From: an uncultured Gammaproteobacteria bacterium | Lineage (GTDB): Bacteria > Patescibacteriota > Microgenomatia > UBA12405 | Direction of reading: 5' to 3' | Length of the DNA: 39,550 nucleotides | NCBI GenBank assembly: GCA_964557475.1 | Contig: CAZLAG010000002.1 | Coordinates: 1 to 39,550, forward strand | Shown: in pieces, positions 1-39,550 of the stretch | Position numbering within the stretch: position 1 is the stretch's first letter | Layout: every line of letters starts with the position of its first letter | Position numbers and translations under genes: made by a program | The notes under the pieces: generated by a model | What the model saw: only the letters and a program-made list of their open reading frames with translations | Databases searched by the model: none | Told to the model about the DNA's origin: nothing

Positions 1-35
1 ATTACTTCTATATCAGCTATAATCTTAAATAAGCT

Positions 36-1790
36 ATGTTTTTTAAAAAAATAATTCATCACAAATATTTTTGGCCTATTCTTACTTTTATCCTAATAAT
101 TCCTGCTTTTTCTTTTTTGTTCAAACCAGGATATTACAATATGCATGATGACATGCAAATGATTCGACAACTTGAAATGGAAAAATGTTTAGCTGACGGT
201 CAAATACCTTGCCGCTGGACTCCAGATTTGGGTTATGGTTATGGTTATCCACTTTTCAATTTTTACCCTCCTATGCCTTATATGGTTGGGCAAGTTTATC
301 GAACACTTGGTTTTACTTTTATTAATTCAGTTAAAGCTACTGCTATAACTCAAATTATACTTTCAGCTGCTTTTATATATTTATTATCATCATCAATTTT
401 TGGCCCAATTGGTGGTTTTTTATCATCAATTTTTTATACCTATGCTCCATACCATGCTCTAAATATTTATGTTCGAGGTGCTATGAATGAAGCTTGGGCA
501 GCTGTGTTTTTTCCCTTGATATTTTATTTTTCTCGAAAGTTAGTTTTACAAGGTAAGCTTAAGTATTTATTAGGATTATCTATTAGTTTCACTTGTCTTT
601 TACTGTCACACAATCCCATGGCTCTAACTTTTGTGCCTATTCTATTCGCTTGGGTTTTATTTTGGTTTTTCAGTAAATATCAAAAGCCATTTATTCCTTT
701 CATTAAAAAGAAGCTTCCAATAATTTTAAAATTAGCCTTTTCCGGTCTTTTAGCAGGTGTTTTAGCCGCTTTTTATACTATTCCCGTAATTTTTGAAACT
801 AAACTTGTTCAAATAAATACTATGTTTGAAGGTTATTATCATTTTTCTGTTCATTTTGCCACTCTTTATGAACTTTTTATCAGAAGTTTTTGGGGTGATG
901 GTGCCTCTGTCTGGGGTCCAAATGACGATATGTCATTTTCAATTGGTTACCTTCATTGGATTATTCCAATTTTAATTTTGGGATTTATCATCTGGAAAAT
1001 TATAAAATATCGCCGTCATCTTCGAAAAATTGATCAAAAATATTGGCTTTTAGCTTTACTTATCATTATGGGTTTTATTACTGTATTTATGACCCACAAC
1101 AAATCTACTTTTATTTGGTTACTTTTACCAACCATTCAAAAAATTCAATTTCCTTGGAGATTCTTAAATCATTCAGTTTTTCTTTTTTCATTATCAATTG
1201 GTGGTTTAGCCTTAATTTTAAAATTATTATCAAAAGATTATCTAAAATATTTAATTTTGTCAGTTATATCAATTTTATTGATTATTATTAATGTTTCTCA
1301 TTTCACTCCGGTAACTTATGGTCCTATTACTGACGAACAAAAATTTTCAGGTAAGGCTTGGGTAAATCAAATTACATCAGGTATATATGACTATTTACCA
1401 AAAACCGCCAAAACAGCTGCAAAAAGAGCTGCTAATCCATTTGTTGATGAAGTAGATCCAAATATCAATTATCAAATTGACGATCAAAAACAGGGAAGTA
1501 ATTGGACCTATTTTAAAATTAATCTCAATAAACCATCCAAAATAATTCTTTCTCAACTGGCTTTTCCTAACTTTACAGTAACCGACAACAATCAACCTTT
1601 AGAGTATTCAATTGAACCGGAATTAGGTCGTATCGTTATAAACTTATCTGCCGGTGATCATCAAATTTTTGTTAAATTTGTTGATACTCCAATTAGAACC
1701 GTTTCAAACTATATTTCTTTATTTGGCTGGATATTTGTTTTGTTATTTTTCACTAAACCACTATGGAAACGATTGATTTACAGGAAATAA
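36..1790 (+). CDS. Polytopic membrane protein, GT-C-like glycosyltransferase candidate (PTPS-related / YfhO-like type); paralogue of 19913-21568
   Basis: 584-codon ORF from ATG 36 with many hydrophobic segments. Acidic HDD motif directly after TM1 (KPGYYNMHDDMQMIRQLE), a GYGYGYPLFNFYPP loop, and HNKSTFIW and FPWRF motifs. Roughly 40-50% identical by eye to ORF 19913-21568. A C-terminal ~150-aa non-hydrophobic domain is followed by a terminal TM helix. The family name is recalled, not searched. Confidence 0.7.
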   Translation: MFFKKIIHHKYFWPILTFILIIPAFSFLFKPGYYNMHDDMQMIRQLEMEKCLADGQIPCRWTPDLGYGYGYPLFNFYPPMPYMVGQVYRTLGFTFINSVKATAITQIILSAAFIYLLSSSIFGPIGGFLSSIFYTYAPYHALNIYVRGAMNEAWAAVFFPLIFYFSRKLVLQGKLKYLLGLSISFTCLLLSHNPMALTFVPILFAWVLFWFFSKYQKPFIPFIKKKLPIILKLAFSGLLAGVLAAFYTIPVIFETKLVQINTMFEGYYHFSVHFATLYELFIRSFWGDGASVWGPNDDMSFSIGYLHWIIPILILGFIIWKIIKYRRHLRKIDQKYWLLALLIIMGFITVFMTHNKSTFIWLLLPTIQKIQFPWRFLNHSVFLFSLSIGGLALILKLLSKDYLKYLILSVISILLIIINVSHFTPVTYGPITDEQKFSGKAWVNQITSGIYDYLPKTAKTAAKRAANPFVDEVDPNINYQIDDQKQGSNWTYFKINLNKPSKIILSQLAFPNFTVTDNNQPLEYSIEPELGRIVINLSAGDHQIFVKFVDTPIRTVSNYISLFGWIFVLLFFTKPLWKRLIYRK

Positions 1791-3217
1791 AACACGTAAC
1801 GACAAAAAATGTTTTATTTCTTTCTCTAAGAAATATCGGGATTCAAGCTGTTTCAGTCTTAGGTTATTTTATTTTAACTATTCTTCTTGGTACTGGAGAA
1901 GTCGGTCTTTTTGCTATTGTTTCTGAATCTGTTGGTATATTAGGTTATTTTTCAGATATAGGTTTGGCCGCAGCTCTTATTCAAAAAAAAGATAAGATAA
2001 CTAAAGCTGAACTTCAAACTACTTTTGTCATTCAACAAATTTTAGTTTTTCTATGTCTTATTGCCATAGCAATAATTTTTAATAAAATATCTATTTCAAA
2101 AAATTATGGTTCAAAAGAAACTTGGATTTTTATTTCTCTTTGTTTTTCGTTTTTTGCTGCCTCTCTAAAGACTATTCCTTCAGTTCTTTTAGAAAGAAAA
2201 CTGGATTTTAAAGTTATTTCTACGATAGATATCGTTGAAAATGTCAGTTTTTATTTAATTGCTGTTATTTTTGCTTTTTTAGGTTTTGGAGTTTACGCTT
2301 ACGCTATTGCTACATTTATCAGAAGCTTATTAGGATTAATTATTATTTACGTTAAGAGTCCGTGGCCATTTGGATTTTCTTTTTCCAAATCAGCTGTCAA
2401 AAGTTTATTTAAATATGGTATTCCATATCAACTAAATTCATTTATTTCTGTTGCCAAAGATCGCCTTTCAAATTTAATGGTAGCTGGTATTTTAGGTCGT
2501 GAAGGTTTTGGTATTCTTTCTTGGGCGCAAAAAGGACCTCGAATTCCTTTAAGTTTTATGGATGCAATTATGAGAATAACTTTTCCAACTTTTTCTAGAA
2601 TGCAAGATCATCCAGAAATATTAAAAAAATCATTAGAAAAAAGTCTCTTTTTTATTGCTTTATTTGTTTTTCCCGCTGTAACCGGAATTGCTATGATTTC
2701 TCCAAATATTATCAGTATTATTCCTAAATACACCAAATGGGCTCCTGCCATAATTCCTCTTTATTTTTATGCTATCAACGTTGCCATTGCCTCAATTACA
2801 TCTCCTTTAACCAACGCTTTTAATGCCACTGGTAAAATTTTACTAACAACTAAATTTATGGTCATGTGGACTACTTTAACTTGGATTTTATTTCCAATCC
2901 TTACTATTAAATACGGTATTATTGGTACTTCTGTTGCTACAGTATTAGTTGGAAGTAGCTCAGTTGTTGTTTGGATAGTCGCCCGTCGATTATTTAATGT
3001 TAATGTTGTCAAAACTGTTCTTAAACCATTTATCGGTAGTCTCTTAATGGTATTAATTCTTTTATCAGTTCAGTCTTTACCTTTAAGTTCATTAATGATT
3101 TTTATTACTAAAATTATTTCCGGCATATTAATTTACGGTCTTTACATGTTAGTTTTTTCCCGTCAAGAAATTATTTGGTTTTGGCAACAACTTTTATGTC
3201 TAAAAAACAGAAAATAA
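1763..3217 (+). CDS. MOP-superfamily polysaccharide/oligosaccharide flippase (Wzx/RfbX-like polysaccharide biosynthesis protein)
   Basis: 484-aa ORF from ATG 1763, overlapping the upstream gene by 28 nt. About 12-14 hydrophobic helices. The N-terminal pattern NVLFLSLRNIGIQ...GLAAALIQKKD is typical of Wzx-type polysaccharide biosynthesis proteins. Confidence 0.8.
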   Translation: METIDLQEIKHVTTKNVLFLSLRNIGIQAVSVLGYFILTILLGTGEVGLFAIVSESVGILGYFSDIGLAAALIQKKDKITKAELQTTFVIQQILVFLCLIAIAIIFNKISISKNYGSKETWIFISLCFSFFAASLKTIPSVLLERKLDFKVISTIDIVENVSFYLIAVIFAFLGFGVYAYAIATFIRSLLGLIIIYVKSPWPFGFSFSKSAVKSLFKYGIPYQLNSFISVAKDRLSNLMVAGILGREGFGILSWAQKGPRIPLSFMDAIMRITFPTFSRMQDHPEILKKSLEKSLFFIALFVFPAVTGIAMISPNIISIIPKYTKWAPAIIPLYFYAINVAIASITSPLTNAFNATGKILLTTKFMVMWTTLTWILFPILTIKYGIIGTSVATVLVGSSSVVVWIVARRLFNVNVVKTVLKPFIGSLLMVLILLSVQSLPLSSLMIFITKIISGILIYGLYMLVFSRQEIIWFWQQLLCLKNRK

Positions 3218-4854
3218 TTTTTGTTTTAGTTTTTATATCTTGTTTTTTTATTCAAATTATTCCTGTAATTCGTAGCGGTCTTCAATATAATAATGGTCTT
3301 GGTTTTTGGGGAAGTAATGGCCATGACGCAATTTGGCACCTTAGTTTGATAAATCACATAAAAAATCCATTTAAAATAGAACTTCCAATTTATGCCGGAT
3401 CATTTCTAAAAAATTACCATCCATTTTTTGATATCTTAATTGCTTTTCTTAGTCGAATTAGTCATATTTCTTCATTTACTTGGTATTTTCAAATATTTCC
3501 TATTATTTCTACATTTTTATTATTAATTACTTCTTACATTTTAGGTAAAAAAATATCTCAAAAATTTACCGGTGGAATACTTTTGATGTTTTTTAATTCA
3601 TTCGCCAATTCCTTTGGTTGGATTGTTTCATTGATTAAATCTGGACAAATCAATGGAGAATCTTTATTTTGGGCCATGCAATCTGTTTCCAATCAGTTAA
3701 ATCCACCATTTTTACTTTCATTAATATTAATTAACTTATTACTCATATTAATTATTGATATCAAAACTAAGTCTTCGATTCTAAAAAGTATTATTATCGT
3801 TTTGATTTTAGCTATTAATCCAATTACAAAAGCGTATGGCGGAGTTGCTACTTATTTGATATTCGGATTTTATTCATTATTTATTTTTAATAAAAATAAA
3901 AAACCTTTTTTACTTTTATTAATTTCTTTACCAATATCGTATTTATTTTTTTCAACTTACAATTCTACTTCAACTTCTCTTTTTGTATTCAAACCTTTTT
4001 GGTTTTCAAATACTTTAATAGAAGCAGCAGATAGATTGTATTTTCCTAAAATAGTAAGTATGAGATATAGTCTTGAAGCTAGTGGTTTAATTGGCCCAAG
4101 ACTCATTGCCATTTATTGTTTTTCAATAGCTTTATTTTATTTTGGAAATTTTGGAGTGCGATTATTGGGTATTTTTTCCTTAAAAAAATTTAAGAATGTA
4201 ATTAAACTACCATTACTACTAACCATTATGATAACTGCCATTATTCCCATGGTTTTTATTCAAAAGGGAACTAGTTGGAATACAATTCAATTTTTATACT
4301 ATTCTTTGTTCTTTAGTAATATCTTTTTAACGTTATATTTAACTCAAAAATCTTCTAAGATTATTTCATTTGTAATTATTGTGTTAACAATAATACCTTG
4401 TTATGAAACTTTAAATACTTTTTTATCAAACCCATCACCAGCAGTTTTACCTCAAGATGAAGTAATTGCTTTAAATAAATTAAAAGAATTACCCTCGGGT
4501 ACAGTTTTAACTTATCCTTATGATCAATATAAAAAGAAAAGTATGTCTACTCCTATACCCTTATATGCCTATGAAACTACTGCTTATGTTTCTGCTTTTT
4601 CTCAAAAATCTGTTTTTCTAGAAGACGAAATGAATCTAGATATCACTGGTATTGATTGGAAAAGCCGACGTTTAGAAATTGAAAAGTTTTTTAGTAGCAA
4701 AGACGAATTTTTTACTCGAGGATTTTTAGTTAATAATCAAATTGATTATATCTATTTAGTGAATAATCAAACTTTTTCAATAAATGAATCAAAGCTTCAA
4801 ATAAATCAAATTTATAATCATGGTCAAATTCGAATATATCAAGTTCAAAGATGA
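3196..4854 (+). CDS. Polytopic membrane protein with C-terminal soluble domain; candidate GT-C / polymerase-like enzyme of unknown family
   Basis: The ORF track starts at TTG 3175. ATG 3196 (MSKKQKIIFVLVF...) is the more likely start. It has a TM1 then GHDAIWHLSL...NYHPFFD pattern, resembling the D..H motif after TM1 in ORF 36-1790. There are at least 10 hydrophobic segments and a ~140-aa hydrophilic C-terminal domain (PSPAVLPQDEV...IYLVNNQ). No confident family assignment. Confidence 0.65.
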   Translation: MSKKQKIIFVLVFISCFFIQIIPVIRSGLQYNNGLGFWGSNGHDAIWHLSLINHIKNPFKIELPIYAGSFLKNYHPFFDILIAFLSRISHISSFTWYFQIFPIISTFLLLITSYILGKKISQKFTGGILLMFFNSFANSFGWIVSLIKSGQINGESLFWAMQSVSNQLNPPFLLSLILINLLLILIIDIKTKSSILKSIIIVLILAINPITKAYGGVATYLIFGFYSLFIFNKNKKPFLLLLISLPISYLFFSTYNSTSTSLFVFKPFWFSNTLIEAADRLYFPKIVSMRYSLEASGLIGPRLIAIYCFSIALFYFGNFGVRLLGIFSLKKFKNVIKLPLLLTIMITAIIPMVFIQKGTSWNTIQFLYYSLFFSNIFLTLYLTQKSSKIISFVIIVLTIIPCYETLNTFLSNPSPAVLPQDEVIALNKLKELPSGTVLTYPYDQYKKKSMSTPIPLYAYETTAYVSAFSQKSVFLEDEMNLDITGIDWKSRRLEIEKFFSSKDEFFTRGFLVNNQIDYIYLVNNQTFSINESKLQINQIYNHGQIRIYQVQR

Positions 4855-4871
4855 TAAACTAATCATATCTT

Positions 4872-5807
4872 ATGAAATCTAATCCAACTATTTCAGTCGT
4901 TATCAATGTCAGAAACGAAGCTGAAGATTTAAAAAAATGTTTAAAATCAGTTAAAGGTTTTGCTAACGAAATTATTGTTGTCGATATGAATTCCACTGAT
5001 GGTAGTCAGGAAATTGCCAAATCTTACGACGCTAAGGTCTTCTCGTATAAACCAATGAAATTTGTCGAACCTGCCAGAAACTTTGCTTTATCAAAAGCTA
5101 CTGGTAAATGGATATTATTACTTGATCCAGATGAATATGTCAACAAAACTCTAAAGAAAGAACTTGCCAATATTACCAAAAGAAGTGATATTGATTATGT
5201 CAGAATTCCTCGTCAAAACATGATCTTTGGTAAATGGATTAAACATTCAAATTGTTGGCCTGATTATTTAATTAGATTTTTTAAAAATGGCAGTGTCACT
5301 TGGCAAAAAGAAATTCACAGTCAACCAATTACCAAAGGTAATGGTCTAACTTTATTAGACTCAGATCAATTGGCTATTAAACATAACAATTACGCTTGTA
5401 TTACTGATTTTATAAACAGAGCAGTCCGTTACAGTTCCATTCAAGCTGATGAATTAAATAATCAAGATTACAAACTTAAAGTTAGTGATTTTATTCTTAA
5501 GCCAATTCAAGAATTTAATAGCCGTTTTTTCTTTGCTGAAGGTTATAAAGATGGCTTTCACGGATTAGTGTTTTGTTTACTCCAAGGTTTTGCTATCGGT
5601 CTTATTTATATTAGACTTTGGGAAAAGCAAGGATCTCTTGATAAACCAATTTTAAAAGAATCTTTTGTTTCCGCTTCACAAGAAGCCAATTTTGAATATG
5701 ATCATTGGTTTGTTAAATTTTACAAACAGGAATGTGCCCCTGGACCTTTTAAAAGAATATTAATTCGTGTTCGGCATACTCTTAACTATCTCACCAAAAA
5801 TTTTTAA
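4872..5807 (+). CDS. Family 2 glycosyltransferase (GT-A), WaaE/KdtX-like subtype
   Basis: ISVVINVRNEAEDLKKCL...IIVVDMNSTDGS...LLLDPDE (DxD-type) ...CWPDYLIRFFKNG. Paralogous to 6722-7501 and 26434-27258. Confidence 0.85.
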   Translation: MKSNPTISVVINVRNEAEDLKKCLKSVKGFANEIIVVDMNSTDGSQEIAKSYDAKVFSYKPMKFVEPARNFALSKATGKWILLLDPDEYVNKTLKKELANITKRSDIDYVRIPRQNMIFGKWIKHSNCWPDYLIRFFKNGSVTWQKEIHSQPITKGNGLTLLDSDQLAIKHNNYACITDFINRAVRYSSIQADELNNQDYKLKVSDFILKPIQEFNSRFFFAEGYKDGFHGLVFCLLQGFAIGLIYIRLWEKQGSLDKPILKESFVSASQEANFEYDHWFVKFYKQECAPGPFKRILIRVRHTLNYLTKNF

Positions 5808-5816
5808 AATAAACAC

Positions 5817-6725
5817 ATGAAGACAGTTGCTATTATTATTCTCAACTGGAAACAACCCCAACTTACTGTCGATACGATTGATTCCGTCTTAAAAATAAAA
5901 CATTCAAATTTTGAATATAAAATAATTTTGGTTGATAATGGTTCACCTGATAACTCATTAGATATTTTTAAAGAAAAATATCTAAAAAATAATCATGTAA
6001 AGCTTTTAAATACTAAATCAAATTTAGGTTATGCTGGTGGAAATAATTTTGGTATTAATTATGCTTTAAAAAATAAATATGATTATTTAATGGTTCTAAA
6101 TAATGATGTTTTAGTCGATCCGATGTTTGCTCAAGAATTAGTTGGACAATTAAAAAGATACGATATTGTTGGCCCAAAAATATATTTTGCTCCTGGTTTT
6201 GAATATCACAAAAATCGTTATCAAAAAAATGATTTAGGTAAAGTTATCTGGTCAATGGGTGGTCAAGTTGATTGGGATAATATTTATGGTAGTAATATTG
6301 ATATTGACAAGATTGATCATGGTCAATTTAATGAAATAAATACAAATATAGATTTTATTAGTGGTTGTTGTTTTCTCGCCAAAAATGAGGTTTTTAAAAA
6401 AATAGGTAATTTTGATGAAAATTATTTTATGTATATGGAAGATGTTGATTTTTGTCATCGTGCCAAGTTAAATGGTTTTTCTTTAGCCTGTATTCCCAAA
6501 TCATATATTTGGCATGTAAATTCTGGATCTACTAAAGGCCCAGGTCATTTACAAAATTACTTTATTACTCGAAATAGGATCTATTTTGCTTCTAAGTTTG
6601 CCAAACCAAGGACTAAATTTGCAATTTTTAGAGAATCTTTTAAATTCTTATTTAAATCTTATTGGCAACGTCGTGGAGTAATTGATTTTTATTTAAAAAA
6701 AATGAAAAAGGGGAGTTGGAAATGA
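5817..6725 (+). CDS. Family 2 glycosyltransferase (GT-A), COG1216/rhamnosyltransferase-like subtype
   Basis: VAIIILNWKQ...VDNGSPDNS...LGYAGGNNFG...VLNNDV...SGCCFLAKNEVFKKIGNFDENYFMYMEDVDFCHRAKLNGF. Confidence 0.85.
   Translation: MKTVAIIILNWKQPQLTVDTIDSVLKIKHSNFEYKIILVDNGSPDNSLDIFKEKYLKNNHVKLLNTKSNLGYAGGNNFGINYALKNKYDYLMVLNNDVLVDPMFAQELVGQLKRYDIVGPKIYFAPGFEYHKNRYQKNDLGKVIWSMGGQVDWDNIYGSNIDIDKIDHGQFNEINTNIDFISGCCFLAKNEVFKKIGNFDENYFMYMEDVDFCHRAKLNGFSLACIPKSYIWHVNSGSTKGPGHLQNYFITRNRIYFASKFAKPRTKFAIFRESFKFLFKSYWQRRGVIDFYLKKMKKGSWK
6710..6715 (+). promoter_or_regulatory. Shine-Dalgarno-like GGGGAG, the only clear one seen in the window
   Basis: GGAG ends 6 nt before ATG 6722. I inspected the 15 nt upstream of all other proposed starts and found no comparable purine-rich GGAG/GAGG element. 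Confidence 0.5.
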
Positions 6726-7501
6726 AATTAACCAATCTTTCAATTATCATTTTAGCTGGTAATGAAGAAAAAATGATTGTTGATTGTCTTAAATCATGTT
6801 TTTTTGCTGAAGAAATTATTTTAGTTGCTGCTAATTCTACCGATAATACAATTAACCTTGCTAAACAAACAATTCCATTAATTAAAATAATAAAAACAAA
6901 CGATGGTTACAATCGTAATTTTTCTAAATGGCGTAATTTAGGTTTAAAAAACAGTACAAAAGACTGGATTTTATATATTGATTCAGATGAAAGAGTAGAT
7001 CAATTTCTTCAAAAAGAAATAAGTAAAATTGTTACTAACAAATCACAGTTTTCACACTTTGCCATACCTAGGGCCAATTTTTATTTAGGTAAAAGAGTAA
7101 AGCATGGTGGTTCTTATCCAGATTATGTTATTAGACTTTTCCAAAAAAAATATCTTCATGGTTATCAAGGTATTTTACATGAACAACCCCAAGTCGATGG
7201 TCAAATTTCATATTTAAAATCTGATCTTTCCCATTTTACTCATCGAGATCTTTCTTCAATGCTTCAAAAAACATTAGTTTGGACAGATATGGAAGCAAAA
7301 GCTTTATATGATCATAATCATCCCCCTGTTGTTTGGTGGCGTTTTATTAGAATGATGTTTACCAAAATATGGGAAAGACTTATTAAACAACAAATGTGGA
7401 AAGATGGTACAGTCGGCTGGATCTCTGTTATTTTCGAAACTTTTGATACTTTTTTAATTTACGCTAGGCTTTGGGAAATTCAACAAAAAGCCAAAAAATA
7501 A
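6722..7501 (+). CDS. Family 2 glycosyltransferase (GT-A), WaaE/KdtX-like subtype
   Basis: The track starts at TTG 6716. ATG 6722 is preferred because it is preceded by GGGGAG (6710-6715) with a 6-nt spacer and forms an ATGA overlap with the upstream stop. Motifs: LSIIILAGNEE...NSTDNT...YIDSDE...SYPDYVIRLFQKK. Confidence 0.85.
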   Translation: MKLTNLSIIILAGNEEKMIVDCLKSCFFAEEIILVAANSTDNTINLAKQTIPLIKIIKTNDGYNRNFSKWRNLGLKNSTKDWILYIDSDERVDQFLQKEISKIVTNKSQFSHFAIPRANFYLGKRVKHGGSYPDYVIRLFQKKYLHGYQGILHEQPQVDGQISYLKSDLSHFTHRDLSSMLQKTLVWTDMEAKALYDHNHPPVVWWRFIRMMFTKIWERLIKQQMWKDGTVGWISVIFETFDTFLIYARLWEIQQKAKK

Positions 7502-7516
7502 TGTATTATTAGATTA

Positions 7517-8698
7517 ATGCACAAACGAGTTGCAATATACGATCCTTATTTAGACACATTAGGCGGTGGTGAAAGATACTGCTTAACAGTTGCAGAAATA
7601 TTACTCAAAAATAACTACCAGGTCGATTTGTTTTGGTCAGGAGATAAAACTTTAATTGAAAAAGCCGAAAAAAGATTTTCATTAAATTTAACCGACTTAA
7701 AAATTGTTCCAGATATTTTTGAAATAAAACCACAAAAATTAGAATTAATGGAAGAAAGCCGTATTTTTTCAAAATTTATCACCAGAGTTTTAGATCCTCA
7801 AAAAATTAAATTAAAATTAAAAAAAACCTATCAAAAATTAAAGACAACCAATAAATACGATATTATTTTTTATTTAAGTGATGGCAGTATTCCTTTTTTG
7901 TTTGCCAAAAAAAATTTTTTACATATCCAAGTTCCCTTTGCCAAAAATAGTAGTTATTTAAATAGTGTTTTAGAAAAACCAAAACTTAAATTAATTTCCA
8001 ATGTTATTTGTAATTCTCAATTCACTTCTCGTTTTCAAACCGGTGCTCTAAAAAATAAAACTTTAGTTTTGTATCCACCAGTTGACGTCGATAAATTTAA
8101 AGTTTCACCCAAAAAAGAAAATATTATTTTATCTGTTGGTCGTTTTGATAACATTTTAAATGCCAAAAAACAGGATATTTTAATCGATGCTTTTACTAGT
8201 TTAGTTAAAAATTACAACTTAACAGATTGGAAATTAGTTTTAGCCGGAGGCAGTCTTTTAGATCCCAATAAAAATGTATACTTAAAATGTCTTTTTGAAA
8301 AATCCAAAGACTTACCTGTAAGTTTTTTAATCAATCCACCATTTGATGAACTTAAGAAAATTTATTCAGAATCCAAAATATATTGGCATGCTGCTGGATT
8401 TGAAGTTGACGAAAACGTCCATCCAGAAAATACAGAACATTTTGGTATTACCGTTGTTGAAGCTATGGCCTCAGGTCTAGTTCCAGTAGTTGTGGCTAAA
8501 GGTGGTATACCAGAAATTGTTGAAAATGGAGTTAATGGCTACTTATGGAATTCACTTGATGAATTAGTTAAGAAAACCAAAAAATTAATTGATGATCCAG
8601 AAAGTCTAAAACTTATGTCTCAACAATCTATTATCAACTGTCGATCTTTCTCAAAAGAAAATTTTGAAAAGCGTCTTTTAGCAATTATTGAAAATTAG
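7517..8698 (+). CDS. GT-B fold glycosyltransferase, family 4-like (Glycos_transf_1 type)
   Basis: C-terminal EX7E-type signature EHFGITVVEAMASGLVPVVVAKGGIPEIVENGVNGYLW, plus GGGERY near the N-terminus. Confidence 0.85.
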   Translation: MHKRVAIYDPYLDTLGGGERYCLTVAEILLKNNYQVDLFWSGDKTLIEKAEKRFSLNLTDLKIVPDIFEIKPQKLELMEESRIFSKFITRVLDPQKIKLKLKKTYQKLKTTNKYDIIFYLSDGSIPFLFAKKNFLHIQVPFAKNSSYLNSVLEKPKLKLISNVICNSQFTSRFQTGALKNKTLVLYPPVDVDKFKVSPKKENIILSVGRFDNILNAKKQDILIDAFTSLVKNYNLTDWKLVLAGGSLLDPNKNVYLKCLFEKSKDLPVSFLINPPFDELKKIYSESKIYWHAAGFEVDENVHPENTEHFGITVVEAMASGLVPVVVAKGGIPEIVENGVNGYLWNSLDELVKKTKKLIDDPESLKLMSQQSIINCRSFSKENFEKRLLAIIEN

Positions 8699-8699
8699 T

Positions 8700-9578
8700 A
8701 TGAAAATTTCTGTCATTGTCACTAATTGGAATGGACTTCCACTTCTTCAAAAAAACTTACCTCAGATTATAAAAATGAGTCCAGAAGCTCAGGAAATTAT
8801 CGTTGCTGATGATTGTTCTGAAAGAGATGATAGTGTTGGGTATCTAAAATCACTTCAAAAGAAATATAAAAAATTAAAAATAGTTACTAATAAAAAAAAT
8901 TTAGGTTTTGGAGGTACTTCTAATAAAGCAGTTTCTCTAGCAACAGGGGATTTGGTTGTTTTATTAAATAATGATATTTATCCTCATAAAGATTATATAA
9001 AAAATTCTCTTCATCATTTTTCCGACCCAAAGGTTTTTGGTGTCGGTTTTGCTGAGTATGGTCATGAAAACTGGGCTCGCATTTTTTGGAAAAATGGCTA
9101 TCTTCAACACGAACCAGGAGTAAATGATCAAAAAACTCACATATCTGGTTGGGTCTCTGGGGGCAGTTCTATTATTCGAAAAAATCTTTTTGAAAAATTA
9201 GGAGGTTTTGATTCAATATATCAACCCTTTTATTCAGAAGATTTAGATATTGGATATCGAGCTTGGAAATCAGGTTATACCTTACTTTGGGAACCTACAT
9301 GTGTTGTTGAACACAAACATGAAAGCACAATATCAAAGTTTTCAATAAATTTTTTAAATTATGTCAAAGAAAGAAATCGTCTTCTCAATACCTGGCGTAA
9401 TATTACCGATCCTCAATTGTTATCTCTAAACAAAATTGCTTTAATTGGTAGAATTTTATCAGGGCCAAATTATATAAAAATAATTTTGGCTGCCAAAAGA
9501 CAAACCAAAAAAGCCTCACCACCAATTGTTTTTCCTAAACTTACAGATCAAGAAATATTTGAAAAATTTTCTCATTAA
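8700..9578 (+). CDS. Family 2 glycosyltransferase (GT-A), COG1216-like
   Basis: The track starts at TTG 8688. ATG 8700 lies 1 nt after the upstream stop (MKISVIVTNWNG...). Motifs: ADDCSERDDS, LGFGGTSNKA, LNNDIYP, GGSSIIRKNLFEKLGGFDSIYQPFYSEDLDIGYRAW. Confidence 0.85.
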   Translation: MKISVIVTNWNGLPLLQKNLPQIIKMSPEAQEIIVADDCSERDDSVGYLKSLQKKYKKLKIVTNKKNLGFGGTSNKAVSLATGDLVVLLNNDIYPHKDYIKNSLHHFSDPKVFGVGFAEYGHENWARIFWKNGYLQHEPGVNDQKTHISGWVSGGSSIIRKNLFEKLGGFDSIYQPFYSEDLDIGYRAWKSGYTLLWEPTCVVEHKHESTISKFSINFLNYVKERNRLLNTWRNITDPQLLSLNKIALIGRILSGPNYIKIILAAKRQTKKASPPIVFPKLTDQEIFEKFSH

Positions 9579-9583
9579 AATTC

Positions 9584-10390
9584 ATGAAATTTTCTATAAT
9601 TATAGTCACTTGGAATACTGCTCAAATAACTAAAAAATGTGTCGAGACTATAAATCAATTTATTCCAGGTCAGGAAATTATTGTTGTCGATAACGGTTCT
9701 CAAGATAATACTTTAGAAGTTTTAAAAAATATAAAAAACGTTAAATTAATTGAAAATAAAGCTAACCTCGGATTTGCCAAAGCTAATAATATTGGCTTAA
9801 AATATGCAACTTCTGAATATATTCTTTTCATGAATTCTGATATTGAGGTAATCGACAATAGTCTTTTAAAGATGATGGATTTTCTAAAAAATAATACCGA
9901 TATAGGAATTATTGGACCAAAATTTTTAAATCCAGACTTTACTCCTCAAGCATCTGTCTTTCCGCCACAAACTTTTATGAATGCTTTCAAAGAATTTTGG
10001 TTAGATAAAAAATATTCTTATTCAAAGTATATTCCAAAAGGCTCAAAACCAATTCAGGTTAACTCTATTTCTGGTGGTTGTTTAGCTACAAATAAAGATT
10101 TTTTTAAATCAATTGGGTCTTGGAATGAAAAATATTTCTTTTATTTTGAAGATATGGATTTGTGTCGCAAAGTGAATCAATCCAATAAAAAGGTTATTTT
10201 TTATCCATCATGTCAAATAATTCATCGTCATGGAGCTAGTGGTAAAAACATAGCTCCAGCAAAAGATCAGTGGCGCCGTCTTATTCCAGGAAGCAAGAAA
10301 TATCATGGATTCTTTAATCATTATCTTATTAATTCAACTATTTGGTCTGGTCAAAAATGGCAAAAATTAAAATCAATTTTCCAAAAATAA
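9584..10390 (+). CDS. Family 2 glycosyltransferase (GT-A), COG1216-like
   Basis: FSIIIVTWNTAQ...VDNGSQDNT...LGFAKANNIG...MNSDIEV...GGCLATNKDFFKSIGSWNEKYFFYFEDMDLCRKV. Confidence 0.85.
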   Translation: MKFSIIIVTWNTAQITKKCVETINQFIPGQEIIVVDNGSQDNTLEVLKNIKNVKLIENKANLGFAKANNIGLKYATSEYILFMNSDIEVIDNSLLKMMDFLKNNTDIGIIGPKFLNPDFTPQASVFPPQTFMNAFKEFWLDKKYSYSKYIPKGSKPIQVNSISGGCLATNKDFFKSIGSWNEKYFFYFEDMDLCRKVNQSNKKVIFYPSCQIIHRHGASGKNIAPAKDQWRRLIPGSKKYHGFFNHYLINSTIWSGQKWQKLKSIFQK

Positions 10391-11700
10391 TTTTAATTGT
10401 ATTTTTAACGTTATTAGCTATTGTTGTAAGATCAATTCCTGTTAAATCTGACAATCAAGGTGATATCTTAGTTCATTACGACTGGTCAAAAACTCTTTAT
10501 CACCAGGACCTAAAAGGCATCTATTTTTACGACAATTGGCTTTATACTCCACTTACTCAACCTCCTCTCATTACCCTTGGATTTTGGGTTTCACGCCACA
10601 TTTATGAAAATAGGTATTTATTATCAGAATTACACAATTTAATCAAAATACCCCCAGCATCAGTTATTCTTTGGTTTGATCATTATGGAGAATTTTTACT
10701 TCTTCGTTTGTGGGCTATTTTAGGTGATATTATTCTTGCCTTTTTCATCTTTGGATTAATATACAAATATAAAAAAGATTTCAATAAAGCTTTATTAGGC
10801 TTTATTTTTATACTATTTAATCCTATCAATTTATTTGAAACTTGGATTTGGGGGCAAAACGATATTGTTTCTGTAGTTTTTGTTTATTTATCATTTTTAA
10901 GCATTAAAAAAAATAAATTCATTTTTTCTCCTTTATTATTTTTAATTGGATTATTTTTTAAACCAACTTGTTTAGTTTTGTTACCTTTTTATATTTTTTA
11001 TTTTTTTAAACAAAACAAAATTCAATTAAATAATTTAATAAAACTATTTATTTCTTTCTTTCTTTGCTTGTCATTTATATTCATTTCATTCAAACCTTTT
11101 TTAGTTAATCCTTTCAATCCTGTTCCAGAAATTAGTAATATTGTTTTACAACGAATGGCACCATCATCCAAAGGTCTTAGTCGAGCTTCAAATTCAGCAT
11201 TTAATTTCTTCTCTTTATTTTTTGAAATAGATAAAACCTACGGTAGTCAACAAATATTGGGCATGAAATTAGATACTTTTGGATTAATTTTCTTTATATT
11301 AATCAATATTTGTGCTGTATATTTTTATTTCAAAAATAAATACCCCAACAATTTAACTAGATTATCATTTATTCTTTTTTTTATTTCTCAGGCAACATTT
11401 TTATTTATGACAGGAATGCTGGAACGATATTTCTTTCCAGCATTTATTGCTTCAATTATTCTTTTATTTTTAAATTTTAAAGATTTTGGTTTTTATATGA
11501 TTATTCAAAATTTAATTTGGTTTTTGAATTTATTTTATTCTTTTTATCAACGTCAAATCGGCTGGGTAAAATTTTTGTTTGAATCAAATTCATTTATCCT
11601 AATCAGGATCCTCTCACTTATTAGTCTTTTAAATTTATTTTTAATAACCAAAAAATATATATCTCTTAAGAAATATTCTGCCACCAAAAGTCTAAATTAA
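10357..11700 (+). CDS. Polytopic GT-C-like glycosyltransferase candidate (ALG6/ALG8-like or Gpi18/PIG-V-like); paralogue of 13536-14837
   Basis: The track starts at TTG 10342 and the first ATG is 10357 (MAKIKINFPKIILIVFL). First-loop pattern GDILVHYDWSKT...TQPPL, then WGQNDIVSV and a late MLERYFFPAF motif. The same ordered motifs occur in 13536-14837 (GDVNATYWW...PDQPML...WGSGDSI...MHERYTFPAL). Multi-TM throughout. The stop at 11698-11700 lies inside the convergent gene. Confidence 0.7.
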   Translation: MAKIKINFPKIILIVFLTLLAIVVRSIPVKSDNQGDILVHYDWSKTLYHQDLKGIYFYDNWLYTPLTQPPLITLGFWVSRHIYENRYLLSELHNLIKIPPASVILWFDHYGEFLLLRLWAILGDIILAFFIFGLIYKYKKDFNKALLGFIFILFNPINLFETWIWGQNDIVSVVFVYLSFLSIKKNKFIFSPLLFLIGLFFKPTCLVLLPFYIFYFFKQNKIQLNNLIKLFISFFLCLSFIFISFKPFLVNPFNPVPEISNIVLQRMAPSSKGLSRASNSAFNFFSLFFEIDKTYGSQQILGMKLDTFGLIFFILINICAVYFYFKNKYPNNLTRLSFILFFISQATFLFMTGMLERYFFPAFIASIILLFLNFKDFGFYMIIQNLIWFLNLFYSFYQRQIGWVKFLFESNSFILIRILSLISLLNLFLITKKYISLKKYSATKSLN

Positions 11701-13069
11701 TTTTATTTAGATATTTTATATTTAAATAAATTACTCCAGTAAATATCAAAACTAATAATAATCTCCAAAATATATTGGATTTGTTTTTAAAAGCTAAAGA
11801 TATTGTCAATCCAAAAAATATTAATGAAATTCCAAATCTCCACCAATTGGAAAAGATTTGAAATTCAAAAACATTAATAAGATTATTAATTCCTGCCCCT
11901 AAAACGATTATTGAAATAAAAAAATTCAGTAATAAATTATTACCATTTTTAATTCCATCAGCCCAAAATTTTGCCAACAAGATAATTAACATTGGCCAAA
12001 AAATAAAAGCATACCAACCATATGGTTGACTACCAAAAAATATATAAACTATTAGATAAGATAAAATTCCCAAAAGGGTTATTTTTAAACCTTTATCAGT
12101 TTTTTTCTTTCCCAAGAAGTAACCAAACAATATCCATCCACAAATTATTGCTGCTTCTGGTAAAAATTTATGTTGAGTCAAACGTTGATTTCTAATCAAC
12201 TCCAATATCGAAGATGAACCAATTCCATAAAAACGATTATAATTTGAAAATAAAATATTTTTAAAATTTTGTAATCCATAAACCGATCCATAGACTACAA
12301 ACAGAAAACTAATTGGGACACTAACAGCCAAGAAAAATAACAAATCATTAAAAAACTTTTTTGTTAAACCCTTATGTTCAATTATCAAAACAAAAAAGGT
12401 TAATAAATAACAAACTATTCCAGTAAGTTTAAATAAAGTAGCTACACCAGCCAATAGGGCCGTTAAAAACAGAAATATACTATTTTTATTTTTAAGGTAT
12501 AAAGAAAGAAAAATCATACAGCCAAGCAAACAGGGAATAATCGCATTTTCTGCTTGAATCATCCTATTACTTAAAACCACCAATGGTATAGTGGCATACA
12601 ACAATCCTCCAACAACAGCCGTTATAAAATTAAAATTAATCCAACAAAAAATCATCAACAACATTACTGAAAATGTCGAAATTATAATAATTGGTTTTCT
12701 GATAATCGAGGTAACAGTATCTTCAAAAACCCTAGCACCAGACAAATAAGCATATGATCCAGTAATTAAACCTAATAAAGGTGGGTGATCCATCCAAGGA
12801 TAATTAATTTCTAAAGGATCTCCAGTAGAAACAGTTTGAAAAAATCTATCAACATTTACATATCTAAATAAAGAATGTTGGTTTCCTCCCAATCCTGATA
12901 TGCCTATTGGCATTCCTGTTTCTATTAAAGACAACCCTACCCAAGAATAACTATATTCATCTGCAGATTGTCCAGGGATTGGAATTTCAGCATAATTCTT
13001 TTTTCTCAAAAATAAAGCTAATATCAAAACCAAAACAAAAATTATTACTTTAAATATATTTTTAATCAT
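11666..13069 (-). CDS. ArnT/PMT-like GT-C glycosyltransferase (PMT_2 / GT39-GT83-like)
   Basis: The track starts at 13084. The internal ATG at 13069 forms an ATGA overlap with the stop of the upstream minus-strand gene and gives MIKNIFKVIIFVLVL... like the paralogues. Motifs: SADEYSYSWVGLSL after TM1, and WMDHPPL. Multi-TM. Confidence 0.75.
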   Translation of the reverse strand: MIKNIFKVIIFVLVLILALFLRKKNYAEIPIPGQSADEYSYSWVGLSLIETGMPIGISGLGGNQHSLFRYVNVDRFFQTVSTGDPLEINYPWMDHPPLLGLITGSYAYLSGARVFEDTVTSIIRKPIIIISTFSVMLLMIFCWINFNFITAVVGGLLYATIPLVVLSNRMIQAENAIIPCLLGCMIFLSLYLKNKNSIFLFLTALLAGVATLFKLTGIVCYLLTFFVLIIEHKGLTKKFFNDLLFFLAVSVPISFLFVVYGSVYGLQNFKNILFSNYNRFYGIGSSSILELIRNQRLTQHKFLPEAAIICGWILFGYFLGKKKTDKGLKITLLGILSYLIVYIFFGSQPYGWYAFIFWPMLIILLAKFWADGIKNGNNLLLNFFISIIVLGAGINNLINVFEFQIFSNWWRFGISLIFFGLTISLAFKNKSNIFWRLLLVLIFTGVIYLNIKYLNKINLDFWWQNIS

Positions 13070-13515
13070 TTTTTTTCTACACATTTTAATGTAACAGCCG
13101 ACTTAATTTCTTGAAAATAATCATTTTTATTTATTTCTTTACCATCAATATAACAAGAAAAATTTCCATCTAATATTTTTTTATTAAACCCTACAATTCT
13201 TTCGTATTCATTTAAAAAACCTGCATAAGTTTTATCTTCAATTGCTGACAAAGAAAGAGTACTATTGGCTTTTTTACCATCTCGACAATTGATTTCAACT
13301 TTTACATAATCTGTCTTTTTTGGATCACCCAATATTTGATATTTACACAAATCATCAGTTTTATCTCTAAATTTCGATTGACCCATAATCAATGTGTTAA
13401 CTTTTTCTTCAGAAAAATTATTTTTTAATCTTTTTTTTAGACCAAAATAAATTGTTGTCACAATTACAAGGTAAACAATCAAAAAACCAATTAATAATTT
13501 ACTTCTTCGAGTCAT
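13066..13515 (-). CDS. Small N-terminally membrane-anchored protein with four Cys, unknown function
   Basis: ATG at 13515-13513 (the track adds one upstream TTG codon). One N-terminal TM (LLIGFLIVYLVIVTTIYFGL), then a ~115-aa hydrophilic domain with 4 Cys (DDLCKY, INCRDG, FSCYIDG, LKCVEKK). Translationally coupled (ATGA) to the downstream GT-C gene. No recognisable family. Confidence 0.55.
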   Translation of the reverse strand: MTRRSKLLIGFLIVYLVIVTTIYFGLKKRLKNNFSEEKVNTLIMGQSKFRDKTDDLCKYQILGDPKKTDYVKVEINCRDGKKANSTLSLSAIEDKTYAGFLNEYERIVGFNKKILDGNFSCYIDGKEINKNDYFQEIKSAVTLKCVEKK

Positions 13516-13518
13516 CAA

Positions 13519-13531
13519 TATATTATATATT
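13519..13531. promoter_or_regulatory. AT-only divergent spacer with back-to-back -10-like hexamers (minus-strand TATAAT 13527-13522; plus-strand TATATT 13526-13531)
   Basis: The minus-strand TATAAT is separated by exactly 6 nt from the A of the ATG at 13515. This is the geometry expected for a leaderless transcript. Such hexamers are common by chance in DNA this AT-rich. Confidence 0.35.
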
Positions 13532-13535
13532 TAAA

Positions 13536-14837
13536 GTGATTAAAGGTATATATCAGAAGCTTGATTTAAAAAGAATATTAATTTTTGCTCTTTTAATTCG
13601 ACTTTTTTGTTGGCCTTGGATTTATCATGGTGATGTCAATGCCACTTATTGGTGGGGGAGATTTGCTAGCGAATTCACCTGGAGAGGCTATTATGATTGG
13701 TTATTTTTTGGTGGACACGGCATTCCAGATCAACCAATGTTGAATATTTATTACAATTGGGGTGTCCGACAAATATATTTATTTTTGTACAATATATTTT
13801 GGTTTTTAAATCAAAATATTAGGTTGTTTCCATCAAAATTCATGCAATGGTACTTTTTAGAAGGAAATCAATATCTTTTAAAAATGCCAATGGTTTTTGC
13901 TGATTTAATCCTAATTTATCTTTGTTCAAAATTTACTAAATCAAAATCTATTGCCATAATTCTAAGTTTGTACCCACCTATGATTTACAATAGTGCAGTT
14001 TGGGGAAGTGGTGACAGTATTATTAATTTATTGGCCTTACTTGGATTTTATTTTCTATGGAAAAAACGGTATACACCAGCATTTTTATTTTATGTCAGTT
14101 CTGTACTTTACAAACCATCTCTTTTAATTTGGTCTATTATTATTCCTATTATTTTAATAAAAAATAAAGTTAATCTTAAAAAGATTATCGTTTCCGGATT
14201 GATTACTCTTCTTTTTATTTATTTAATCTGTTTACCTTTTAGTCCAATAGAAATTAATCCTTTAATATGGTTTTTTACTACCATGATGACCAAAATTCTG
14301 CCTGGAATTATGGATCAAGTAACTGCCAATGCTATGAATTTTTGGGCACTAATTTTTGGTTTAAAACCCAAACTTGATGAATTTTTAATTTTTAATTTAA
14401 TCAGTGCTAGATCGTTTTCCTTAATTTTTTGTTTTATTTTATATTTAATAATTTTAATTAAATTATTCAAAAATTATTCTCAAAAGAATCTATTATTAAC
14501 ATTGGTTACTATCACTATGGCTACTTTTACCTTTATGACTAGAATGCATGAACGATATACTTTTCCCGCCTTAATTCCTTTGCTATTACTTTCATATCAA
14601 GATCGTCGATTTGCAAAATATTTTTTTATACTGTCGATTACCCACATGATTAATGTTTATAGCGGTTGGTGGACACCTCATATACCTTTTTTAATCAAAC
14701 TTTTTGACAATCAATTTACCGTCCGCAGTATCAGTCTAATCAATATTATTATTACTCTTAAATTAATTTTCTTTAATTTTAATATAAATAAAACTAATCA
14801 AAATCAATCCTGTCCACCACCACCAAAGAAAAGATAA
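13536..14837 (+). CDS. Polytopic GT-C-like glycosyltransferase candidate (ALG6/ALG8-like or Gpi18/PIG-V-like); paralogue of 10357-11700
   Basis: The track starts at TTG 13452, which would overlap the divergent gene's 5' end by more than 60 nt. In-frame GTG 13536 (VIKGIYQKLDLKRILIFALLIRLF) aligns with the paralogue's N-terminus. Motifs as listed for 10357-11700. The last 25 codons overlap the convergent gene. Confidence 0.7.
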   Translation: MIKGIYQKLDLKRILIFALLIRLFCWPWIYHGDVNATYWWGRFASEFTWRGYYDWLFFGGHGIPDQPMLNIYYNWGVRQIYLFLYNIFWFLNQNIRLFPSKFMQWYFLEGNQYLLKMPMVFADLILIYLCSKFTKSKSIAIILSLYPPMIYNSAVWGSGDSIINLLALLGFYFLWKKRYTPAFLFYVSSVLYKPSLLIWSIIIPIILIKNKVNLKKIIVSGLITLLFIYLICLPFSPIEINPLIWFFTTMMTKILPGIMDQVTANAMNFWALIFGLKPKLDEFLIFNLISARSFSLIFCFILYLIILIKLFKNYSQKNLLLTLVTITMATFTFMTRMHERYTFPALIPLLLLSYQDRRFAKYFFILSITHMINVYSGWWTPHIPFLIKLFDNQFTVRSISLINIIITLKLIFFNFNINKTNQNQSCPPPPKKR

Positions 14838-16541
14838 TTTTATTCCAATTTCTTTTATTGAAGTTTTAGTATAACTAAAAAAATTAATTGCTAGCCTATC
14901 TTTACTATCTATTTTTACTTTTAAACTTTGATCTTTATTAATTGTTTCTTTCAATCCAATCTCTAGAGATTTCGAATTAGACATATTTTCTGGAATATCT
15001 ACTCTCAACCAACCATCAGGAGTTGCATTGTAAGCAGTAAAATCTTTTTCTATTTTATTATCAAAATTGTCTTTTATTAATAAGACACCTTTATCATTAG
15101 AACTATCTTTAACTTTATCCAAAGAAAACTCTAAATATTTTAAACCCTTTTCAACTTCATAAGACCATTTTTTTTGATCTACTTCTGATAATAAAACTCT
15201 CTTTTCGGAAACCTTACTATCAATTCTTTTTTGAACTTTAAAATTATTTAAACCAACAATTAAAATTATCCAAAAAAACCATGGTACCAATAACCACCAT
15301 TTTTTAAAATGAATTTTATTATTTTTTATATCGATAGTTTTAGTTTTTCGTCCCAAAAACCATATTGCTGTACCGGCCAAAATCGTCTGAGCCAGATTTA
15401 TTAATGTTGAAATATCAATTCCTTTATTTTTAGTAAATTCAATTAAACTTGGGAAATTAATTAAATTAGGAATTACGGGTGTCAACAAACCCCAAGTCAA
15501 AAATCTATCATCAAATCCCAAAGCCAATATTAACCAGCTAACAAAAATAATTATAAGTGGTAAATAAACATTTTTATTTGGTTTTTCACTAAAAAGTAAT
15601 ATTGATAAAAAAGGCATCAACCAAAGCATCCATTGTGGATTGAAATGACAGAAAGCCAAAATCACCAAACAAGTTTGTACTAAAACCAAAGTTACATTAT
15701 TAATAGTTTTTTTCTTATTAAAAGATTTAATTGCCAAAAAAACCAATAAAAGAGGAACTATTAATATCTCTTTTCCAAAACCCAAGGGAATATTAGCTAT
15801 AAACATTCTTTGAGATAAACCAGAATTTAAAACAGCTTCAATAAAATAACTTTTACTCAACCAAGGAAGCATTATTAAAAAATAAACCAAAACTACACTA
15901 GCTGATTTAAAAATTAACTTAATTATCTTTTTTTCCCAAACAAACAAAAACATTAAAGACCATATAATAGGATAATTTTTTACCCCAGATGCCAATCCCC
16001 AAAGTAAAGCTGTTAACCACCATTTGTCAATTAAATAAATTCCCAATAAAAACAATGTTATCGCCACAATGTCGTTTTGGCCCATAGCCACTAAAGAATA
16101 TAAAGTTATAGGATTTAAACACCAAAATAAAATTGCTTTTTTGCCCAAATCTATATTGCTAGTATATTTCCAAACAATTTTAAAAATTAACCAACCACTT
16201 AATAATCCTAAAATTAATAATGGTATTTTAGTCGCCAAAGTATATTTCATTATCTTAAGATCAAAAGAAGCTTGAGCACTACCACTGGCCAACCATTCAT
16301 CAAATCCATTTCCGGCTATAAATTTTGATATTGGATAATGAATTTTTAACCACCAATAATGAGCTGGAGGATAATGAAAATCGGGAATGTCTAAACTATG
16401 TTCATTTAAATAAGAATATATATTCCAAACTTTTCCATTTTCTAAGGCTGGATATCTCAAAGTTAATTTTGTATCAGGGTGATAAGTTAATGGAGCCAAA
16501 AGACCCCAAATCAAAACTATTAAACAAAGAATTTTTTTCAT
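14763..16541 (-). CDS. Polytopic GT-C-like glycosyltransferase candidate with C-terminal soluble domain and terminal TM anchor
   Basis: 592 aa from the ATG at 16541-16539. First-loop motif HPDTKL...FHYPPAHYWW, and a MGQNDIVAI motif shared with 10357-11700. Many TM segments. A ~150-aa hydrophilic domain (KVQKRIDSK...FSYTKTS) is followed by a final TM (LSFLWWWWTGLILISFIYI). Confidence 0.7.
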   Translation of the reverse strand: MKKILCLIVLIWGLLAPLTYHPDTKLTLRYPALENGKVWNIYSYLNEHSLDIPDFHYPPAHYWWLKIHYPISKFIAGNGFDEWLASGSAQASFDLKIMKYTLATKIPLLILGLLSGWLIFKIVWKYTSNIDLGKKAILFWCLNPITLYSLVAMGQNDIVAITLFLLGIYLIDKWWLTALLWGLASGVKNYPIIWSLMFLFVWEKKIIKLIFKSASVVLVYFLIMLPWLSKSYFIEAVLNSGLSQRMFIANIPLGFGKEILIVPLLLVFLAIKSFNKKKTINNVTLVLVQTCLVILAFCHFNPQWMLWLMPFLSILLFSEKPNKNVYLPLIIIFVSWLILALGFDDRFLTWGLLTPVIPNLINFPSLIEFTKNKGIDISTLINLAQTILAGTAIWFLGRKTKTIDIKNNKIHFKKWWLLVPWFFWIILIVGLNNFKVQKRIDSKVSEKRVLLSEVDQKKWSYEVEKGLKYLEFSLDKVKDSSNDKGVLLIKDNFDNKIEKDFTAYNATPDGWLRVDIPENMSNSKSLEIGLKETINKDQSLKVKIDSKDRLAINFFSYTKTSIKEIGIKLSFLWWWWTGLILISFIYIKIKEN

Positions 16542-16555
16542 ACTGTTTTCACTAA

Positions 16556-16572
16556 AGTATAACAGTTATACT
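16556..16572. promoter_or_regulatory. Perfect 17-bp palindrome AGTATAAC-A-GTTATACT in the 39-bp divergent spacer; candidate bidirectional -10 pair and/or operator
   Basis: Read directly: 8-bp arms 16556-16563 and 16565-16572 are exact reverse complements. Each strand therefore carries TATACT: on the plus strand at 16567-16572, 8 nt before ATG 16581; on the minus strand at 16561-16556, 14 nt before the ATG at 16541. A third half-site copy, ACTGTT, sits at 16542-16547. Confidence 0.5.
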
Positions 16573-16580
16573 AAATCAAA

Positions 16581-18236
16581 ATGAAAATAAAAATTTTCAT
16601 CGCAATTCTTATTATATCCTTAGCTGCTTTTGTCCGGCTTTATCAATTAAACAATTTACCACCGTCACTTTACTACGATGAAATTGATGCTGGTTATCAA
16701 GCTCAGATATTTAATCAAAACAAGACTGACTATTATGGAAATAAGTTTCCAATTCATTTTCAATCATTCGGAGACTTTCGCACCTCTCTCCATATTTATA
16801 CCATTGCTTTAACTCAAAAAATTATTTCCAATCCCGATATATCTGTTAGATTACCATCAGCCATTTTTGGGATTTTATCAGTAATCATTTTTTATCTTAT
16901 TACCAAATCTTGGTTATCTGCCTTACTTTTAGCTATCTCACCTTGGGCAGTTCATTATAGTCGAATCGGTTTTGAAGTCTCTGGTATGCTCTTTTTTATT
17001 CTTTTAGGTATATATTTTTGGCAAAAATTTTTAAATCAACAAAAGATATTTTACCTTTATTTAGCCTCATTTTCATTTTGTCTCTCTCCATATTTTTATA
17101 GTACTTCTAAATTATTTTTAATATTTATTGGTCTGATTATACTTTTTACCAGTTATAGACAAATTTTTAGTCTCGGTTTTAAGAAGATATTTTTATTAAT
17201 TATATTCACTTTATTACTCTTAACTCCTTTAACTATAGATACCCTAAAAGGTAAGGCTGGTTTTCGTTTTCAATATATTAGTATTTTTACTCAACCGCAT
17301 TCAGAACAAATTGTTGATAGTCTTCGTTTTGAAGATGCTTCTATTGATCATCCGAACCAAATTGGTATCAAAACTTCTTTAGTTTCAAAAATTGCCCACA
17401 ATAAATATCAACTAGTGATCAATCGTTTTGTAAAAAATTATCTTTCATCATTTTCTATTAATTTTCTTTTGCTCGGCGGCGACAGTAATATAAGACATGG
17501 TTTTGGCGGTAATTTTGGTCTAATTTATATAACTGATTTATTTCTTATTATTTATGGATTTATATTTTTATTTTCCAGTAAAAAAAATACTTCATTAACT
17601 TCATTTTTATTCTATTTATTAATTCTTTCTCCAATTCCATACGCCTTAACCCGTGATACCGATTCACCTCATGCTACTAGGTTAATTTTAATGTTGCCAT
17701 CACTAATATATTTCACTAGTTTAGGAATTCAATTTTTAGTTAAGAAACATTCTTGGACAAAATATTTAATCTTCATCTTTTATTCCGTCAGTTTTTTAAA
17801 TTTTTGTCACTACTATAAATATCATTACCCAAATCAATCAGCCATGGCTTGGCAAACAGGCATGAAAGAGACAGTTATCGCTACCAACGAATATCCTCAA
17901 TCAACCCTTGTTTTTTCAGATAGTTATATTTCTTTTGTTTCATTTTTGCTTTATTACCGACCTTATTCCCTTACCAAAGGGGATTCTATAAAAAATCATC
18001 TAACTAATTTTTCCAATGAATCTTTTTCAGGACAACTACTCGATCATCAATTTTATTTTGGTACCATAAATTGGTCCAACACAAATAATTTTTCTGCCGA
18101 TACCTTATATATTGTTCCAAAATCTGAATATCAGGCTAAATCTTTATCATCTTCATTTAAGATACTCCGAAATATTCCCAAAAAATATACCAACCAAGAA
18201 GAATTTTATATAATTAAAAAAGAGTTATCTCGATGA
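16581..18236 (+). CDS. ArnT/PMT-like GT-C glycosyltransferase (GT39/GT83-like), paralogue 1 of the tandem array
   Basis: TM1, then LYYDEIDAGYQAQIF...FQSFGDFRT...HYSRIGFEVSG. Multi-TM core. The C-terminal soluble domain AWQTGMKETV... aligns with the paralogues. Confidence 0.8.
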   Translation: MKIKIFIAILIISLAAFVRLYQLNNLPPSLYYDEIDAGYQAQIFNQNKTDYYGNKFPIHFQSFGDFRTSLHIYTIALTQKIISNPDISVRLPSAIFGILSVIIFYLITKSWLSALLLAISPWAVHYSRIGFEVSGMLFFILLGIYFWQKFLNQQKIFYLYLASFSFCLSPYFYSTSKLFLIFIGLIILFTSYRQIFSLGFKKIFLLIIFTLLLLTPLTIDTLKGKAGFRFQYISIFTQPHSEQIVDSLRFEDASIDHPNQIGIKTSLVSKIAHNKYQLVINRFVKNYLSSFSINFLLLGGDSNIRHGFGGNFGLIYITDLFLIIYGFIFLFSSKKNTSLTSFLFYLLILSPIPYALTRDTDSPHATRLILMLPSLIYFTSLGIQFLVKKHSWTKYLIFIFYSVSFLNFCHYYKYHYPNQSAMAWQTGMKETVIATNEYPQSTLVFSDSYISFVSFLLYYRPYSLTKGDSIKNHLTNFSNESFSGQLLDHQFYFGTINWSNTNNFSADTLYIVPKSEYQAKSLSSSFKILRNIPKKYTNQEEFYIIKKELSR

Positions 18237-19906
18237 AATCAACAAAATCCAAAAAACCAATCATTAAACTGATATTAATATTAATATTTGCCCTTTTTAT
18301 TCGTTTTATCTTTCTAGACAAAATACCTGTTGGTATTAATGATGATGAACTTCATTTTGTTTTAAAAGCCAAAAGTTTTTTTTACGGTCAAACGATTTCT
18401 TTTGATGAAATGTCTAGTGTTATATTCTCTCCAATAATCGGCTTGTTACCTTTAAACCTAGTTACCGCTAGGCTGCCTTATATTGTTACAAGTGTCTTGT
18501 CAATAATTCTTCTTTATTTGATAGTCAAAAAAATAACTAAAAATACCAATTTATCTATATTTGTTGTTGTTGCTACTAGTCTTAATCCTTGGAGTATATA
18601 TACTGCCAGGACATCTTTTGACGCACCTGTAGCTCTTCTCTTTTTTCTATTATCTTTATATTTGATGCTAAAAGACAATAAATTTTCTATTCTTTTATCA
18701 ATTCCAATTGGTTTTCTGGCTTTTCATTCTTATATTGGAACGAAAGTCATTTATTTTCCTTTTATTTTTATTTCTGCTATCTACTGCTGGAAATTTATAA
18801 ATAAAAAATTTGGAATATATTATTTGGCTACCATTATTTTTTCTTTAATTATCACTCTCAATTTTGCTATTTCACTTTCTCATCAATCAGTTGGTCGACG
18901 TCTTTCAGAATTGTGGACTCCCTCATCACCCAAAATAGCTGCCATTGTTAACGATGAAAGGCGTGAATCTCTCAATCCAACTATTACTCTATTTACCAAT
19001 AAATACACTATCTACTTTAGAGAAGCATTTGAAAAATATCTCAATAATTTTTCTCCAAATGTCATGTTTTTAAACGGAGATGCAGCTTTTACTGGATCTC
19101 TTTGGATACATGGTTATTTTTATTATTTGGATATCATCCTAATAATTTTGGGAATGTTTTTTCTATTTCAAAGATATCGTTCTTTTTTCTTATTAATTAC
19201 TTCTTTTATTTTATTATCTCCAATTCCTGAGGCCATTCGTGGAGATTCTATTCCAGCTTATGTTTTTCATTCATCTTTGCAATATCCATTTTTATTCATA
19301 TTAGTCGGGGCTGGACTTTTTTATTTTTTTCAAATCTTTAAATCAAAATTGATTAGAATTGGTTTTATTTTTTTATATCTTTTAAGCTTTGCTAATTTCT
19401 TGAATATATATTTTCTCAAAGCTCCAGTCTACCAATCAGAAAGTTTTGTTCTTAGCTATCGTCTCATAAGTAAATATCTTTCCTTTGAAAGTAAAAACAA
19501 CAAAGAGATATATTTTTTAACTCATCAAACAGAACCTATTTACCATTCGTTTCTTTTTTATACAAATTCTCTAAACCGTAAAAATCTTGATTTCATTAAA
19601 GATGAATATAATAAAAAAGATGGTACCTTCAATTTTAAAAATATTCATTTTATTAATGAGACAAGTCATCTTCCAAAAGATAAAAATTATGTTCTAATTT
19701 ATGATGTTAATCAATTTAATTTTGATAATCTAAATAAAATTTATATCAATCAAATAGCTAGTAATAATAAAATTTTTGCTATCTCCAATGGATCAACATG
19801 TCAAAATATTCAAACAAAGAGTTTTGTTTCTAATTTTAATATTTCAGATTTAGAGATTGAAAAAATGAATGAAAATTATTTTTGTACCAAATTTATCAGC
19901 CAATAA
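18233..19906 (+). CDS. ArnT/PMT-like GT-C glycosyltransferase, divergent paralogue 2
   Basis: ATGA overlap with the upstream gene. TM1, then GINDDELHFVLKAKSFFYG...YTARTSFDAP. Multi-TM, with a ~170-aa C-terminal soluble domain. This is the most divergent member of the array. Confidence 0.75.
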   Translation: MKSTKSKKPIIKLILILIFALFIRFIFLDKIPVGINDDELHFVLKAKSFFYGQTISFDEMSSVIFSPIIGLLPLNLVTARLPYIVTSVLSIILLYLIVKKITKNTNLSIFVVVATSLNPWSIYTARTSFDAPVALLFFLLSLYLMLKDNKFSILLSIPIGFLAFHSYIGTKVIYFPFIFISAIYCWKFINKKFGIYYLATIIFSLIITLNFAISLSHQSVGRRLSELWTPSSPKIAAIVNDERRESLNPTITLFTNKYTIYFREAFEKYLNNFSPNVMFLNGDAAFTGSLWIHGYFYYLDIILIILGMFFLFQRYRSFFLLITSFILLSPIPEAIRGDSIPAYVFHSSLQYPFLFILVGAGLFYFFQIFKSKLIRIGFIFLYLLSFANFLNIYFLKAPVYQSESFVLSYRLISKYLSFESKNNKEIYFLTHQTEPIYHSFLFYTNSLNRKNLDFIKDEYNKKDGTFNFKNIHFINETSHLPKDKNYVLIYDVNQFNFDNLNKIYINQIASNNKIFAISNGSTCQNIQTKSFVSNFNISDLEIEKMNENYFCTKFISQ

Positions 19907-19912
19907 ATATCT

Positions 19913-21568
19913 ATGAATAAGAGAAAAATAATTATTTTAATTAGTATAATTTTAATCAGTTTAATAACTTTTTATCGTCTTTGTCGTCCTGGGTATTTTT
20001 CTATGATGGATGACATGCATGTTTTTCGTCTTCAACAATTTGATCAATGTCTTCATGATGGACAAATTCCTTGTCGTTTCATTAGTGATGGAGGGATGGG
20101 CTATGGTTACCCTCTTTTTAATTATTATTCACCTCTACCTTATTCCATTGCCGAAGGTTTTCATTTAATTGGTTTTAGTTTTATAAATAGTCTTAAAATC
20201 ACCTTTGCCTCTTGTCATTTAATTGGTGTTTTGGGAATGTTTTTATTCGCTTCTCTTTTTTGGGGAGAAACTGGAGCAGCTATTTCATCAATTATATTTT
20301 TATTAGCCCCTTATCAAGCCACAGACAGTTGGGTTAGGGGAGCTATAGCTGAATCCTTAGCCATCAATATTATTCCTTGGATTTTTTATTTTCTCACTCA
20401 ATTTATAAATCATAAAAAAAATAGATTACTTCTAATAGTTTCTTTAAGTAGTTTATTCTTAAGCCATAATTTAATTAGCTTGGCAATTGCTCCCGTATTA
20501 CTAATTTATTCAATAATTCTTTTATTAAAAAATAAAAATCTAAACTTAAAATCATTATTTAGATTAACTATTCCAGTTTTATTATCGCTTGGTCTTTCGG
20601 CATTTTTTGTGCTTCCAGCTATCTTTGAAAAAAATCTAGTTACCGTTGATACTATGACTCAAGGCTATTTTAATTATGTCAATCATTTTGCAACCCTAAA
20701 TCAACTTTTTATCTCTCGTTTTTGGGGATACGGTGCTTCACTTTGGGGCCCAATCGATGATATGGCATTTTCTGTTGGTTTAATCCAATGGTTACTGCCT
20801 TTAATTTCCATAATTTTAATTATTTTTAACAAACATAAAAAAAACTCTTTATCAATTATATTTTTCTTTTTAGTTTTTCTATTTTCACTTTTTTTGACCC
20901 ACAATAAATCTACTTTTATTTGGAAACTCTTTCCATTTATGCCTTATTTTCAATTCCCTTGGAGATTTTTATCAATAGCTATTTTTGCTGCTTCTTTTAT
21001 TTCCGGTTCGATCGTTCTTTTAATCAAGAAAAAATTTCAAACTATTATATTAATAATCATTGCTTTACTAACTATAATTTTAAATTTTTCTTACTTTAAG
21101 GAAGATATTTGGTATCCAAATTTAACTGACAAAGAAAAACTTTCAACAGAAAATATTATTGTTTCAAGTGGTGCTGGTCTCAAAGATTATTGGCCAAAAT
21201 TTGGTAAAAATTTCCCCAACTCTTTTTCTACTCAAAATCCAGTTGTTTTAAAAGGTAAAGTCGATTTTATTAAGTTTTACAAAAACTCTCATTCTGCCCA
21301 AGCTTATTTATCAGTTAATAGTGATAATGCCGTATTCAATTTACCTATGGTGTACTTCCCAAATTGGGAATTAAAAATTAATGGTCAAAATAGAGATTTT
21401 CAAATTGATCCAGATCTTGGTTTAATTCAATTAAATTTAACTTCAGGCCAATATAGTCTTGAACTAAAATTTAAAAACACTCCAATTCGTATTCTTGCCA
21501 ACTATTTTAGTTTAGCTTCATTAATTTTATTTGCTATTATGATAGTCAAGAAAAAAAATGAAAAATAA
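19913..21568 (+). CDS. Polytopic membrane protein, GT-C-like candidate (PTPS-related / YfhO-like type); paralogue of 36-1790
   Basis: RPGYFSMMDDMHVFRLQQ...GMGYGYPLFNYYSPLPY...HNKSTFIW...FQFPWRFL. Same architecture as 36-1790, including the C-terminal soluble domain plus terminal TM. Confidence 0.7.
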   Translation: MNKRKIIILISIILISLITFYRLCRPGYFSMMDDMHVFRLQQFDQCLHDGQIPCRFISDGGMGYGYPLFNYYSPLPYSIAEGFHLIGFSFINSLKITFASCHLIGVLGMFLFASLFWGETGAAISSIIFLLAPYQATDSWVRGAIAESLAINIIPWIFYFLTQFINHKKNRLLLIVSLSSLFLSHNLISLAIAPVLLIYSIILLLKNKNLNLKSLFRLTIPVLLSLGLSAFFVLPAIFEKNLVTVDTMTQGYFNYVNHFATLNQLFISRFWGYGASLWGPIDDMAFSVGLIQWLLPLISIILIIFNKHKKNSLSIIFFFLVFLFSLFLTHNKSTFIWKLFPFMPYFQFPWRFLSIAIFAASFISGSIVLLIKKKFQTIILIIIALLTIILNFSYFKEDIWYPNLTDKEKLSTENIIVSSGAGLKDYWPKFGKNFPNSFSTQNPVVLKGKVDFIKFYKNSHSAQAYLSVNSDNAVFNLPMVYFPNWELKINGQNRDFQIDPDLGLIQLNLTSGQYSLELKFKNTPIRILANYFSLASLILFAIMIVKKKNEK

Positions 21569-23216
21569 AATTTTATTTAGTTTAATTATTATCATTGCTT
21601 TTGTACTTCGTTTTTGGCAATTAAACAAATTTCCAGTATCTCTTAATTGGGATGAAATTAGTCATGGCTACAATACTTACAGTTTACTAAAAACTGGTAA
21701 AGATCAGTGGGGGATTTCATGGCCAATCTTTAATTTTAGAGCCTATGGTGACTATCCTACCACCTTAAATATGTATCTTTCTTTTCCCTTTGTATATTTT
21801 TTTGGTTTAAATGAATTTAGTATTAGAATTGTTTCCGCCCTTTGTGGTTTTGGTTTGGTAATAGTTTCATTTTTCTTGGGTCAAGAAATTTTTAAAAACA
21901 AAAAGATGTCATATTTCCTTATGTTTTTGGTGGCCATTTCGCCATGGACATTTTTTCCATCTCGTGGTGTCTTTCAATCCACTGTTGCTCAATTCTTTTT
22001 TTCTCTCGGCTTATTATTTTTAATTAAAGCCGTTAAAAAAATAAATTTTCTTCCCTTAGGTTTATTATTCGTTTCTATTTCTACTTACGCCTACCACAAC
22101 ACTAAAATTGTTGTCCCTCTTTTACTTTTAGCCTATCTTGTAATCTTTTTTCAAAAAACAAAAAATAATCTTTTTAGTCATCTAAAAGTATTTATTGTCA
22201 GTTTTCTAATTTTATTAGTTTTAATGACTCCTCAAGTAATCAATCTATTTAATAAAGATTCTCAAGCTAGAAGCCGTTGGGTTTTTGCTATCAATCCAGC
22301 CACAATCAACCAAATTGAAAACAATCGAAATAATTTTTCAGGCAATCCGCTAATTGCTAAATTTCTATACAATCGTGTTACTGTTTTTAGTCAAATTGTT
22401 GTCAAAAATTATCTTGGATTTTTAAATCCAAAAATACTTTTTTTTGATAGTACTCAGAATTTTCAATTTAATATTCCCGGGTTTGGAATTTTGTATTCTA
22501 TTTGTCTACCTTTTTATTATCTTGGCATAGTTTATTTAATTTTTAAAATTTTTAAAAAAGACCAAAATTCTTTATTTCTTCTATCATGGTTTCTTATTGG
22601 TCTAATTCCAGCAGTTATTACCGTTGGTGATTTTCCAATTCTTCGGGCTATGACCATACTGCCATTACCACAAATTTTTATTACTTTGGGTTGTTATCAA
22701 GCCACCAAAATCTTAAAAAACAAACAATTAAATAAAATATTTATTGCCTTATTTATGGTAATTTTAACATTTCAATCATTTAAATATTTTCAAAATTATT
22801 TTATTCTCTATGCCAAAAATCATTCAGATGCCTGGCAATATGGTTATAAACAAGCCGTGGATTATATAAAAGATAATTATAATAATTACGATCAAATCAT
22901 TTTTACAAAAAAATATGGCGAAGCTCATGAATTTATTCTTTTCTATTGGCCGTGGAATCCATCTATTTACCAAACTGATCCAAATTTAGACTGGGATTAT
23001 CATGCTGATTGGTATTGGGTTAATGCTTTTGATAAATTTAAATTTATCAACGATTGGGAAATAAAAGCCAAAACTAAGAAGTTAAATTCCAAAACACTTT
23101 TAATCACCTCTCCAGGCAACTATAATCAAGAAGATAGTCATTTAATAAAAACTATTAATTTTTTAAATGACCAACCGGTGTTTGATATTTTAGAATTAAA
23201 TGAAATCCAAAAATAA
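21558..23216 (+). CDS. ArnT/PMT-like GT-C glycosyltransferase, paralogue 3
   Basis: 11-nt overlap with the upstream gene. LNWDEISHGYNTYSLLKTGKDQWG...FRAYGDYPT...PSRGVFQS. C-terminal domain AWQYGYKQAVDYIKDNY. Confidence 0.8.
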   Translation: MKNKILFSLIIIIAFVLRFWQLNKFPVSLNWDEISHGYNTYSLLKTGKDQWGISWPIFNFRAYGDYPTTLNMYLSFPFVYFFGLNEFSIRIVSALCGFGLVIVSFFLGQEIFKNKKMSYFLMFLVAISPWTFFPSRGVFQSTVAQFFFSLGLLFLIKAVKKINFLPLGLLFVSISTYAYHNTKIVVPLLLLAYLVIFFQKTKNNLFSHLKVFIVSFLILLVLMTPQVINLFNKDSQARSRWVFAINPATINQIENNRNNFSGNPLIAKFLYNRVTVFSQIVVKNYLGFLNPKILFFDSTQNFQFNIPGFGILYSICLPFYYLGIVYLIFKIFKKDQNSLFLLSWFLIGLIPAVITVGDFPILRAMTILPLPQIFITLGCYQATKILKNKQLNKIFIALFMVILTFQSFKYFQNYFILYAKNHSDAWQYGYKQAVDYIKDNYNNYDQIIFTKKYGEAHEFILFYWPWNPSIYQTDPNLDWDYHADWYWVNAFDKFKFINDWEIKAKTKKLNSKTLLITSPGNYNQEDSHLIKTINFLNDQPVFDILELNEIQK

Positions 23217-24831
23217 ACTATTTCTCATCATTATCGTTTTAGTTTCCTTTTTAATCAGAATTTATCAATCTCAGCAATATCCTTCCTTACTTTGGGATGA
23301 AGCTGCTTTAGGTTACAATGCTTATTCAATTCTAGAAACTGGCAAAGATGAATATGGTCAATTTCTACCAATTATTTTTAAATCATTCGGAGACTACAAA
23401 CCAGGATTTTATGTTTATCTTTGTCTTCCCTTTATTAAAGTCTTTGGACTCAATCAACTTTCTACCAGATTACCATCAATAATTTTAGGTTCACTGCTTC
23501 CTCTTTTTATTTTTCTTCTTATAAAAGAAATTAGTCCCAAATCTCACAAGGTAGCTCTAATTGCTGCTTTTATAACTGCTTTCAATCCATACAATATTCA
23601 TTTTAGTCGTGGTGCTTGGGAAACTAATATTCTTACAGTTGAACTTGTTTTAGCTTGTTTTCTATTTTATCGTTATTTAAATCGACATAAATCCAAATAT
23701 TTATTATTTTCTGCTATTACTTTTGGTCTTACCCTTTTTACTTATCAAGCAGGAAAAATGATTAGTTTATTTCTCATCATTATTCTTTTTCTTCTTCATT
23801 TCAAATCTTTAAATATCAAAAAAACAATAATAAATTTTATTATTCCATTAGGTATATTTACACTTCCTATTCTTTACGGGCTCATTTTTAGTAGTAATTC
23901 TAATAGATTGAAAGTTGTAAGTTTACTTTCTTATCCTAGATCTCAACAGGAAACACAAACAATTATTAATGAAACGAATCAACTAGATTACTCCATCTTT
24001 TATAGTCAACCAATCTATTTTGTTAAAAACTTTTTATCTCGATATTTTAATCATTTTTCACCTAGATTTCTTGCTTTCGAAGGTGATTGGCAAAATCCTC
24101 GACACTCAGCACCATACGTTGGAGTTATTTTGTATCCTAGCTTGATATTCCTATTTATAGGCATATTTTTTGGTCTAAGTCGAAAAAAAATTGATCACTT
24201 AAATCTCTTCTTTCTTCTTTGGTTATTAGTCGCTCCAATACCAGCCGCCCTAACTAGAGACTCAATTCAAGCTGTTAGGTCAATGTCTCTTTCAATTCCT
24301 TTAATATATTTTATTTCCTTAGGTTTATTCGCTTTTTTTGAAAAATTTAAATCAAAAATTCTATTTATATTTATAATAATGATTTATCTATTATCTTTTG
24401 TTTATTATTTTGATCTTTATCTAAATCACACTGTCAAAAGAAATCCAATTGATTATCTTTATGGCTATAAACAAGCCATTGATTATATTCAAAAAAATCA
24501 GAATCGATTTAATCGAATTTATTTAACTGATTATTATCAACAACCATATATCTATTATTTATTTTATTCAAAATATTCTCCTTCAAAATATCAACAGCAA
24601 GCAAACTTAGAAGAAGCTTCTCTTGATACTGGTAAAATAAAAATAATTGACAATATTCGTTTTGAAACCGCTCAATTTAATTTTATTAAAGATCATCCTG
24701 GTACTTTAGGTATTTTTTCCCAAGAAGAAATATATCGACAAGGAATAGATCAAAAACCGGAATTTTCTCAGTTTATTCCACTTAGTCCAATTGGGAATAT
24801 TTCCACTTTTTATGCTTATGAAAATCCATAA
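23200..24831 (+). CDS. ArnT/PMT-like GT-C glycosyltransferase, paralogue 4
   Basis: 17-nt overlap with the upstream gene. LLWDEAALGYNAYSILETGKDEYG...FKSFGDYKPG...HFSRGAWE. C-terminal YLYGYKQAIDYIQKNQ. Closest paralogue to 24818-26437. Confidence 0.8.
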   Translation: MKSKNKLFLIIIVLVSFLIRIYQSQQYPSLLWDEAALGYNAYSILETGKDEYGQFLPIIFKSFGDYKPGFYVYLCLPFIKVFGLNQLSTRLPSIILGSLLPLFIFLLIKEISPKSHKVALIAAFITAFNPYNIHFSRGAWETNILTVELVLACFLFYRYLNRHKSKYLLFSAITFGLTLFTYQAGKMISLFLIIILFLLHFKSLNIKKTIINFIIPLGIFTLPILYGLIFSSNSNRLKVVSLLSYPRSQQETQTIINETNQLDYSIFYSQPIYFVKNFLSRYFNHFSPRFLAFEGDWQNPRHSAPYVGVILYPSLIFLFIGIFFGLSRKKIDHLNLFFLLWLLVAPIPAALTRDSIQAVRSMSLSIPLIYFISLGLFAFFEKFKSKILFIFIIMIYLLSFVYYFDLYLNHTVKRNPIDYLYGYKQAIDYIQKNQNRFNRIYLTDYYQQPYIYYLFYSKYSPSKYQQQANLEEASLDTGKIKIIDNIRFETAQFNFIKDHPGTLGIFSQEEIYRQGIDQKPEFSQFIPLSPIGNISTFYAYENP

Positions 24832-26437
24832 AATTATTCTTCCTCTAATTTTAGTCGTCGCTTTTTTAATTCGATTTGTTGATATTAGTAATACACCAGC
24901 TTTAAATCCTGATGAGGCTGCTCTAGGCTACAATGCTTATTCTTTAATTCAAACAGGTAAAGATGAACATGGAGTCTCTTGGCCACTTCATTTCAAATCA
25001 TTTGGCGATTATAAACCAGGCGGATACGTATATTTGGCCATACCATTCATAAAATTACTTGGGGTTACACCATTGGCCGTCAGATTACCGAATTTAATTC
25101 TATCTATATTAACTATCCTTTTTTTGTATAAACTTGTTTTGCTATTTACTAAAAACTATTCACTATCAAGCTTGACCGCTTTTGTTTTAGCGGTCAGTCC
25201 TTGGCACATCCATTTTAGTCGAGGAGCCTGGGAATCATCAGCTGCTCTCTCATTTATTATGATTGGTACTTATTTCTTTTTTAAGTCTATTCAGTCAAAA
25301 TTTATAAAAAACTTTTCCTTTTTTCTGGTTTTTTATATCGGATCACTTTATATTTATCATTCAGCCAGACTTATTGCTCCACTTTTAGGTCTTTCTTTAT
25401 GTATTTTATATTTCAAATTTCTTTTCAAAAAACTTCCTCAAATATTAATTCCTTTATTTTTTGCTGCTGTTTTGGTTTTTCCAGTTCTTTTTTCTTTTTT
25501 AAACAATGGGGGAACAACCAGACTCGGAGGAGTTGGTCTATCTGCTGATCAAGGACCTATCAATCGTTCTAATGAATTATTAAATCAACATCAAAGCTTG
25601 AGTCTTCCCATAAGAATTATTCACAATAAAAAGGTCTTATATCTTATTTCTTGGGCTCAAAAATATTCTTCTCATTTTGATTTAAACTTTTTAATTATTA
25701 ATGGCGATGAAGTTCCTAGATCTAAAGTACCTGAAAACGGACAATTGCTTTTAATTGATTTTGTTTTTCTTCTTGTTGGTCTTATATTTACTATTAAAAC
25801 CAAAATATTCGCCAATAAAACTAAAATATTTTTATTCCTTTTTCTTTTCATTTCGCCAATTGCTTCTTCTCTAACATTTCAAGCTCCATCAGCTCTAAGG
25901 GCATTGGCTATGATTATTCCATTATCAATATTTATTGCTGGAGGTATCTTTAGTTTTATTGAATTTATCAAAAAATATCGGATATATCGATATATATCAA
26001 TATTATTTATTCTTATATATGCTTACTTTGCCGCTTATTATTTAGATAGTTATTTCTTTCATTATGCCAAAAGATACCCATTTGCTTGGCAATATAAATT
26101 TGACGAACTTGTTCCTTTTGTCGAATCACAAAAAAATGAATTTAAGAATATCTATATTACTAATAAATATGATCAACCGTATATCCTTTTTCTCTTCTTT
26201 TCAAAATACCCTCCAACCCAAATTCAATCTCAAATCAAATTAACAACGCCTGACAAATATGGTTTTTCTACAGTTATTGGATACGACAACTATCATTTTG
26301 GTACAATTGATTGGAATCAAATTCCAAATAATTCTTTAGTAGTTGCTTCAGACGAAACCATTACTGGTGGAGAACTTATTAAAACAATTAATTTCTCTAA
26401 TGGTCAACCAGCCTTTAAAATTTATCAAAAGAAATGA
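24818..26437 (+). CDS. ArnT/PMT-like GT-C glycosyltransferase, paralogue 5
   Basis: The track starts at TTG 24791. ATG 24818 (MKIHKIILPLILVVAFLIRF) matches the paralogue N-termini; ATG 24812 is also possible. Motifs: NPDEAALGYNAYSLIQTGKDEHG...FKSFGDYKPG...HFSRGAWE. Confidence 0.8.
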   Translation: MKIHKIILPLILVVAFLIRFVDISNTPALNPDEAALGYNAYSLIQTGKDEHGVSWPLHFKSFGDYKPGGYVYLAIPFIKLLGVTPLAVRLPNLILSILTILFLYKLVLLFTKNYSLSSLTAFVLAVSPWHIHFSRGAWESSAALSFIMIGTYFFFKSIQSKFIKNFSFFLVFYIGSLYIYHSARLIAPLLGLSLCILYFKFLFKKLPQILIPLFFAAVLVFPVLFSFLNNGGTTRLGGVGLSADQGPINRSNELLNQHQSLSLPIRIIHNKKVLYLISWAQKYSSHFDLNFLIINGDEVPRSKVPENGQLLLIDFVFLLVGLIFTIKTKIFANKTKIFLFLFLFISPIASSLTFQAPSALRALAMIIPLSIFIAGGIFSFIEFIKKYRIYRYISILFILIYAYFAAYYLDSYFFHYAKRYPFAWQYKFDELVPFVESQKNEFKNIYITNKYDQPYILFLFFSKYPPTQIQSQIKLTTPDKYGFSTVIGYDNYHFGTIDWNQIPNNSLVVASDETITGGELIKTINFSNGQPAFKIYQKK

Positions 26438-27258
26438 AAAACAAATCGACTCTTTCAGTCACCCTAGCTGTTTACAATGAATCAAAAAACATAACTCGTT
26501 GTCTTGAGGCTATTAAAGATATTGCTAACGAAATTATCGTTGTTGATGGTCAATCACAAGACGATACTGTTTTATTAGCCAAGAAATTCAAAAAAGTAAA
26601 AGTAATTTCTACTACCAACAAACCCATGTTTCATATCAATAAACAAATGGGGATTGATGCTTGTAAAAGTGACTGGATTCTTCAACTTGATGCTGATGAA
26701 ATTGTTACTTCCGAGTTAAAAAAAGAAATTAATCATATTCTTCAAAAAGATCCAAATGATATAAAAGAATCTGGATTTTGGATTCCACGTAAAAATTATT
26801 TTTTAGGATCTTTTCTAAAAAAAGGTGGTCAATATCCTGATCCTACAATTATATTTTATAAAAGCGGTCAAGCCCATTTACCTTGTAAAGATGTTCACGA
26901 ACAAGCTGAAGTTAGTGGTTTAGTTGGCTGGCTCAAAAATGATCTAGAACATTATGCAGATACTTCTTTTTCTTTATACCTTCTTCGAGCCAATCGTTAT
27001 ACTACACTCTTAGCTAACGAATTAAAAGAAAAAAAAGTTAAAATTAATATCTTTAATTTTTTAAATTATTATTTTTTAAAACCTCATTGGTGGTTTTTAA
27101 AAACTTTTTTTAGACATCGTGGTTATGTTGATGGTTTTCCTGGTTTTGTTTTCTCTTTTTATTCAGCTCTTCGTTTTCCCATTGCCTACACTAAATATTA
27201 CGAATTAATTAAAACCAATCGAGATATAAATTTATCACAAGATTGGGATAAAAAATAA
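26434..27258 (+). CDS. Family 2 glycosyltransferase (GT-A), WaaE/KdtX-like subtype
   Basis: ATGA overlap. LSVTLAVYNESKNITRCL...IIVVDGQSQDDT...LQLDADE...GQYPDPTIIFYKSG. Third member of this subtype in the window. Confidence 0.85.
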   Translation: MKNKSTLSVTLAVYNESKNITRCLEAIKDIANEIIVVDGQSQDDTVLLAKKFKKVKVISTTNKPMFHINKQMGIDACKSDWILQLDADEIVTSELKKEINHILQKDPNDIKESGFWIPRKNYFLGSFLKKGGQYPDPTIIFYKSGQAHLPCKDVHEQAEVSGLVGWLKNDLEHYADTSFSLYLLRANRYTTLLANELKEKKVKINIFNFLNYYFLKPHWWFLKTFFRHRGYVDGFPGFVFSFYSALRFPIAYTKYYELIKTNRDINLSQDWDKK

Positions 27259-27259
27259 T

Positions 27260-28330
27260 ATGCCAAAAATAGCTATCAATATTTCTCCAATTTTTGATGG
27301 TAACTCTATTAGAGGAGTTGGTTATTATACTACCAATCTTATTGACGCCATTCAAAAAGAAATTAAAAAAGATAAACAATATAAAGGATGGTCTATTAAG
27401 CTTATTAAAAAAACTATTACCACTAAATCAGGTAAATATGATTTAGTTCATTATCCATTTTTTGATCCTTTTAGTCTAACTCTTAAGATTGATCCATATA
27501 TTCCGACTATAGTTACAGTCCACGATCTTATTCCACGAGAGTTTCAAAAACATTTTCCAGTTGGTGTTAAAGGAGAATTAAAATGGTTTATTCAAAAAAA
27601 TCTTCTAAAAAGAGTTGATCGAATAATTACTGTTTCTGATTATTCCAAAAAAATAATAAATCAAATAACAAATTACCCAACTAATCGAATTTTTACTACT
27701 CATTTAGCCGCCGACCCATCCTTTAAACCAATTAACGATAAACAAAGATTAAAAGAAATCCAGCAAAAATATCATCTTCCAAAAAAATTTGTTTTATTTA
27801 TAGGCGATATAAATTGGAATAAAAACGTTCCTAATTTAGTAAAAGCCTGCCAACAAGCCAATTATCCTCTAGTTATTGTCGGCTCTAGCGCCACCAAGCA
27901 AAACGTTCCCGTTCACCCTTGGACAAAAGATCTTCATTGGCTTCAATCTCAAAATTATCCGAATCTCATTAAAACTGGTTTTATTCCTGATGAGGAATTG
28001 CCTATTTTTTATAATTTAGCCACTGTTTATTGTCAACCATCATTTGCAGAAGGTTTTGGACTACCTCTCACTCAAGCCATGCAATCAGGTTGCCCTGTAG
28101 CTTATAGTCAAACCAGTTGTCTTCCAGAAATTATGTCTCAAAATGGCATTTCTTTTGACCCTTACTCCGTAAGGAGTATAAAAAATGCTCTAAAAGAATA
28201 TTGGGATAACCCTAAAGTTAGACAAAAATATAGTCAACAAGCACTTATTTATGTCAAAAAATTTAACTGGAGCTCAACTGCCAAAAATACTCTAGCAGTT
28301 TACAAATTAGCTCTTTTAAATGGAAAATAA
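27260..28330 (+). CDS. GT-B fold glycosyltransferase, family 4-like
   Basis: FAEGFGLPLTQAMQSGCPVAYSQTSCLPEIM (EX7E-type region), and N-terminal GVGYYT. Confidence 0.85.
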   Translation: MPKIAINISPIFDGNSIRGVGYYTTNLIDAIQKEIKKDKQYKGWSIKLIKKTITTKSGKYDLVHYPFFDPFSLTLKIDPYIPTIVTVHDLIPREFQKHFPVGVKGELKWFIQKNLLKRVDRIITVSDYSKKIINQITNYPTNRIFTTHLAADPSFKPINDKQRLKEIQQKYHLPKKFVLFIGDINWNKNVPNLVKACQQANYPLVIVGSSATKQNVPVHPWTKDLHWLQSQNYPNLIKTGFIPDEELPIFYNLATVYCQPSFAEGFGLPLTQAMQSGCPVAYSQTSCLPEIMSQNGISFDPYSVRSIKNALKEYWDNPKVRQKYSQQALIYVKKFNWSSTAKNTLAVYKLALLNGK

Positions 28331-29126
28331 ACAACATTTTTTATCGGTAATTGTCCCTATCTACAAACAAGAAAAAACAATCAAAAAAGATCTTACTGAT
28401 ATTGATCAAGTTTTAAAGCAAATTCGTTATGATTATGAAATAATTGCCGTTGTTGATGGTAAAAAAGAAGATAATTCATATAAAATTGCCAAAAAAATAA
28501 AAATTCCTAAACTAAAAGTTTTTGGATATCAAAATAATCATGGAAAAGGTTATGCAGTTCGTTTTGGTATGGCCAAAACCAAAGGGGATTACATTGCATT
28601 TATTGATGCTGGTATGGAAATCGACCCAAATGGTATTTCGTTAATCATAGAGCACATGGAATGGTATAACGCCGATATTATTGTTGGTTCAAAACGACAT
28701 CCAGCTTCACAAATTGATTACCCTATTGATCGTAGAATTGTTAGTTTTGGCGGCCACTTAATCGCTAAGTATTTATTAGGCATTAATATTCATGATACTC
28801 AAGCCGGTTTAAAAATATTTAAACGATCTGTTTTGATTAAAGTTTTACCCAGACTACTTATCAAACGATATGCTTTTGACTTAGAGATACTTTCAGTTGC
28901 TAATCATCTAGGTTTTAAAAAAATATATGAAGCTCCAATTAAGCTAAATTATAATTTCACTAGTCTTACTCACGCTACTGGCTTCAAAACTATTTATAAT
29001 TGTCTCGTGGATAGTTTAGCAGTTTTTTACCGACTCAGAATCATCAATTATTATGATGATAAAAATAAAAGAAAATGGATTTACGATCCTGAATTATCAA
29101 TGCGTATCAATACCGGCGAACAATGA
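28320..29126 (+). CDS. Family 2 glycosyltransferase of the DPM1/ALG5/GtrB type (candidate polyprenyl-phosphate hexose synthase)
   Basis: LSVIVPIYKQEKTI...VDGKKEDNS...GKGYAVRFGM...FIDAGMEIDP...IVGSKRHPAS...IHDTQAGLKIFKRSVL. The DTQ.G.K.F.R signature is characteristic of Dol-P-Man / Dol-P-Glc synthase-like enzymes. Confidence 0.75.
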   Translation: MENKQHFLSVIVPIYKQEKTIKKDLTDIDQVLKQIRYDYEIIAVVDGKKEDNSYKIAKKIKIPKLKVFGYQNNHGKGYAVRFGMAKTKGDYIAFIDAGMEIDPNGISLIIEHMEWYNADIIVGSKRHPASQIDYPIDRRIVSFGGHLIAKYLLGINIHDTQAGLKIFKRSVLIKVLPRLLIKRYAFDLEILSVANHLGFKKIYEAPIKLNYNFTSLTHATGFKTIYNCLVDSLAVFYRLRIINYYDDKNKRKWIYDPELSMRINTGEQ

Positions 29127-30100
29127 ATCCTATTTTTTCAGTAATTATTCCAGTCAGAAAAATTAATCCCTATCTTAGGGAAACATTAAAAGAACTCAAA
29201 AACCAATCTCGAAAAAATTTTGAAGTTTTAGTAATTACCGACGAAATTTCAGGGTCAGCTAATCCTGCAGAAAAAAGAAATTTAGGTGCCAAAAAAGCTA
29301 AAGGTGAATATTTAGTTTTCTTTGATGACGATTCATATCCACAAAAAAATTATTTTAAAAATGCTCAAAAACTAATTGAAAATAATTCTAAAATTAATAA
29401 TTTTTGTGGTCCTTGTCTAACTCCACCAAAAGATAATATATTACAAAAAGCATCTGGACTTGTTTGGTCTAGTTGGTTGGGAAGTGGCGGAGCTGGACAT
29501 TATCGCAACCATATTTCTTCAAAAAGATTCGTTGATGATTATCCCAGTGTTAACCTAATCGTCAAAAAAACAGATTTTATCAAAATTGGTGGTTTTGTCA
29601 CTTCTTATTGGCCTGGAGAAGACACTCTTTTATGTTTGGATATAACCAAAAAGCTTCATCAAAAAATTCTTTATCATCCCACATTGATTGTTTACCACCA
29701 TCGTCGTCAAGTTGTAACTGCTCATCTTCAACAAATAACACGATATGCTATTCATCGTGGTTTTTTTGCTCGCAAATTTCCTGAAACCAGTTTCAAAATT
29801 GGTTACTTTATTCCCTCATTTTTTGTTTTATATTTATTTCTATTAGCTATTAACTATTTTACTATTAGCTATAATTTATTGTATGTTCCATTATATTTAT
29901 ATTTATCAATATTAATTATTACCTTAATAAAATTCATTTTAAATAAAAATTCATTATTATTATCTTTATTAGCCATAATTACTATTCCAATCACTCACAT
30001 TTACTACGGTATACTATTTATAAATGGCTTCTTCAAAAAAGATGTTAAATTCAAACCACACACCTTTGATCAAAAAACCGGTAAATATATCGGTGGTTAA
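29123..30100 (+). CDS. Family 2 glycosyltransferase with C-terminal transmembrane helices
   Basis: ATGA overlap. FSVIIPVRKINPYL...NFEVLVITDE...GEYLVFFDDDSYP...WPGEDTLLCLD. About 3-4 hydrophobic helices in the last ~100 aa. Confidence 0.8.
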   Translation: MNPIFSVIIPVRKINPYLRETLKELKNQSRKNFEVLVITDEISGSANPAEKRNLGAKKAKGEYLVFFDDDSYPQKNYFKNAQKLIENNSKINNFCGPCLTPPKDNILQKASGLVWSSWLGSGGAGHYRNHISSKRFVDDYPSVNLIVKKTDFIKIGGFVTSYWPGEDTLLCLDITKKLHQKILYHPTLIVYHHRRQVVTAHLQQITRYAIHRGFFARKFPETSFKIGYFIPSFFVLYLFLLAINYFTISYNLLYVPLYLYLSILIITLIKFILNKNSLLLSLLAIITIPITHIYYGILFINGFFKKDVKFKPHTFDQKTGKYIGG

Positions 30101-31517
30101 ATCCATCAGTATTTCCTATCCACCAATAAATTCTTCAAAAGGATCTGCATTTTTGTCTCAAAATCGTCAATTTCAGTGGACAAATACTGGTAATGTAATT
30201 TTTCCTGTTATTTTAGGATATGCTGCTAGTCTCCTAAAAAAAGAAGGTTTAAAAGTTTTTTGGGATGATGGTATTGCCCAAAAAATTAGTTACCAAAAAT
30301 GGTTTCAAAATATCCAAAAAAATAAACCAGATTTAATTGCTATTGAAACCAAAACTCCTGTAGTCAAAAAACATTGGCAAGTTATCAAAGAAATTAAAAA
30401 TAAATGCTCATGGAATCCAATTGTAGTTCTTATGGGTGATCATGTTACTGCACTTCCTCAAGAATCTATTGACAATAGTCCTGTTGATTATGTCTTAGTA
30501 GGTGGAGATTATGATTTTCTTTTGTCAGATCTTATTAAAAAAATTAATTCTAATTTTAAATTCAAAAGTAAGATATTTAAATTGACCGCAGAAAACAATT
30601 TAAATCAATTACCTATTATTGATCGTCAACTCACTCAATGGGAATTGTATGCCTACAACAATACCAACTATAAATACAAACCAGGTGCCTATATTATGTC
30701 TGGTCGAGATTGTTGGTGGGGTAAATGTACTTTTTGTAGTTGGACTACTCTTTTCCCAGGTAAATGCTTTCGTTCTTTTTCTGTCAAACATACTATCGCC
30801 GAAATTGAAAACTTAGTCAATAATTTTGGCATTAAAGAAATATTTGATGATTCAGGCACATTACCTACAGGTTTATGGCTAAAACAACTTTGTCACCAAT
30901 TAATCAAAAAGAAATTAAATCAAAAAGTAAAAATTGGTTGTAATATGCGATTTGGCGCTTTATCTTCAAAAGAATATCGACTTATGTATCAAGCTGGTTT
31001 TCGGTTTGTTTTATATGGTCTTGAGTCAGCCAACCAAAAAACTCTAGAATTTATCAACAAAAATGAAACTACTAAAGATGCCTTAAACACGCTAAAAATT
31101 GCCAAAAAGAACAAACTCCAACCTCATATTACTATTATGGTTGGTTTTCCCAATGAAACCAAATCTGATATTCAAAAAACCTTAAATTTATCTCAAAAAA
31201 TTTTTCAACTTGGTTTAGCCGACAGTTTACAAGCTACTCTATTAATTCCTTATCCAGGCACACCTCTTTTTGATTACTGCAAAAAAAACAATCTTTTACT
31301 CACTCAAGATTGGAACAAATTTGATATGCGCCAGCCAATTATCAAAACTAGTTTAAAATCAGAAGAAATAAATACATACATTCAAAAATTCTTCAAAAGT
31401 ATTTTTACTCCAAGATTTATTTTAAATAAAATTATTTCCATAAGATCAATAGATGATGTTAAATACCTTTTATTCTACGGATTAAAATTCATTAAAAAAT
31501 TAAAAGATTTTCAATGA
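30093..31517 (+). CDS. B12-binding-domain radical SAM enzyme (class B-like / HpnJ-like)
   Basis: The track starts at ATG 30024, 77 nt inside the upstream gene. GTG 30093 (8-nt overlap) gives VVKSISISYPPINS..., resembling typical N-termini of this family, so the start is uncertain. Rossmann-like B12-binding region (PDLIAIETKT...VVLMGDHVTALPQE...VDYVLVGGDYD), then the Cys cluster SGRDCWWGKCTFCSW. Confidence 0.8.
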   Translation: MVKSISISYPPINSSKGSAFLSQNRQFQWTNTGNVIFPVILGYAASLLKKEGLKVFWDDGIAQKISYQKWFQNIQKNKPDLIAIETKTPVVKKHWQVIKEIKNKCSWNPIVVLMGDHVTALPQESIDNSPVDYVLVGGDYDFLLSDLIKKINSNFKFKSKIFKLTAENNLNQLPIIDRQLTQWELYAYNNTNYKYKPGAYIMSGRDCWWGKCTFCSWTTLFPGKCFRSFSVKHTIAEIENLVNNFGIKEIFDDSGTLPTGLWLKQLCHQLIKKKLNQKVKIGCNMRFGALSSKEYRLMYQAGFRFVLYGLESANQKTLEFINKNETTKDALNTLKIAKKNKLQPHITIMVGFPNETKSDIQKTLNLSQKIFQLGLADSLQATLLIPYPGTPLFDYCKKNNLLLTQDWNKFDMRQPIIKTSLKSEEINTYIQKFFKSIFTPRFILNKIISIRSIDDVKYLLFYGLKFIKKLKDFQ

Positions 31518-32530
31518 TTCAAGTCAGTTTTATCATTCCAACATTAAATGCCCAAAAAGTTTTATCAAAATGTCTAACTTCAATTAGTAAACAAAATTAT
31601 CCCAAATCAAATTATGAAATATTAATTATTGATGGGGGATCAACCGACAAAACTATAAATATTGCCAAAAAATTTAATTCAAAAATATTAAAAAATCCCC
31701 TAAAAACCGCTGAAGCCGGTAAATCAGTAGGTATCAGGAAAGCTCGTGGAAAATATGTTTGTTTAATCGATTCCGATAATATATTACCTCACAAATCTTG
31801 GTTAAAACAAATGATTTTTCCCATGGAACAAGACAATCGTTTAATTGGTTCAGAACCGATTAAATTTACTTATCGATCAAATTCTGGTTTTATGGAACGA
31901 TATTCAGCTCTTATTGGAGCCAACGACCCATACGCATTTATAACCGGCGTTTATGATCGACAAAATTATCTCAATAATAAATGGACTGGCCTAAAAATAG
32001 ATCAAATCGACAAAGACAAATATATTGTTTTAACTCTTAAACCAAAAACAATTATTCCTACCATTGGTGCTAATGGTACAATTTTTAGAACCATTTTTCT
32101 CCAACAAAATTTAAATTCAGATTATTTCTTTGATATTGATATCATTTCTCAAGTTTTATCAAAAAATAACCAAGCACTATATTTTGCCAAAGTTAAAACA
32201 GGTATCATTCACACTTTTTGTGAAGATTCGTTAACCAAATTTATTCGTAAACAAAAAAGAAGATTAACTGATTTTTATTATTATCAAAAATTTCGCCAAT
32301 ATGATTGGCAGCCAGTTAATCAACAATCTCAAATTAAATTTATTTTATATACCATTTTGGTATTTCCAGCTCTTTTTGATTCAATTAGAGGTTTTATTAA
32401 AAAACCCGATCCAGTTTGGTTTTTACATCCAATATTATGCTTAATTACTCTTTTTTGTTACACTCTTATCACCTTACAATTTAAATTTGGTTTGTTAAAA
32501 CCAATTAATCGTAATTTATGGCATCAATAG
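31514..32530 (+). CDS. Family 2 glycosyltransferase with two C-terminal TM helices (GtrB/ArnC-like architecture)
   Basis: ATGA overlap. VSFIIPTLNAQKVL...ILIIDGGSTDKT...GKYVCLIDSDN. C-terminal FILYTILVFPALF and HPILCLITLFCYTLITL. Confidence 0.8.
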   Translation: MIQVSFIIPTLNAQKVLSKCLTSISKQNYPKSNYEILIIDGGSTDKTINIAKKFNSKILKNPLKTAEAGKSVGIRKARGKYVCLIDSDNILPHKSWLKQMIFPMEQDNRLIGSEPIKFTYRSNSGFMERYSALIGANDPYAFITGVYDRQNYLNNKWTGLKIDQIDKDKYIVLTLKPKTIIPTIGANGTIFRTIFLQQNLNSDYFFDIDIISQVLSKNNQALYFAKVKTGIIHTFCEDSLTKFIRKQKRRLTDFYYYQKFRQYDWQPVNQQSQIKFILYTILVFPALFDSIRGFIKKPDPVWFLHPILCLITLFCYTLITLQFKFGLLKPINRNLWHQ

Positions 32531-33516
32531 ATATCTTAATTCCCACCTATAATGGGGCAAAATGTATTACTCAAACATTAAAAAGTATTCTTTCTCAGGA
32601 TTTTGATGATTTTGAAATCATCATTTCCGATGATGTTTCCAAAGACAATACAATTGCTGTTATCAAAAAAATTAAAGATAAAAGAATTAAAATCTTTAAG
32701 AATAAAAAAAATCTTGGTTATTCATTAAACTTAGAAAACGCTCGAAGATTAGCTACCGCCGACATCATTTACCTTATGGGGCAAGATGATATTATGGCCA
32801 CACATACTCTCAAAAATACTTTTAATGCTTTTAAAGATCCCAAAATTGGAGCCGTCACCAGACCCTATTATTGGTTTGATAAAAAAATAAAAACTCCAGT
32901 CCGAGCCAAAAGACAATTAGATTCCACCAAAGATACTGTTGTAAAAATTACCGATGACCCTCAAAAAGTAATTCGAGTCTTTGAAACTTTGGATCAATTA
33001 TCAGGTTTGGCCTATCGTAAAAAATTTATGAAATTACCTTTTCACCCTGATATTTTTCCTTGTCATATTTATCCTTTTGCTGACATTTTCAAAAATCACC
33101 CAGTCATGTTTCTCAAAGATTATAATATTGCTGTCCGTATCGCCAGTAGTCAGACTAGAAGTCTTTCGTCTATTTACAATAAATCTCCACTTTTAAGTTG
33201 GGTTGAAATGGTTAAATCAATTTTTAGTGAAAAGAAGTATCAAAGTGTTCAAAAATATTTAATTAAAAATTTCATTACCAAAAATTATGTTGGATTAGTT
33301 CAACTTCGTAATTATGCTCGCTATAAATATTTTCTTAGAGAAATTTGGTATTTGGTTAAATTTAATTATTTAAATTTATTAAATCCTGCATTTTGGTTTT
33401 TTTCATTAGGTTGTATTATCACGCCACCCTTTATTCTTATCCCTATGGTTGATAATTACAAAAACAAAATTTATTCAAAAAGTTTGACTAAAATTAAATT
33501 TGAATATAAATTTTGA
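32518..33516 (+). CDS. Family 2 glycosyltransferase
   Basis: IDILIPTYNGAKCITQTL...EIIISDDVSKDNT...NLGYSLNLENA...YLMGQDD. One hydrophobic C-terminal segment. Confidence 0.8.
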   Translation: MASIDILIPTYNGAKCITQTLKSILSQDFDDFEIIISDDVSKDNTIAVIKKIKDKRIKIFKNKKNLGYSLNLENARRLATADIIYLMGQDDIMATHTLKNTFNAFKDPKIGAVTRPYYWFDKKIKTPVRAKRQLDSTKDTVVKITDDPQKVIRVFETLDQLSGLAYRKKFMKLPFHPDIFPCHIYPFADIFKNHPVMFLKDYNIAVRIASSQTRSLSSIYNKSPLLSWVEMVKSIFSEKKYQSVQKYLIKNFITKNYVGLVQLRNYARYKYFLREIWYLVKFNYLNLLNPAFWFFSLGCIITPPFILIPMVDNYKNKIYSKSLTKIKFEYKF

Positions 33517-33517
33517 T

Positions 33518-34081
33518 ATGTATAAAATTTTTCTGTTTTTCAGCAAAATATACACCTTTTTCATCAAAAGTAATTTTCAGTCATTTGGTAAAAATTCTAT
33601 CATTAAACCATTTTTAAATTTTTCCAATGCTAATTTTATTAATATTGGTCAGAGTGTAAATATAGGTAATTCTTGTCGTATCACTGTAAGTACTGATTTT
33701 TGCAGTATACCCACTAAAAGTAAAACTAAAACTAAAATAAAGATAGGTAACCACGTTGATATTGGCAATAATACCTTTATTAGTGCCAATAACGACATAA
33801 AAATTGGTGATCACGTAATAATGGGTCCATATGTTTTTATTACCGATCATGATCATGGTTTTAAAGATATTAAAAAAAATCTTCATCAACAACCTCTCAC
33901 CGAAAATGGTCATGTTTTAATCGAAAACAATGTATTTTTGGGAACCAAATGTAGCATTTTAAAAAATGTTTCGATAGGTCAACATTCTGTCATTGGAGCT
34001 AATTCAGTCGTCACTCAAGATATTCCTCCATTCTCAATTGTTGCCGGTAATCCAGCTAGAATAATTAAAAAAATAAAATGA
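33518..34081 (+). CDS. Hexapeptide-repeat (left-handed beta-helix) sugar O-acetyltransferase, WbbJ/LacA-like
   Basis: The track starts at TTG 33500. ATG 33518 lies 1 nt after the upstream stop. Repeats IGNHVDIGNNTFISANNDIKIGDHVIMGPYVFI...VFLGTKCSILKNVSIGQHSVIGANSVV, ending with the typical PPFSIVAGNPARIIKK. Confidence 0.85.
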   Translation: MYKIFLFFSKIYTFFIKSNFQSFGKNSIIKPFLNFSNANFINIGQSVNIGNSCRITVSTDFCSIPTKSKTKTKIKIGNHVDIGNNTFISANNDIKIGDHVIMGPYVFITDHDHGFKDIKKNLHQQPLTENGHVLIENNVFLGTKCSILKNVSIGQHSVIGANSVVTQDIPPFSIVAGNPARIIKKIK

Positions 34082-35100
34082 ACTTTCTTCGACAAATCAA
34101 AAACTTAGTTGAAACTAATAAAGTTATCTCGTCTTCATTTGATTTATTTGCTTCCACGCCTGTCTATCAAAAATTAATTAAATATAAAATAAACAAAACC
34201 ATCCTTAATCTTAAAAAAAATAAAAATTACAACATAATTATTGAAACTACAAATTTTTGTAATGCTAAATGCATTATGTGTCCTCATACAATTATGAAAC
34301 GTCCTCAAAAAATCATGAGTGAGGATATTTTTAATCAAATCATAAAACGTCTTATTCAAGAAAAAATTAAACCCAATGCTTTCATTCTTAATGGATTTGG
34401 TGAACCACTCATCGATACTCAAATAATCAATCGAATCAAAATCATAAAAACTACCTTTCCCAAAAGTAAATTAAAATTTTATTCAAATTTCAATCTAGCA
34501 ACTTCTAAATTAATTCATAATTTAGTTTCTTCTGGTCTCGACGAAATCAATATTAGTCTTAACGGATACAATTCGTTAACTTATCAAAAAGTGATGAAAA
34601 TAGATTATCAAAAAACCATTTCTAACCTCAAAGAATTAATCAAAATTAATCGAAAACACAATTCTCCTCTAAAAATTAGAATTTCTATGACATTGGTAAA
34701 ACATAATGAAACATCAATCAAAAAATTTATCGACAAATGGGGTAATTTAGTTGATTCTGTTAGTGTCAATAAAGTCCACGATTATCATGGTAATGTTTCC
34801 AATCAAGCCAATAAATTTAAAATTAATTTTCATAAAAAAATTTTTCCCTGTAGATATATTTGGGATACAATTCCTATTGATGTTGATGGAAATATCACTC
34901 TTTGTTGTTTAGACTATGAATCTCAATATAAATTTGGCAACATCAAATCACAGCCAATCCTAAAAAGTTTTTATACTCCCAAATTCAATACCATCAGACA
35001 ACAACATCTTGATAATAATATTTCCCATATTAATATATGTCGCACTTGTTACACCCCATACAAAAATGGAGTAGAGTGGCTATTTGAAAAACTTTACTAA
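34078..35100 (+). CDS. Radical SAM enzyme with C-terminal SPASM/twitch-like Cys-rich domain
   Basis: ATGA overlap. Canonical CX3CX2C (NFCNAKCIMCPH; Cys codons at 34258-34281). GFGEPL glycine-rich motif. C-terminal Cys pattern PCRY...DGNITLCCLDYE...ICRTC (5 Cys). Confidence 0.85.
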   Translation: MNFLRQIKNLVETNKVISSSFDLFASTPVYQKLIKYKINKTILNLKKNKNYNIIIETTNFCNAKCIMCPHTIMKRPQKIMSEDIFNQIIKRLIQEKIKPNAFILNGFGEPLIDTQIINRIKIIKTTFPKSKLKFYSNFNLATSKLIHNLVSSGLDEINISLNGYNSLTYQKVMKIDYQKTISNLKELIKINRKHNSPLKIRISMTLVKHNETSIKKFIDKWGNLVDSVSVNKVHDYHGNVSNQANKFKINFHKKIFPCRYIWDTIPIDVDGNITLCCLDYESQYKFGNIKSQPILKSFYTPKFNTIRQQHLDNNISHINICRTCYTPYKNGVEWLFEKLY

Positions 35101-35103
35101 TTT

Positions 35104-35760
35104 ATGAATTTAACCTATATATATCCAATCTTTCACAAATTAGATTATTGTCTCCAAAAAGAATTAAAAGATTGTAAAACTGTTCTCGATCTTGGTTGTG
35201 GTCCATCATCTCCACTGAAAAATATTAAACATCTAAAATATAGTTTAGGTGTAGAGGCTTTCAAACCATATTTAGATCTATCTAAAAAAAATAAAATTCA
35301 CACTAAATATCTTCAAAAGAATATTTTAGAAGTAAACTTTCCCGATAATAGTTTTGATGCTGTAATTTTAATTGAAGTTATTGAACATCTTTCCAAAAAA
35401 GATGGTCAAAAAATAATAAGGAAAGCTTTCAGATGGGCCAAGAAAAAAGTAATTTTAAGCACTCCCAATAAATATTTTGAAATGGGTCAAGTTGATCAAA
35501 ATCCTTACCAACAACACCGTTCTGGTTGGTCGATAATAGAACTAAAAAATCTTGGTTTTAAAGTTAACGGTGTCAGTGGATTAAAAATGTTTTACCAAGA
35601 AGAAAATCATATTAATAGTTTAATAATCAATAAACCATATCAAAACATTAAATTTAAACCCAAAATATTGTTTTATTATATTAATGCTTTTTGTCAGATA
35701 TTTAATTACTACTATCCAAAATTTTCCTTTGGTTTGTTTGCTGTAAAAGAAAAAATATGA
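35104..35760 (+). CDS. Class I SAM-dependent methyltransferase
   Basis: Motif I VLDLGCGPSS, post-I and motif II-like FDAVILIEVIEHL, then KKVILSTPN. Confidence 0.8.
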   Translation: MNLTYIYPIFHKLDYCLQKELKDCKTVLDLGCGPSSPLKNIKHLKYSLGVEAFKPYLDLSKKNKIHTKYLQKNILEVNFPDNSFDAVILIEVIEHLSKKDGQKIIRKAFRWAKKKVILSTPNKYFEMGQVDQNPYQQHRSGWSIIELKNLGFKVNGVSGLKMFYQEENHINSLIINKPYQNIKFKPKILFYYINAFCQIFNYYYPKFSFGLFAVKEKI

Positions 35761-36947
35761 AACCAATTAAAATTAGTTTTTTATTCAATCAACTGACTAA
35801 CTCTGTTCTTTGTACAGGTGGTGAAATTAGAGGATTTACTATTGCTAGTTTTTTTAAAAAAAACAAAAAGTTTAAGGTTGAAATAATCACTCCTGAAATT
35901 GGTTCAAAATCATTTCCTAAATTCAAAAAAAGGATAATCGGTCATCAAAAAATCGAAAAATACTTAAATCAGCAAACATTATTTTCATCGTTCATTTTAT
36001 TTATTGAACGGACAATAATTTCATTATTTAATTTATCTTTTTTTAAAGCTGATATTATTTATGCCACCGGTGATTTCTTTTGCGATATTATTCCCGCCTT
36101 TTTTGCCAAAATTATTTATCCCAAAACCAAGACAGTTGTCTGTATTCATCATATTAATCAAAATCCTTTCAAAAGAAAAACTAATTCATTTTTATCAGGA
36201 ATCATTTCATATTTAATCCAACAATTAAGTTTTTTCCTTATAAAACAAAAGTTCGATTTAATTTTTGTGGTTAATCATCAAGTCAAACAATATCTTCTTC
36301 AAAAAAATATTACTCAACCAATTATTGTTGTTGGTAACGGACTTGATATTAAAACTATAAAAAAACAAATTGATAATTTACACGACATTAAACCGAGTAA
36401 CCATATTAGTTACTTTGGTCGTCTTTCTGTTACCAAGGGTGTTTATGATTTACCCATAATTCTTAGTAAGATTTTAAAAAAACATTCTGATATTCAATTA
36501 GATATTATTGGAGCTTCTATTCCTAAAATAAAAGATACTTTAATTGAAAAATTTAATCAACAAAATTGTCAAAACCATTTTCACATTCATGATTTTGTCG
36601 TAGATAAAAATGACATCTTTAAAATTCTACTTCAATCAAAAGTCATTATTTTTCCTTCATATGAAGAAGGCTGGGGAATTTCCTTATTTGAATCGATTAT
36701 GACCAAAAGACCAGTAGTCACATATAATTTACCTATCTTTGATGAAATATTTGAAGGTAATTTAATTTCTGCTCCATTAGGGGATACTAAAATATTTGTT
36801 CAAAAAACAATTGAATTGATCGATAATTATCAATCAACTTCAACCCAAAATTATATTAAAAATTGTTATCAAATTGCTCAAAAATATAGTTGGGAAAATG
36901 TATTTTTAACAGAAAAAAAATATCTAATTAAACTAATTAATCAATGA
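35757..36947 (+). CDS. GT-B fold glycosyltransferase, family 4-like
   Basis: ATGA overlap. CTGGEIRG near the N-terminus and a C-terminal PSYEEGWGISLFESIMTKRPVVTYNLPIFDEIF. Confidence 0.8.
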   Translation: MKPIKISFLFNQLTNSVLCTGGEIRGFTIASFFKKNKKFKVEIITPEIGSKSFPKFKKRIIGHQKIEKYLNQQTLFSSFILFIERTIISLFNLSFFKADIIYATGDFFCDIIPAFFAKIIYPKTKTVVCIHHINQNPFKRKTNSFLSGIISYLIQQLSFFLIKQKFDLIFVVNHQVKQYLLQKNITQPIIVVGNGLDIKTIKKQIDNLHDIKPSNHISYFGRLSVTKGVYDLPIILSKILKKHSDIQLDIIGASIPKIKDTLIEKFNQQNCQNHFHIHDFVVDKNDIFKILLQSKVIIFPSYEEGWGISLFESIMTKRPVVTYNLPIFDEIFEGNLISAPLGDTKIFVQKTIELIDNYQSTSTQNYIKNCYQIAQKYSWENVFLTEKKYLIKLINQ

Positions 36948-37744
36948 AACAAGTTAAACCAAAACTGTACGATCAAAAATATTTTGACTATCAATCAACT
37001 TCGCCAGATTTTTCTCAAAAATTAACCAAAAATAATTTCCACAAAAAATATCAAGAAATCACCAATCTTATTAAATTAAAACCGACAGACAAAGTTTGTG
37101 ATCTTGGTTGTGGTAATGGAGATCTTAGTTTTCTTCTCTTTCTAAAATATCAATGTCAAATAACTGCTATTGATTATTCATCAGATGCTATCAAAATTTG
37201 CAAAACAAAACTTACTAAGTTTAAAAAAAACACTTTCAAACAAGTAAATATAAAATTTTATAATTTAGATAATCTTCACTTACCAACACTAAAAAATATT
37301 CAAGTTGTCTATTTTTGTGATGTTTTTGAACATTTATATCCAGAAGAAATCAATTTTGTTGTAAACTCTGTTTCCAAATGGGGGAGCCCCAAAATTATTG
37401 TTCATACCGACAATAATCTTTATTTAAAATTAGTTCAACCGATAATTGACATCTTGTCCTTAATAATGGGCAAAACTACTTTAAAACAAATCAAACAACG
37501 AAAAGAATTTGACCAAAAAAGGCACGTCAATCTTACCAGTCCACGACGACTACGAAAAACTATGAAAAAACTTGGTTATCAACAAACATTTTTAACTTAT
37601 CCAAACATTGACACTCAAACAATCAAAAATCAACTCGGCAAGTTGTCAAACTTTAAACCAATTATTAATTTGTCATTAGTAATTCTTCGATTATTTCCAT
37701 TTTTAATTCCCAGTTTCTATTGTCTATATACCAAAGATAATTAA
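36944..37744 (+). CDS. Class I SAM-dependent methyltransferase
   Basis: ATGA overlap. Motif I VCDLGCGNGDLS, and VVYFCDVFEHL. Confidence 0.8.
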   Translation: MKQVKPKLYDQKYFDYQSTSPDFSQKLTKNNFHKKYQEITNLIKLKPTDKVCDLGCGNGDLSFLLFLKYQCQITAIDYSSDAIKICKTKLTKFKKNTFKQVNIKFYNLDNLHLPTLKNIQVVYFCDVFEHLYPEEINFVVNSVSKWGSPKIIVHTDNNLYLKLVQPIIDILSLIMGKTTLKQIKQRKEFDQKRHVNLTSPRRLRKTMKKLGYQQTFLTYPNIDTQTIKNQLGKLSNFKPIINLSLVILRLFPFLIPSFYCLYTKDN

Positions 37745-39468
37745 TTATCGATACTTTTTAATAAATTTACTGCATCAGTAAAATTTGGGATTTGTGCCAC
37801 AATAAGTCGCAAAATTTCTTTTGCTTTATCTATTTCGCCTTTTTTAATATCGACATATGCTTCTATATACCAAACTTGAGCATCGTTTGGATAAATTTTC
37901 TTCAAAGATTCTACATCTTTAGTAGCTGAATCATAATCACCCGAAATCATATCAACTTGGATTAAACTTAAATAAGTTTGTTGCATCATCGGATTAAAAG
38001 ATAACGCTGTCAAATAACTATCTCTTGCTAAATCCAATCTGCCCATTTTATAAAAAATATTTGCTCTATTATGAAAAGCATCGGCATAGTTTGGCTTTAC
38101 TATAGTTGATTGAGTAAATCCTTTAACAGCATTTAAATATTGATTCATTTTCCCCTCATTTGTTTTTTCTAACTGAGCTAATTTATCATAATCATCTCCA
38201 ATATTATTCCAAGCATTATGACTATTTGGTGACACCTGACAAGCACTCACCCATAAATTATGATTTGTTTGCCAGTCAATATTTCTAAAAAATGTTCTCG
38301 TTGCATAAGCCATTATTAACAAAACCAAAAGTATCATTGATAATAATTTTGTTTTATTGTTTATTTTTTCCCAAATAATCGATAAAAACATACACCATCC
38401 CAATGATCCCAAAAAAACATATCGTTCGGCTACTAACCAGCTTATTTTTACTGGTGCCATACTTGGAGCAGTTGCCAAAAATATAAAAGATAAAGCAAAA
38501 AACATTTTTTTATTTTTAAAAAAAGAAAAACCAATCAAAGATAAAAATACTAATAATATTGACCAATTAATCCAAGTAGGGACGACATACATTGTATGAT
38601 ACAAGGTTAAATCTGTTGGCAACCAAATAAGTTGCAAATATTTTGCAATTGCAGTTGGGTATTGAAAAAATGGATTATAAAAAATACTATCAGAGGCATT
38701 TATTCCTGAATTGACCGATTCAATTCTATTAATCATTTGTGGCCAAAGAACCACAATTAATATAAAAAATAATCCACTAAACAATAATAATATTTTTCCT
38801 AAATTTATTTTCTTTTTTAGTTTATGGTCGAAAGACACCCAATAAAGTATTCCTAATAATGGCAAAGCCGCTGCTCTTGTTTTTTCAGCAGCAAATGTCA
38901 AAAATGCTGATACGAAAAAATACGAAATATATTTTTTATTTTCTGTTTTGGTATATAAAATAAAAAATATCAACGATAACAAAACAAACAAGGCATTCAA
39001 TAAATACGGTCTTCCCGCAATCCAAGATACCGTTTCCACATGGACTGGTAACACTGAAAATAAAATAGTCGTAATCATGGCCAAGTTTTTTCCCAAAATC
39101 AAATACACAAAAACAAATGCCACTAGTAATACCAACAAATAAACCAACAAACTAAAAACATGATAATGAATTGGACTATCGATACCAAACAAACGCGCCA
39201 AAAACCAATTAATCAACCCACCCATCCAACCACTTAATCCGTTTTTAAAACTCATTATTTGAGGATTGTTGGGAATGGTAGCGTAATCATCTGATACAAA
39301 AGCACCTTTTAATGAATTAAAAAATATACCAATTGTTCCCAAAAATAAAAGCATTAAAAACTTCCAATTCTCTTTGATAATTCCCCTAAAACCAGGCAAT
39401 TCCACTGATTCCTTTTTTATTTCAATTTTTTCCTCTCTTCTTATTTTCTTTAACCTCTTTTGGGACAT
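37741..39468 (-). CDS. TMTC-like GT-C glycosyltransferase fused to C-terminal TPR repeats (candidate protein O-glycosyltransferase)
   Basis: 575 aa. After TM1 comes GAFVSDDYATIPNNPQI, which matches the F-V-x-D-D-x-x-A-I-x-N-N signature of TMTC-type enzymes. About 10 TM segments. The last ~170 aa have TPR-like repeats (YADAFHNRANIFYKMGRLDLARDSYLTALSFNP..., DAQVWYIEAYVDIKKGEIDKAKEIL). Confidence 0.8.
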   Translation of the reverse strand: MSQKRLKKIRREEKIEIKKESVELPGFRGIIKENWKFLMLLFLGTIGIFFNSLKGAFVSDDYATIPNNPQIMSFKNGLSGWMGGLINWFLARLFGIDSPIHYHVFSLLVYLLVLLVAFVFVYLILGKNLAMITTILFSVLPVHVETVSWIAGRPYLLNALFVLLSLIFFILYTKTENKKYISYFFVSAFLTFAAEKTRAAALPLLGILYWVSFDHKLKKKINLGKILLLFSGLFFILIVVLWPQMINRIESVNSGINASDSIFYNPFFQYPTAIAKYLQLIWLPTDLTLYHTMYVVPTWINWSILLVFLSLIGFSFFKNKKMFFALSFIFLATAPSMAPVKISWLVAERYVFLGSLGWCMFLSIIWEKINNKTKLLSMILLVLLIMAYATRTFFRNIDWQTNHNLWVSACQVSPNSHNAWNNIGDDYDKLAQLEKTNEGKMNQYLNAVKGFTQSTIVKPNYADAFHNRANIFYKMGRLDLARDSYLTALSFNPMMQQTYLSLIQVDMISGDYDSATKDVESLKKIYPNDAQVWYIEAYVDIKKGEIDKAKEILRLIVAQIPNFTDAVNLLKSIDN

Positions 39469-39550
39469 AAATAATTCTACCAGCTATTTACTATTAGCTA
39501 ATATCTAATTTACTAAAGAATTCTCCCAACTTTTCTTCACTATGTCTCAA

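Follow-up and report, generated by a model that had tools for sequence, protein, structure and literature searches.

Gene content and packing of the locus

The window analyzed in this work comprises 39,550 nucleotides from a member of Candidatus Shapirobacteria, an uncultured group of the CPR/Patescibacteria, and is 99.5% coding. Listing its ORFs of at least 100 aa gives exactly 33 between positions 36 and 39468 (Table 1), the same back-to-back genes as in the initial annotation, 29 on the forward strand and four (g11, g12, g14, and g33) on the reverse strand. Where neighboring ORFs overlap, they do so by 4 to 77 nt; the gaps between the others do not exceed 39 nt. Genes for cytoplasmic enzymes and GT-C enzymes are mixed in this operon-like packing. 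Some of the TTG starts are probably placed 7 to 30 codons too early. The small host genome that had been surmised is borne out by a relative with a contig of 1,117,440 bp (1.12 Mb); on the scale of that contig, the locus takes up ~3.5% of ~1.1 Mb.

Table 1. Genes of the locus, with positions in the window, strand, assignment, and basis
Gene	Position	Strand	Assignment	Basis
g01	36..1790	+	GT-C, YfhO/PTPS_related type, 584 aa	Pfam PTPS_related E 1.1e-4, below cut-off
g02	1763..3217	+	MOP (Wzx-like) flippase, 484 aa	Pfam Polysacc_synt_3 E 4e-45
g03	3175..4854	+	Orphan GT-C, OST/DPY19-like fold, C-terminal globular domain, 559 aa	AlphaFold/Foldseek
g04	4872..5807	+	GT2 (GT-A), one C-terminal hydrophobic segment	Pfam Glycos_transf_2 E 5e-21
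g05	5817..6725	+	GT2	Pfam Glycos_transf_2 E 6e-21
g06	6716..7501	+	GT2	Pfam Glycos_transf_2 E 2.5e-14
g07	7517..8698	+	GT4 (GT-B)	Pfam Glycos_transf_1 E 1.5e-26; EX7E at 307
g08	8688..9578	+	GT2	Pfam Glycos_transf_2 E 2e-22
g09	9584..10390	+	GT2	Pfam Glycos_transf_2 E 3e-28
g10	10342..11700	+	GT-C (GT87-like), variable block 1, 452 aa	Pfam GT87 E 8.6e-4, below cut-off
g11	11666..13084	-	GT-C (PMT_2), variable block 1, 472 aa	Pfam PMT_2 E 1.7e-8, above cut-off
g12	13066..13518	-	One N-terminal TM, no family, partner of g11, 150 aa	Pfam and NCBIfam null
g13	13452..14837	+	GT-C (GT87/ALG6-8-like), variable block 1, 461 aa	Pfam Alg6_Alg8 E 2e-3, below cut-off
g14	14763..16541	-	GT-C (GT87, PimE-like), variable block 1, 592 aa	Pfam GT87 E 1.5e-6, above cut-off
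g15	16581..18236	+	GT-C (PMT/PMT_2), variable block 1, 551 aa	Pfam PMT_2 E 1e-8, PMT E 3e-5, both above cut-off
g16	18233..19906	+	GT-C (PMT_2 family paralogue), variable block 1, 557 aa	Pfam PMT_2 E 1.7e-3, below cut-off
g17	19913..21568	+	GT-C (PTPS_related/YfhO), semi-variable, 551 aa	Pfam PTPS_related E 1.3e-13, above cut-off; YfhO E 9e-6
g18	21558..23216	+	GT-C (PMT_2 family), 552 aa	Pfam PMT_2 E 4e-5, just below cut-off
g19	23200..24831	+	GT-C (PMT_2), conserved core, 543 aa	Pfam PMT_2 E 9e-13; 37/37 loci
g20	24791..26437	+	GT-C (PMT), conserved core, 548 aa	Pfam PMT E 6e-7, above cut-off; 37/37 loci
g21	26434..27258	+	GT2, conserved core	Pfam Glycos_transf_2 E 6e-19; 37/37 loci
g22	27260..28330	+	GT4, conserved core	Pfam Glycos_transf_1 E 5e-24; 37/37 loci
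g23	28320..29126	+	GT2, candidate polyprenyl-phosphate sugar synthase, 268 aa	PDB/NCBIfam sequence matches
g24	29123..30100	+	GT2, three C-terminal hydrophobic segments, conserved core	Pfam Glycos_transf_2 E 2.5e-13, TM scan; 36/37 loci
g25	30024..31517	+	B12-binding (class B) radical SAM, conserved core	Pfam Radical_SAM E 1.5e-15, B12-binding E 1e-4
g26	31514..32530	+	GT2, two C-terminal hydrophobic segments	Pfam Glycos_transf_2 E 3e-23
g27	32518..33516	+	GT2, C-terminal hydrophobic segment	Pfam Glycos_transf_2 E 6e-26; PDB matches generic
g28	33500..34081	+	Hexapeptide-repeat O-acetyltransferase (WbbJ-like), variable block 2	Pfam Hexapep E 6e-16
g29	34078..35100	+	Radical SAM/SPASM enzyme, variable block 2	Pfam Radical_SAM E 2e-11, SPASM E 4e-11
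g30	35104..35760	+	SAM-dependent methyltransferase, variable block 2	Pfam Methyltransf_11 E 5e-13
g31	35757..36947	+	GT4	Pfam Glycos_transf_1 E 3e-16; EX7E at 304
g32	36944..37744	+	SAM-dependent methyltransferase	Pfam Methyltransf_31 E 1.5e-12
g33	37741..39468	-	Divergent GT-C membrane domain (~1-400), C-terminal TPR (~410-575), 575 aa	Pfam TPR at 457-570, hhalign

Of the 33 products, 26 are assigned as glycosyltransferases, namely ten GT2 enzymes (g04, g05, g06, g08, g09, g21, g23, g24, g26, and g27), three GT4 enzymes (g07, g22, and g31), and 13 polytopic proteins of the GT-C type. The Pfam sets reproduce the earlier count of 13 GT-A/GT-B enzymes, although the motif signatures ascribed to them hold only in part: a simple regex finds DxD/DD in seven of the ten GT2s, and a motif scan finds EX7E in g07 and g31, g22 being the one GT4 without it. 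The other seven genes are one for a small protein without a family and those for the MOP flippase, two radical SAM enzymes, hexapeptide acetyltransferase, and two methyltransferases that had already been named, all of which Pfam confirms. NCBIfam adds matches under cut-off for g02 (MOP flippase, TuaB, O-glycosylation flippase), g25 (HpnJ, 2e-37), and g28 (WbbJ, 3.5e-27) and weak similarity of g05 to a rhamnosyltransferase subfamily; g30 weakly resembles the oligosaccharide methyltransferase MftM. The role of g25 is probably sugar tailoring. Within the window, Pfam has no match to Bac_transf (WbaP type), Glycos_transf_4 (WecA type), Wzy_C, Wzz, ABC, or nucleotide-sugar enzymes.

The polytopic proteins as GT-C enzymes

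The 13 polytopic proteins (452 to 592 aa) show 6 to 11 hydropathy peaks each (nine in g01, 11 in g11). As first noted from the sequence, every one carries an acidic motif in the loop after TM1, at 3 to 20 residues past it: HDD (8 residues past TM1 in g01), HD, GD (in g10 as GD...W...QPPL), DE, GD, PD, DE (g15), DD, DD, DE, DE, PDE, and SDD. The motif is invariant in the families of g03 (H50-D51), g19, and g33 (S59-D60-D61). Twelve of the 13 have K/R before TM1, 11 of these without an acidic residue there, and TM1 of g14, which begins at residue 1, opens with MKK. Positive residues before TM1 favor an N-in orientation with the first loop, and hence the acidic motifs, facing outward, as had been predicted; membrane enzymes of the GT-C type are expected to act outside the cell.

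Five of the 13 (g01, g10, g13, g16, and g18) score below the curated Pfam cut-offs, Pfam gives no match for g03 or for the membrane domain of g33, and PDB sequence searches with g11, g14, g17, and g19 gave nothing relevant. These gaps would fit an ordinary Wzx/Wzy cluster with poorly recognizable parts, in which several polytopic proteins are Wzy/WaaL-like polymerases or ligases, or transporters, but we regard this as very improbable. None of the 13 matches Wzy_C or a transporter family in Pfam or NCBIfam, the acidic motif is present in all of them, and BLAST or hhalign connects every sub-threshold member with GT-C paralogues that pass the threshold. Thus, g01 is a paralogue of g17 (35% identity, E 1e-90), g18 matches g20 (E 8e-59), and g16 matches g15, g18, g19, and g20 (BLAST E 8e-11 to 3e-19; hhalign 100%). 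Likewise, g10 is linked to g13 (BLAST E 2e-18; hhalign 100%), g14 (88%), and g33 (96%), and g13 to g10 (100%), g14 (97%), and g15, g18, and g20 (90 to 93%); the membrane domain of g33 reaches 92 to 96% with g01, g10, g11, g15, g17, g18, and g19. Two of 38 g33 orthologues match PMT_2, JGI labels its orthologues "protein O-mannosyl-transferase," and its combination of a GT-C membrane domain with TPRs is TMTC-like. Additionally, g14 has a weak NCBIfam match to the mannosyltransferase PRK13375. The g13 product is probably ~430 aa long, g13-like proteins having 427 to 432 aa.

The GT-C fold is evident in a confident model of g03, a protein that lacks any Pfam or NCBIfam match. This AlphaFold model (pLDDT 86.8, pTM 0.88) retrieves AglB from the PDB with Foldseek (3.6e-8), along with DPY19, STT3, PglB, AftA, and ArnT, and 27 GT-C structures precede the first transporter (probability 0.21). 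Together, the HMM matches, paralogy, profile-profile links, and this fold match support all 13 as GT-C-type enzymes rather than transporters. The resemblance of g03 to true oligosaccharyltransferases extends to the fold, with TM-scores of only ~0.5, but not to their WWDxG motif, which was not found in g03. The g03 protein is probably 552 aa long (orthologues, 552 to 553 aa). Its gene overlaps that of the flippase g02 by 43 nt, an adjacency preserved in three related loci (L007, L008, and L089), and one protein, P0402, a single metagenomic prediction, is a natural fusion of a flippase and a g03-like domain.

A conserved core between exchangeable cassettes

Comparison with 37 related loci, which contain 5 to 10 GT-C-like ORFs per 21.6 kb, directly establishes a syntenic core, g19 to g24, present in 36 to 37 of them at identities down to ~42%. 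Its most conserved gene is g23 (median identity 72%, 37/37). Among the 120 best database proteins, g19 orthologues are 65 to 94% identical and, where the source is named, come from Shapirobacteria or Woesebacteria. Orthologues of g18 and g17 occur in 25 and 17 of the 37 loci, respectively. The preservation of g18, g19, and g20 as separate orthologues argues that they perform nonredundant steps.

On either side of this core, close relatives differ by exchange of whole blocks, much like serotype cassettes: one is the GT-C block upstream of g19, the other the tailoring block that follows g27. In one relative whose g01-g09 and g19-g27 are 78 to 95% identical, identity drops to 27 to 46% in the GT-C genes that lie between g09 and g19, and g28-g30 are replaced; another, with a 94% identical g19 (89% DNA identity over the contig), retains g17-g20. 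The nearest relative carries the g12-g11 pair at a different position and on the opposite strand, and in L007 and L008 a g12 orthologue (43% identity) is the gene immediately upstream of that for g11.

The readable flanks show no nucleotide-sugar genes or priming enzyme. The reported lack of nucleotide-sugar genes, Wzz, and an ABC exporter is correct inside the window, but two relatives encode an ABC-2 permease/ATPase pair, together with additional large glycosyltransferases, 1 to 5 kb beyond g33. The genes next to g33 there include those for a methyltransferase-GT4 fusion, a GT2-GT4 fusion, an epimerase, and DegT. With such an exporter and large bifunctional enzymes nearby, the GT-C enzymes could decorate a polymer made by another route. 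The locus would then be a set of independent decoration modules, in each of which one GT-C enzyme, or a few, transfers one sugar from a polyprenyl-P-sugar to an acceptor that is already complete. Candidate acceptors are a wall polymer that the ABC-2 transporter exports, a teichoic-acid-like polymer, and different surface proteins such as pili or the S-layer. The scheme would follow Gram-positive three-component glycosylation (GtrB/CsbB, flippase, and YfhO; GacI/K/L), with the Wzx-dependent oligosaccharide as a separate product. This is a real though lesser possibility. The YfhO/PTPS_related type of g01 and g17 and the single evident DPMS-like GT2 agree with it, as does the individual gain, loss, and swapping of GT-C genes between genomes, which modular decoration predicts. 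However, the ABC genes do not fall within the window, a CofD/YvcK-like gene standing between the two, 13 single-sugar additions on one polymer would be without precedent, and GT-C and cytoplasmic glycosyltransferase genes interleave and overlap in g18-g26, suggesting joint function.

A proposed hybrid pathway for a surface glycan

The initial annotation found no initiating enzyme; no phosphoglycosyltransferase is indeed recognized by Pfam in the window, but g23 was overlooked. Its top PDB sequence match is DPMS (5mlz, 1.8e-9), with GtrB (5ekp, 3e-7) and ArnC (9hwj, 7e-7) among the next eight, and its NCBIfam matches are ArnC (1e-9), PpgS (2e-9, full length), and AglJ (2e-8). The PDB matches of g26 are generic (5tze "Glycosyl transferase," chondroitin synthase), with DPMS only at 6e-4. 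By this resemblance g23 could prime on polyprenyl monophosphate. Against its being a polyprenyl-P-sugar synthase are NCBIfam scores far under cut-off, the lack of TM helices, and DAG where DPMS and GtrB have DAD.

A synthase of this kind would also serve in a lipoglycan route like that to mycobacterial LM/LAM, in which the GT4s would glycosylate a membrane lipid (diacylglycerol or phospholipid) inside, the glycolipid would be flipped, and GT-Cs of the PimE/Mpt/Emb kind would extend it outside with polyprenyl-P-sugar made by g23. Such a route needs no phosphoglycosyltransferase, consistent with its absence; g14, g10, and g13 resemble GT87 (the PimE family), g23 resembles PpgS/Ppm-type synthases without TM helices, and g07, g22, and g31 are weakly similar to glycolipid-anchor GT4s (alpha-monoglucosyl-DAG synthase, IagA/BgsA, and GlcNAc-PG synthase). 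Yet the GT4 similarities are all far under family cut-offs and generic for GT4, MOP flippases are known for polyprenyl-PP-linked glycans rather than glycolipids, and CPR bacteria largely lack lipid synthesis, making this explanation unlikely.

The reading we prefer, at about even odds, is that the window holds most of a conserved cell-envelope glycan island encoding one hybrid pathway, cytoplasmic and then extracytoplasmic; its donors, step order, acceptor, and unity as a single pathway we infer. At the cytoplasmic face, g23 would load a sugar onto polyprenyl phosphate, yielding a lipid-linked donor for the outside enzymes, an oligosaccharide primer, or both, which would explain the missing phosphoglycosyltransferase. 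The nine other GT2s and three GT4s would lengthen the lipid-linked glycan, and the acetyltransferase, two methyltransferases, and two radical SAM enzymes would tailor its sugars. The flippase g02 would carry it across the membrane, and g03 would pass it, or the first sugar, to the acceptor, although the missing WWDxG motif, the low TM-scores, and a fusion seen only once count against this part. Further sugars would be added outside, from polyprenyl-P-sugars, by the remaining twelve GT-C enzymes, which fall into four or more distinct types; the TPR-bearing g33 probably recognizes a protein acceptor. The core g19-g24 (mostly also g18, g25, and g26) would build the invariant part of the glycan and the swappable cassettes g10-g17 and g28-g30 the strain-specific parts.

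The locus had been described as an extracytoplasmic assembly line outside the Wzx/Wzy, ABC, and synthase paradigms. The GT-C assignment stands, and in the literature we found no characterized pathway collinear with the locus, but the description was overstated, since hybrid pathways are known in which GT-A/B enzymes act in the cytoplasm, a flippase follows, and several GT-C enzymes then act outside on polyprenyl-P-sugars; a single line is itself an inference. The proposed pathway resembles mycobacterial LM/LAM and arabinogalactan synthesis, the eukaryotic and archaeal dolichol pathway, and the Gram-positive three-component systems. What is unusual is that a single locus of a ~1-Mb genome contains so many GT-C genes of such diverse types. 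The locus thereby points to an elaborate, strain-variable, and so far unstudied sugar coat on the surface of these bacteria.

Gene content, conserved frame and replaceable blocks

The window, 39,550 nt long with a G+C content of ~28%, is given over almost entirely to coding sequence: its 33 open reading frames (ORFs) occupy 99.5% of it, and neighboring ORFs either overlap by at most 77 nt or are separated by at most 39 nt (see table). The assignments of these ORFs agree, for every gene, with the inventory drawn up in the initial annotation. The GT-C enzymes take up 6,997 of the 13,265 encoded amino acids, or over half of what the window encodes. Scans of the window for tRNAs, Rfam families and repeats returned no tRNA, Rfam family or meaningful repeat, the repeats present being conserved GT2 motifs and AT-rich sequence. 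The initial annotation had also remarked on the lack of a phosphoglycosyltransferase, Wzz, an ABC exporter, nucleotide-sugar enzymes and a regulator, and none of these is detectable within the window. For g13 and g03, mechanical calling probably placed the TTG start too early, since their orthologues are shorter by ~30 and ~7 codons, respectively; the 67 nt by which g12 and g13 overlap head to head are therefore likely an ORF-calling artifact.

Gene families of the window and coordinates of individual features in the window and in related loci
Feature	Genes or locus	Coordinates	Basis or remark
ORFs of at least 100 aa (33)	g01-g33	36-39468
GT2 glycosyltransferases (10)	g04, g05, g06, g08, g09, g21, g23, g24, g26, g27		Pfam
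GT4 glycosyltransferases (3)	g07, g22, g31		Pfam
MOP flippase	g02		Pfam Polysacc_synt_3, E 4e-45
B12-binding radical SAM enzyme	g25		Pfam
Radical SAM/SPASM enzyme	g29		Pfam
Hexapeptide acetyltransferase	g28		Pfam
Methyltransferases (2)	g30, g32		Pfam
Single-TM protein, 150 aa	g12		No family assignment
Polytopic proteins, 452-592 aa (13)	g01, g03, g10, g11, g13-g20, g33		Hydropathy scan
g12-g11 pair	Window	11666-13518
g12-g11 pair in a related locus	L007	13121-14984	43% and 63% identity
Called TTG start of g13	g13	13452-13518
Called TTG start of g03	g03	3175-3195
Soluble domain of fused g03-like proteins	L083	12137-13240	Candidatus Woesebacteria RIFCSPHIGHO2_01_FULL_44_10
ABC-2 permease and ATPase with intervening genes	L006	6831-8973	DUF5674 gene and small ORF between them; methyltransferase-GT4 fusion nearby
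ABC-2 permease and ATPase with intervening gene	L091	4570-7215	Fic/RhuM gene between them; GT2-GT4 fusion nearby

Orthologues of g19, g03 and g33 fill the match lists at 50-94% identity, and those with a named source are labeled Candidatus Shapirobacteria or, for a few, Woesebacteria. Among GTDB species representatives, 226 relatives of g19 were found, the best 80 of which belong nearly all to Shapirobacteria, Microgenomates or Patescibacteria bins or to placeholder-named bins. The records of representatives with a Shapirobacteria-type locus are often titled "uncultured Gammaproteobacteria bacterium" (L010, L012-L014, L018, L020-L025 and others), and a further two read "Candidatus Methanoperedens sp." and "Clostridia bacterium"; all of these look like placeholder or wrong taxonomic labels. 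The closest DNA matches are a Logan contig (99.6% identity over 6.3 kb) and a JGI contig (89%). Since the contig of one relative measures 1,117,440 bp, the 39.4-kb locus corresponds to ~3.5% of a genome of that size, in keeping with the initial remark that the locus would have a large share of a genome if this were small (~1 Mb).

Across 37 related loci of at least 20 kb, the g19-g24 core is present and syntenic in 36-37, and g25 and g26 are found in 31-32, counts that are partly limited by the 10-kb flank. Further genes are kept less consistently (g18 in 25 of the 37, g17 in 17, g15 in 12, g16 in 4 and g13 in 1), and orthologues of g10 and g14 occur in none of these loci. GT-C-like ORFs number 5-10 per 21.6-kb stretch in the same set. 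A genome at ~66% identity is collinear throughout, beginning with a GT2/PMT/GT2 group ahead of g01 and ending with g33. In the nearest relative, the ENA contig k141_258666, g01-g09 are 78-95% and g19-g27 78-91% identical to their counterparts in the window. For the GT-C genes that lie between g09 and g19, identity to any gene of the window drops to 27-46%, and the place of g28-g30 is taken by an epimerase, a GT2, and an acetyltransferase and a B12-radical SAM enzyme that both differ from those of the window. Thus, a conserved frame, 78-95% identical, encloses two replaceable blocks, one of GT-C genes and one of tailoring genes, much like the regions that determine the serotype in O-antigen and capsule loci. 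Another contig, at 89% DNA identity overall and 94% identity in g19, retains g17-g20 of the window. The g12-g11 pair is kept as a unit in the related locus L007 and lies on the other strand and at another position in k141_258666, which points to a mobile two-gene module; no inverted repeats were found flanking the pair.

The polytopic proteins and the orphan family of g03

The 13 polytopic proteins each have 6-11 strong hydrophobic segments by the Kyte-Doolittle scale, a crude measure that undercounts, and the AlphaFold models of g03 and g33 contain at least 11 long helices. An acidic motif lies 3-20 residues after the first transmembrane segment (TM1) in all 13, and K/R precedes TM1 in 12, the exception being g14, in which TM1 begins at residue 1 and itself starts with MKK. 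Orthologue alignments show the motif to be invariant in g03 (H50-D51), g33 (D60-D61) and g19 (D33-E34). Judged by the positive-inside rule, the basis of this orientation, the motifs in the first extracytoplasmic loop would face outward.

Six of the 13 score above the curated Pfam cut-offs for families of the GT-C clan, namely g11, g15 and g19 (PMT_2), g20 (PMT), g14 (GT87) and g17 (PTPS_related/YfhO). Another five, g01, g10, g13, g16 and g18, fall below the Pfam cut-off but are paralogous to other members by BLAST or hhalign. By BLAST, g01 aligns with g17 at 35% identity (E 1e-90), g16 and g18 with g15, g19 and g20 (E 1e-11 to 1e-59), and g10 with g13 (E 2e-18); hhalign comparison of profiles built from orthologues connects g10 and g13 to g14 with a probability of 88-97% and to the PMT_2 group with one of 78-93%. 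In addition, g13 weakly matches Pfam Alg6_Alg8. The GT-C paralogues are old, with 25-35% identity to one another. Single-sequence and profile searches of the PDB with g19, g17, g14, g11 and the g19 family returned nothing relevant, and the GT-C enzymes of the window are too divergent for sequence-level links to solved structures.

In g33, Pfam recognizes TPR repeats only, and the membrane domain, which has no direct Pfam match, aligns to seven other GT-C families of the window with hhalign probabilities of 92-96%. JGI annotates its orthologues as "protein O-mannosyl-transferase". The GT-C status of g33 is drawn from hhalign: the 50 Foldseek matches listed for the full-length model are TPR proteins only, the TPR domain swamping the search, as are the best 60 PDB matches of the family profile, and PMT_2 was detected in just 2 of 38 orthologues scanned with Pfam. 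With its GT-C membrane domain followed by C-terminal TPR repeats, g33 is laid out like TMTC1-4, and g11, g15, g19 and g20 share with the TMTC/PMT enzymes a PMT or PMT_2 match above the cut-off, their paralogues g16 and g18 lying below it. Against this likeness, the g33 membrane domain lacks a direct Pfam match, MIR domains are absent, and a protein acceptor is only conjectural here.

The remaining polytopic protein, g03, has no Pfam or NCBIfam match, and its hhalign links to the other GT-Cs do not exceed 20%. A model built with AlphaFold from 37 orthologues (pLDDT 86.8, pTM 0.88) predicts a GT-C fold: its best 27 Foldseek matches in the PDB are all GT-C enzymes, at a TM-score of ~0.5, led by AglB (3.6e-8) and followed by the C-mannosyltransferase DPY19, STT3, PglB, AftA and ArnT, with ALG12, Pmt4, Pmt1-Pmt2, EmbB, EmbA-EmbB and ALG3 among the further matches. 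For the C-terminal globular domain, there is also a match to the corresponding domain of an AglB paralogue (3vu0). Despite this AglB-like fold and C-terminal domain, we rejected an assignment of g03 as an oligosaccharyltransferase of the STT3/AglB/PglB type because the WWDxG motif is missing; the GT-Cs of the window, g03 included, contain neither WWD nor W[WYF]D. Altogether, 11 of the 13 polytopic proteins match a GT-C family or are homologous to a member that does, g33 joins them through hhalign and g03 through its fold, which upholds the initial proposal that these are GT-C enzymes and speaks against transporters, the alternative raised with it. They represent at least five lineages: PMT_2-like, GT87-like, YfhO-like, TPR-fused and the g03 orphan. 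As GT-C enzymes, they would use polyprenyl-phosphate-linked donors on the extracytoplasmic face.

The g03 gene, at 3175-4854 of the window, overlaps that of the flippase g02 by 43 nt, and their adjacency is kept in every relative examined. Its family comprises ~1,313 clusters at 50% identity (E <= 1e-3). Many of the members retrieved with the g03 profile (among P0371-P0508) are 860-1,170 aa long and carry an N-terminal, signal-anchored soluble domain of ~430 aa with the motifs FVTIINPVRG..EFW, TWLLR.D and E[IV]GLF.E[VI]TP, for which no Pfam or PDB sequence match was found. The same domain, at 38% identity, is encoded in a Woesebacteria locus (L083), ~7.5 kb downstream of a g19-like gene, which places the fused form in a sister lineage's homologous locus. 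One protein of 1,639 aa (P0402) joins a g02-like MOP flippase (E 5e-110), this soluble domain and a g03-like GT-C domain. Such a natural fusion may connect flipping with transfer in Rosetta-stone fashion; we take it as no more than a hint, since it is a single metagenomic gene call, for which a mis-joined prediction is conceivable.

A candidate donor synthase and the export context

The most conserved gene of the locus, at 28320-29126 of the window, is g23, with a median identity of 72%. Its best PDB sequence match is DPMS (5mlz, 1.8e-9), with GtrB (5ekp, 3e-7) and ArnC (9hwj, 7e-7, over residues 8-215) also among the matches, and its NCBIfam matches include ArnC, PpgS and AglJ, the PpgS profile being covered at positions 4-217 of 226; at 37-38 bits against cut-offs of 370-529, these matches stay far short of family membership. 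We consider g23 a candidate polyprenyl-phosphate sugar synthase with a GT2 domain closest to those of DPMS, GtrB, ArnC and PpgS. It has DAG in place of the DAD metal-binding motif of the DPMS/GtrB type and no TM segment. Since PpgS/Ppm1-type enzymes are likewise devoid of TM helices, this last feature is compatible with synthase activity; the two together may reflect unusual binding of the metal or lipid substrate or the need for a partner. The GT2 proteins g24, g26 and g27, which have C-terminal TM segments, were considered as GtrB/DPM1-like synthases and dropped in favor of g23, because the PDB matches of g26 and g27 and the NCBIfam matches of all three are to generic GT2 proteins.

Although the locus shares with Wzx/Wzy-dependent O-antigen and capsule loci a MOP flippase, numerous GT2 and GT4 enzymes, methyl- and acetyltransferases and central hypervariable cassettes bounded by conserved flanks, it differs in having, within the window, no initiating phosphoglycosyltransferase, Wzy, Wzz or nucleotide-sugar genes and in devoting more than half of its amino acids to GT-Cs. 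None of the 33 proteins has a Pfam or NCBIfam match to a WbaP/WecA-type enzyme, Wzy or Wzz, and none of these was seen in the flanks of relatives as far as read; they may sit elsewhere in the genome. We therefore do not regard the locus as a Wzx/Wzy system in spite of its Wzx flippase.

An ABC-dependent system is likewise rejected for the window itself, which encodes no ABC-2 permease and ATPase among its 33 proteins. The statement in the initial annotation that an ABC exporter is lacking holds for the window and fails beyond it: in two relatives, an ABC-2 permease and ATPase lie 1-5 kb past g33, and because the window ends 82 nt beyond g33, the same may apply to this genome. The flanks, read in relatives, contain beyond g33 a CofD/YvcK-like gene, the ABC-2 pair, large bifunctional glycosyltransferases, an epimerase and a DegT or an acyltransferase; upstream of g01 they contain further GT2 and PMT genes, a CLIPPER-domain protein and FtsEX. 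No priming phosphoglycosyltransferase or obvious acceptor protein was found in these flanks as read. In the loci L006 and L091, the permease and the ATPase are separated by other genes. The block just past the g33 orthologue in these two loci looks like a second, ABC-dependent glycan pathway, and it is here that the main rival explanation finds its place, according to which the GT-Cs would act as separate modules, decorating either a polymer that the neighboring ABC system exports or different acceptors.

A proposed assembly line and its meaning

The reading that we put forward is of a stepwise pathway. In it, g23 would load polyprenyl phosphate with a sugar, cytoplasmic GT2, GT4 and tailoring enzymes would assemble a lipid-linked glycan, g02 would flip it, g03 would transfer the flipped glycan, and the twelve other GT-Cs would elaborate the product outside the cell, with the TPR domain of g33 probably binding a protein acceptor. 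Taken as a whole, and only tentatively, since we hold it to be less probable than its being wrong in some part, Shapirobacteria and related Microgenomates might possess a bacterial equivalent of the glycan assembly line in the ER lumen: a glycan primed on polyprenyl monophosphate and flipped by a MOP protein would undergo at least ten sequential, non-redundant GT-C steps outside, by enzymes of five lineages, before transfer by the previously unrecognized, Pfam-less and sometimes flippase-fused g03 family, yielding a large, strain-variable surface glycan. The function of the locus as a whole is likewise something that we infer.

The closest parallels in logic lie in three systems. The synthesis of LM-LAM and arabinogalactan in mycobacteria and corynebacteria (PimA/PimB', PimE, MptA/B/C, EmbA/B/C, AftA-D, Ppm1, PpgS with Rv3779) proceeds in the same order, from cytoplasmic GT-A/GT-B enzymes to many GT-C steps outside, the latter fed by polyprenyl-P-sugars from a GT2, as proposed here. 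It too draws on several GT-C families, including GT87, to which the PimE-like g14, g10 and g13 correspond, g23 resembles PpgS, and AftA is among the fold matches of g03. A LAM-like lipoglycan is a further, less likely possibility for the product. The window differs from the mycobacterial set in its MOP flippase and its TPR-fused GT-C, shows negligible sequence identity to it and revealed neither Emb-type carbohydrate-binding domains nor arabinose/decaprenyl-P-ribose genes, and the mycobacterial genes are scattered over more than 4 Mb, as against 13 GT-C genes in one 39-kb locus of a ~1-Mb genome. The dolichol pathway of eukaryotes and archaea (ALG3/9/12/6/8/10, DPM1/ALG5, RFT1, STT3/AglB; Haloferax AglJ/G/I/E/D/R/S) matches the proposed logic, with a GT2 charging polyprenyl phosphate, cytoplasmic glycosyltransferases, a flip, serial GT-Cs on the far side and transfer by an OST-type GT-C. 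The likeness extends to the AglB/STT3/PglB folds nearest g03 and to the weak resemblance of g23 to AglJ and DPMS and of g13 to Alg6_Alg8; the differences are the missing WWDxG of g03, a bacterial host with peptidoglycan and no detected ALG orthology. In the three-component and dual-chain systems of Gram-positive bacteria (GtrB/CsbB-GtcA-YfhO, streptococcal GacI/J/K/L, the Wps/rhamnan system of Lactococcus lactis), a GT2 produces the Und-P-sugar that, once moved by a flippase, serves a GT-C in glycosylating a wall polymer outside, and a Wzx-like flippase occurs alongside an ABC-exported backbone. The YfhO-type GT-Cs (g01, g17), strain-variable cassettes and the combination of a flippase with ABC export are shared; these systems have one or two GT-Cs per locus against 13 here, and the ABC exporter is seen only in relatives, outside the window.

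The initial view that the locus falls outside the known paradigms is thus upheld for the Wzx/Wzy type and, within the window, the ABC type, and goes too far with respect to these three, whose logic it fits. What is distinctive is the load and diversity of GT-Cs in one operon-like locus of a ~1-Mb genome, the orphan, flippase-coupled GT-C family and the cassette variation.

The CPR/Patescibacteria form a large share of bacterial diversity with genomes pared to ~1 Mb; to our knowledge, every cultivated member lives attached to other microbes, and we know of no CPR bacterium whose glycan pathway has been characterized. Literature on Shapirobacteria, Microgenomates, CPR or Patescibacteria in combination with glycosyltransferases, GT-C or mannosyltransferases yielded no description of the locus, and no characterized pathway collinear with it, a prospect that the initial annotation had considered, was found in the searchable literature. 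Two papers contain passing remarks on a Microgenomates genome with 29 glycosyltransferase genes (PMC7143001) and on possibly eight Dol-P mannosyltransferase annotations in Peribacteria (PMC4736985), and a recent preprint on Saccharibacteria pili terms their glycosylation unexplored (PMC11623550).

A locus of ~40 kb (at least 50 kb with the adjacent ABC block in relatives), more than half of it GT-C, has been kept in this lineage, and its retention in a ~1-Mb genome suggests a surface glycan with a large effect on fitness. With its defined and conserved set of genes, the locus lends itself to tests of surface construction in episymbionts, and its natural cassette variation can be used to link glycan structure to host or phage specificity. 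In g03 it presents a new GT-C family coupled to a flippase, and as a whole a compact set of divergent GT-C enzymes of use to structural and synthetic glycobiology. If the proposed assembly line is correct, its surface glycan would govern both the attachment of these ultra-small episymbionts to their host cells and their susceptibility to phages.

Follow-up and report, generated by a model that had tools for sequence, protein, structure and literature searches.

Organization of the GT-C array

The window (the whole stretch of 39,550 nucleotides) is a 39.5-kb contig of Ca. Shapirobacteria (Microgenomates, CPR) and is given over entirely to a surface-glycan biosynthesis locus. It contains about 14 GT2/GT4 genes and at least 11 GT-C-like genes; of the latter, six or more have no support beyond weak or sub-threshold family matches. 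Methyltransferases and an acetyltransferase are also found in the locus. Six plus-strand ORFs of 539-557 aa, G1 to G6, lie back to back at 16581-26437 (Table 1). This array sits in the middle, on the long, densely packed plus-strand run 16581-37744.

Table 1. Genes and modules of the locus; positions are counted from the first nucleotide of the window
Feature	Position	Strand	Description
G1	16581-18236	+	551 aa; PMT_2/PMT-type GT-C; opens the plus-strand run; in variable cassette
G2	18233-19906	+	557 aa; most divergent PMT_2-like paralogue; presence/absence gene
G3	19913-21568	+	551 aa; PTPS_related/YfhO-type GT-C; C-terminal beta-sandwich and terminal TM helix
G4	21558-23216	+	552 aa; PMT_2/PMT-like paralogue; chimeric relative to close relative L001
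G5	23200-24831	+	543 aa; PMT_2-type GT-C; conserved core gene
G6	24818-26437	+	539 aa from ATG 24818; PMT-type GT-C; conserved core gene
Further PMT_2 protein	11666-13084	-	outside the array
Upstream accessory genes	36-4854	+	PTPS_related GT-C (36-1790), Wzx-type flippase (1763-3217), 11-TM protein of unknown family (3175-4854)
Variable cassette	10342-22833		D (GT87-like), E (PMT_2, minus strand), 150-aa single-pass protein, F (ALG6/8-like), Gm (GT87, minus strand), G1, G2, G3, N-terminal ~425 aa of G4
Conserved core module	22833-33516	+	C-terminal domain of G4, G5, G6, GT2, GT4, GT2, GT2, B12-binding radical SAM enzyme, two GT2 with C-terminal TM segments (31514-32530 and 32518-33516)

From G1 to G6, successive genes first overlap by 4 nt, are then 6 nt apart and after that overlap by 11, 17 and 14 nt; G6 in turn overlaps the following GT2 gene by 4 nt. 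This is as an earlier sequence-only reading had described, and the 14-nt figure presupposes that G6 starts at ATG 24818. ATG 24812, which gives a 20-nt overlap with G5, and TTG 24791 are also open, and in the near-identical strain L046 the start is called at ATG 24812. Throughout the window, neighbouring same-strand genes as a rule overlap or are spaced by no more than 17 nt, and the tight packing is therefore not peculiar to the six genes. No Shine-Dalgarno-like sequence was evident upstream of the array starts, and scans for promoters and terminators found no signal beyond the chance level. The earlier reading had six translationally coupled GT-C genes; the six plus-strand ORFs and their overlaps stand, and coupling is a suggestion that comes from the overlaps. 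Gene spacing suggests that the array may be a single transcription unit.

Family assignment and predicted fold

Five of the six proteins (G1, G2, G4, G5 and G6) are true PMT_2/PMT (GT39-like) GT-C paralogues with 25-33% pairwise identity. In BLASTP comparisons G5 and G6 are the closest pair (33% identity, E 1e-89), G4/G6 and G1/G6 give E values of 3e-59 and 1e-44, and G2 is the most divergent, matching the other paralogues at 1e-11 to 1e-20. Both the closest pair and the outlier had been named correctly from the DNA, and each of the motif strings quoted at that time was found in the paralogues. The claim of five diversified ArnT/PMT-like paralogues also holds, since the similarity goes far past shared hydrophobicity. 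G3 belongs elsewhere and is a 35% identical paralogue of the protein encoded at 36-1790 (E 7e-91).

Pfam matches over the cut-off were obtained for G1 (PMT_2, PF13231, 36.1 bits; PMT, PF02366, 24.1 bits), G5 (PMT_2, 49.1 bits) and G6 (PMT, 29.8 bits). The PMT_2 match of G2 (19.1 bits) is under the gathering cut-off, as are the PMT_2/PMT matches of G4 (24.3 and 19.2 bits) under theirs. G3 passes as PTPS_related (PF10131, 50.7 bits; cut-off 26.4) and stays under the cut-off of 28.5 bits for YfhO (PF09586, 24.8 bits). The protein at 36-1790 matches PTPS_related at 21.2 bits, under the cut-off, and the Wzx-type flippase matches Polysacc_synt_3 at 154.6 bits. The Agl23 profile (TIGR03663) has a cut-off of 126.25 bits, which neither G5 (55.2) nor G1 (30.4) reaches. 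The array proteins gave no match to the NCBIfam ArnT profile or to a Pfam MIR domain, and no WW-like acceptor-binding element was detected in them. The minus-strand protein outside the array, previously read as a further ArnT/PMT-like protein (11666-13069), does match PMT_2 but has no BLASTP match to the five paralogues. Relatives are named 'glycosyltransferase family 39' by NCBI and 'ArnT-like' by JGI. The PMT_2 subfamily of the array comprises 7,928 clusters at 50% identity with E <= 1e-30, and we found no experimentally characterised member of it.

The AF2 model of G5 (pLDDT 92.6, pTM 0.92) has 11 TM helices in an N-in/C-out topology and a C-terminal alpha/beta domain at residues 415-543. 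In Foldseek this model matched GT-C structures only, among them AglB, STT3, PglB, ArnT, Pmt and Emb. The E values against AglB, STT3 and PglB were about 1e-7, and the best whole-length match was ArnT (PDB 5ezm/5f15, TM 0.55-0.56). PMTs gave TM scores of 0.31-0.48, lower than those of the OST-type enzymes, and the resemblance to Emb structures (TM 0.38-0.44) is at the GT-C core only. The model of G3 (pLDDT 86.6, pTM 0.90) likewise matched only GT-C enzymes (AglB, ArnT, STT3, AftA and AftD). The array is thus predicted to have the GT-C superfamily fold, by model for G5 and G3 and via homology to G5 for G1, G2, G4 and G6. From this fold, the donor would be a polyprenyl-phosphate-linked sugar.

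Catalytic signatures and selection

Just ahead of its first helix, the first extracytoplasmic loop of the array proteins carries an acidic DE/DxD motif (as defined in PMC12331936). In the G5 model the DE pair, residues 33-34, comes after TM1 and opens the first outer-loop helix (32-47), a placement that is a hallmark of GT-C enzymes. D33-E34 (G5 numbering) is invariant across 77 homologues and in all orthogroups, and its counterpart in the M. tuberculosis PMT, D74, is essential (PMC12331936). The DE pair and about 20 further signature residues (23 positions) are roughly 100% conserved within each orthogroup, with the exception of G2. G1 has the full catalytic signature (PDE..Y.A..D..G..P..S..D..Y..R.P..P..SR..E..Y..R..G..P..T..R), that of G6 is 100% conserved in 37 orthologues, and G4 retains it apart from S62A and E141Q. 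G3 has 60 invariant columns including D33 (within 'MDDM'), R55, R142, E147, H185, N186, E239, D282 and W350-R351. G2 keeps DE, in 'INDDELHF', but D50 and the 'SFGDY' hairpin (S62/D65) are missing from it, and it has T352R and R360H. All other groups conserve this hairpin motif, and G2 may be inactive or differ in activity.

The dN/dS ratios are about 0.07-0.19 across G1 and G3-G6 (G1, 0.19 against L044; G5 and G6, 0.07 and 0.09 against L001), which indicates purifying selection on these genes. The earlier reading staked its case on the catalytic acidic residues not being gone from most copies; the five genes are genuine paralogues with signatures intact in their orthogroups, and the objection fails.

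That reading had proposed mapping the variable positions on predicted structures. Positions that are fixed within orthogroups but differ between them were concentrated in the C-terminal soluble domain and in the extracytoplasmic loops that surround the active site. Universal and orthogroup-specific positions together cluster in EL1, EL2, EL3, EL5 and this domain, and the TM helices of the paralogues are free to vary. Clustering of orthogroup-specific residues in the loops and C-terminal domain is what would be expected if acceptor or donor specificity has diverged.

Age and distribution of the paralogues

Every paralogue has its own orthogroup across Shapirobacteria, with corrected distances of 0.35-0.83 within orthogroups against 1.4-2.5 between them. 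No DNA-level repeats or residual DNA similarity are left between the copies. The duplications are therefore ancient and not a local stepwise event. Of the proposal that stepwise duplication gave enzymes with different specificities, the local stepwise part is contradicted by these distances, and the different specificities have indirect support.

G5 orthologues are 65-94% identical across Ca. Shapirobacteria, and G6 follows G5 directly in every related locus whose contig continues, always with an overlap of 14-20 nt. G4 orthologues are about 70% identical in loci with the window's cassette type. G1 orthologues are 55-73% identical, and a rough NJ tree groups G1 as sister of orthogroup 'b'. G2 has only four orthologues among about 45 loci, about 52% identical to the G2 of the window and preceding a G1-like gene; L044 lacks exactly this gene, and both near-identical strains, L046 and L047, have it. 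The PTPS-related enzyme, G3, had been viewed as inserted among the paralogues. Its family assignment is confirmed (50.7 bits), but it takes the same slot in 10 related loci and is not a one-off insertion; the indel gene is G2.

Conserved core and variable cassette

About 45 related loci carry the array. G4-G5-G6 and then the same GT2/GT4/radical-SAM run are found in about 35 to about 45 of them. In a blastn comparison with L001, homology is lost from about 10403 until about 22833, where it picks up again within G4, and the flanks are 76-82% identical. The core module is collinear with that of L001 (81-82% nucleotide and 78-91% amino acid identity). Along G4 and its L001 counterpart, identity per 60-aa block runs 58, 38, 23, 27, 33, 35, 27, 68, 73 and 33%. 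G4 is chimeric relative to L001, with a breakpoint near nucleotide 22833 between the membrane and soluble domains. Other loci vary in different ways: L001 has a [204-aa + PMT] insertion between its G4 and G5, and in L045 G5 is duplicated.

These comparisons indicate that the array is part of a far larger, mosaic glycan locus. G5, G6 and most of the downstream cluster change little across relatives, and the remaining array genes are exchanged like a serotype cassette. The neighbouring GT2 proteins have generic GT2 matches only and no specific synthase assignment; a 268-aa GT2 at 28320 has weak ArnC, PpgS and PgfS matches. Neither a GtrA-type flippase nor an initiating phosphoglycosyltransferase was seen in the window.

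Discussion

We consider the six proteins to be probably active GT-C enzymes of old and different specificities that build a strain-variable envelope glycopolymer (probability about 0.55). Each predicted enzyme would draw its sugar from a polyprenyl-phosphate-linked donor on the external face of the membrane; its catalytic base would be the acidic residue with which the first outer loop begins. The paralogues would be old, separately conserved enzymes that differ in acceptor, linkage or donor specificity and jointly elongate or decorate the polymer. Neighbouring GT2/GT4 enzymes may make the lipid-linked precursors, and the Wzx-type protein may flip them. The lipid-linked donor, the glycan acceptor and the order of action are our inference. 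G5, G6, the C-terminal domain of G4 and the downstream GT2/GT4/radical-SAM genes form a conserved core, and recombination would exchange a cassette made up of G1 to G3 and the membrane portion of G4 between strains; the glycan would therefore differ from strain to strain.

The array is an example of a known enzyme class and not a new principle. In multi-component transmembrane glycosylation, a GT-A enzyme makes a C55-P-sugar, a GtrA- or Wzx-type protein flips it, and a GT-C enzyme of the YfhO type or the PMT_2 type, such as Listeria GtlB, transfers the sugar to wall polymers (PMC8035078). Like CsbB/GtcA/YfhO, GtlA/GtcA/GtlB and GacI/J/K/L (PMC8035078), the window has GT2 enzymes, a flippase (here Wzx-type) and GT-C enzymes of the YfhO/PTPS_related and PMT_2 types. 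Those systems have one GT-C per GT-A, whereas the window has five to seven PMT_2 paralogues in tandem and at least 11 GT-C-like genes, and no GtrA-type flippase was found in it. The mycobacterial embCAB operon, taken together with the GT-C enzymes Aft, Mpt and PimE, is another case of tandem GT-C paralogues in one operon. Its products differ in acceptor specificity and assemble a wall glycan extracytoplasmically from polyprenyl-P-sugars, a likeness that we propose for the window, which also has GT87 (PimE-type) and ALG6/8-like genes. However, Emb proteins are about 1,100 aa with carbohydrate-binding modules, and the array proteins measure about 550 aa and end in a small alpha/beta domain; the two sets come from different phyla, and arabinan pathway genes were not seen in the window.

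In ArnT (GT83), the lipid A aminoarabinose transferase, as in G5, the GT-C membrane domain precedes a periplasmic alpha/beta domain at the C-terminus. ArnT has 13 TM helices, against 11 in the G5 model, and its sequence identity to G5 is only 10%. The arn operon genes (arnABCDEF) are absent, and the window neighbours are GT2, GT4, Wzx and radical-SAM genes. CPR bacteria are not known to synthesise lipid A. We rejected ArnT proper as an identity for the array because neither the operon context nor the NCBIfam profile match is there, and the overall architecture alone resembles ArnT. The locus as a whole recalls O-antigen and capsule loci, in which conserved flanks enclose a variable central glycosyltransferase block replaced by recombination. 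In the window, by contrast, the variable block is mostly GT-C membrane enzymes and not soluble GT-A/GT-B enzymes, and one breakpoint lies inside a GT-C gene at the membrane/soluble domain boundary.

The overlapping paralogues could instead assemble co-translationally into hetero-oligomers with interdependent subunits, at the least as a G5-G6 heterodimer. The two are the closest paralogues and are always adjacent with overlapping ends, and the Foldseek matches include the solved dimers Pmt1-Pmt2 (6p25), EmbA-EmbB (7bvc), Pmt4 (homodimer, 9i5k) and EmbC2 (homodimer, 7bvh). An obligate complex of all six is unlikely because array membership varies, through the G2 indel, the cassette swap, the L001 insertion and the L045 duplication. 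Every copy also has a complete active site, G2 with DE but without the hairpin, and none looks purely structural. We regard assembly of this kind as unlikely overall; given the constant position of G6 directly after G5, it may take the form of a G5-G6 pair comparable to Pmt1-Pmt2 or EmbA-EmbB.

Protein O-glycosylation by PMT-like enzymes, each with its own secreted, S-layer or pilus proteins or Ser/Thr-rich regions in place of a polysaccharide, seems improbable to us. The window proteins do resemble PMTs (GT39: yeast Pmt1/2/4 and M. tuberculosis PMT), whose paralogue families form hetero- or homodimers (6p25, 9i5k). G1 and G6 match Pfam PMT over the cut-off, the 11-TM, N-in/C-out topology of the G5 model is PMT-like, the DE motif opens the first outer-loop helix, as does the essential motif of MtPMT (PMC12331936), and NCBI places relatives in family 39. 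Streptococci are reported to glycosylate Ser/Thr-rich regions with pairs of GT-A and GT-C enzymes (Pgf; PMC12041528). However, structural overlap with PMTs is partial (270-280 aligned columns for Pmt1/2 against G5), ArnT is the best whole-length match and OST-type enzymes outscore PMTs. The window proteins carry an extra C-terminal domain, and neither MIR nor a WW-like element was detected in them. They are encoded in a Wzx-type polysaccharide locus that also has an acetyltransferase, methyltransferases and some 14 soluble GTs, and PMT_2-domain enzymes such as Listeria GtlB modify teichoic acids (PMC8035078).

That the genes are redundant or decaying leftovers of local tandem duplication, without division of labour, as the missing SFGDY hairpin of G2 and E141Q and S62A in the window's G4 might suggest, is effectively refuted by the conserved signatures and the dN/dS values, and every ORF is full length, each paralogue has orthologues in many genomes and the copies share no residual DNA similarity.

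The glycopolymer reading can be extended, speculatively and with the odds against it, to a general scheme. Shapirobacteria/Microgenomates might build most of a complex, variable glycan outside the cytoplasm by five to 12 dedicated GT-C enzymes, with the GT-C genes as the serotype cassette, G5-G6 as a heterodimeric core enzyme and modularity at the domain level, in which the membrane catalytic domain of G4 is swapped and its soluble C-terminal domain stays with the core. Such a battery would be the bacterial equivalent of the ALG series of the ER lumen or would parallel the assembly of arabinogalactan/LAM in mycobacteria.

With genomes of about 1 Mb, CPR bacteria rely on contact with other cells, and almost nothing is known of their surface chemistry. 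Here such a tiny genome spends a whole 39.5-kb contig, with at least 11 GT-C-like transferases, on glycan assembly. That close relatives exchange these genes in a cassette-like manner suggests that the surface glycan is under strong diversifying pressure, which phage, hosts or predators might exert. The PMT_2 subfamily is large and has a fixed architecture, and its co-occurring paralogue sets, with orthogroup-specific outer-loop residues now mapped, provide a ready system for studying acceptor choice by GT-C enzymes.

Conserved core and exchangeable cassette

The window and L001, the related locus of a close relative, are collinear from 23143 to 33516, with 81–82% nucleotide and 78–91% amino acid identity, and the GT2 gene at 9584–10390 shows 76% nucleotide and 78% amino acid identity to its L001 counterpart. 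From about 10403 to about 22833 no DNA homology between the two was found. The genes between the breakpoints (10403 and 22833 in the window, 1654 and 7403 in L001) are non-orthologous replacements in L001; they take up about 12.4 kb of the window, between flanks that are 76–82% identical in nucleotide sequence. The right-hand breakpoint lies inside G4, the fourth of the six consecutive genes G1–G6, where the membrane domain gives way to the soluble C-terminal domain. G4 and its L001 counterpart, G4', are only 43% identical overall, and the identities of successive 60-residue blocks are 58, 38, 23, 27, 33, 35, 27, 68, 73 and 33%. Therefore, the C-terminal domain of G4 travels with the core and the membrane domain with the cassette. 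This is the pattern of serotype-type cassette replacement, with the difference that the cassette in the window is made largely of GT-C genes. The conserved core with its exchangeable cassette, the breakpoint within G4 and the high concentration of GT-C genes in a CPR genome are the chief additions to the sequence-only reading.

Homologues of G5 are Ca. Shapirobacteria proteins that are 65–94% identical, and gene maps were compared for about 45 related loci. To define orthogroups, corrected distances were clustered by average linkage; single linkage at 38% identity merged G4, G5 and G6. Across these loci, the 3' block of G4–G5–G6 followed by GT2–GT4–GT2–GT2–rSAM–GT2–GT2 is essentially invariant. 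At least two arrangements of the 5' part occur. The window has '[G2] G1 PTPS'; a second, 'f b a', is built from other PMT_2 orthogroups. Some 'f b a' loci carry an ORF of about 204 aa, without a Pfam match, and the PMT_2 gene 'c' between G4' and G5 (L001 7774–10004; also L005, L009, L011, L014, L019 and L032). Over its last ~65 nt, 'c' is similar to the 3' end of window G4. The PTPS_related slot is empty in some loci and in others is occupied by a single gene, by two antisense paralogues or by four tandem copies. In L045, G5 is tandemly duplicated between G4 and G6 (14783–17957), each copy being about 55% identical to the window G5, and copy number therefore varies even inside the conserved core. 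G2 was found in only four other loci, where it lies upstream of G1. Precisely G2 is missing from L044, a locus that apart from this is collinear with the window (blastn 9230–18216 and 19925–29867). The same six genes are present in the near-identical strains L046 and L047, which come from other samples, ERZ28614920 and ERR2683124.

In a rough neighbour-joining tree, G5 and G6 are sisters, G1 groups with orthogroup 'b', G4 lies near 'c' and G2 branches deeply. Distances are 0.35–0.83 within groups and 1.4–2.5 between groups, and the duplications are therefore older than the divergence of these Shapirobacteria. The paralogue copies share no residual DNA repeats. Recent gene conversion between them was rejected, as the longest direct repeat is 57 nt and merely 70% identical.

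Family, fold and packing of the six genes

All five paralogues (G1, G2, G4, G5 and G6) match Pfam PMT_2 and/or PMT; G1, G5 and G6 pass the gathering score, and G2 and G4 fall under it. G3 matches PTPS_related with 50.7 bits. An AF2 model of G5, built from a 77-sequence alignment, has a pLDDT of 92.6 and a pTM of 0.92. We read 11 of its helices as transmembrane and place the N terminus on the inner side. In the first outer loop (residues 22–85), D33-E34 open a helix and the SFGDY motif sits on a beta-hairpin; residues 231–311 form a long outer loop and 415–543 a C-terminal alpha/beta domain. Foldseek searches of the PDB with this model returned nothing but GT-C enzymes. ArnT was the best whole-length match (TM 0.55–0.56), AglB, STT3 and PglB reached E values of about 1e-7, and Pmt4, ALG9/12, EmbA/B/C and AftB/D were also matched. 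Sequence searches of the PDB with G5 and with the 77-sequence profile gave nothing useful (best match STT3, E 0.02), and only the fold makes an informative PDB comparison for G5. In the G3 model (pLDDT 86.6), the GT-C membrane domain is accompanied by a beta-sandwich at 444–520 and a terminal TM helix; Foldseek matched it to AglB, ArnT, AftA and AftD. The earlier description of the six consecutive genes as GT-C is correct because the G5 and G3 models match GT-C folds, and GT-C membership is found by fold and by motif alike. Identity as ArnT was rejected for want of an equivalog match and arn context, and identity as Agl23 was rejected at 55 bits against a cut-off of 126. The PMT_2 subfamily concerned is large and uniform, with 7,928 clusters at 50% identity (E <= 1e-30) among 1.84 billion representatives; the best 150 of the 7,928 are all 513–634 aa long and nearly all span almost the entire profile.

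BLASTP identified G5 and G6 as the closest pair (33% identity, E 1e-89); G4 and G6 match with E 3e-59, and G1 and G6 with E 1e-44. G2 is the most divergent copy (E 1e-11 to 1e-20 to the remaining paralogues). These E values bear out the pairings made from sequence alone and exclude a similarity limited to generic hydrophobicity. All motifs quoted in that reading occur in the ORF translations, and its junctions were reproduced with the G6 start at 24818: a 4-nt overlap, a 6-nt gap, overlaps of 11, 17 and 14 nt, and a 4-nt overlap into the following GT2 gene. These overlaps suggest translational coupling of G1–G6. Same-strand junctions across the window are as a rule overlaps or gaps of <=17 nt, and tight packing is therefore not peculiar to G1–G6. 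No Shine-Dalgarno-like sequence was evident upstream of the G1–G6 starts. A promoter and terminator scan of 13000–30000 gave counts at or below the shuffled expectation and therefore says nothing either way on internal transcription units.

Proposed function

Alignment columns were classified in six orthogroups as universally conserved or as conserved within groups and different between them. The two classes make up 30% and 22% of columns in the first extracytoplasmic loop (EL1), 23% and 23% in EL2, 17% and 33% in EL3, 18% and 18% in EL5, 3% and 16% in the C-terminal domain and 0–6% and 0–14% in the TM helices. Identity between group consensus sequences is lowest in the C-terminal domain (0.23). 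This pattern fits a common chemistry with group-specific substrate recognition, and may be taken as indirect support for the different specificities that had been proposed.

Our favoured reading, to which we give a probability of about 0.55, is that the array consists of active GT-C paralogues with distinct specificities that serve a shared envelope glycopolymer from a conserved core and a variable cassette. Each of the six genes would encode an active transferase at the outer face of the membrane, using polyprenyl-phosphate-sugar as donor, and the paralogues would jointly elongate or decorate the glycopolymer. The core (the C-terminal domain of G4, G5, G6 and the downstream genes) would be combined with a strain-variable cassette. 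Donor, acceptor and operon structure are inferred, as is the order in which the enzymes act. The known frame for this mechanism is multi-component transmembrane glycosylation. There, C55-P-sugar is produced by a GT-A enzyme and moved by a flippase of the GtrA or Wzx type, and a GT-C enzyme of the YfhO or PMT_2 type transfers the sugar; Listeria GtlB exemplifies the PMT_2 type (PMC8035078). The finding belongs to known glycan-locus and GT-C biology, of which it is a variant, and is not a new kind of system. Literature searches turned up no publication that describes arrays of GT-C or PMT_2 genes from Microgenomates or CPR bacteria.

The paralogues might instead assemble into a hetero-oligomer, at least G5 with G6. 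We consider this unlikely, although G6 directly follows G5 in every related locus whose contig extends far enough and Pmt1–Pmt2 and EmbA–EmbB may serve as precedents by analogy; variation of array membership between loci speaks against an obligate complex of all copies. Protein O-glycosylation, with a different protein substrate for each paralogue, is a slightly more doubtful alternative to the shared glycopolymer.

That the copies are decaying duplicates is highly improbable and effectively refuted by their active sites and dN/dS values. A GT-C hallmark is DE or DxD immediately ahead of the first outer-loop helix, and the corresponding Asp of the M. tuberculosis PMT, D74, is essential (PMC12331936). 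In a set of 197 PMT_2-like proteins drawn from the window and some 45 related loci, 23 signature positions (G5 numbering: P28, D33, E34, Y39, A41, D50, G53, P57, S62, D65, Y73, R90, P92, P130, S136, R137, E141, Y182, R236, G295, P346, T352 and R360) are roughly 100% conserved in each orthogroup except the G2 group. The G2 group retains DE ('GINDDELHF'), lacks D50 and the SFGDY hairpin and has T352R and R360H; its orthologues are 46–79% identical to each other and so still conserved. G4 of the window has S62A and E141Q. By the Nei-Gojobori method, G5 and G6 have dN/dS values of 0.07 and 0.09, respectively, when compared with L001; the comparison with L044 gives 0.10–0.19 for G1, G3, G4, G5 and G6. 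In distant pairs dS is saturated. Catalytic residues are thus not lost in most copies, and the six look like functional paralogues.

The wider glycan locus

By gene content the window is one continuous glycan locus. It is also a complete contig, as G1 matches with 100% identity a protein encoded on a public contig of 39,550 bp. It holds at least 11 GT-C-like genes within 39.5 kb, at least six of which are assigned by weak or sub-threshold family matches alone (Pfam for G2, G4, 36–1790, 10342–11700 and 13452–14837; NCBIfam for 14763–16541).

Genes of the window in locus order, with coordinates
Feature	Position	Strand	Remarks
Second PTPS_related GT-C			G3 paralogue, 35% identity, E 7e-91
Wzx-type flippase			
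11-TM protein, family unassigned	3175-4854		559 aa, 11 hydrophobic segments
Six GT2/GT4 genes			
GT87-like gene			
PMT_2 gene		-	
ALG6/8-like gene			
GT87 gene		-	
G1	16581-18236	+	551 aa
G2	18233-19906	+	557 aa
G3	19913-21568	+	551 aa
G4	21558-23216	+	552 aa
G5	23200-24831	+	543 aa
G6	TTG 24791, ATG 24812 or ATG 24818, to 26437	+	539 aa from 24818
GT2, GT4, GT2, GT2			
B12-binding radical SAM enzyme	30024-31517		In conserved core of relatives
Two GT2			C-terminal TM segments
Acetyltransferase (hexapeptide acyltransferase)	33500-34081		
Radical SAM/SPASM enzyme	34078-35100		
SAM methyltransferase	35104-35760		
GT4			
Second SAM methyltransferase	36944-37744		
TPR membrane protein	37741-39468	-	575 aa, about 7 hydrophobic segments, C-terminal TPR repeats about 440-570

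The 11-TM protein, encoded directly 3' of the flippase gene, has no family match and is a candidate polymerase or ligase with a Wzy/WaaL-like role. No Pfam family matched the membrane part of the TPR protein. Its layout, with TPR repeats placed C-terminal to a polytopic membrane domain, is reminiscent of TMTC-type GT-C enzymes. The 150-aa product of 13066–13518 (minus strand) was rejected as a GtrA flippase, as it has one N-terminal TM segment and then a soluble domain. Its gene adjoins the minus-strand PMT_2 gene and is kept in L044, L045 and L046, with 35–51% identity where measured. Radical SAM enzymes beside methyltransferases and an acyltransferase suggest a putative unusual sugar modification, for example C-methylation. 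No C55-P-sugar synthase was identified among the GT2 genes, whose NCBIfam and PDB matches were only to generic GT2 and far below cut-offs; the C-terminal TM segments are the sole, suggestive pointer to such synthases. The GT2 protein of 29123–30100 (325 aa; its ORF start is uncertain because of a 77-nt overlap with the next ORF) may be membrane-embedded, as a simple hydropathy scan gives it six hydrophobic segments, which sets it apart from the other, soluble GT2 proteins. GC content is 25–30% throughout. Nearly every 2-kb interval has a negative GC skew, as do all intervals from 9,001 onward, and the cumulative skew therefore falls almost monotonically.

Many species-representative contigs with clear Shapirobacteria-type arrays and 66–74% identity in G5, for example L006, L008–L010, L014 and L016–L021, have record titles reading 'uncultured Gammaproteobacteria bacterium'; others are titled 'Candidatus Parcubacteria' or 'Woesebacteria'. 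Such titles look like placeholder or wrong taxonomic labels.

Follow-up and report, generated by a model that had tools for sequence, protein, structure and literature searches.

Among three neighbouring glycosyltransferase ORFs (A, B and C) that an earlier note had read as polyprenyl-phosphate-sugar synthases, only A is, by its sequence, a member of the polyprenyl-phosphate glycosyltransferase (Pren-P GT) superfamily, in which a membrane lipid carrier is loaded with a sugar. The three ORFs are parts of a gene block that is conserved across Shapirobacteria and lies beside a large array of membrane sugar transferases. The window, i.e. the whole stretch of 39,550 nucleotides that was analysed, derives from a Candidatus Shapirobacteria (CPR) genome. 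The best explanation of the data as a whole, to which we give an even chance, is that A primes polyprenyl phosphate, its neighbours extend the product, a Wzx protein exports it and GT-C enzymes act outside the membrane. The features on which this reading is based are as follows.

1763-3217, plus strand: Wzx-type (MOP family) flippase (Polysacc_synt_3, E = 4e-45)
16581-26437, plus strand: tandem array of six GT-C-like, polytopic membrane paralogues, each about 550 aa long, with PMT_2, PMT and PTPS_related matches, several of them weak
26434-27258, plus strand: GT2 of 274 aa, opening the conserved GT2-GT4-A-B block
27260-28330, plus strand: GT4, sharing its last 11 nt with the beginning of A
28320-29126, plus strand: ORF A, 268 aa, GT2 without transmembrane (TM) helices, Pren-P GT superfamily, ALG5/DPM1/PpgS-like
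29123-30100, plus strand: ORF B, 325 aa, membrane-anchored GT2, not a Pren-P GT
30024-31517, plus strand: B12-binding radical SAM enzyme, conserved between B and C
31514-32530, plus strand: ORF C, 338 aa, GT2 with two C-terminal TM helices
32518-33516, plus strand: another GT2, with a single C-terminal TM helix, where the cluster is variable

The three ORFs were recovered exactly where they had been placed before, and both motifs quoted for A were present, GSKRHP at residues 123-128 and IHDTQAGLKIFKR at residues 157-169. The Pfam Glycos_transf_2 threshold was passed by A (E = 7.5e-25), B (2.5e-13) and C (3.2e-23). Each has more than 2000 homologues, with identities of 64-100% among the best 120, and all three are real, strongly conserved genes. 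TM helices were called by a Kyte-Doolittle scan for A, B and C, and also from a structure model for B.

The assignment of A to the DPM1/ALG5 type was borne out by its top three PDB matches, which cover the catalytic domain wholly. A profile of its close homologues retrieved PfDPMS first (E = 5e-14, residues 8-175), every other GT2 aligning to about residue 115 only. With a deeper A-family profile, the top three enzyme types in the PDB were PfDPMS (1.9e-30, residues 6-230 of 258), GtrB (4e-27) and ArnC (9e-25), and other GT2s aligned only up to about residue 120. The similarity of A to the solved Pren-P GTs includes the acceptor half of the GT-A domain. The NCBIfam models that matched A across the domain (ArnC, PgfS, PpgS, AglJ and Dol-P hexose transferase) all describe Pren-P- or Dol-P-sugar synthases, with lowest E-values over 66 A-family members of 1e-27 for ArnC, 1e-26 for PgfS and 2e-22 for PpgS. 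The motifs GSKRH, DTQAGLK and AFDLE resemble what we take to be the yeast ALG5 sequence, and are treated as a lead only. No segment of A reached the hydrophobicity threshold for a TM helix in the Kyte-Doolittle scan, and by its sequence A groups with the TM-less Pren-P GT subtype. GtrB and ArnC carry two C-terminal TM helices and PfDPMS carries four; human DPM1 has none and relies on DPM2/3 (PMC4973528), and GacI is partnered by GacJ, a membrane protein in its own right (PMC8035078). Pren-P GTs have two amphipathic juxtamembrane or interface helices, by which the lipid is threaded into the active site; an AlphaFold model of A had a mean pLDDT of 48 and was unusable, also with regard to these helices.

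The active site of A departs from the canonical DADLQ[H/D/N] motif: it reads D96-A-G98-M-E100, with the first Asp retained and the second missing. The sequence D-[AS]-G-M-E is invariant among 27 close homologues, and Gly replaces the second Asp in all 27 of them and in 30 of 146 A-family representatives. Across the wider family D-x-D is found in 114 of the 146 and an acidic residue (D or E) at +4 in 136. The motif is a variant in which the carboxylates are not all lost. According to published work, the metal is bound by the second Asp and the Gln of DADLQ, the first Asp being the proposed base, and in PfDPMS D91A reportedly costs less activity than D89A (PMC12690121). The residues that bind the acceptor phosphate are R117, R131 and S135 in PfDPMS (roles from PMC12690121) and R128, R137 and S141 in ArnC. 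In HMMER alignments to 5mlz the PfDPMS residues correspond to K125, R138 and S142 of A, the first being a conservative Arg-to-Lys exchange. These positions are kept in 145, 145 and 142 of the 146 representatives, respectively, and are invariant in close homologues; A also carries the motif D159-T-Q-A-G-L-K165. K125, R138 and S142 are thus predicted to form a putative acceptor-phosphate site and would hold the phosphate, D96 would be the proposed catalytic base, and E100 would probably replace the missing Asp as metal ligand. Since the second Asp of DADLQ is absent, the catalytic competence of A is assumed. The degraded DXD motif, with Gly at the second Asp in every close homologue, and a model of A that could not be used (pLDDT 48) would suit a protein inactive as a Pren-P GT, serving as a scaffold or regulatory subunit of B or acting on another phosphate or hydroxyl acceptor. 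We regard this as improbable: the first Asp, the acid at +4, the Lys/Arg/Ser positions and DTQxGxK are invariant or nearly so, strong purifying selection is evident (76-96% identity among the best 120 homologues of A), and the milder reported effect of D91A in PfDPMS points the same way.

ORF B had been described as a GtrB/ArnC-type synthase, and no Pren-P GT appeared among its sequence matches or its top 50 fold matches. DPMS, GtrB and ArnC are absent from its PDB profile matches, which span the N-terminal half only, and the A-family Pren-P GT profile gave only two fragments on B (15 bits). The structure model of B (pLDDT 88) was matched by Foldseek to TarP, BcsA, HAS and K4CP, with TMq values of 0.51-0.62 for BcsA and HAS, the maximum being that for HAS; GtrB, DPMS and ArnC were not among the top 50 matches. 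The motifs D40, D68-D-D70, G165-E-D167 and Q204-x-x-R207-Y208 are invariant in 36 homologues, many of which contain PF13632. In the model an interface helix (residues 199-218) bears QxxRY and is followed by three C-terminal TM helices at 226-246, 251-275 and 278-303. By its motifs and the modelled interface helix, B is best described as a membrane GT2 of the D,D,D,QxxRW type (BcsA/HAS/NodC-like). Processive synthases translocate their polymer through a channel built of at least six TM helices; the three in B are too few for this, so B is probably not a translocating synthase. A role for B as a Pren-P GT is not supported, the acceptor half and the overall fold both being dissimilar. The BcsA/HAS/NodC-type motifs and interface helix of B are an outcome that the earlier note had itself named as contrary to its proposal, and the presence of TM helices C-terminal to a GT-A domain does not by itself identify a GtrB/ArnC enzyme.

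In ORF C, with TM helices at about 275-293 and 301-325, the motifs are D40, D86-S-D88, F-D207-I-D209 and K246-Q-x-R-R250, and this DSD ... FDID ... KQxRR layout resembles that of B. The A-family Pren-P GT profile matches C at residues 3-107 only, and in the PDB search only the N-terminal half was covered, with DPMS, GtrB and ArnC low in the ranking. The GtrB/ArnC-type label is therefore not supported for C either, the nucleotide-binding half being all that it has in common with Pren-P GTs. An hhalign comparison of C with the A clade ran through 216 columns, with gaps of 7 and 28 residues, and is ambiguous. On the sequence evidence C shows no similarity specific to Pren-P GTs; with some small probability it is a very divergent member. 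That A, B and C should all be Pol-P-sugar synthases making three different lipid-linked monosaccharide donors is suggested by the GtrB- and ArnC-like order of GT-A domain and C-terminal TM helices in B and C and by this single hhalign comparison. The reading is nevertheless very improbable, and for B already largely refuted, given the lack of Pren-P GT matches in sequence or fold and the presence of GED and QxxRY in B, and the early end of the profile match and the B-like motif layout in C. The Pren-P GT profile match of the next GT2 (32518-33516) is likewise confined to the N-terminal half; the C-terminal TM helix of this protein had been overlooked.

The gene order around A is highly conserved. 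Among 45 related loci, 44-45 have the order GT2-GT4-A-B, and in 33 A is followed by B-rSAM-C; at species level B came after A, and GT4 before it, in 45 of 45. The reading frames of A and B overlap by 4 nt. GT-C genes lie upstream in all 32 full-length loci, about 12 GT-C-like genes are present in the window with more upstream, and the six paralogues are presumed to use Pren-P-linked sugars. The radical SAM enzyme is similar to HpnJ and BchE at family level only. The window contains no flippase candidate other than the Wzx-type protein, which had been missed before.

In other lineages, gene fusions link A-like domains to the same partners. Of 150 representative clusters, at least 16 contain A-B fusions in this order, the B domain being recognised with E-values as low as 1e-72, and in about 33 of 150 a domain of 9-14 TM helices precedes A. 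All four of the latter that were scanned with Pfam were Wzx-like, two of them adding a C-terminal GT4. A-GT4 fusions and A-epimerase fusions also occur; a Wzx-A-GT4 fusion adjoins GT-C genes in an unrelated organism of 73% GC, and compact loci such as L008 combine Wzx-A-GT4 with GT-C-like proteins and have no phosphoglycosyltransferase (PGT). The fusions show a functional linkage of A and B, which does not imply that B uses the product of A.

In the pathway that we favour, A would make a Pren-P-sugar and, because it lacks a membrane anchor of its own, would probably dock on its translationally coupled neighbour B. With its cellulose/hyaluronan-synthase-type active site, B would recognise a sugar hydroxyl at the membrane surface, and B, probably also the adjacent GT4 and C, would extend or decorate the Pren-P-sugar still on its monophosphate carrier. 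The B12 radical SAM enzyme would modify a sugar, the Wzx-type flippase would then export the product, and the upstream PMT/ArnT-like GT-C array would use Pren-P-linked sugars outside the membrane. What we infer here is the action of B on A's product, a carrier that stays a monophosphate, the identity of the sugar and the targets of the GT-C enzymes. Pren-P priming followed by GT2 extension has precedents in AglJ then AglG and in AglK then AglC (PMC3871713, PMC8993221), and the combination of TM-less synthase, membrane partner and Wzx-type flippase has one in GacI/GacJ/GacK/GacL (PMC8035078). The Wzx flippase, as the classical partner of Und-PP-linked repeat units, counts against the proposed pathway.

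It is also possible, if somewhat doubtful, that only a classical three-component system operates, in which the product of A, a Pren-P-monosaccharide, is flipped to become the direct donor for the GT-C paralogues. A separate glycan on Und-PP would then be assembled by the GT4s together with B, C and the remaining GT2s; the PGT that primes it would be encoded elsewhere and Wzx would flip it, and the A-B linkage would reflect co-regulation or membrane anchoring, not consecutive chemistry. Initiating PGTs, e.g. WecA, often lie outside glycan clusters, and a Wzx flippase and many Leloir glycosyltransferases are present here. The pairing of Pren-P GT and GT-C is universal (PMC8035078), and GT-C genes were directly upstream in every locus examined. 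A contig about 99% identical carries two further canonical Pren-P GT genes in the region 1.5-6 kb upstream from the left end of the window, each among PMT_2 genes and with no B-like partner, which also favours the classical arrangement. Left unexplained by it are the recurrent, fixed-order fusions of A to B-like GT2s and GT4s and PGT-less compact loci such as L008.

As noted earlier, no priming PGT is found in the window, and the same holds for 8 kb upstream and 3 kb downstream; as inspection covered only about these flanks, one could be encoded elsewhere in the genome. The suggestion that up to three donors are produced may hold for the number, which survives through just the two Pren-P GT genes outside the window on the near-identical contig, although the genes differ. 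The presence of three GT4s, many Leloir GT2s and a Wzx flippase speaks against the view that most of the chemistry is direct monosaccharide transfer. The ALG6/8-like (GT57) label of the ORF at 13452-14837 was traced to one sub-threshold Pfam match (17.5 bits against a cut-off of 25, E = 2e-3), and this ORF had no sequence match to any solved glycosyltransferase structure. The donor-user logic as such is ordinary and plausible.

With the Pren-P GTs (PfDPMS, GtrB, ArnC, DPM1, PpgS, GacI, ALG5), A shares the whole catalytic domain with its acceptor half, the first DXD Asp, the Lys/Arg/Ser positions, D-x-x-G-x-K/R and GT-C neighbours. Like human DPM1, mycobacterial PpgS and streptococcal GacI it is TM-less and presumably needs a membrane partner. 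It differs in having D-A-G-M-E instead of DADLQ[HDN] (D-A-D-x-D/E in the wider A family) and in its likely partner, which is a full GT2 (B) rather than a small membrane protein, and the recurrent GT2, GT4 and Wzx fusions also set A-like domains apart. B shares D, DDD, GED, QxxRY at the start of the interface helix and the following TM helices with BcsA, hyaluronan synthase, NodC, PgaC and TarP, which may tentatively serve as comparators for C too; its nucleotide-binding half is about 20 residues shorter than in GalT1 and TarS.

GtrA/B/C, CsbB/GtcA/YfhO and GacI/J/K/L follow the common logic of Pren-P-sugar synthase, flippase and GT-C, and GacK is a proposed Wzx-type flippase, as is the flippase here. 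These systems differ in scale from the dozen or so GT-C-like genes in the window and those upstream; here, moreover, there is no GtrA-type protein, and the synthase lies inside a conserved GT2-GT4-A-B-rSAM-C operon. The other comparison is with euryarchaeal N-glycan assembly, from which the present system differs in its bacterial host and in that no oligosaccharyltransferase of the AglB/STT3 type was recognised; the resemblance goes no further than the family level, with the chemistry deduced from fusions and synteny. Against the AglJ model A scores 34 bits, and the match of B to AglG is weak (E = 3e-3). The likeness that we infer is to an assembly (AglJ then AglG/I/E; AglK then AglC; AglD/AglR/AglS) in which a DPM1-like GT2 primes a monophosphate carrier and GT2s extend it in the cytoplasm, no PGT being needed, the Wzx-like AglR and Agl15 are implicated in flipping, and a GT-C enzyme finishes the glycan outside.

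The three ORFs that the earlier note had read as lipid-linked sugar synthases, together with the motifs quoted for them, were found exactly as described; a radical SAM gene lies within the same block:

28320-29126, + strand: ORF A, 268 aa
29123-30100, + strand: ORF B, 325 aa
30024-31517, + strand: B12-binding radical SAM enzyme, flanked by B and C in most related loci
31514-32530, + strand: ORF C, 338 aa

No transmembrane (TM) helices were predicted in A. When A alone was compared with the PDB, the best match was the Pyrococcus Dol-P-mannose synthase (PfDPMS, 5MLZ); GtrB and ArnC came next, interspersed with generic GT2s. With a profile built from 27 close homologues, DPMS again ranked first (E 5e-14, aligned through residue 175), with all other GT2s ending near residue 115. 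A library-wide search returned 59,039 relatives, roughly 7000 of them at E below 1e-10, and a deeper profile was built from 66 diverse single-domain members that were 34-57% identical to A. This profile matched PfDPMS with an E-value of 1.9e-30 (positions 6-230 of 258), GtrB with 4e-27 and ArnC with 9e-25, and GT2s other than polyprenyl-phosphate glycosyltransferases (Pren-P GTs) matched it only in the nucleotide-binding half. ArnC, PgfS and PpgS gave the best NCBIfam E-values among the 66 relatives. The described hallmarks of Pren-P GTs are a DADLQx motif, an Arg/Arg/Ser site for the acceptor phosphate, juxtamembrane helices and TM helices (ArnC structure paper, PMC12690121). In the HMMER alignment, K125, R138 and S142 of A corresponded to R117, R131 and S135 of PfDPMS and were essentially invariant throughout the family. 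The DXD motif of A reads D-A-G-M-E (residues 96-100, window 28605-28619), and D-[AS]-G-M-E was present in all close homologues. The wider family carries D-A-D-x-[DE]; among 146 representatives, glycine replaced the second aspartate in 30 and the residue at +4 was acidic in 136, which together suggest that the metal ligand is shifted within the DXD of A. The proposal that A is a polyprenyl-phosphate sugar synthase was thus upheld at the level of sequence: A is predicted to be a TM-less member of the Pren-P GT superfamily, comparable to human DPM1 and GacI, in which the metal-binding motif of A is a variant one. The A-family profile did not discriminate between the ALG5 and DPM1 subtypes, as yeast ALG5 (143 bits) and human DPM1 (139 bits) both matched over their full length; this comparison is a lead only.

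ORFs B and C, with three and two C-terminal TM helices, respectively, behaved differently from A. Neither B nor its family profile matched any Pren-P GT in the PDB, and the matches of B were confined to a shortened nucleotide-binding half. In the structural model of B (pLDDT 88), a GT-A domain precedes an interface helix (199-218), after which come three TM helices. Foldseek aligned the model with TarP, BcsA, hyaluronan synthases (HAS; TMq up to 0.62), chondroitin polymerase and PglI-like enzymes, and GtrB, DPMS and ArnC were absent from the top 50 matches. The invariant residues D40, D68-D-D70, G165-E-D167 and Q204-x-x-R207-Y208 form the D,D,D,QxxRW layout that characterizes enzymes whose acceptor is a sugar hydroxyl at the membrane surface. 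For C, both the single sequence and the profile matched PDB entries only over the N-terminal 90-130 residues, with DPMS, GtrB and ArnC ranked low, and the Pren-P GT profile covered residues 3-107 only. One hhalign alignment of C with the A clade reached further, but with large gaps. The invariant positions of C (D40, D86-S-D88, D207/D209 and K246-Q-x-R-R250, the last two separated by approximately 40 residues) mirror the layout of B. C is best described, from its alignments, as a membrane-anchored GT2 without specific support as a Pren-P GT. The three-gene interpretation was retained for A, abandoned for B, in which neither the sequence matches nor the top 50 fold matches included a Pren-P GT (the kind of outcome that the earlier note had itself named as refuting), and left unsupported for C. 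The presence of C-terminal TM helices after a GT2 domain must not be taken as a sign of GtrB-like identity. The remaining GT2s of the window were dismissed as additional Pren-P GTs, since they matched in the N-terminal half only.

The window (GC content of approximately 28%) is almost wholly occupied by a single glycan cluster on the + strand and makes up a complete contig. Its close homologues carry source names that assign it to Candidatus Shapirobacteria, a CPR/Microgenomates lineage. Pfam scans identified approximately 12 polytopic GT-C-like proteins (PMT_2, PMT, GT87, PTPS_related or YfhO matches, many of them weak), ten GT2s, three GT4s, two radical SAM enzymes (one B12-binding, one SPASM), a hexapeptide acyltransferase, two methyltransferases and a TPR protein. 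A contig of 100.6 kb (L004), approximately 99% identical, revealed what flanks the window. Upstream are further PMT_2 genes and two TM-less GT2s, U1 and U2; downstream, the TPR gene marks the end of the cluster and is followed by CofD, DUF3800, ABC2 and Fic genes. The features concerned are as follows:

1763-3217, + strand: Wzx/MOP-family flippase (Polysacc_synt_3, E 4e-45)
13066-13518, - strand: 150-aa ORF with a single TM helix at the N-terminus and a soluble domain that contains Cys; the related contig has a gene call for it too
16581-26437, + strand: six tandem GT-C-like paralogues of approximately 550 aa each, with overlapping stops and starts
33500-37744: variable tail of tailoring genes (hexapeptide acyltransferase, radical SAM/SPASM, two SAM methyltransferases, GT4)
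36944-37744: methyltransferase
L004:2377-3105: U1, TM-less GT2, approximately 5.9-5.1 kb upstream of window position 1, DXD = DSD
L004:5962-6726: U2, TM-less GT2, approximately 2.3-1.5 kb upstream of window position 1, DXD = DMD

The earlier note had been silent on a flippase. A GtrA-type flippase was sought in the window and none was found; the ORF at 13066-13518 was ruled out as GtrA by its single TM helix and soluble domain, and it received no family assignment. The ALG6/8 label that had been attached to two GT-C proteins was unsupported for the ORF at 13452-14837, which gave one Pfam match below the gathering score (E 2e-3) and no match to the sequences of solved glycosyltransferases. U1 and U2 both have canonical DXD motifs, align with the Pren-P GT profile from end to end and are surrounded by PMT_2 GT-C genes. 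The best PDB match of U1 was ArnC (E 8e-17, residues 5-217); U2 matched GtrB (E 7e-17) and DPMS (2.5e-13) and carries the ALG5-like motifs GSR, IDTQCGFK and FDVELL. Taken with A, these two Pren-P GT-like proteins indicate that the island holds three Pren-P GT paralogues, of which only A lies within the window. Domains of priming phosphoglycosyltransferases (PGTs; Bac_transf, Glycos_transf_4) were not detected in the window by Pfam scans, and none turned up in about 8 kb upstream or 3 kb downstream of it on the 100.6-kb contig.

Gene order was compared across 45 species-representative loci that extended far enough on their flanks. B directly followed A and a GT4 directly preceded it in all 45, a GT2-GT4 pair lay ahead of A in 44, and the full B-radical SAM-C order followed A in 33; the radical SAM ORF was split or duplicated in several of the remaining loci listed. 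GT-C-like genes were present upstream in all 32 full-length loci (mean of 4.8 within 10 kb), and at least five paralogues of approximately 550 aa preceded the conserved block in related genomes. There, NDP-sugar epimerases and dehydratases replace the tailoring genes of the variable tail. The genes overlap by 4-13 nt, which suggests a single operon, except for 77 nt between the B and radical SAM ORFs as listed, so that the latter probably starts later than 30024. The best NCBIfam matches of the radical SAM enzyme, HpnJ (129 bits) and BchE, were both far under their cut-offs; could it catalyse C-methylation or rearrangement of a sugar? Homologues of A with 70-80% identity and the same synteny also occurred on many contigs titled 'uncultured Gammaproteobacteria', 'Methanoperedens' or 'Bacteroidales' (L010-L016, L056, L070 and others), which are probably mislabelled or misbinned Patescibacteria.

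Fusions were counted in the A family, among its best 150 representatives at 50% identity. At least 16 were A-B fusions in the order of the window genes (P0362, P0364, P0368, P0371 and others), and approximately 33 carried a domain of 9-14 TM helices N-terminal to A. All four of the latter that were scanned with Pfam were Wzx-like (P0394, P0395, P0414, P0461), and two of the four also had a C-terminal GT4, giving Wzx-A-GT4 proteins of approximately 1060-1090 aa. Fusions of A to GT4 (P0431, P0445) and to UDP-GlcNAc-2-epimerase (P0476) were found as well. In some A-like proteins the N-terminal domain has 2-4 or 7-8 TM helices and is of unassigned type. In an organism with 73% GC (L008:10001-20248), the gene after a Wzx-A-GT4 fusion encodes a 1218-aa protein, and a 641-aa protein is encoded close by on the other strand; a methyltransferase and a GT2 separate the two. 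The 1218-aa and 641-aa proteins each combine 9-10 TM helices at the N-terminus with a large external domain and are GT-C-like, with no Pfam match; no PGT was present in this locus.

In the best-supported reading, A would load one sugar onto polyprenyl phosphate and B would tether A. Judging by the fusions that join A to B-like GT2s, GT4s or Wzx, the Pren-P-sugar may be elaborated further and then flipped, and the GT-C enzymes would draw on Pren-P-linked sugars on the outer side of the membrane. The donor-user logic of the earlier note is plausible, though by itself it describes an already known kind of system. A further proposal, which we put forward tentatively and consider unlikely, is that Shapirobacteria and their relatives build a conserved envelope glycan without a PGT. 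The ALG5/DPM1-like A would prime polyprenyl monophosphate; B (as a partner GT2), GT4 and C would lengthen the Pren-P-sugar; the B12 radical SAM enzyme would remodel a sugar; and the Wzx-type protein would flip the product for transfer by the large GT-C family. If this proposal is correct, a pathway resembling archaeal AglJ/AglK would be a core bacterial system, and the A-B, A-GT4 and Wzx-A-GT4 fusions would mark it in other phyla. The main rival of the best-supported reading assigns A a purely classical donor role and adds a separate Und-PP pathway, for which a PGT encoded elsewhere would do the priming; the fusions and synteny do not discriminate between that reading and this rival.

CPR bacteria have tiny genomes. 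The retention of this operon and of at least 12 GT-C enzymes in such a genome indicates that the product is probably central to the cell envelope or host attachment. A literature search returned no publication on GT-C glycosylation in CPR. We regard as new the change of the DXD motif to D-x-G-x-E, the obligate pairing of A with B together with the fusion families, the conservation of a B12 radical SAM enzyme within the block and, for a reduced genome, the large extent of the GT-C array. The invariant D-x-G-x-E offers a natural experiment on which carboxylates are essential to a Pren-P GT. The A family and its fusions provide a testable handle on whether some bacteria assemble glycans on polyprenyl monophosphate in the manner of euryarchaea. 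Precedents for the best-supported reading exist both in bacterial multi-component transmembrane glycosylation, of which GacI/J/K/L, with a Wzx-type flippase, is one example (PMC8035078), and in euryarchaeal assembly on Dol-P, by AglJ then AglG (PMC3871713) or AglK then AglC (PMC8993221).
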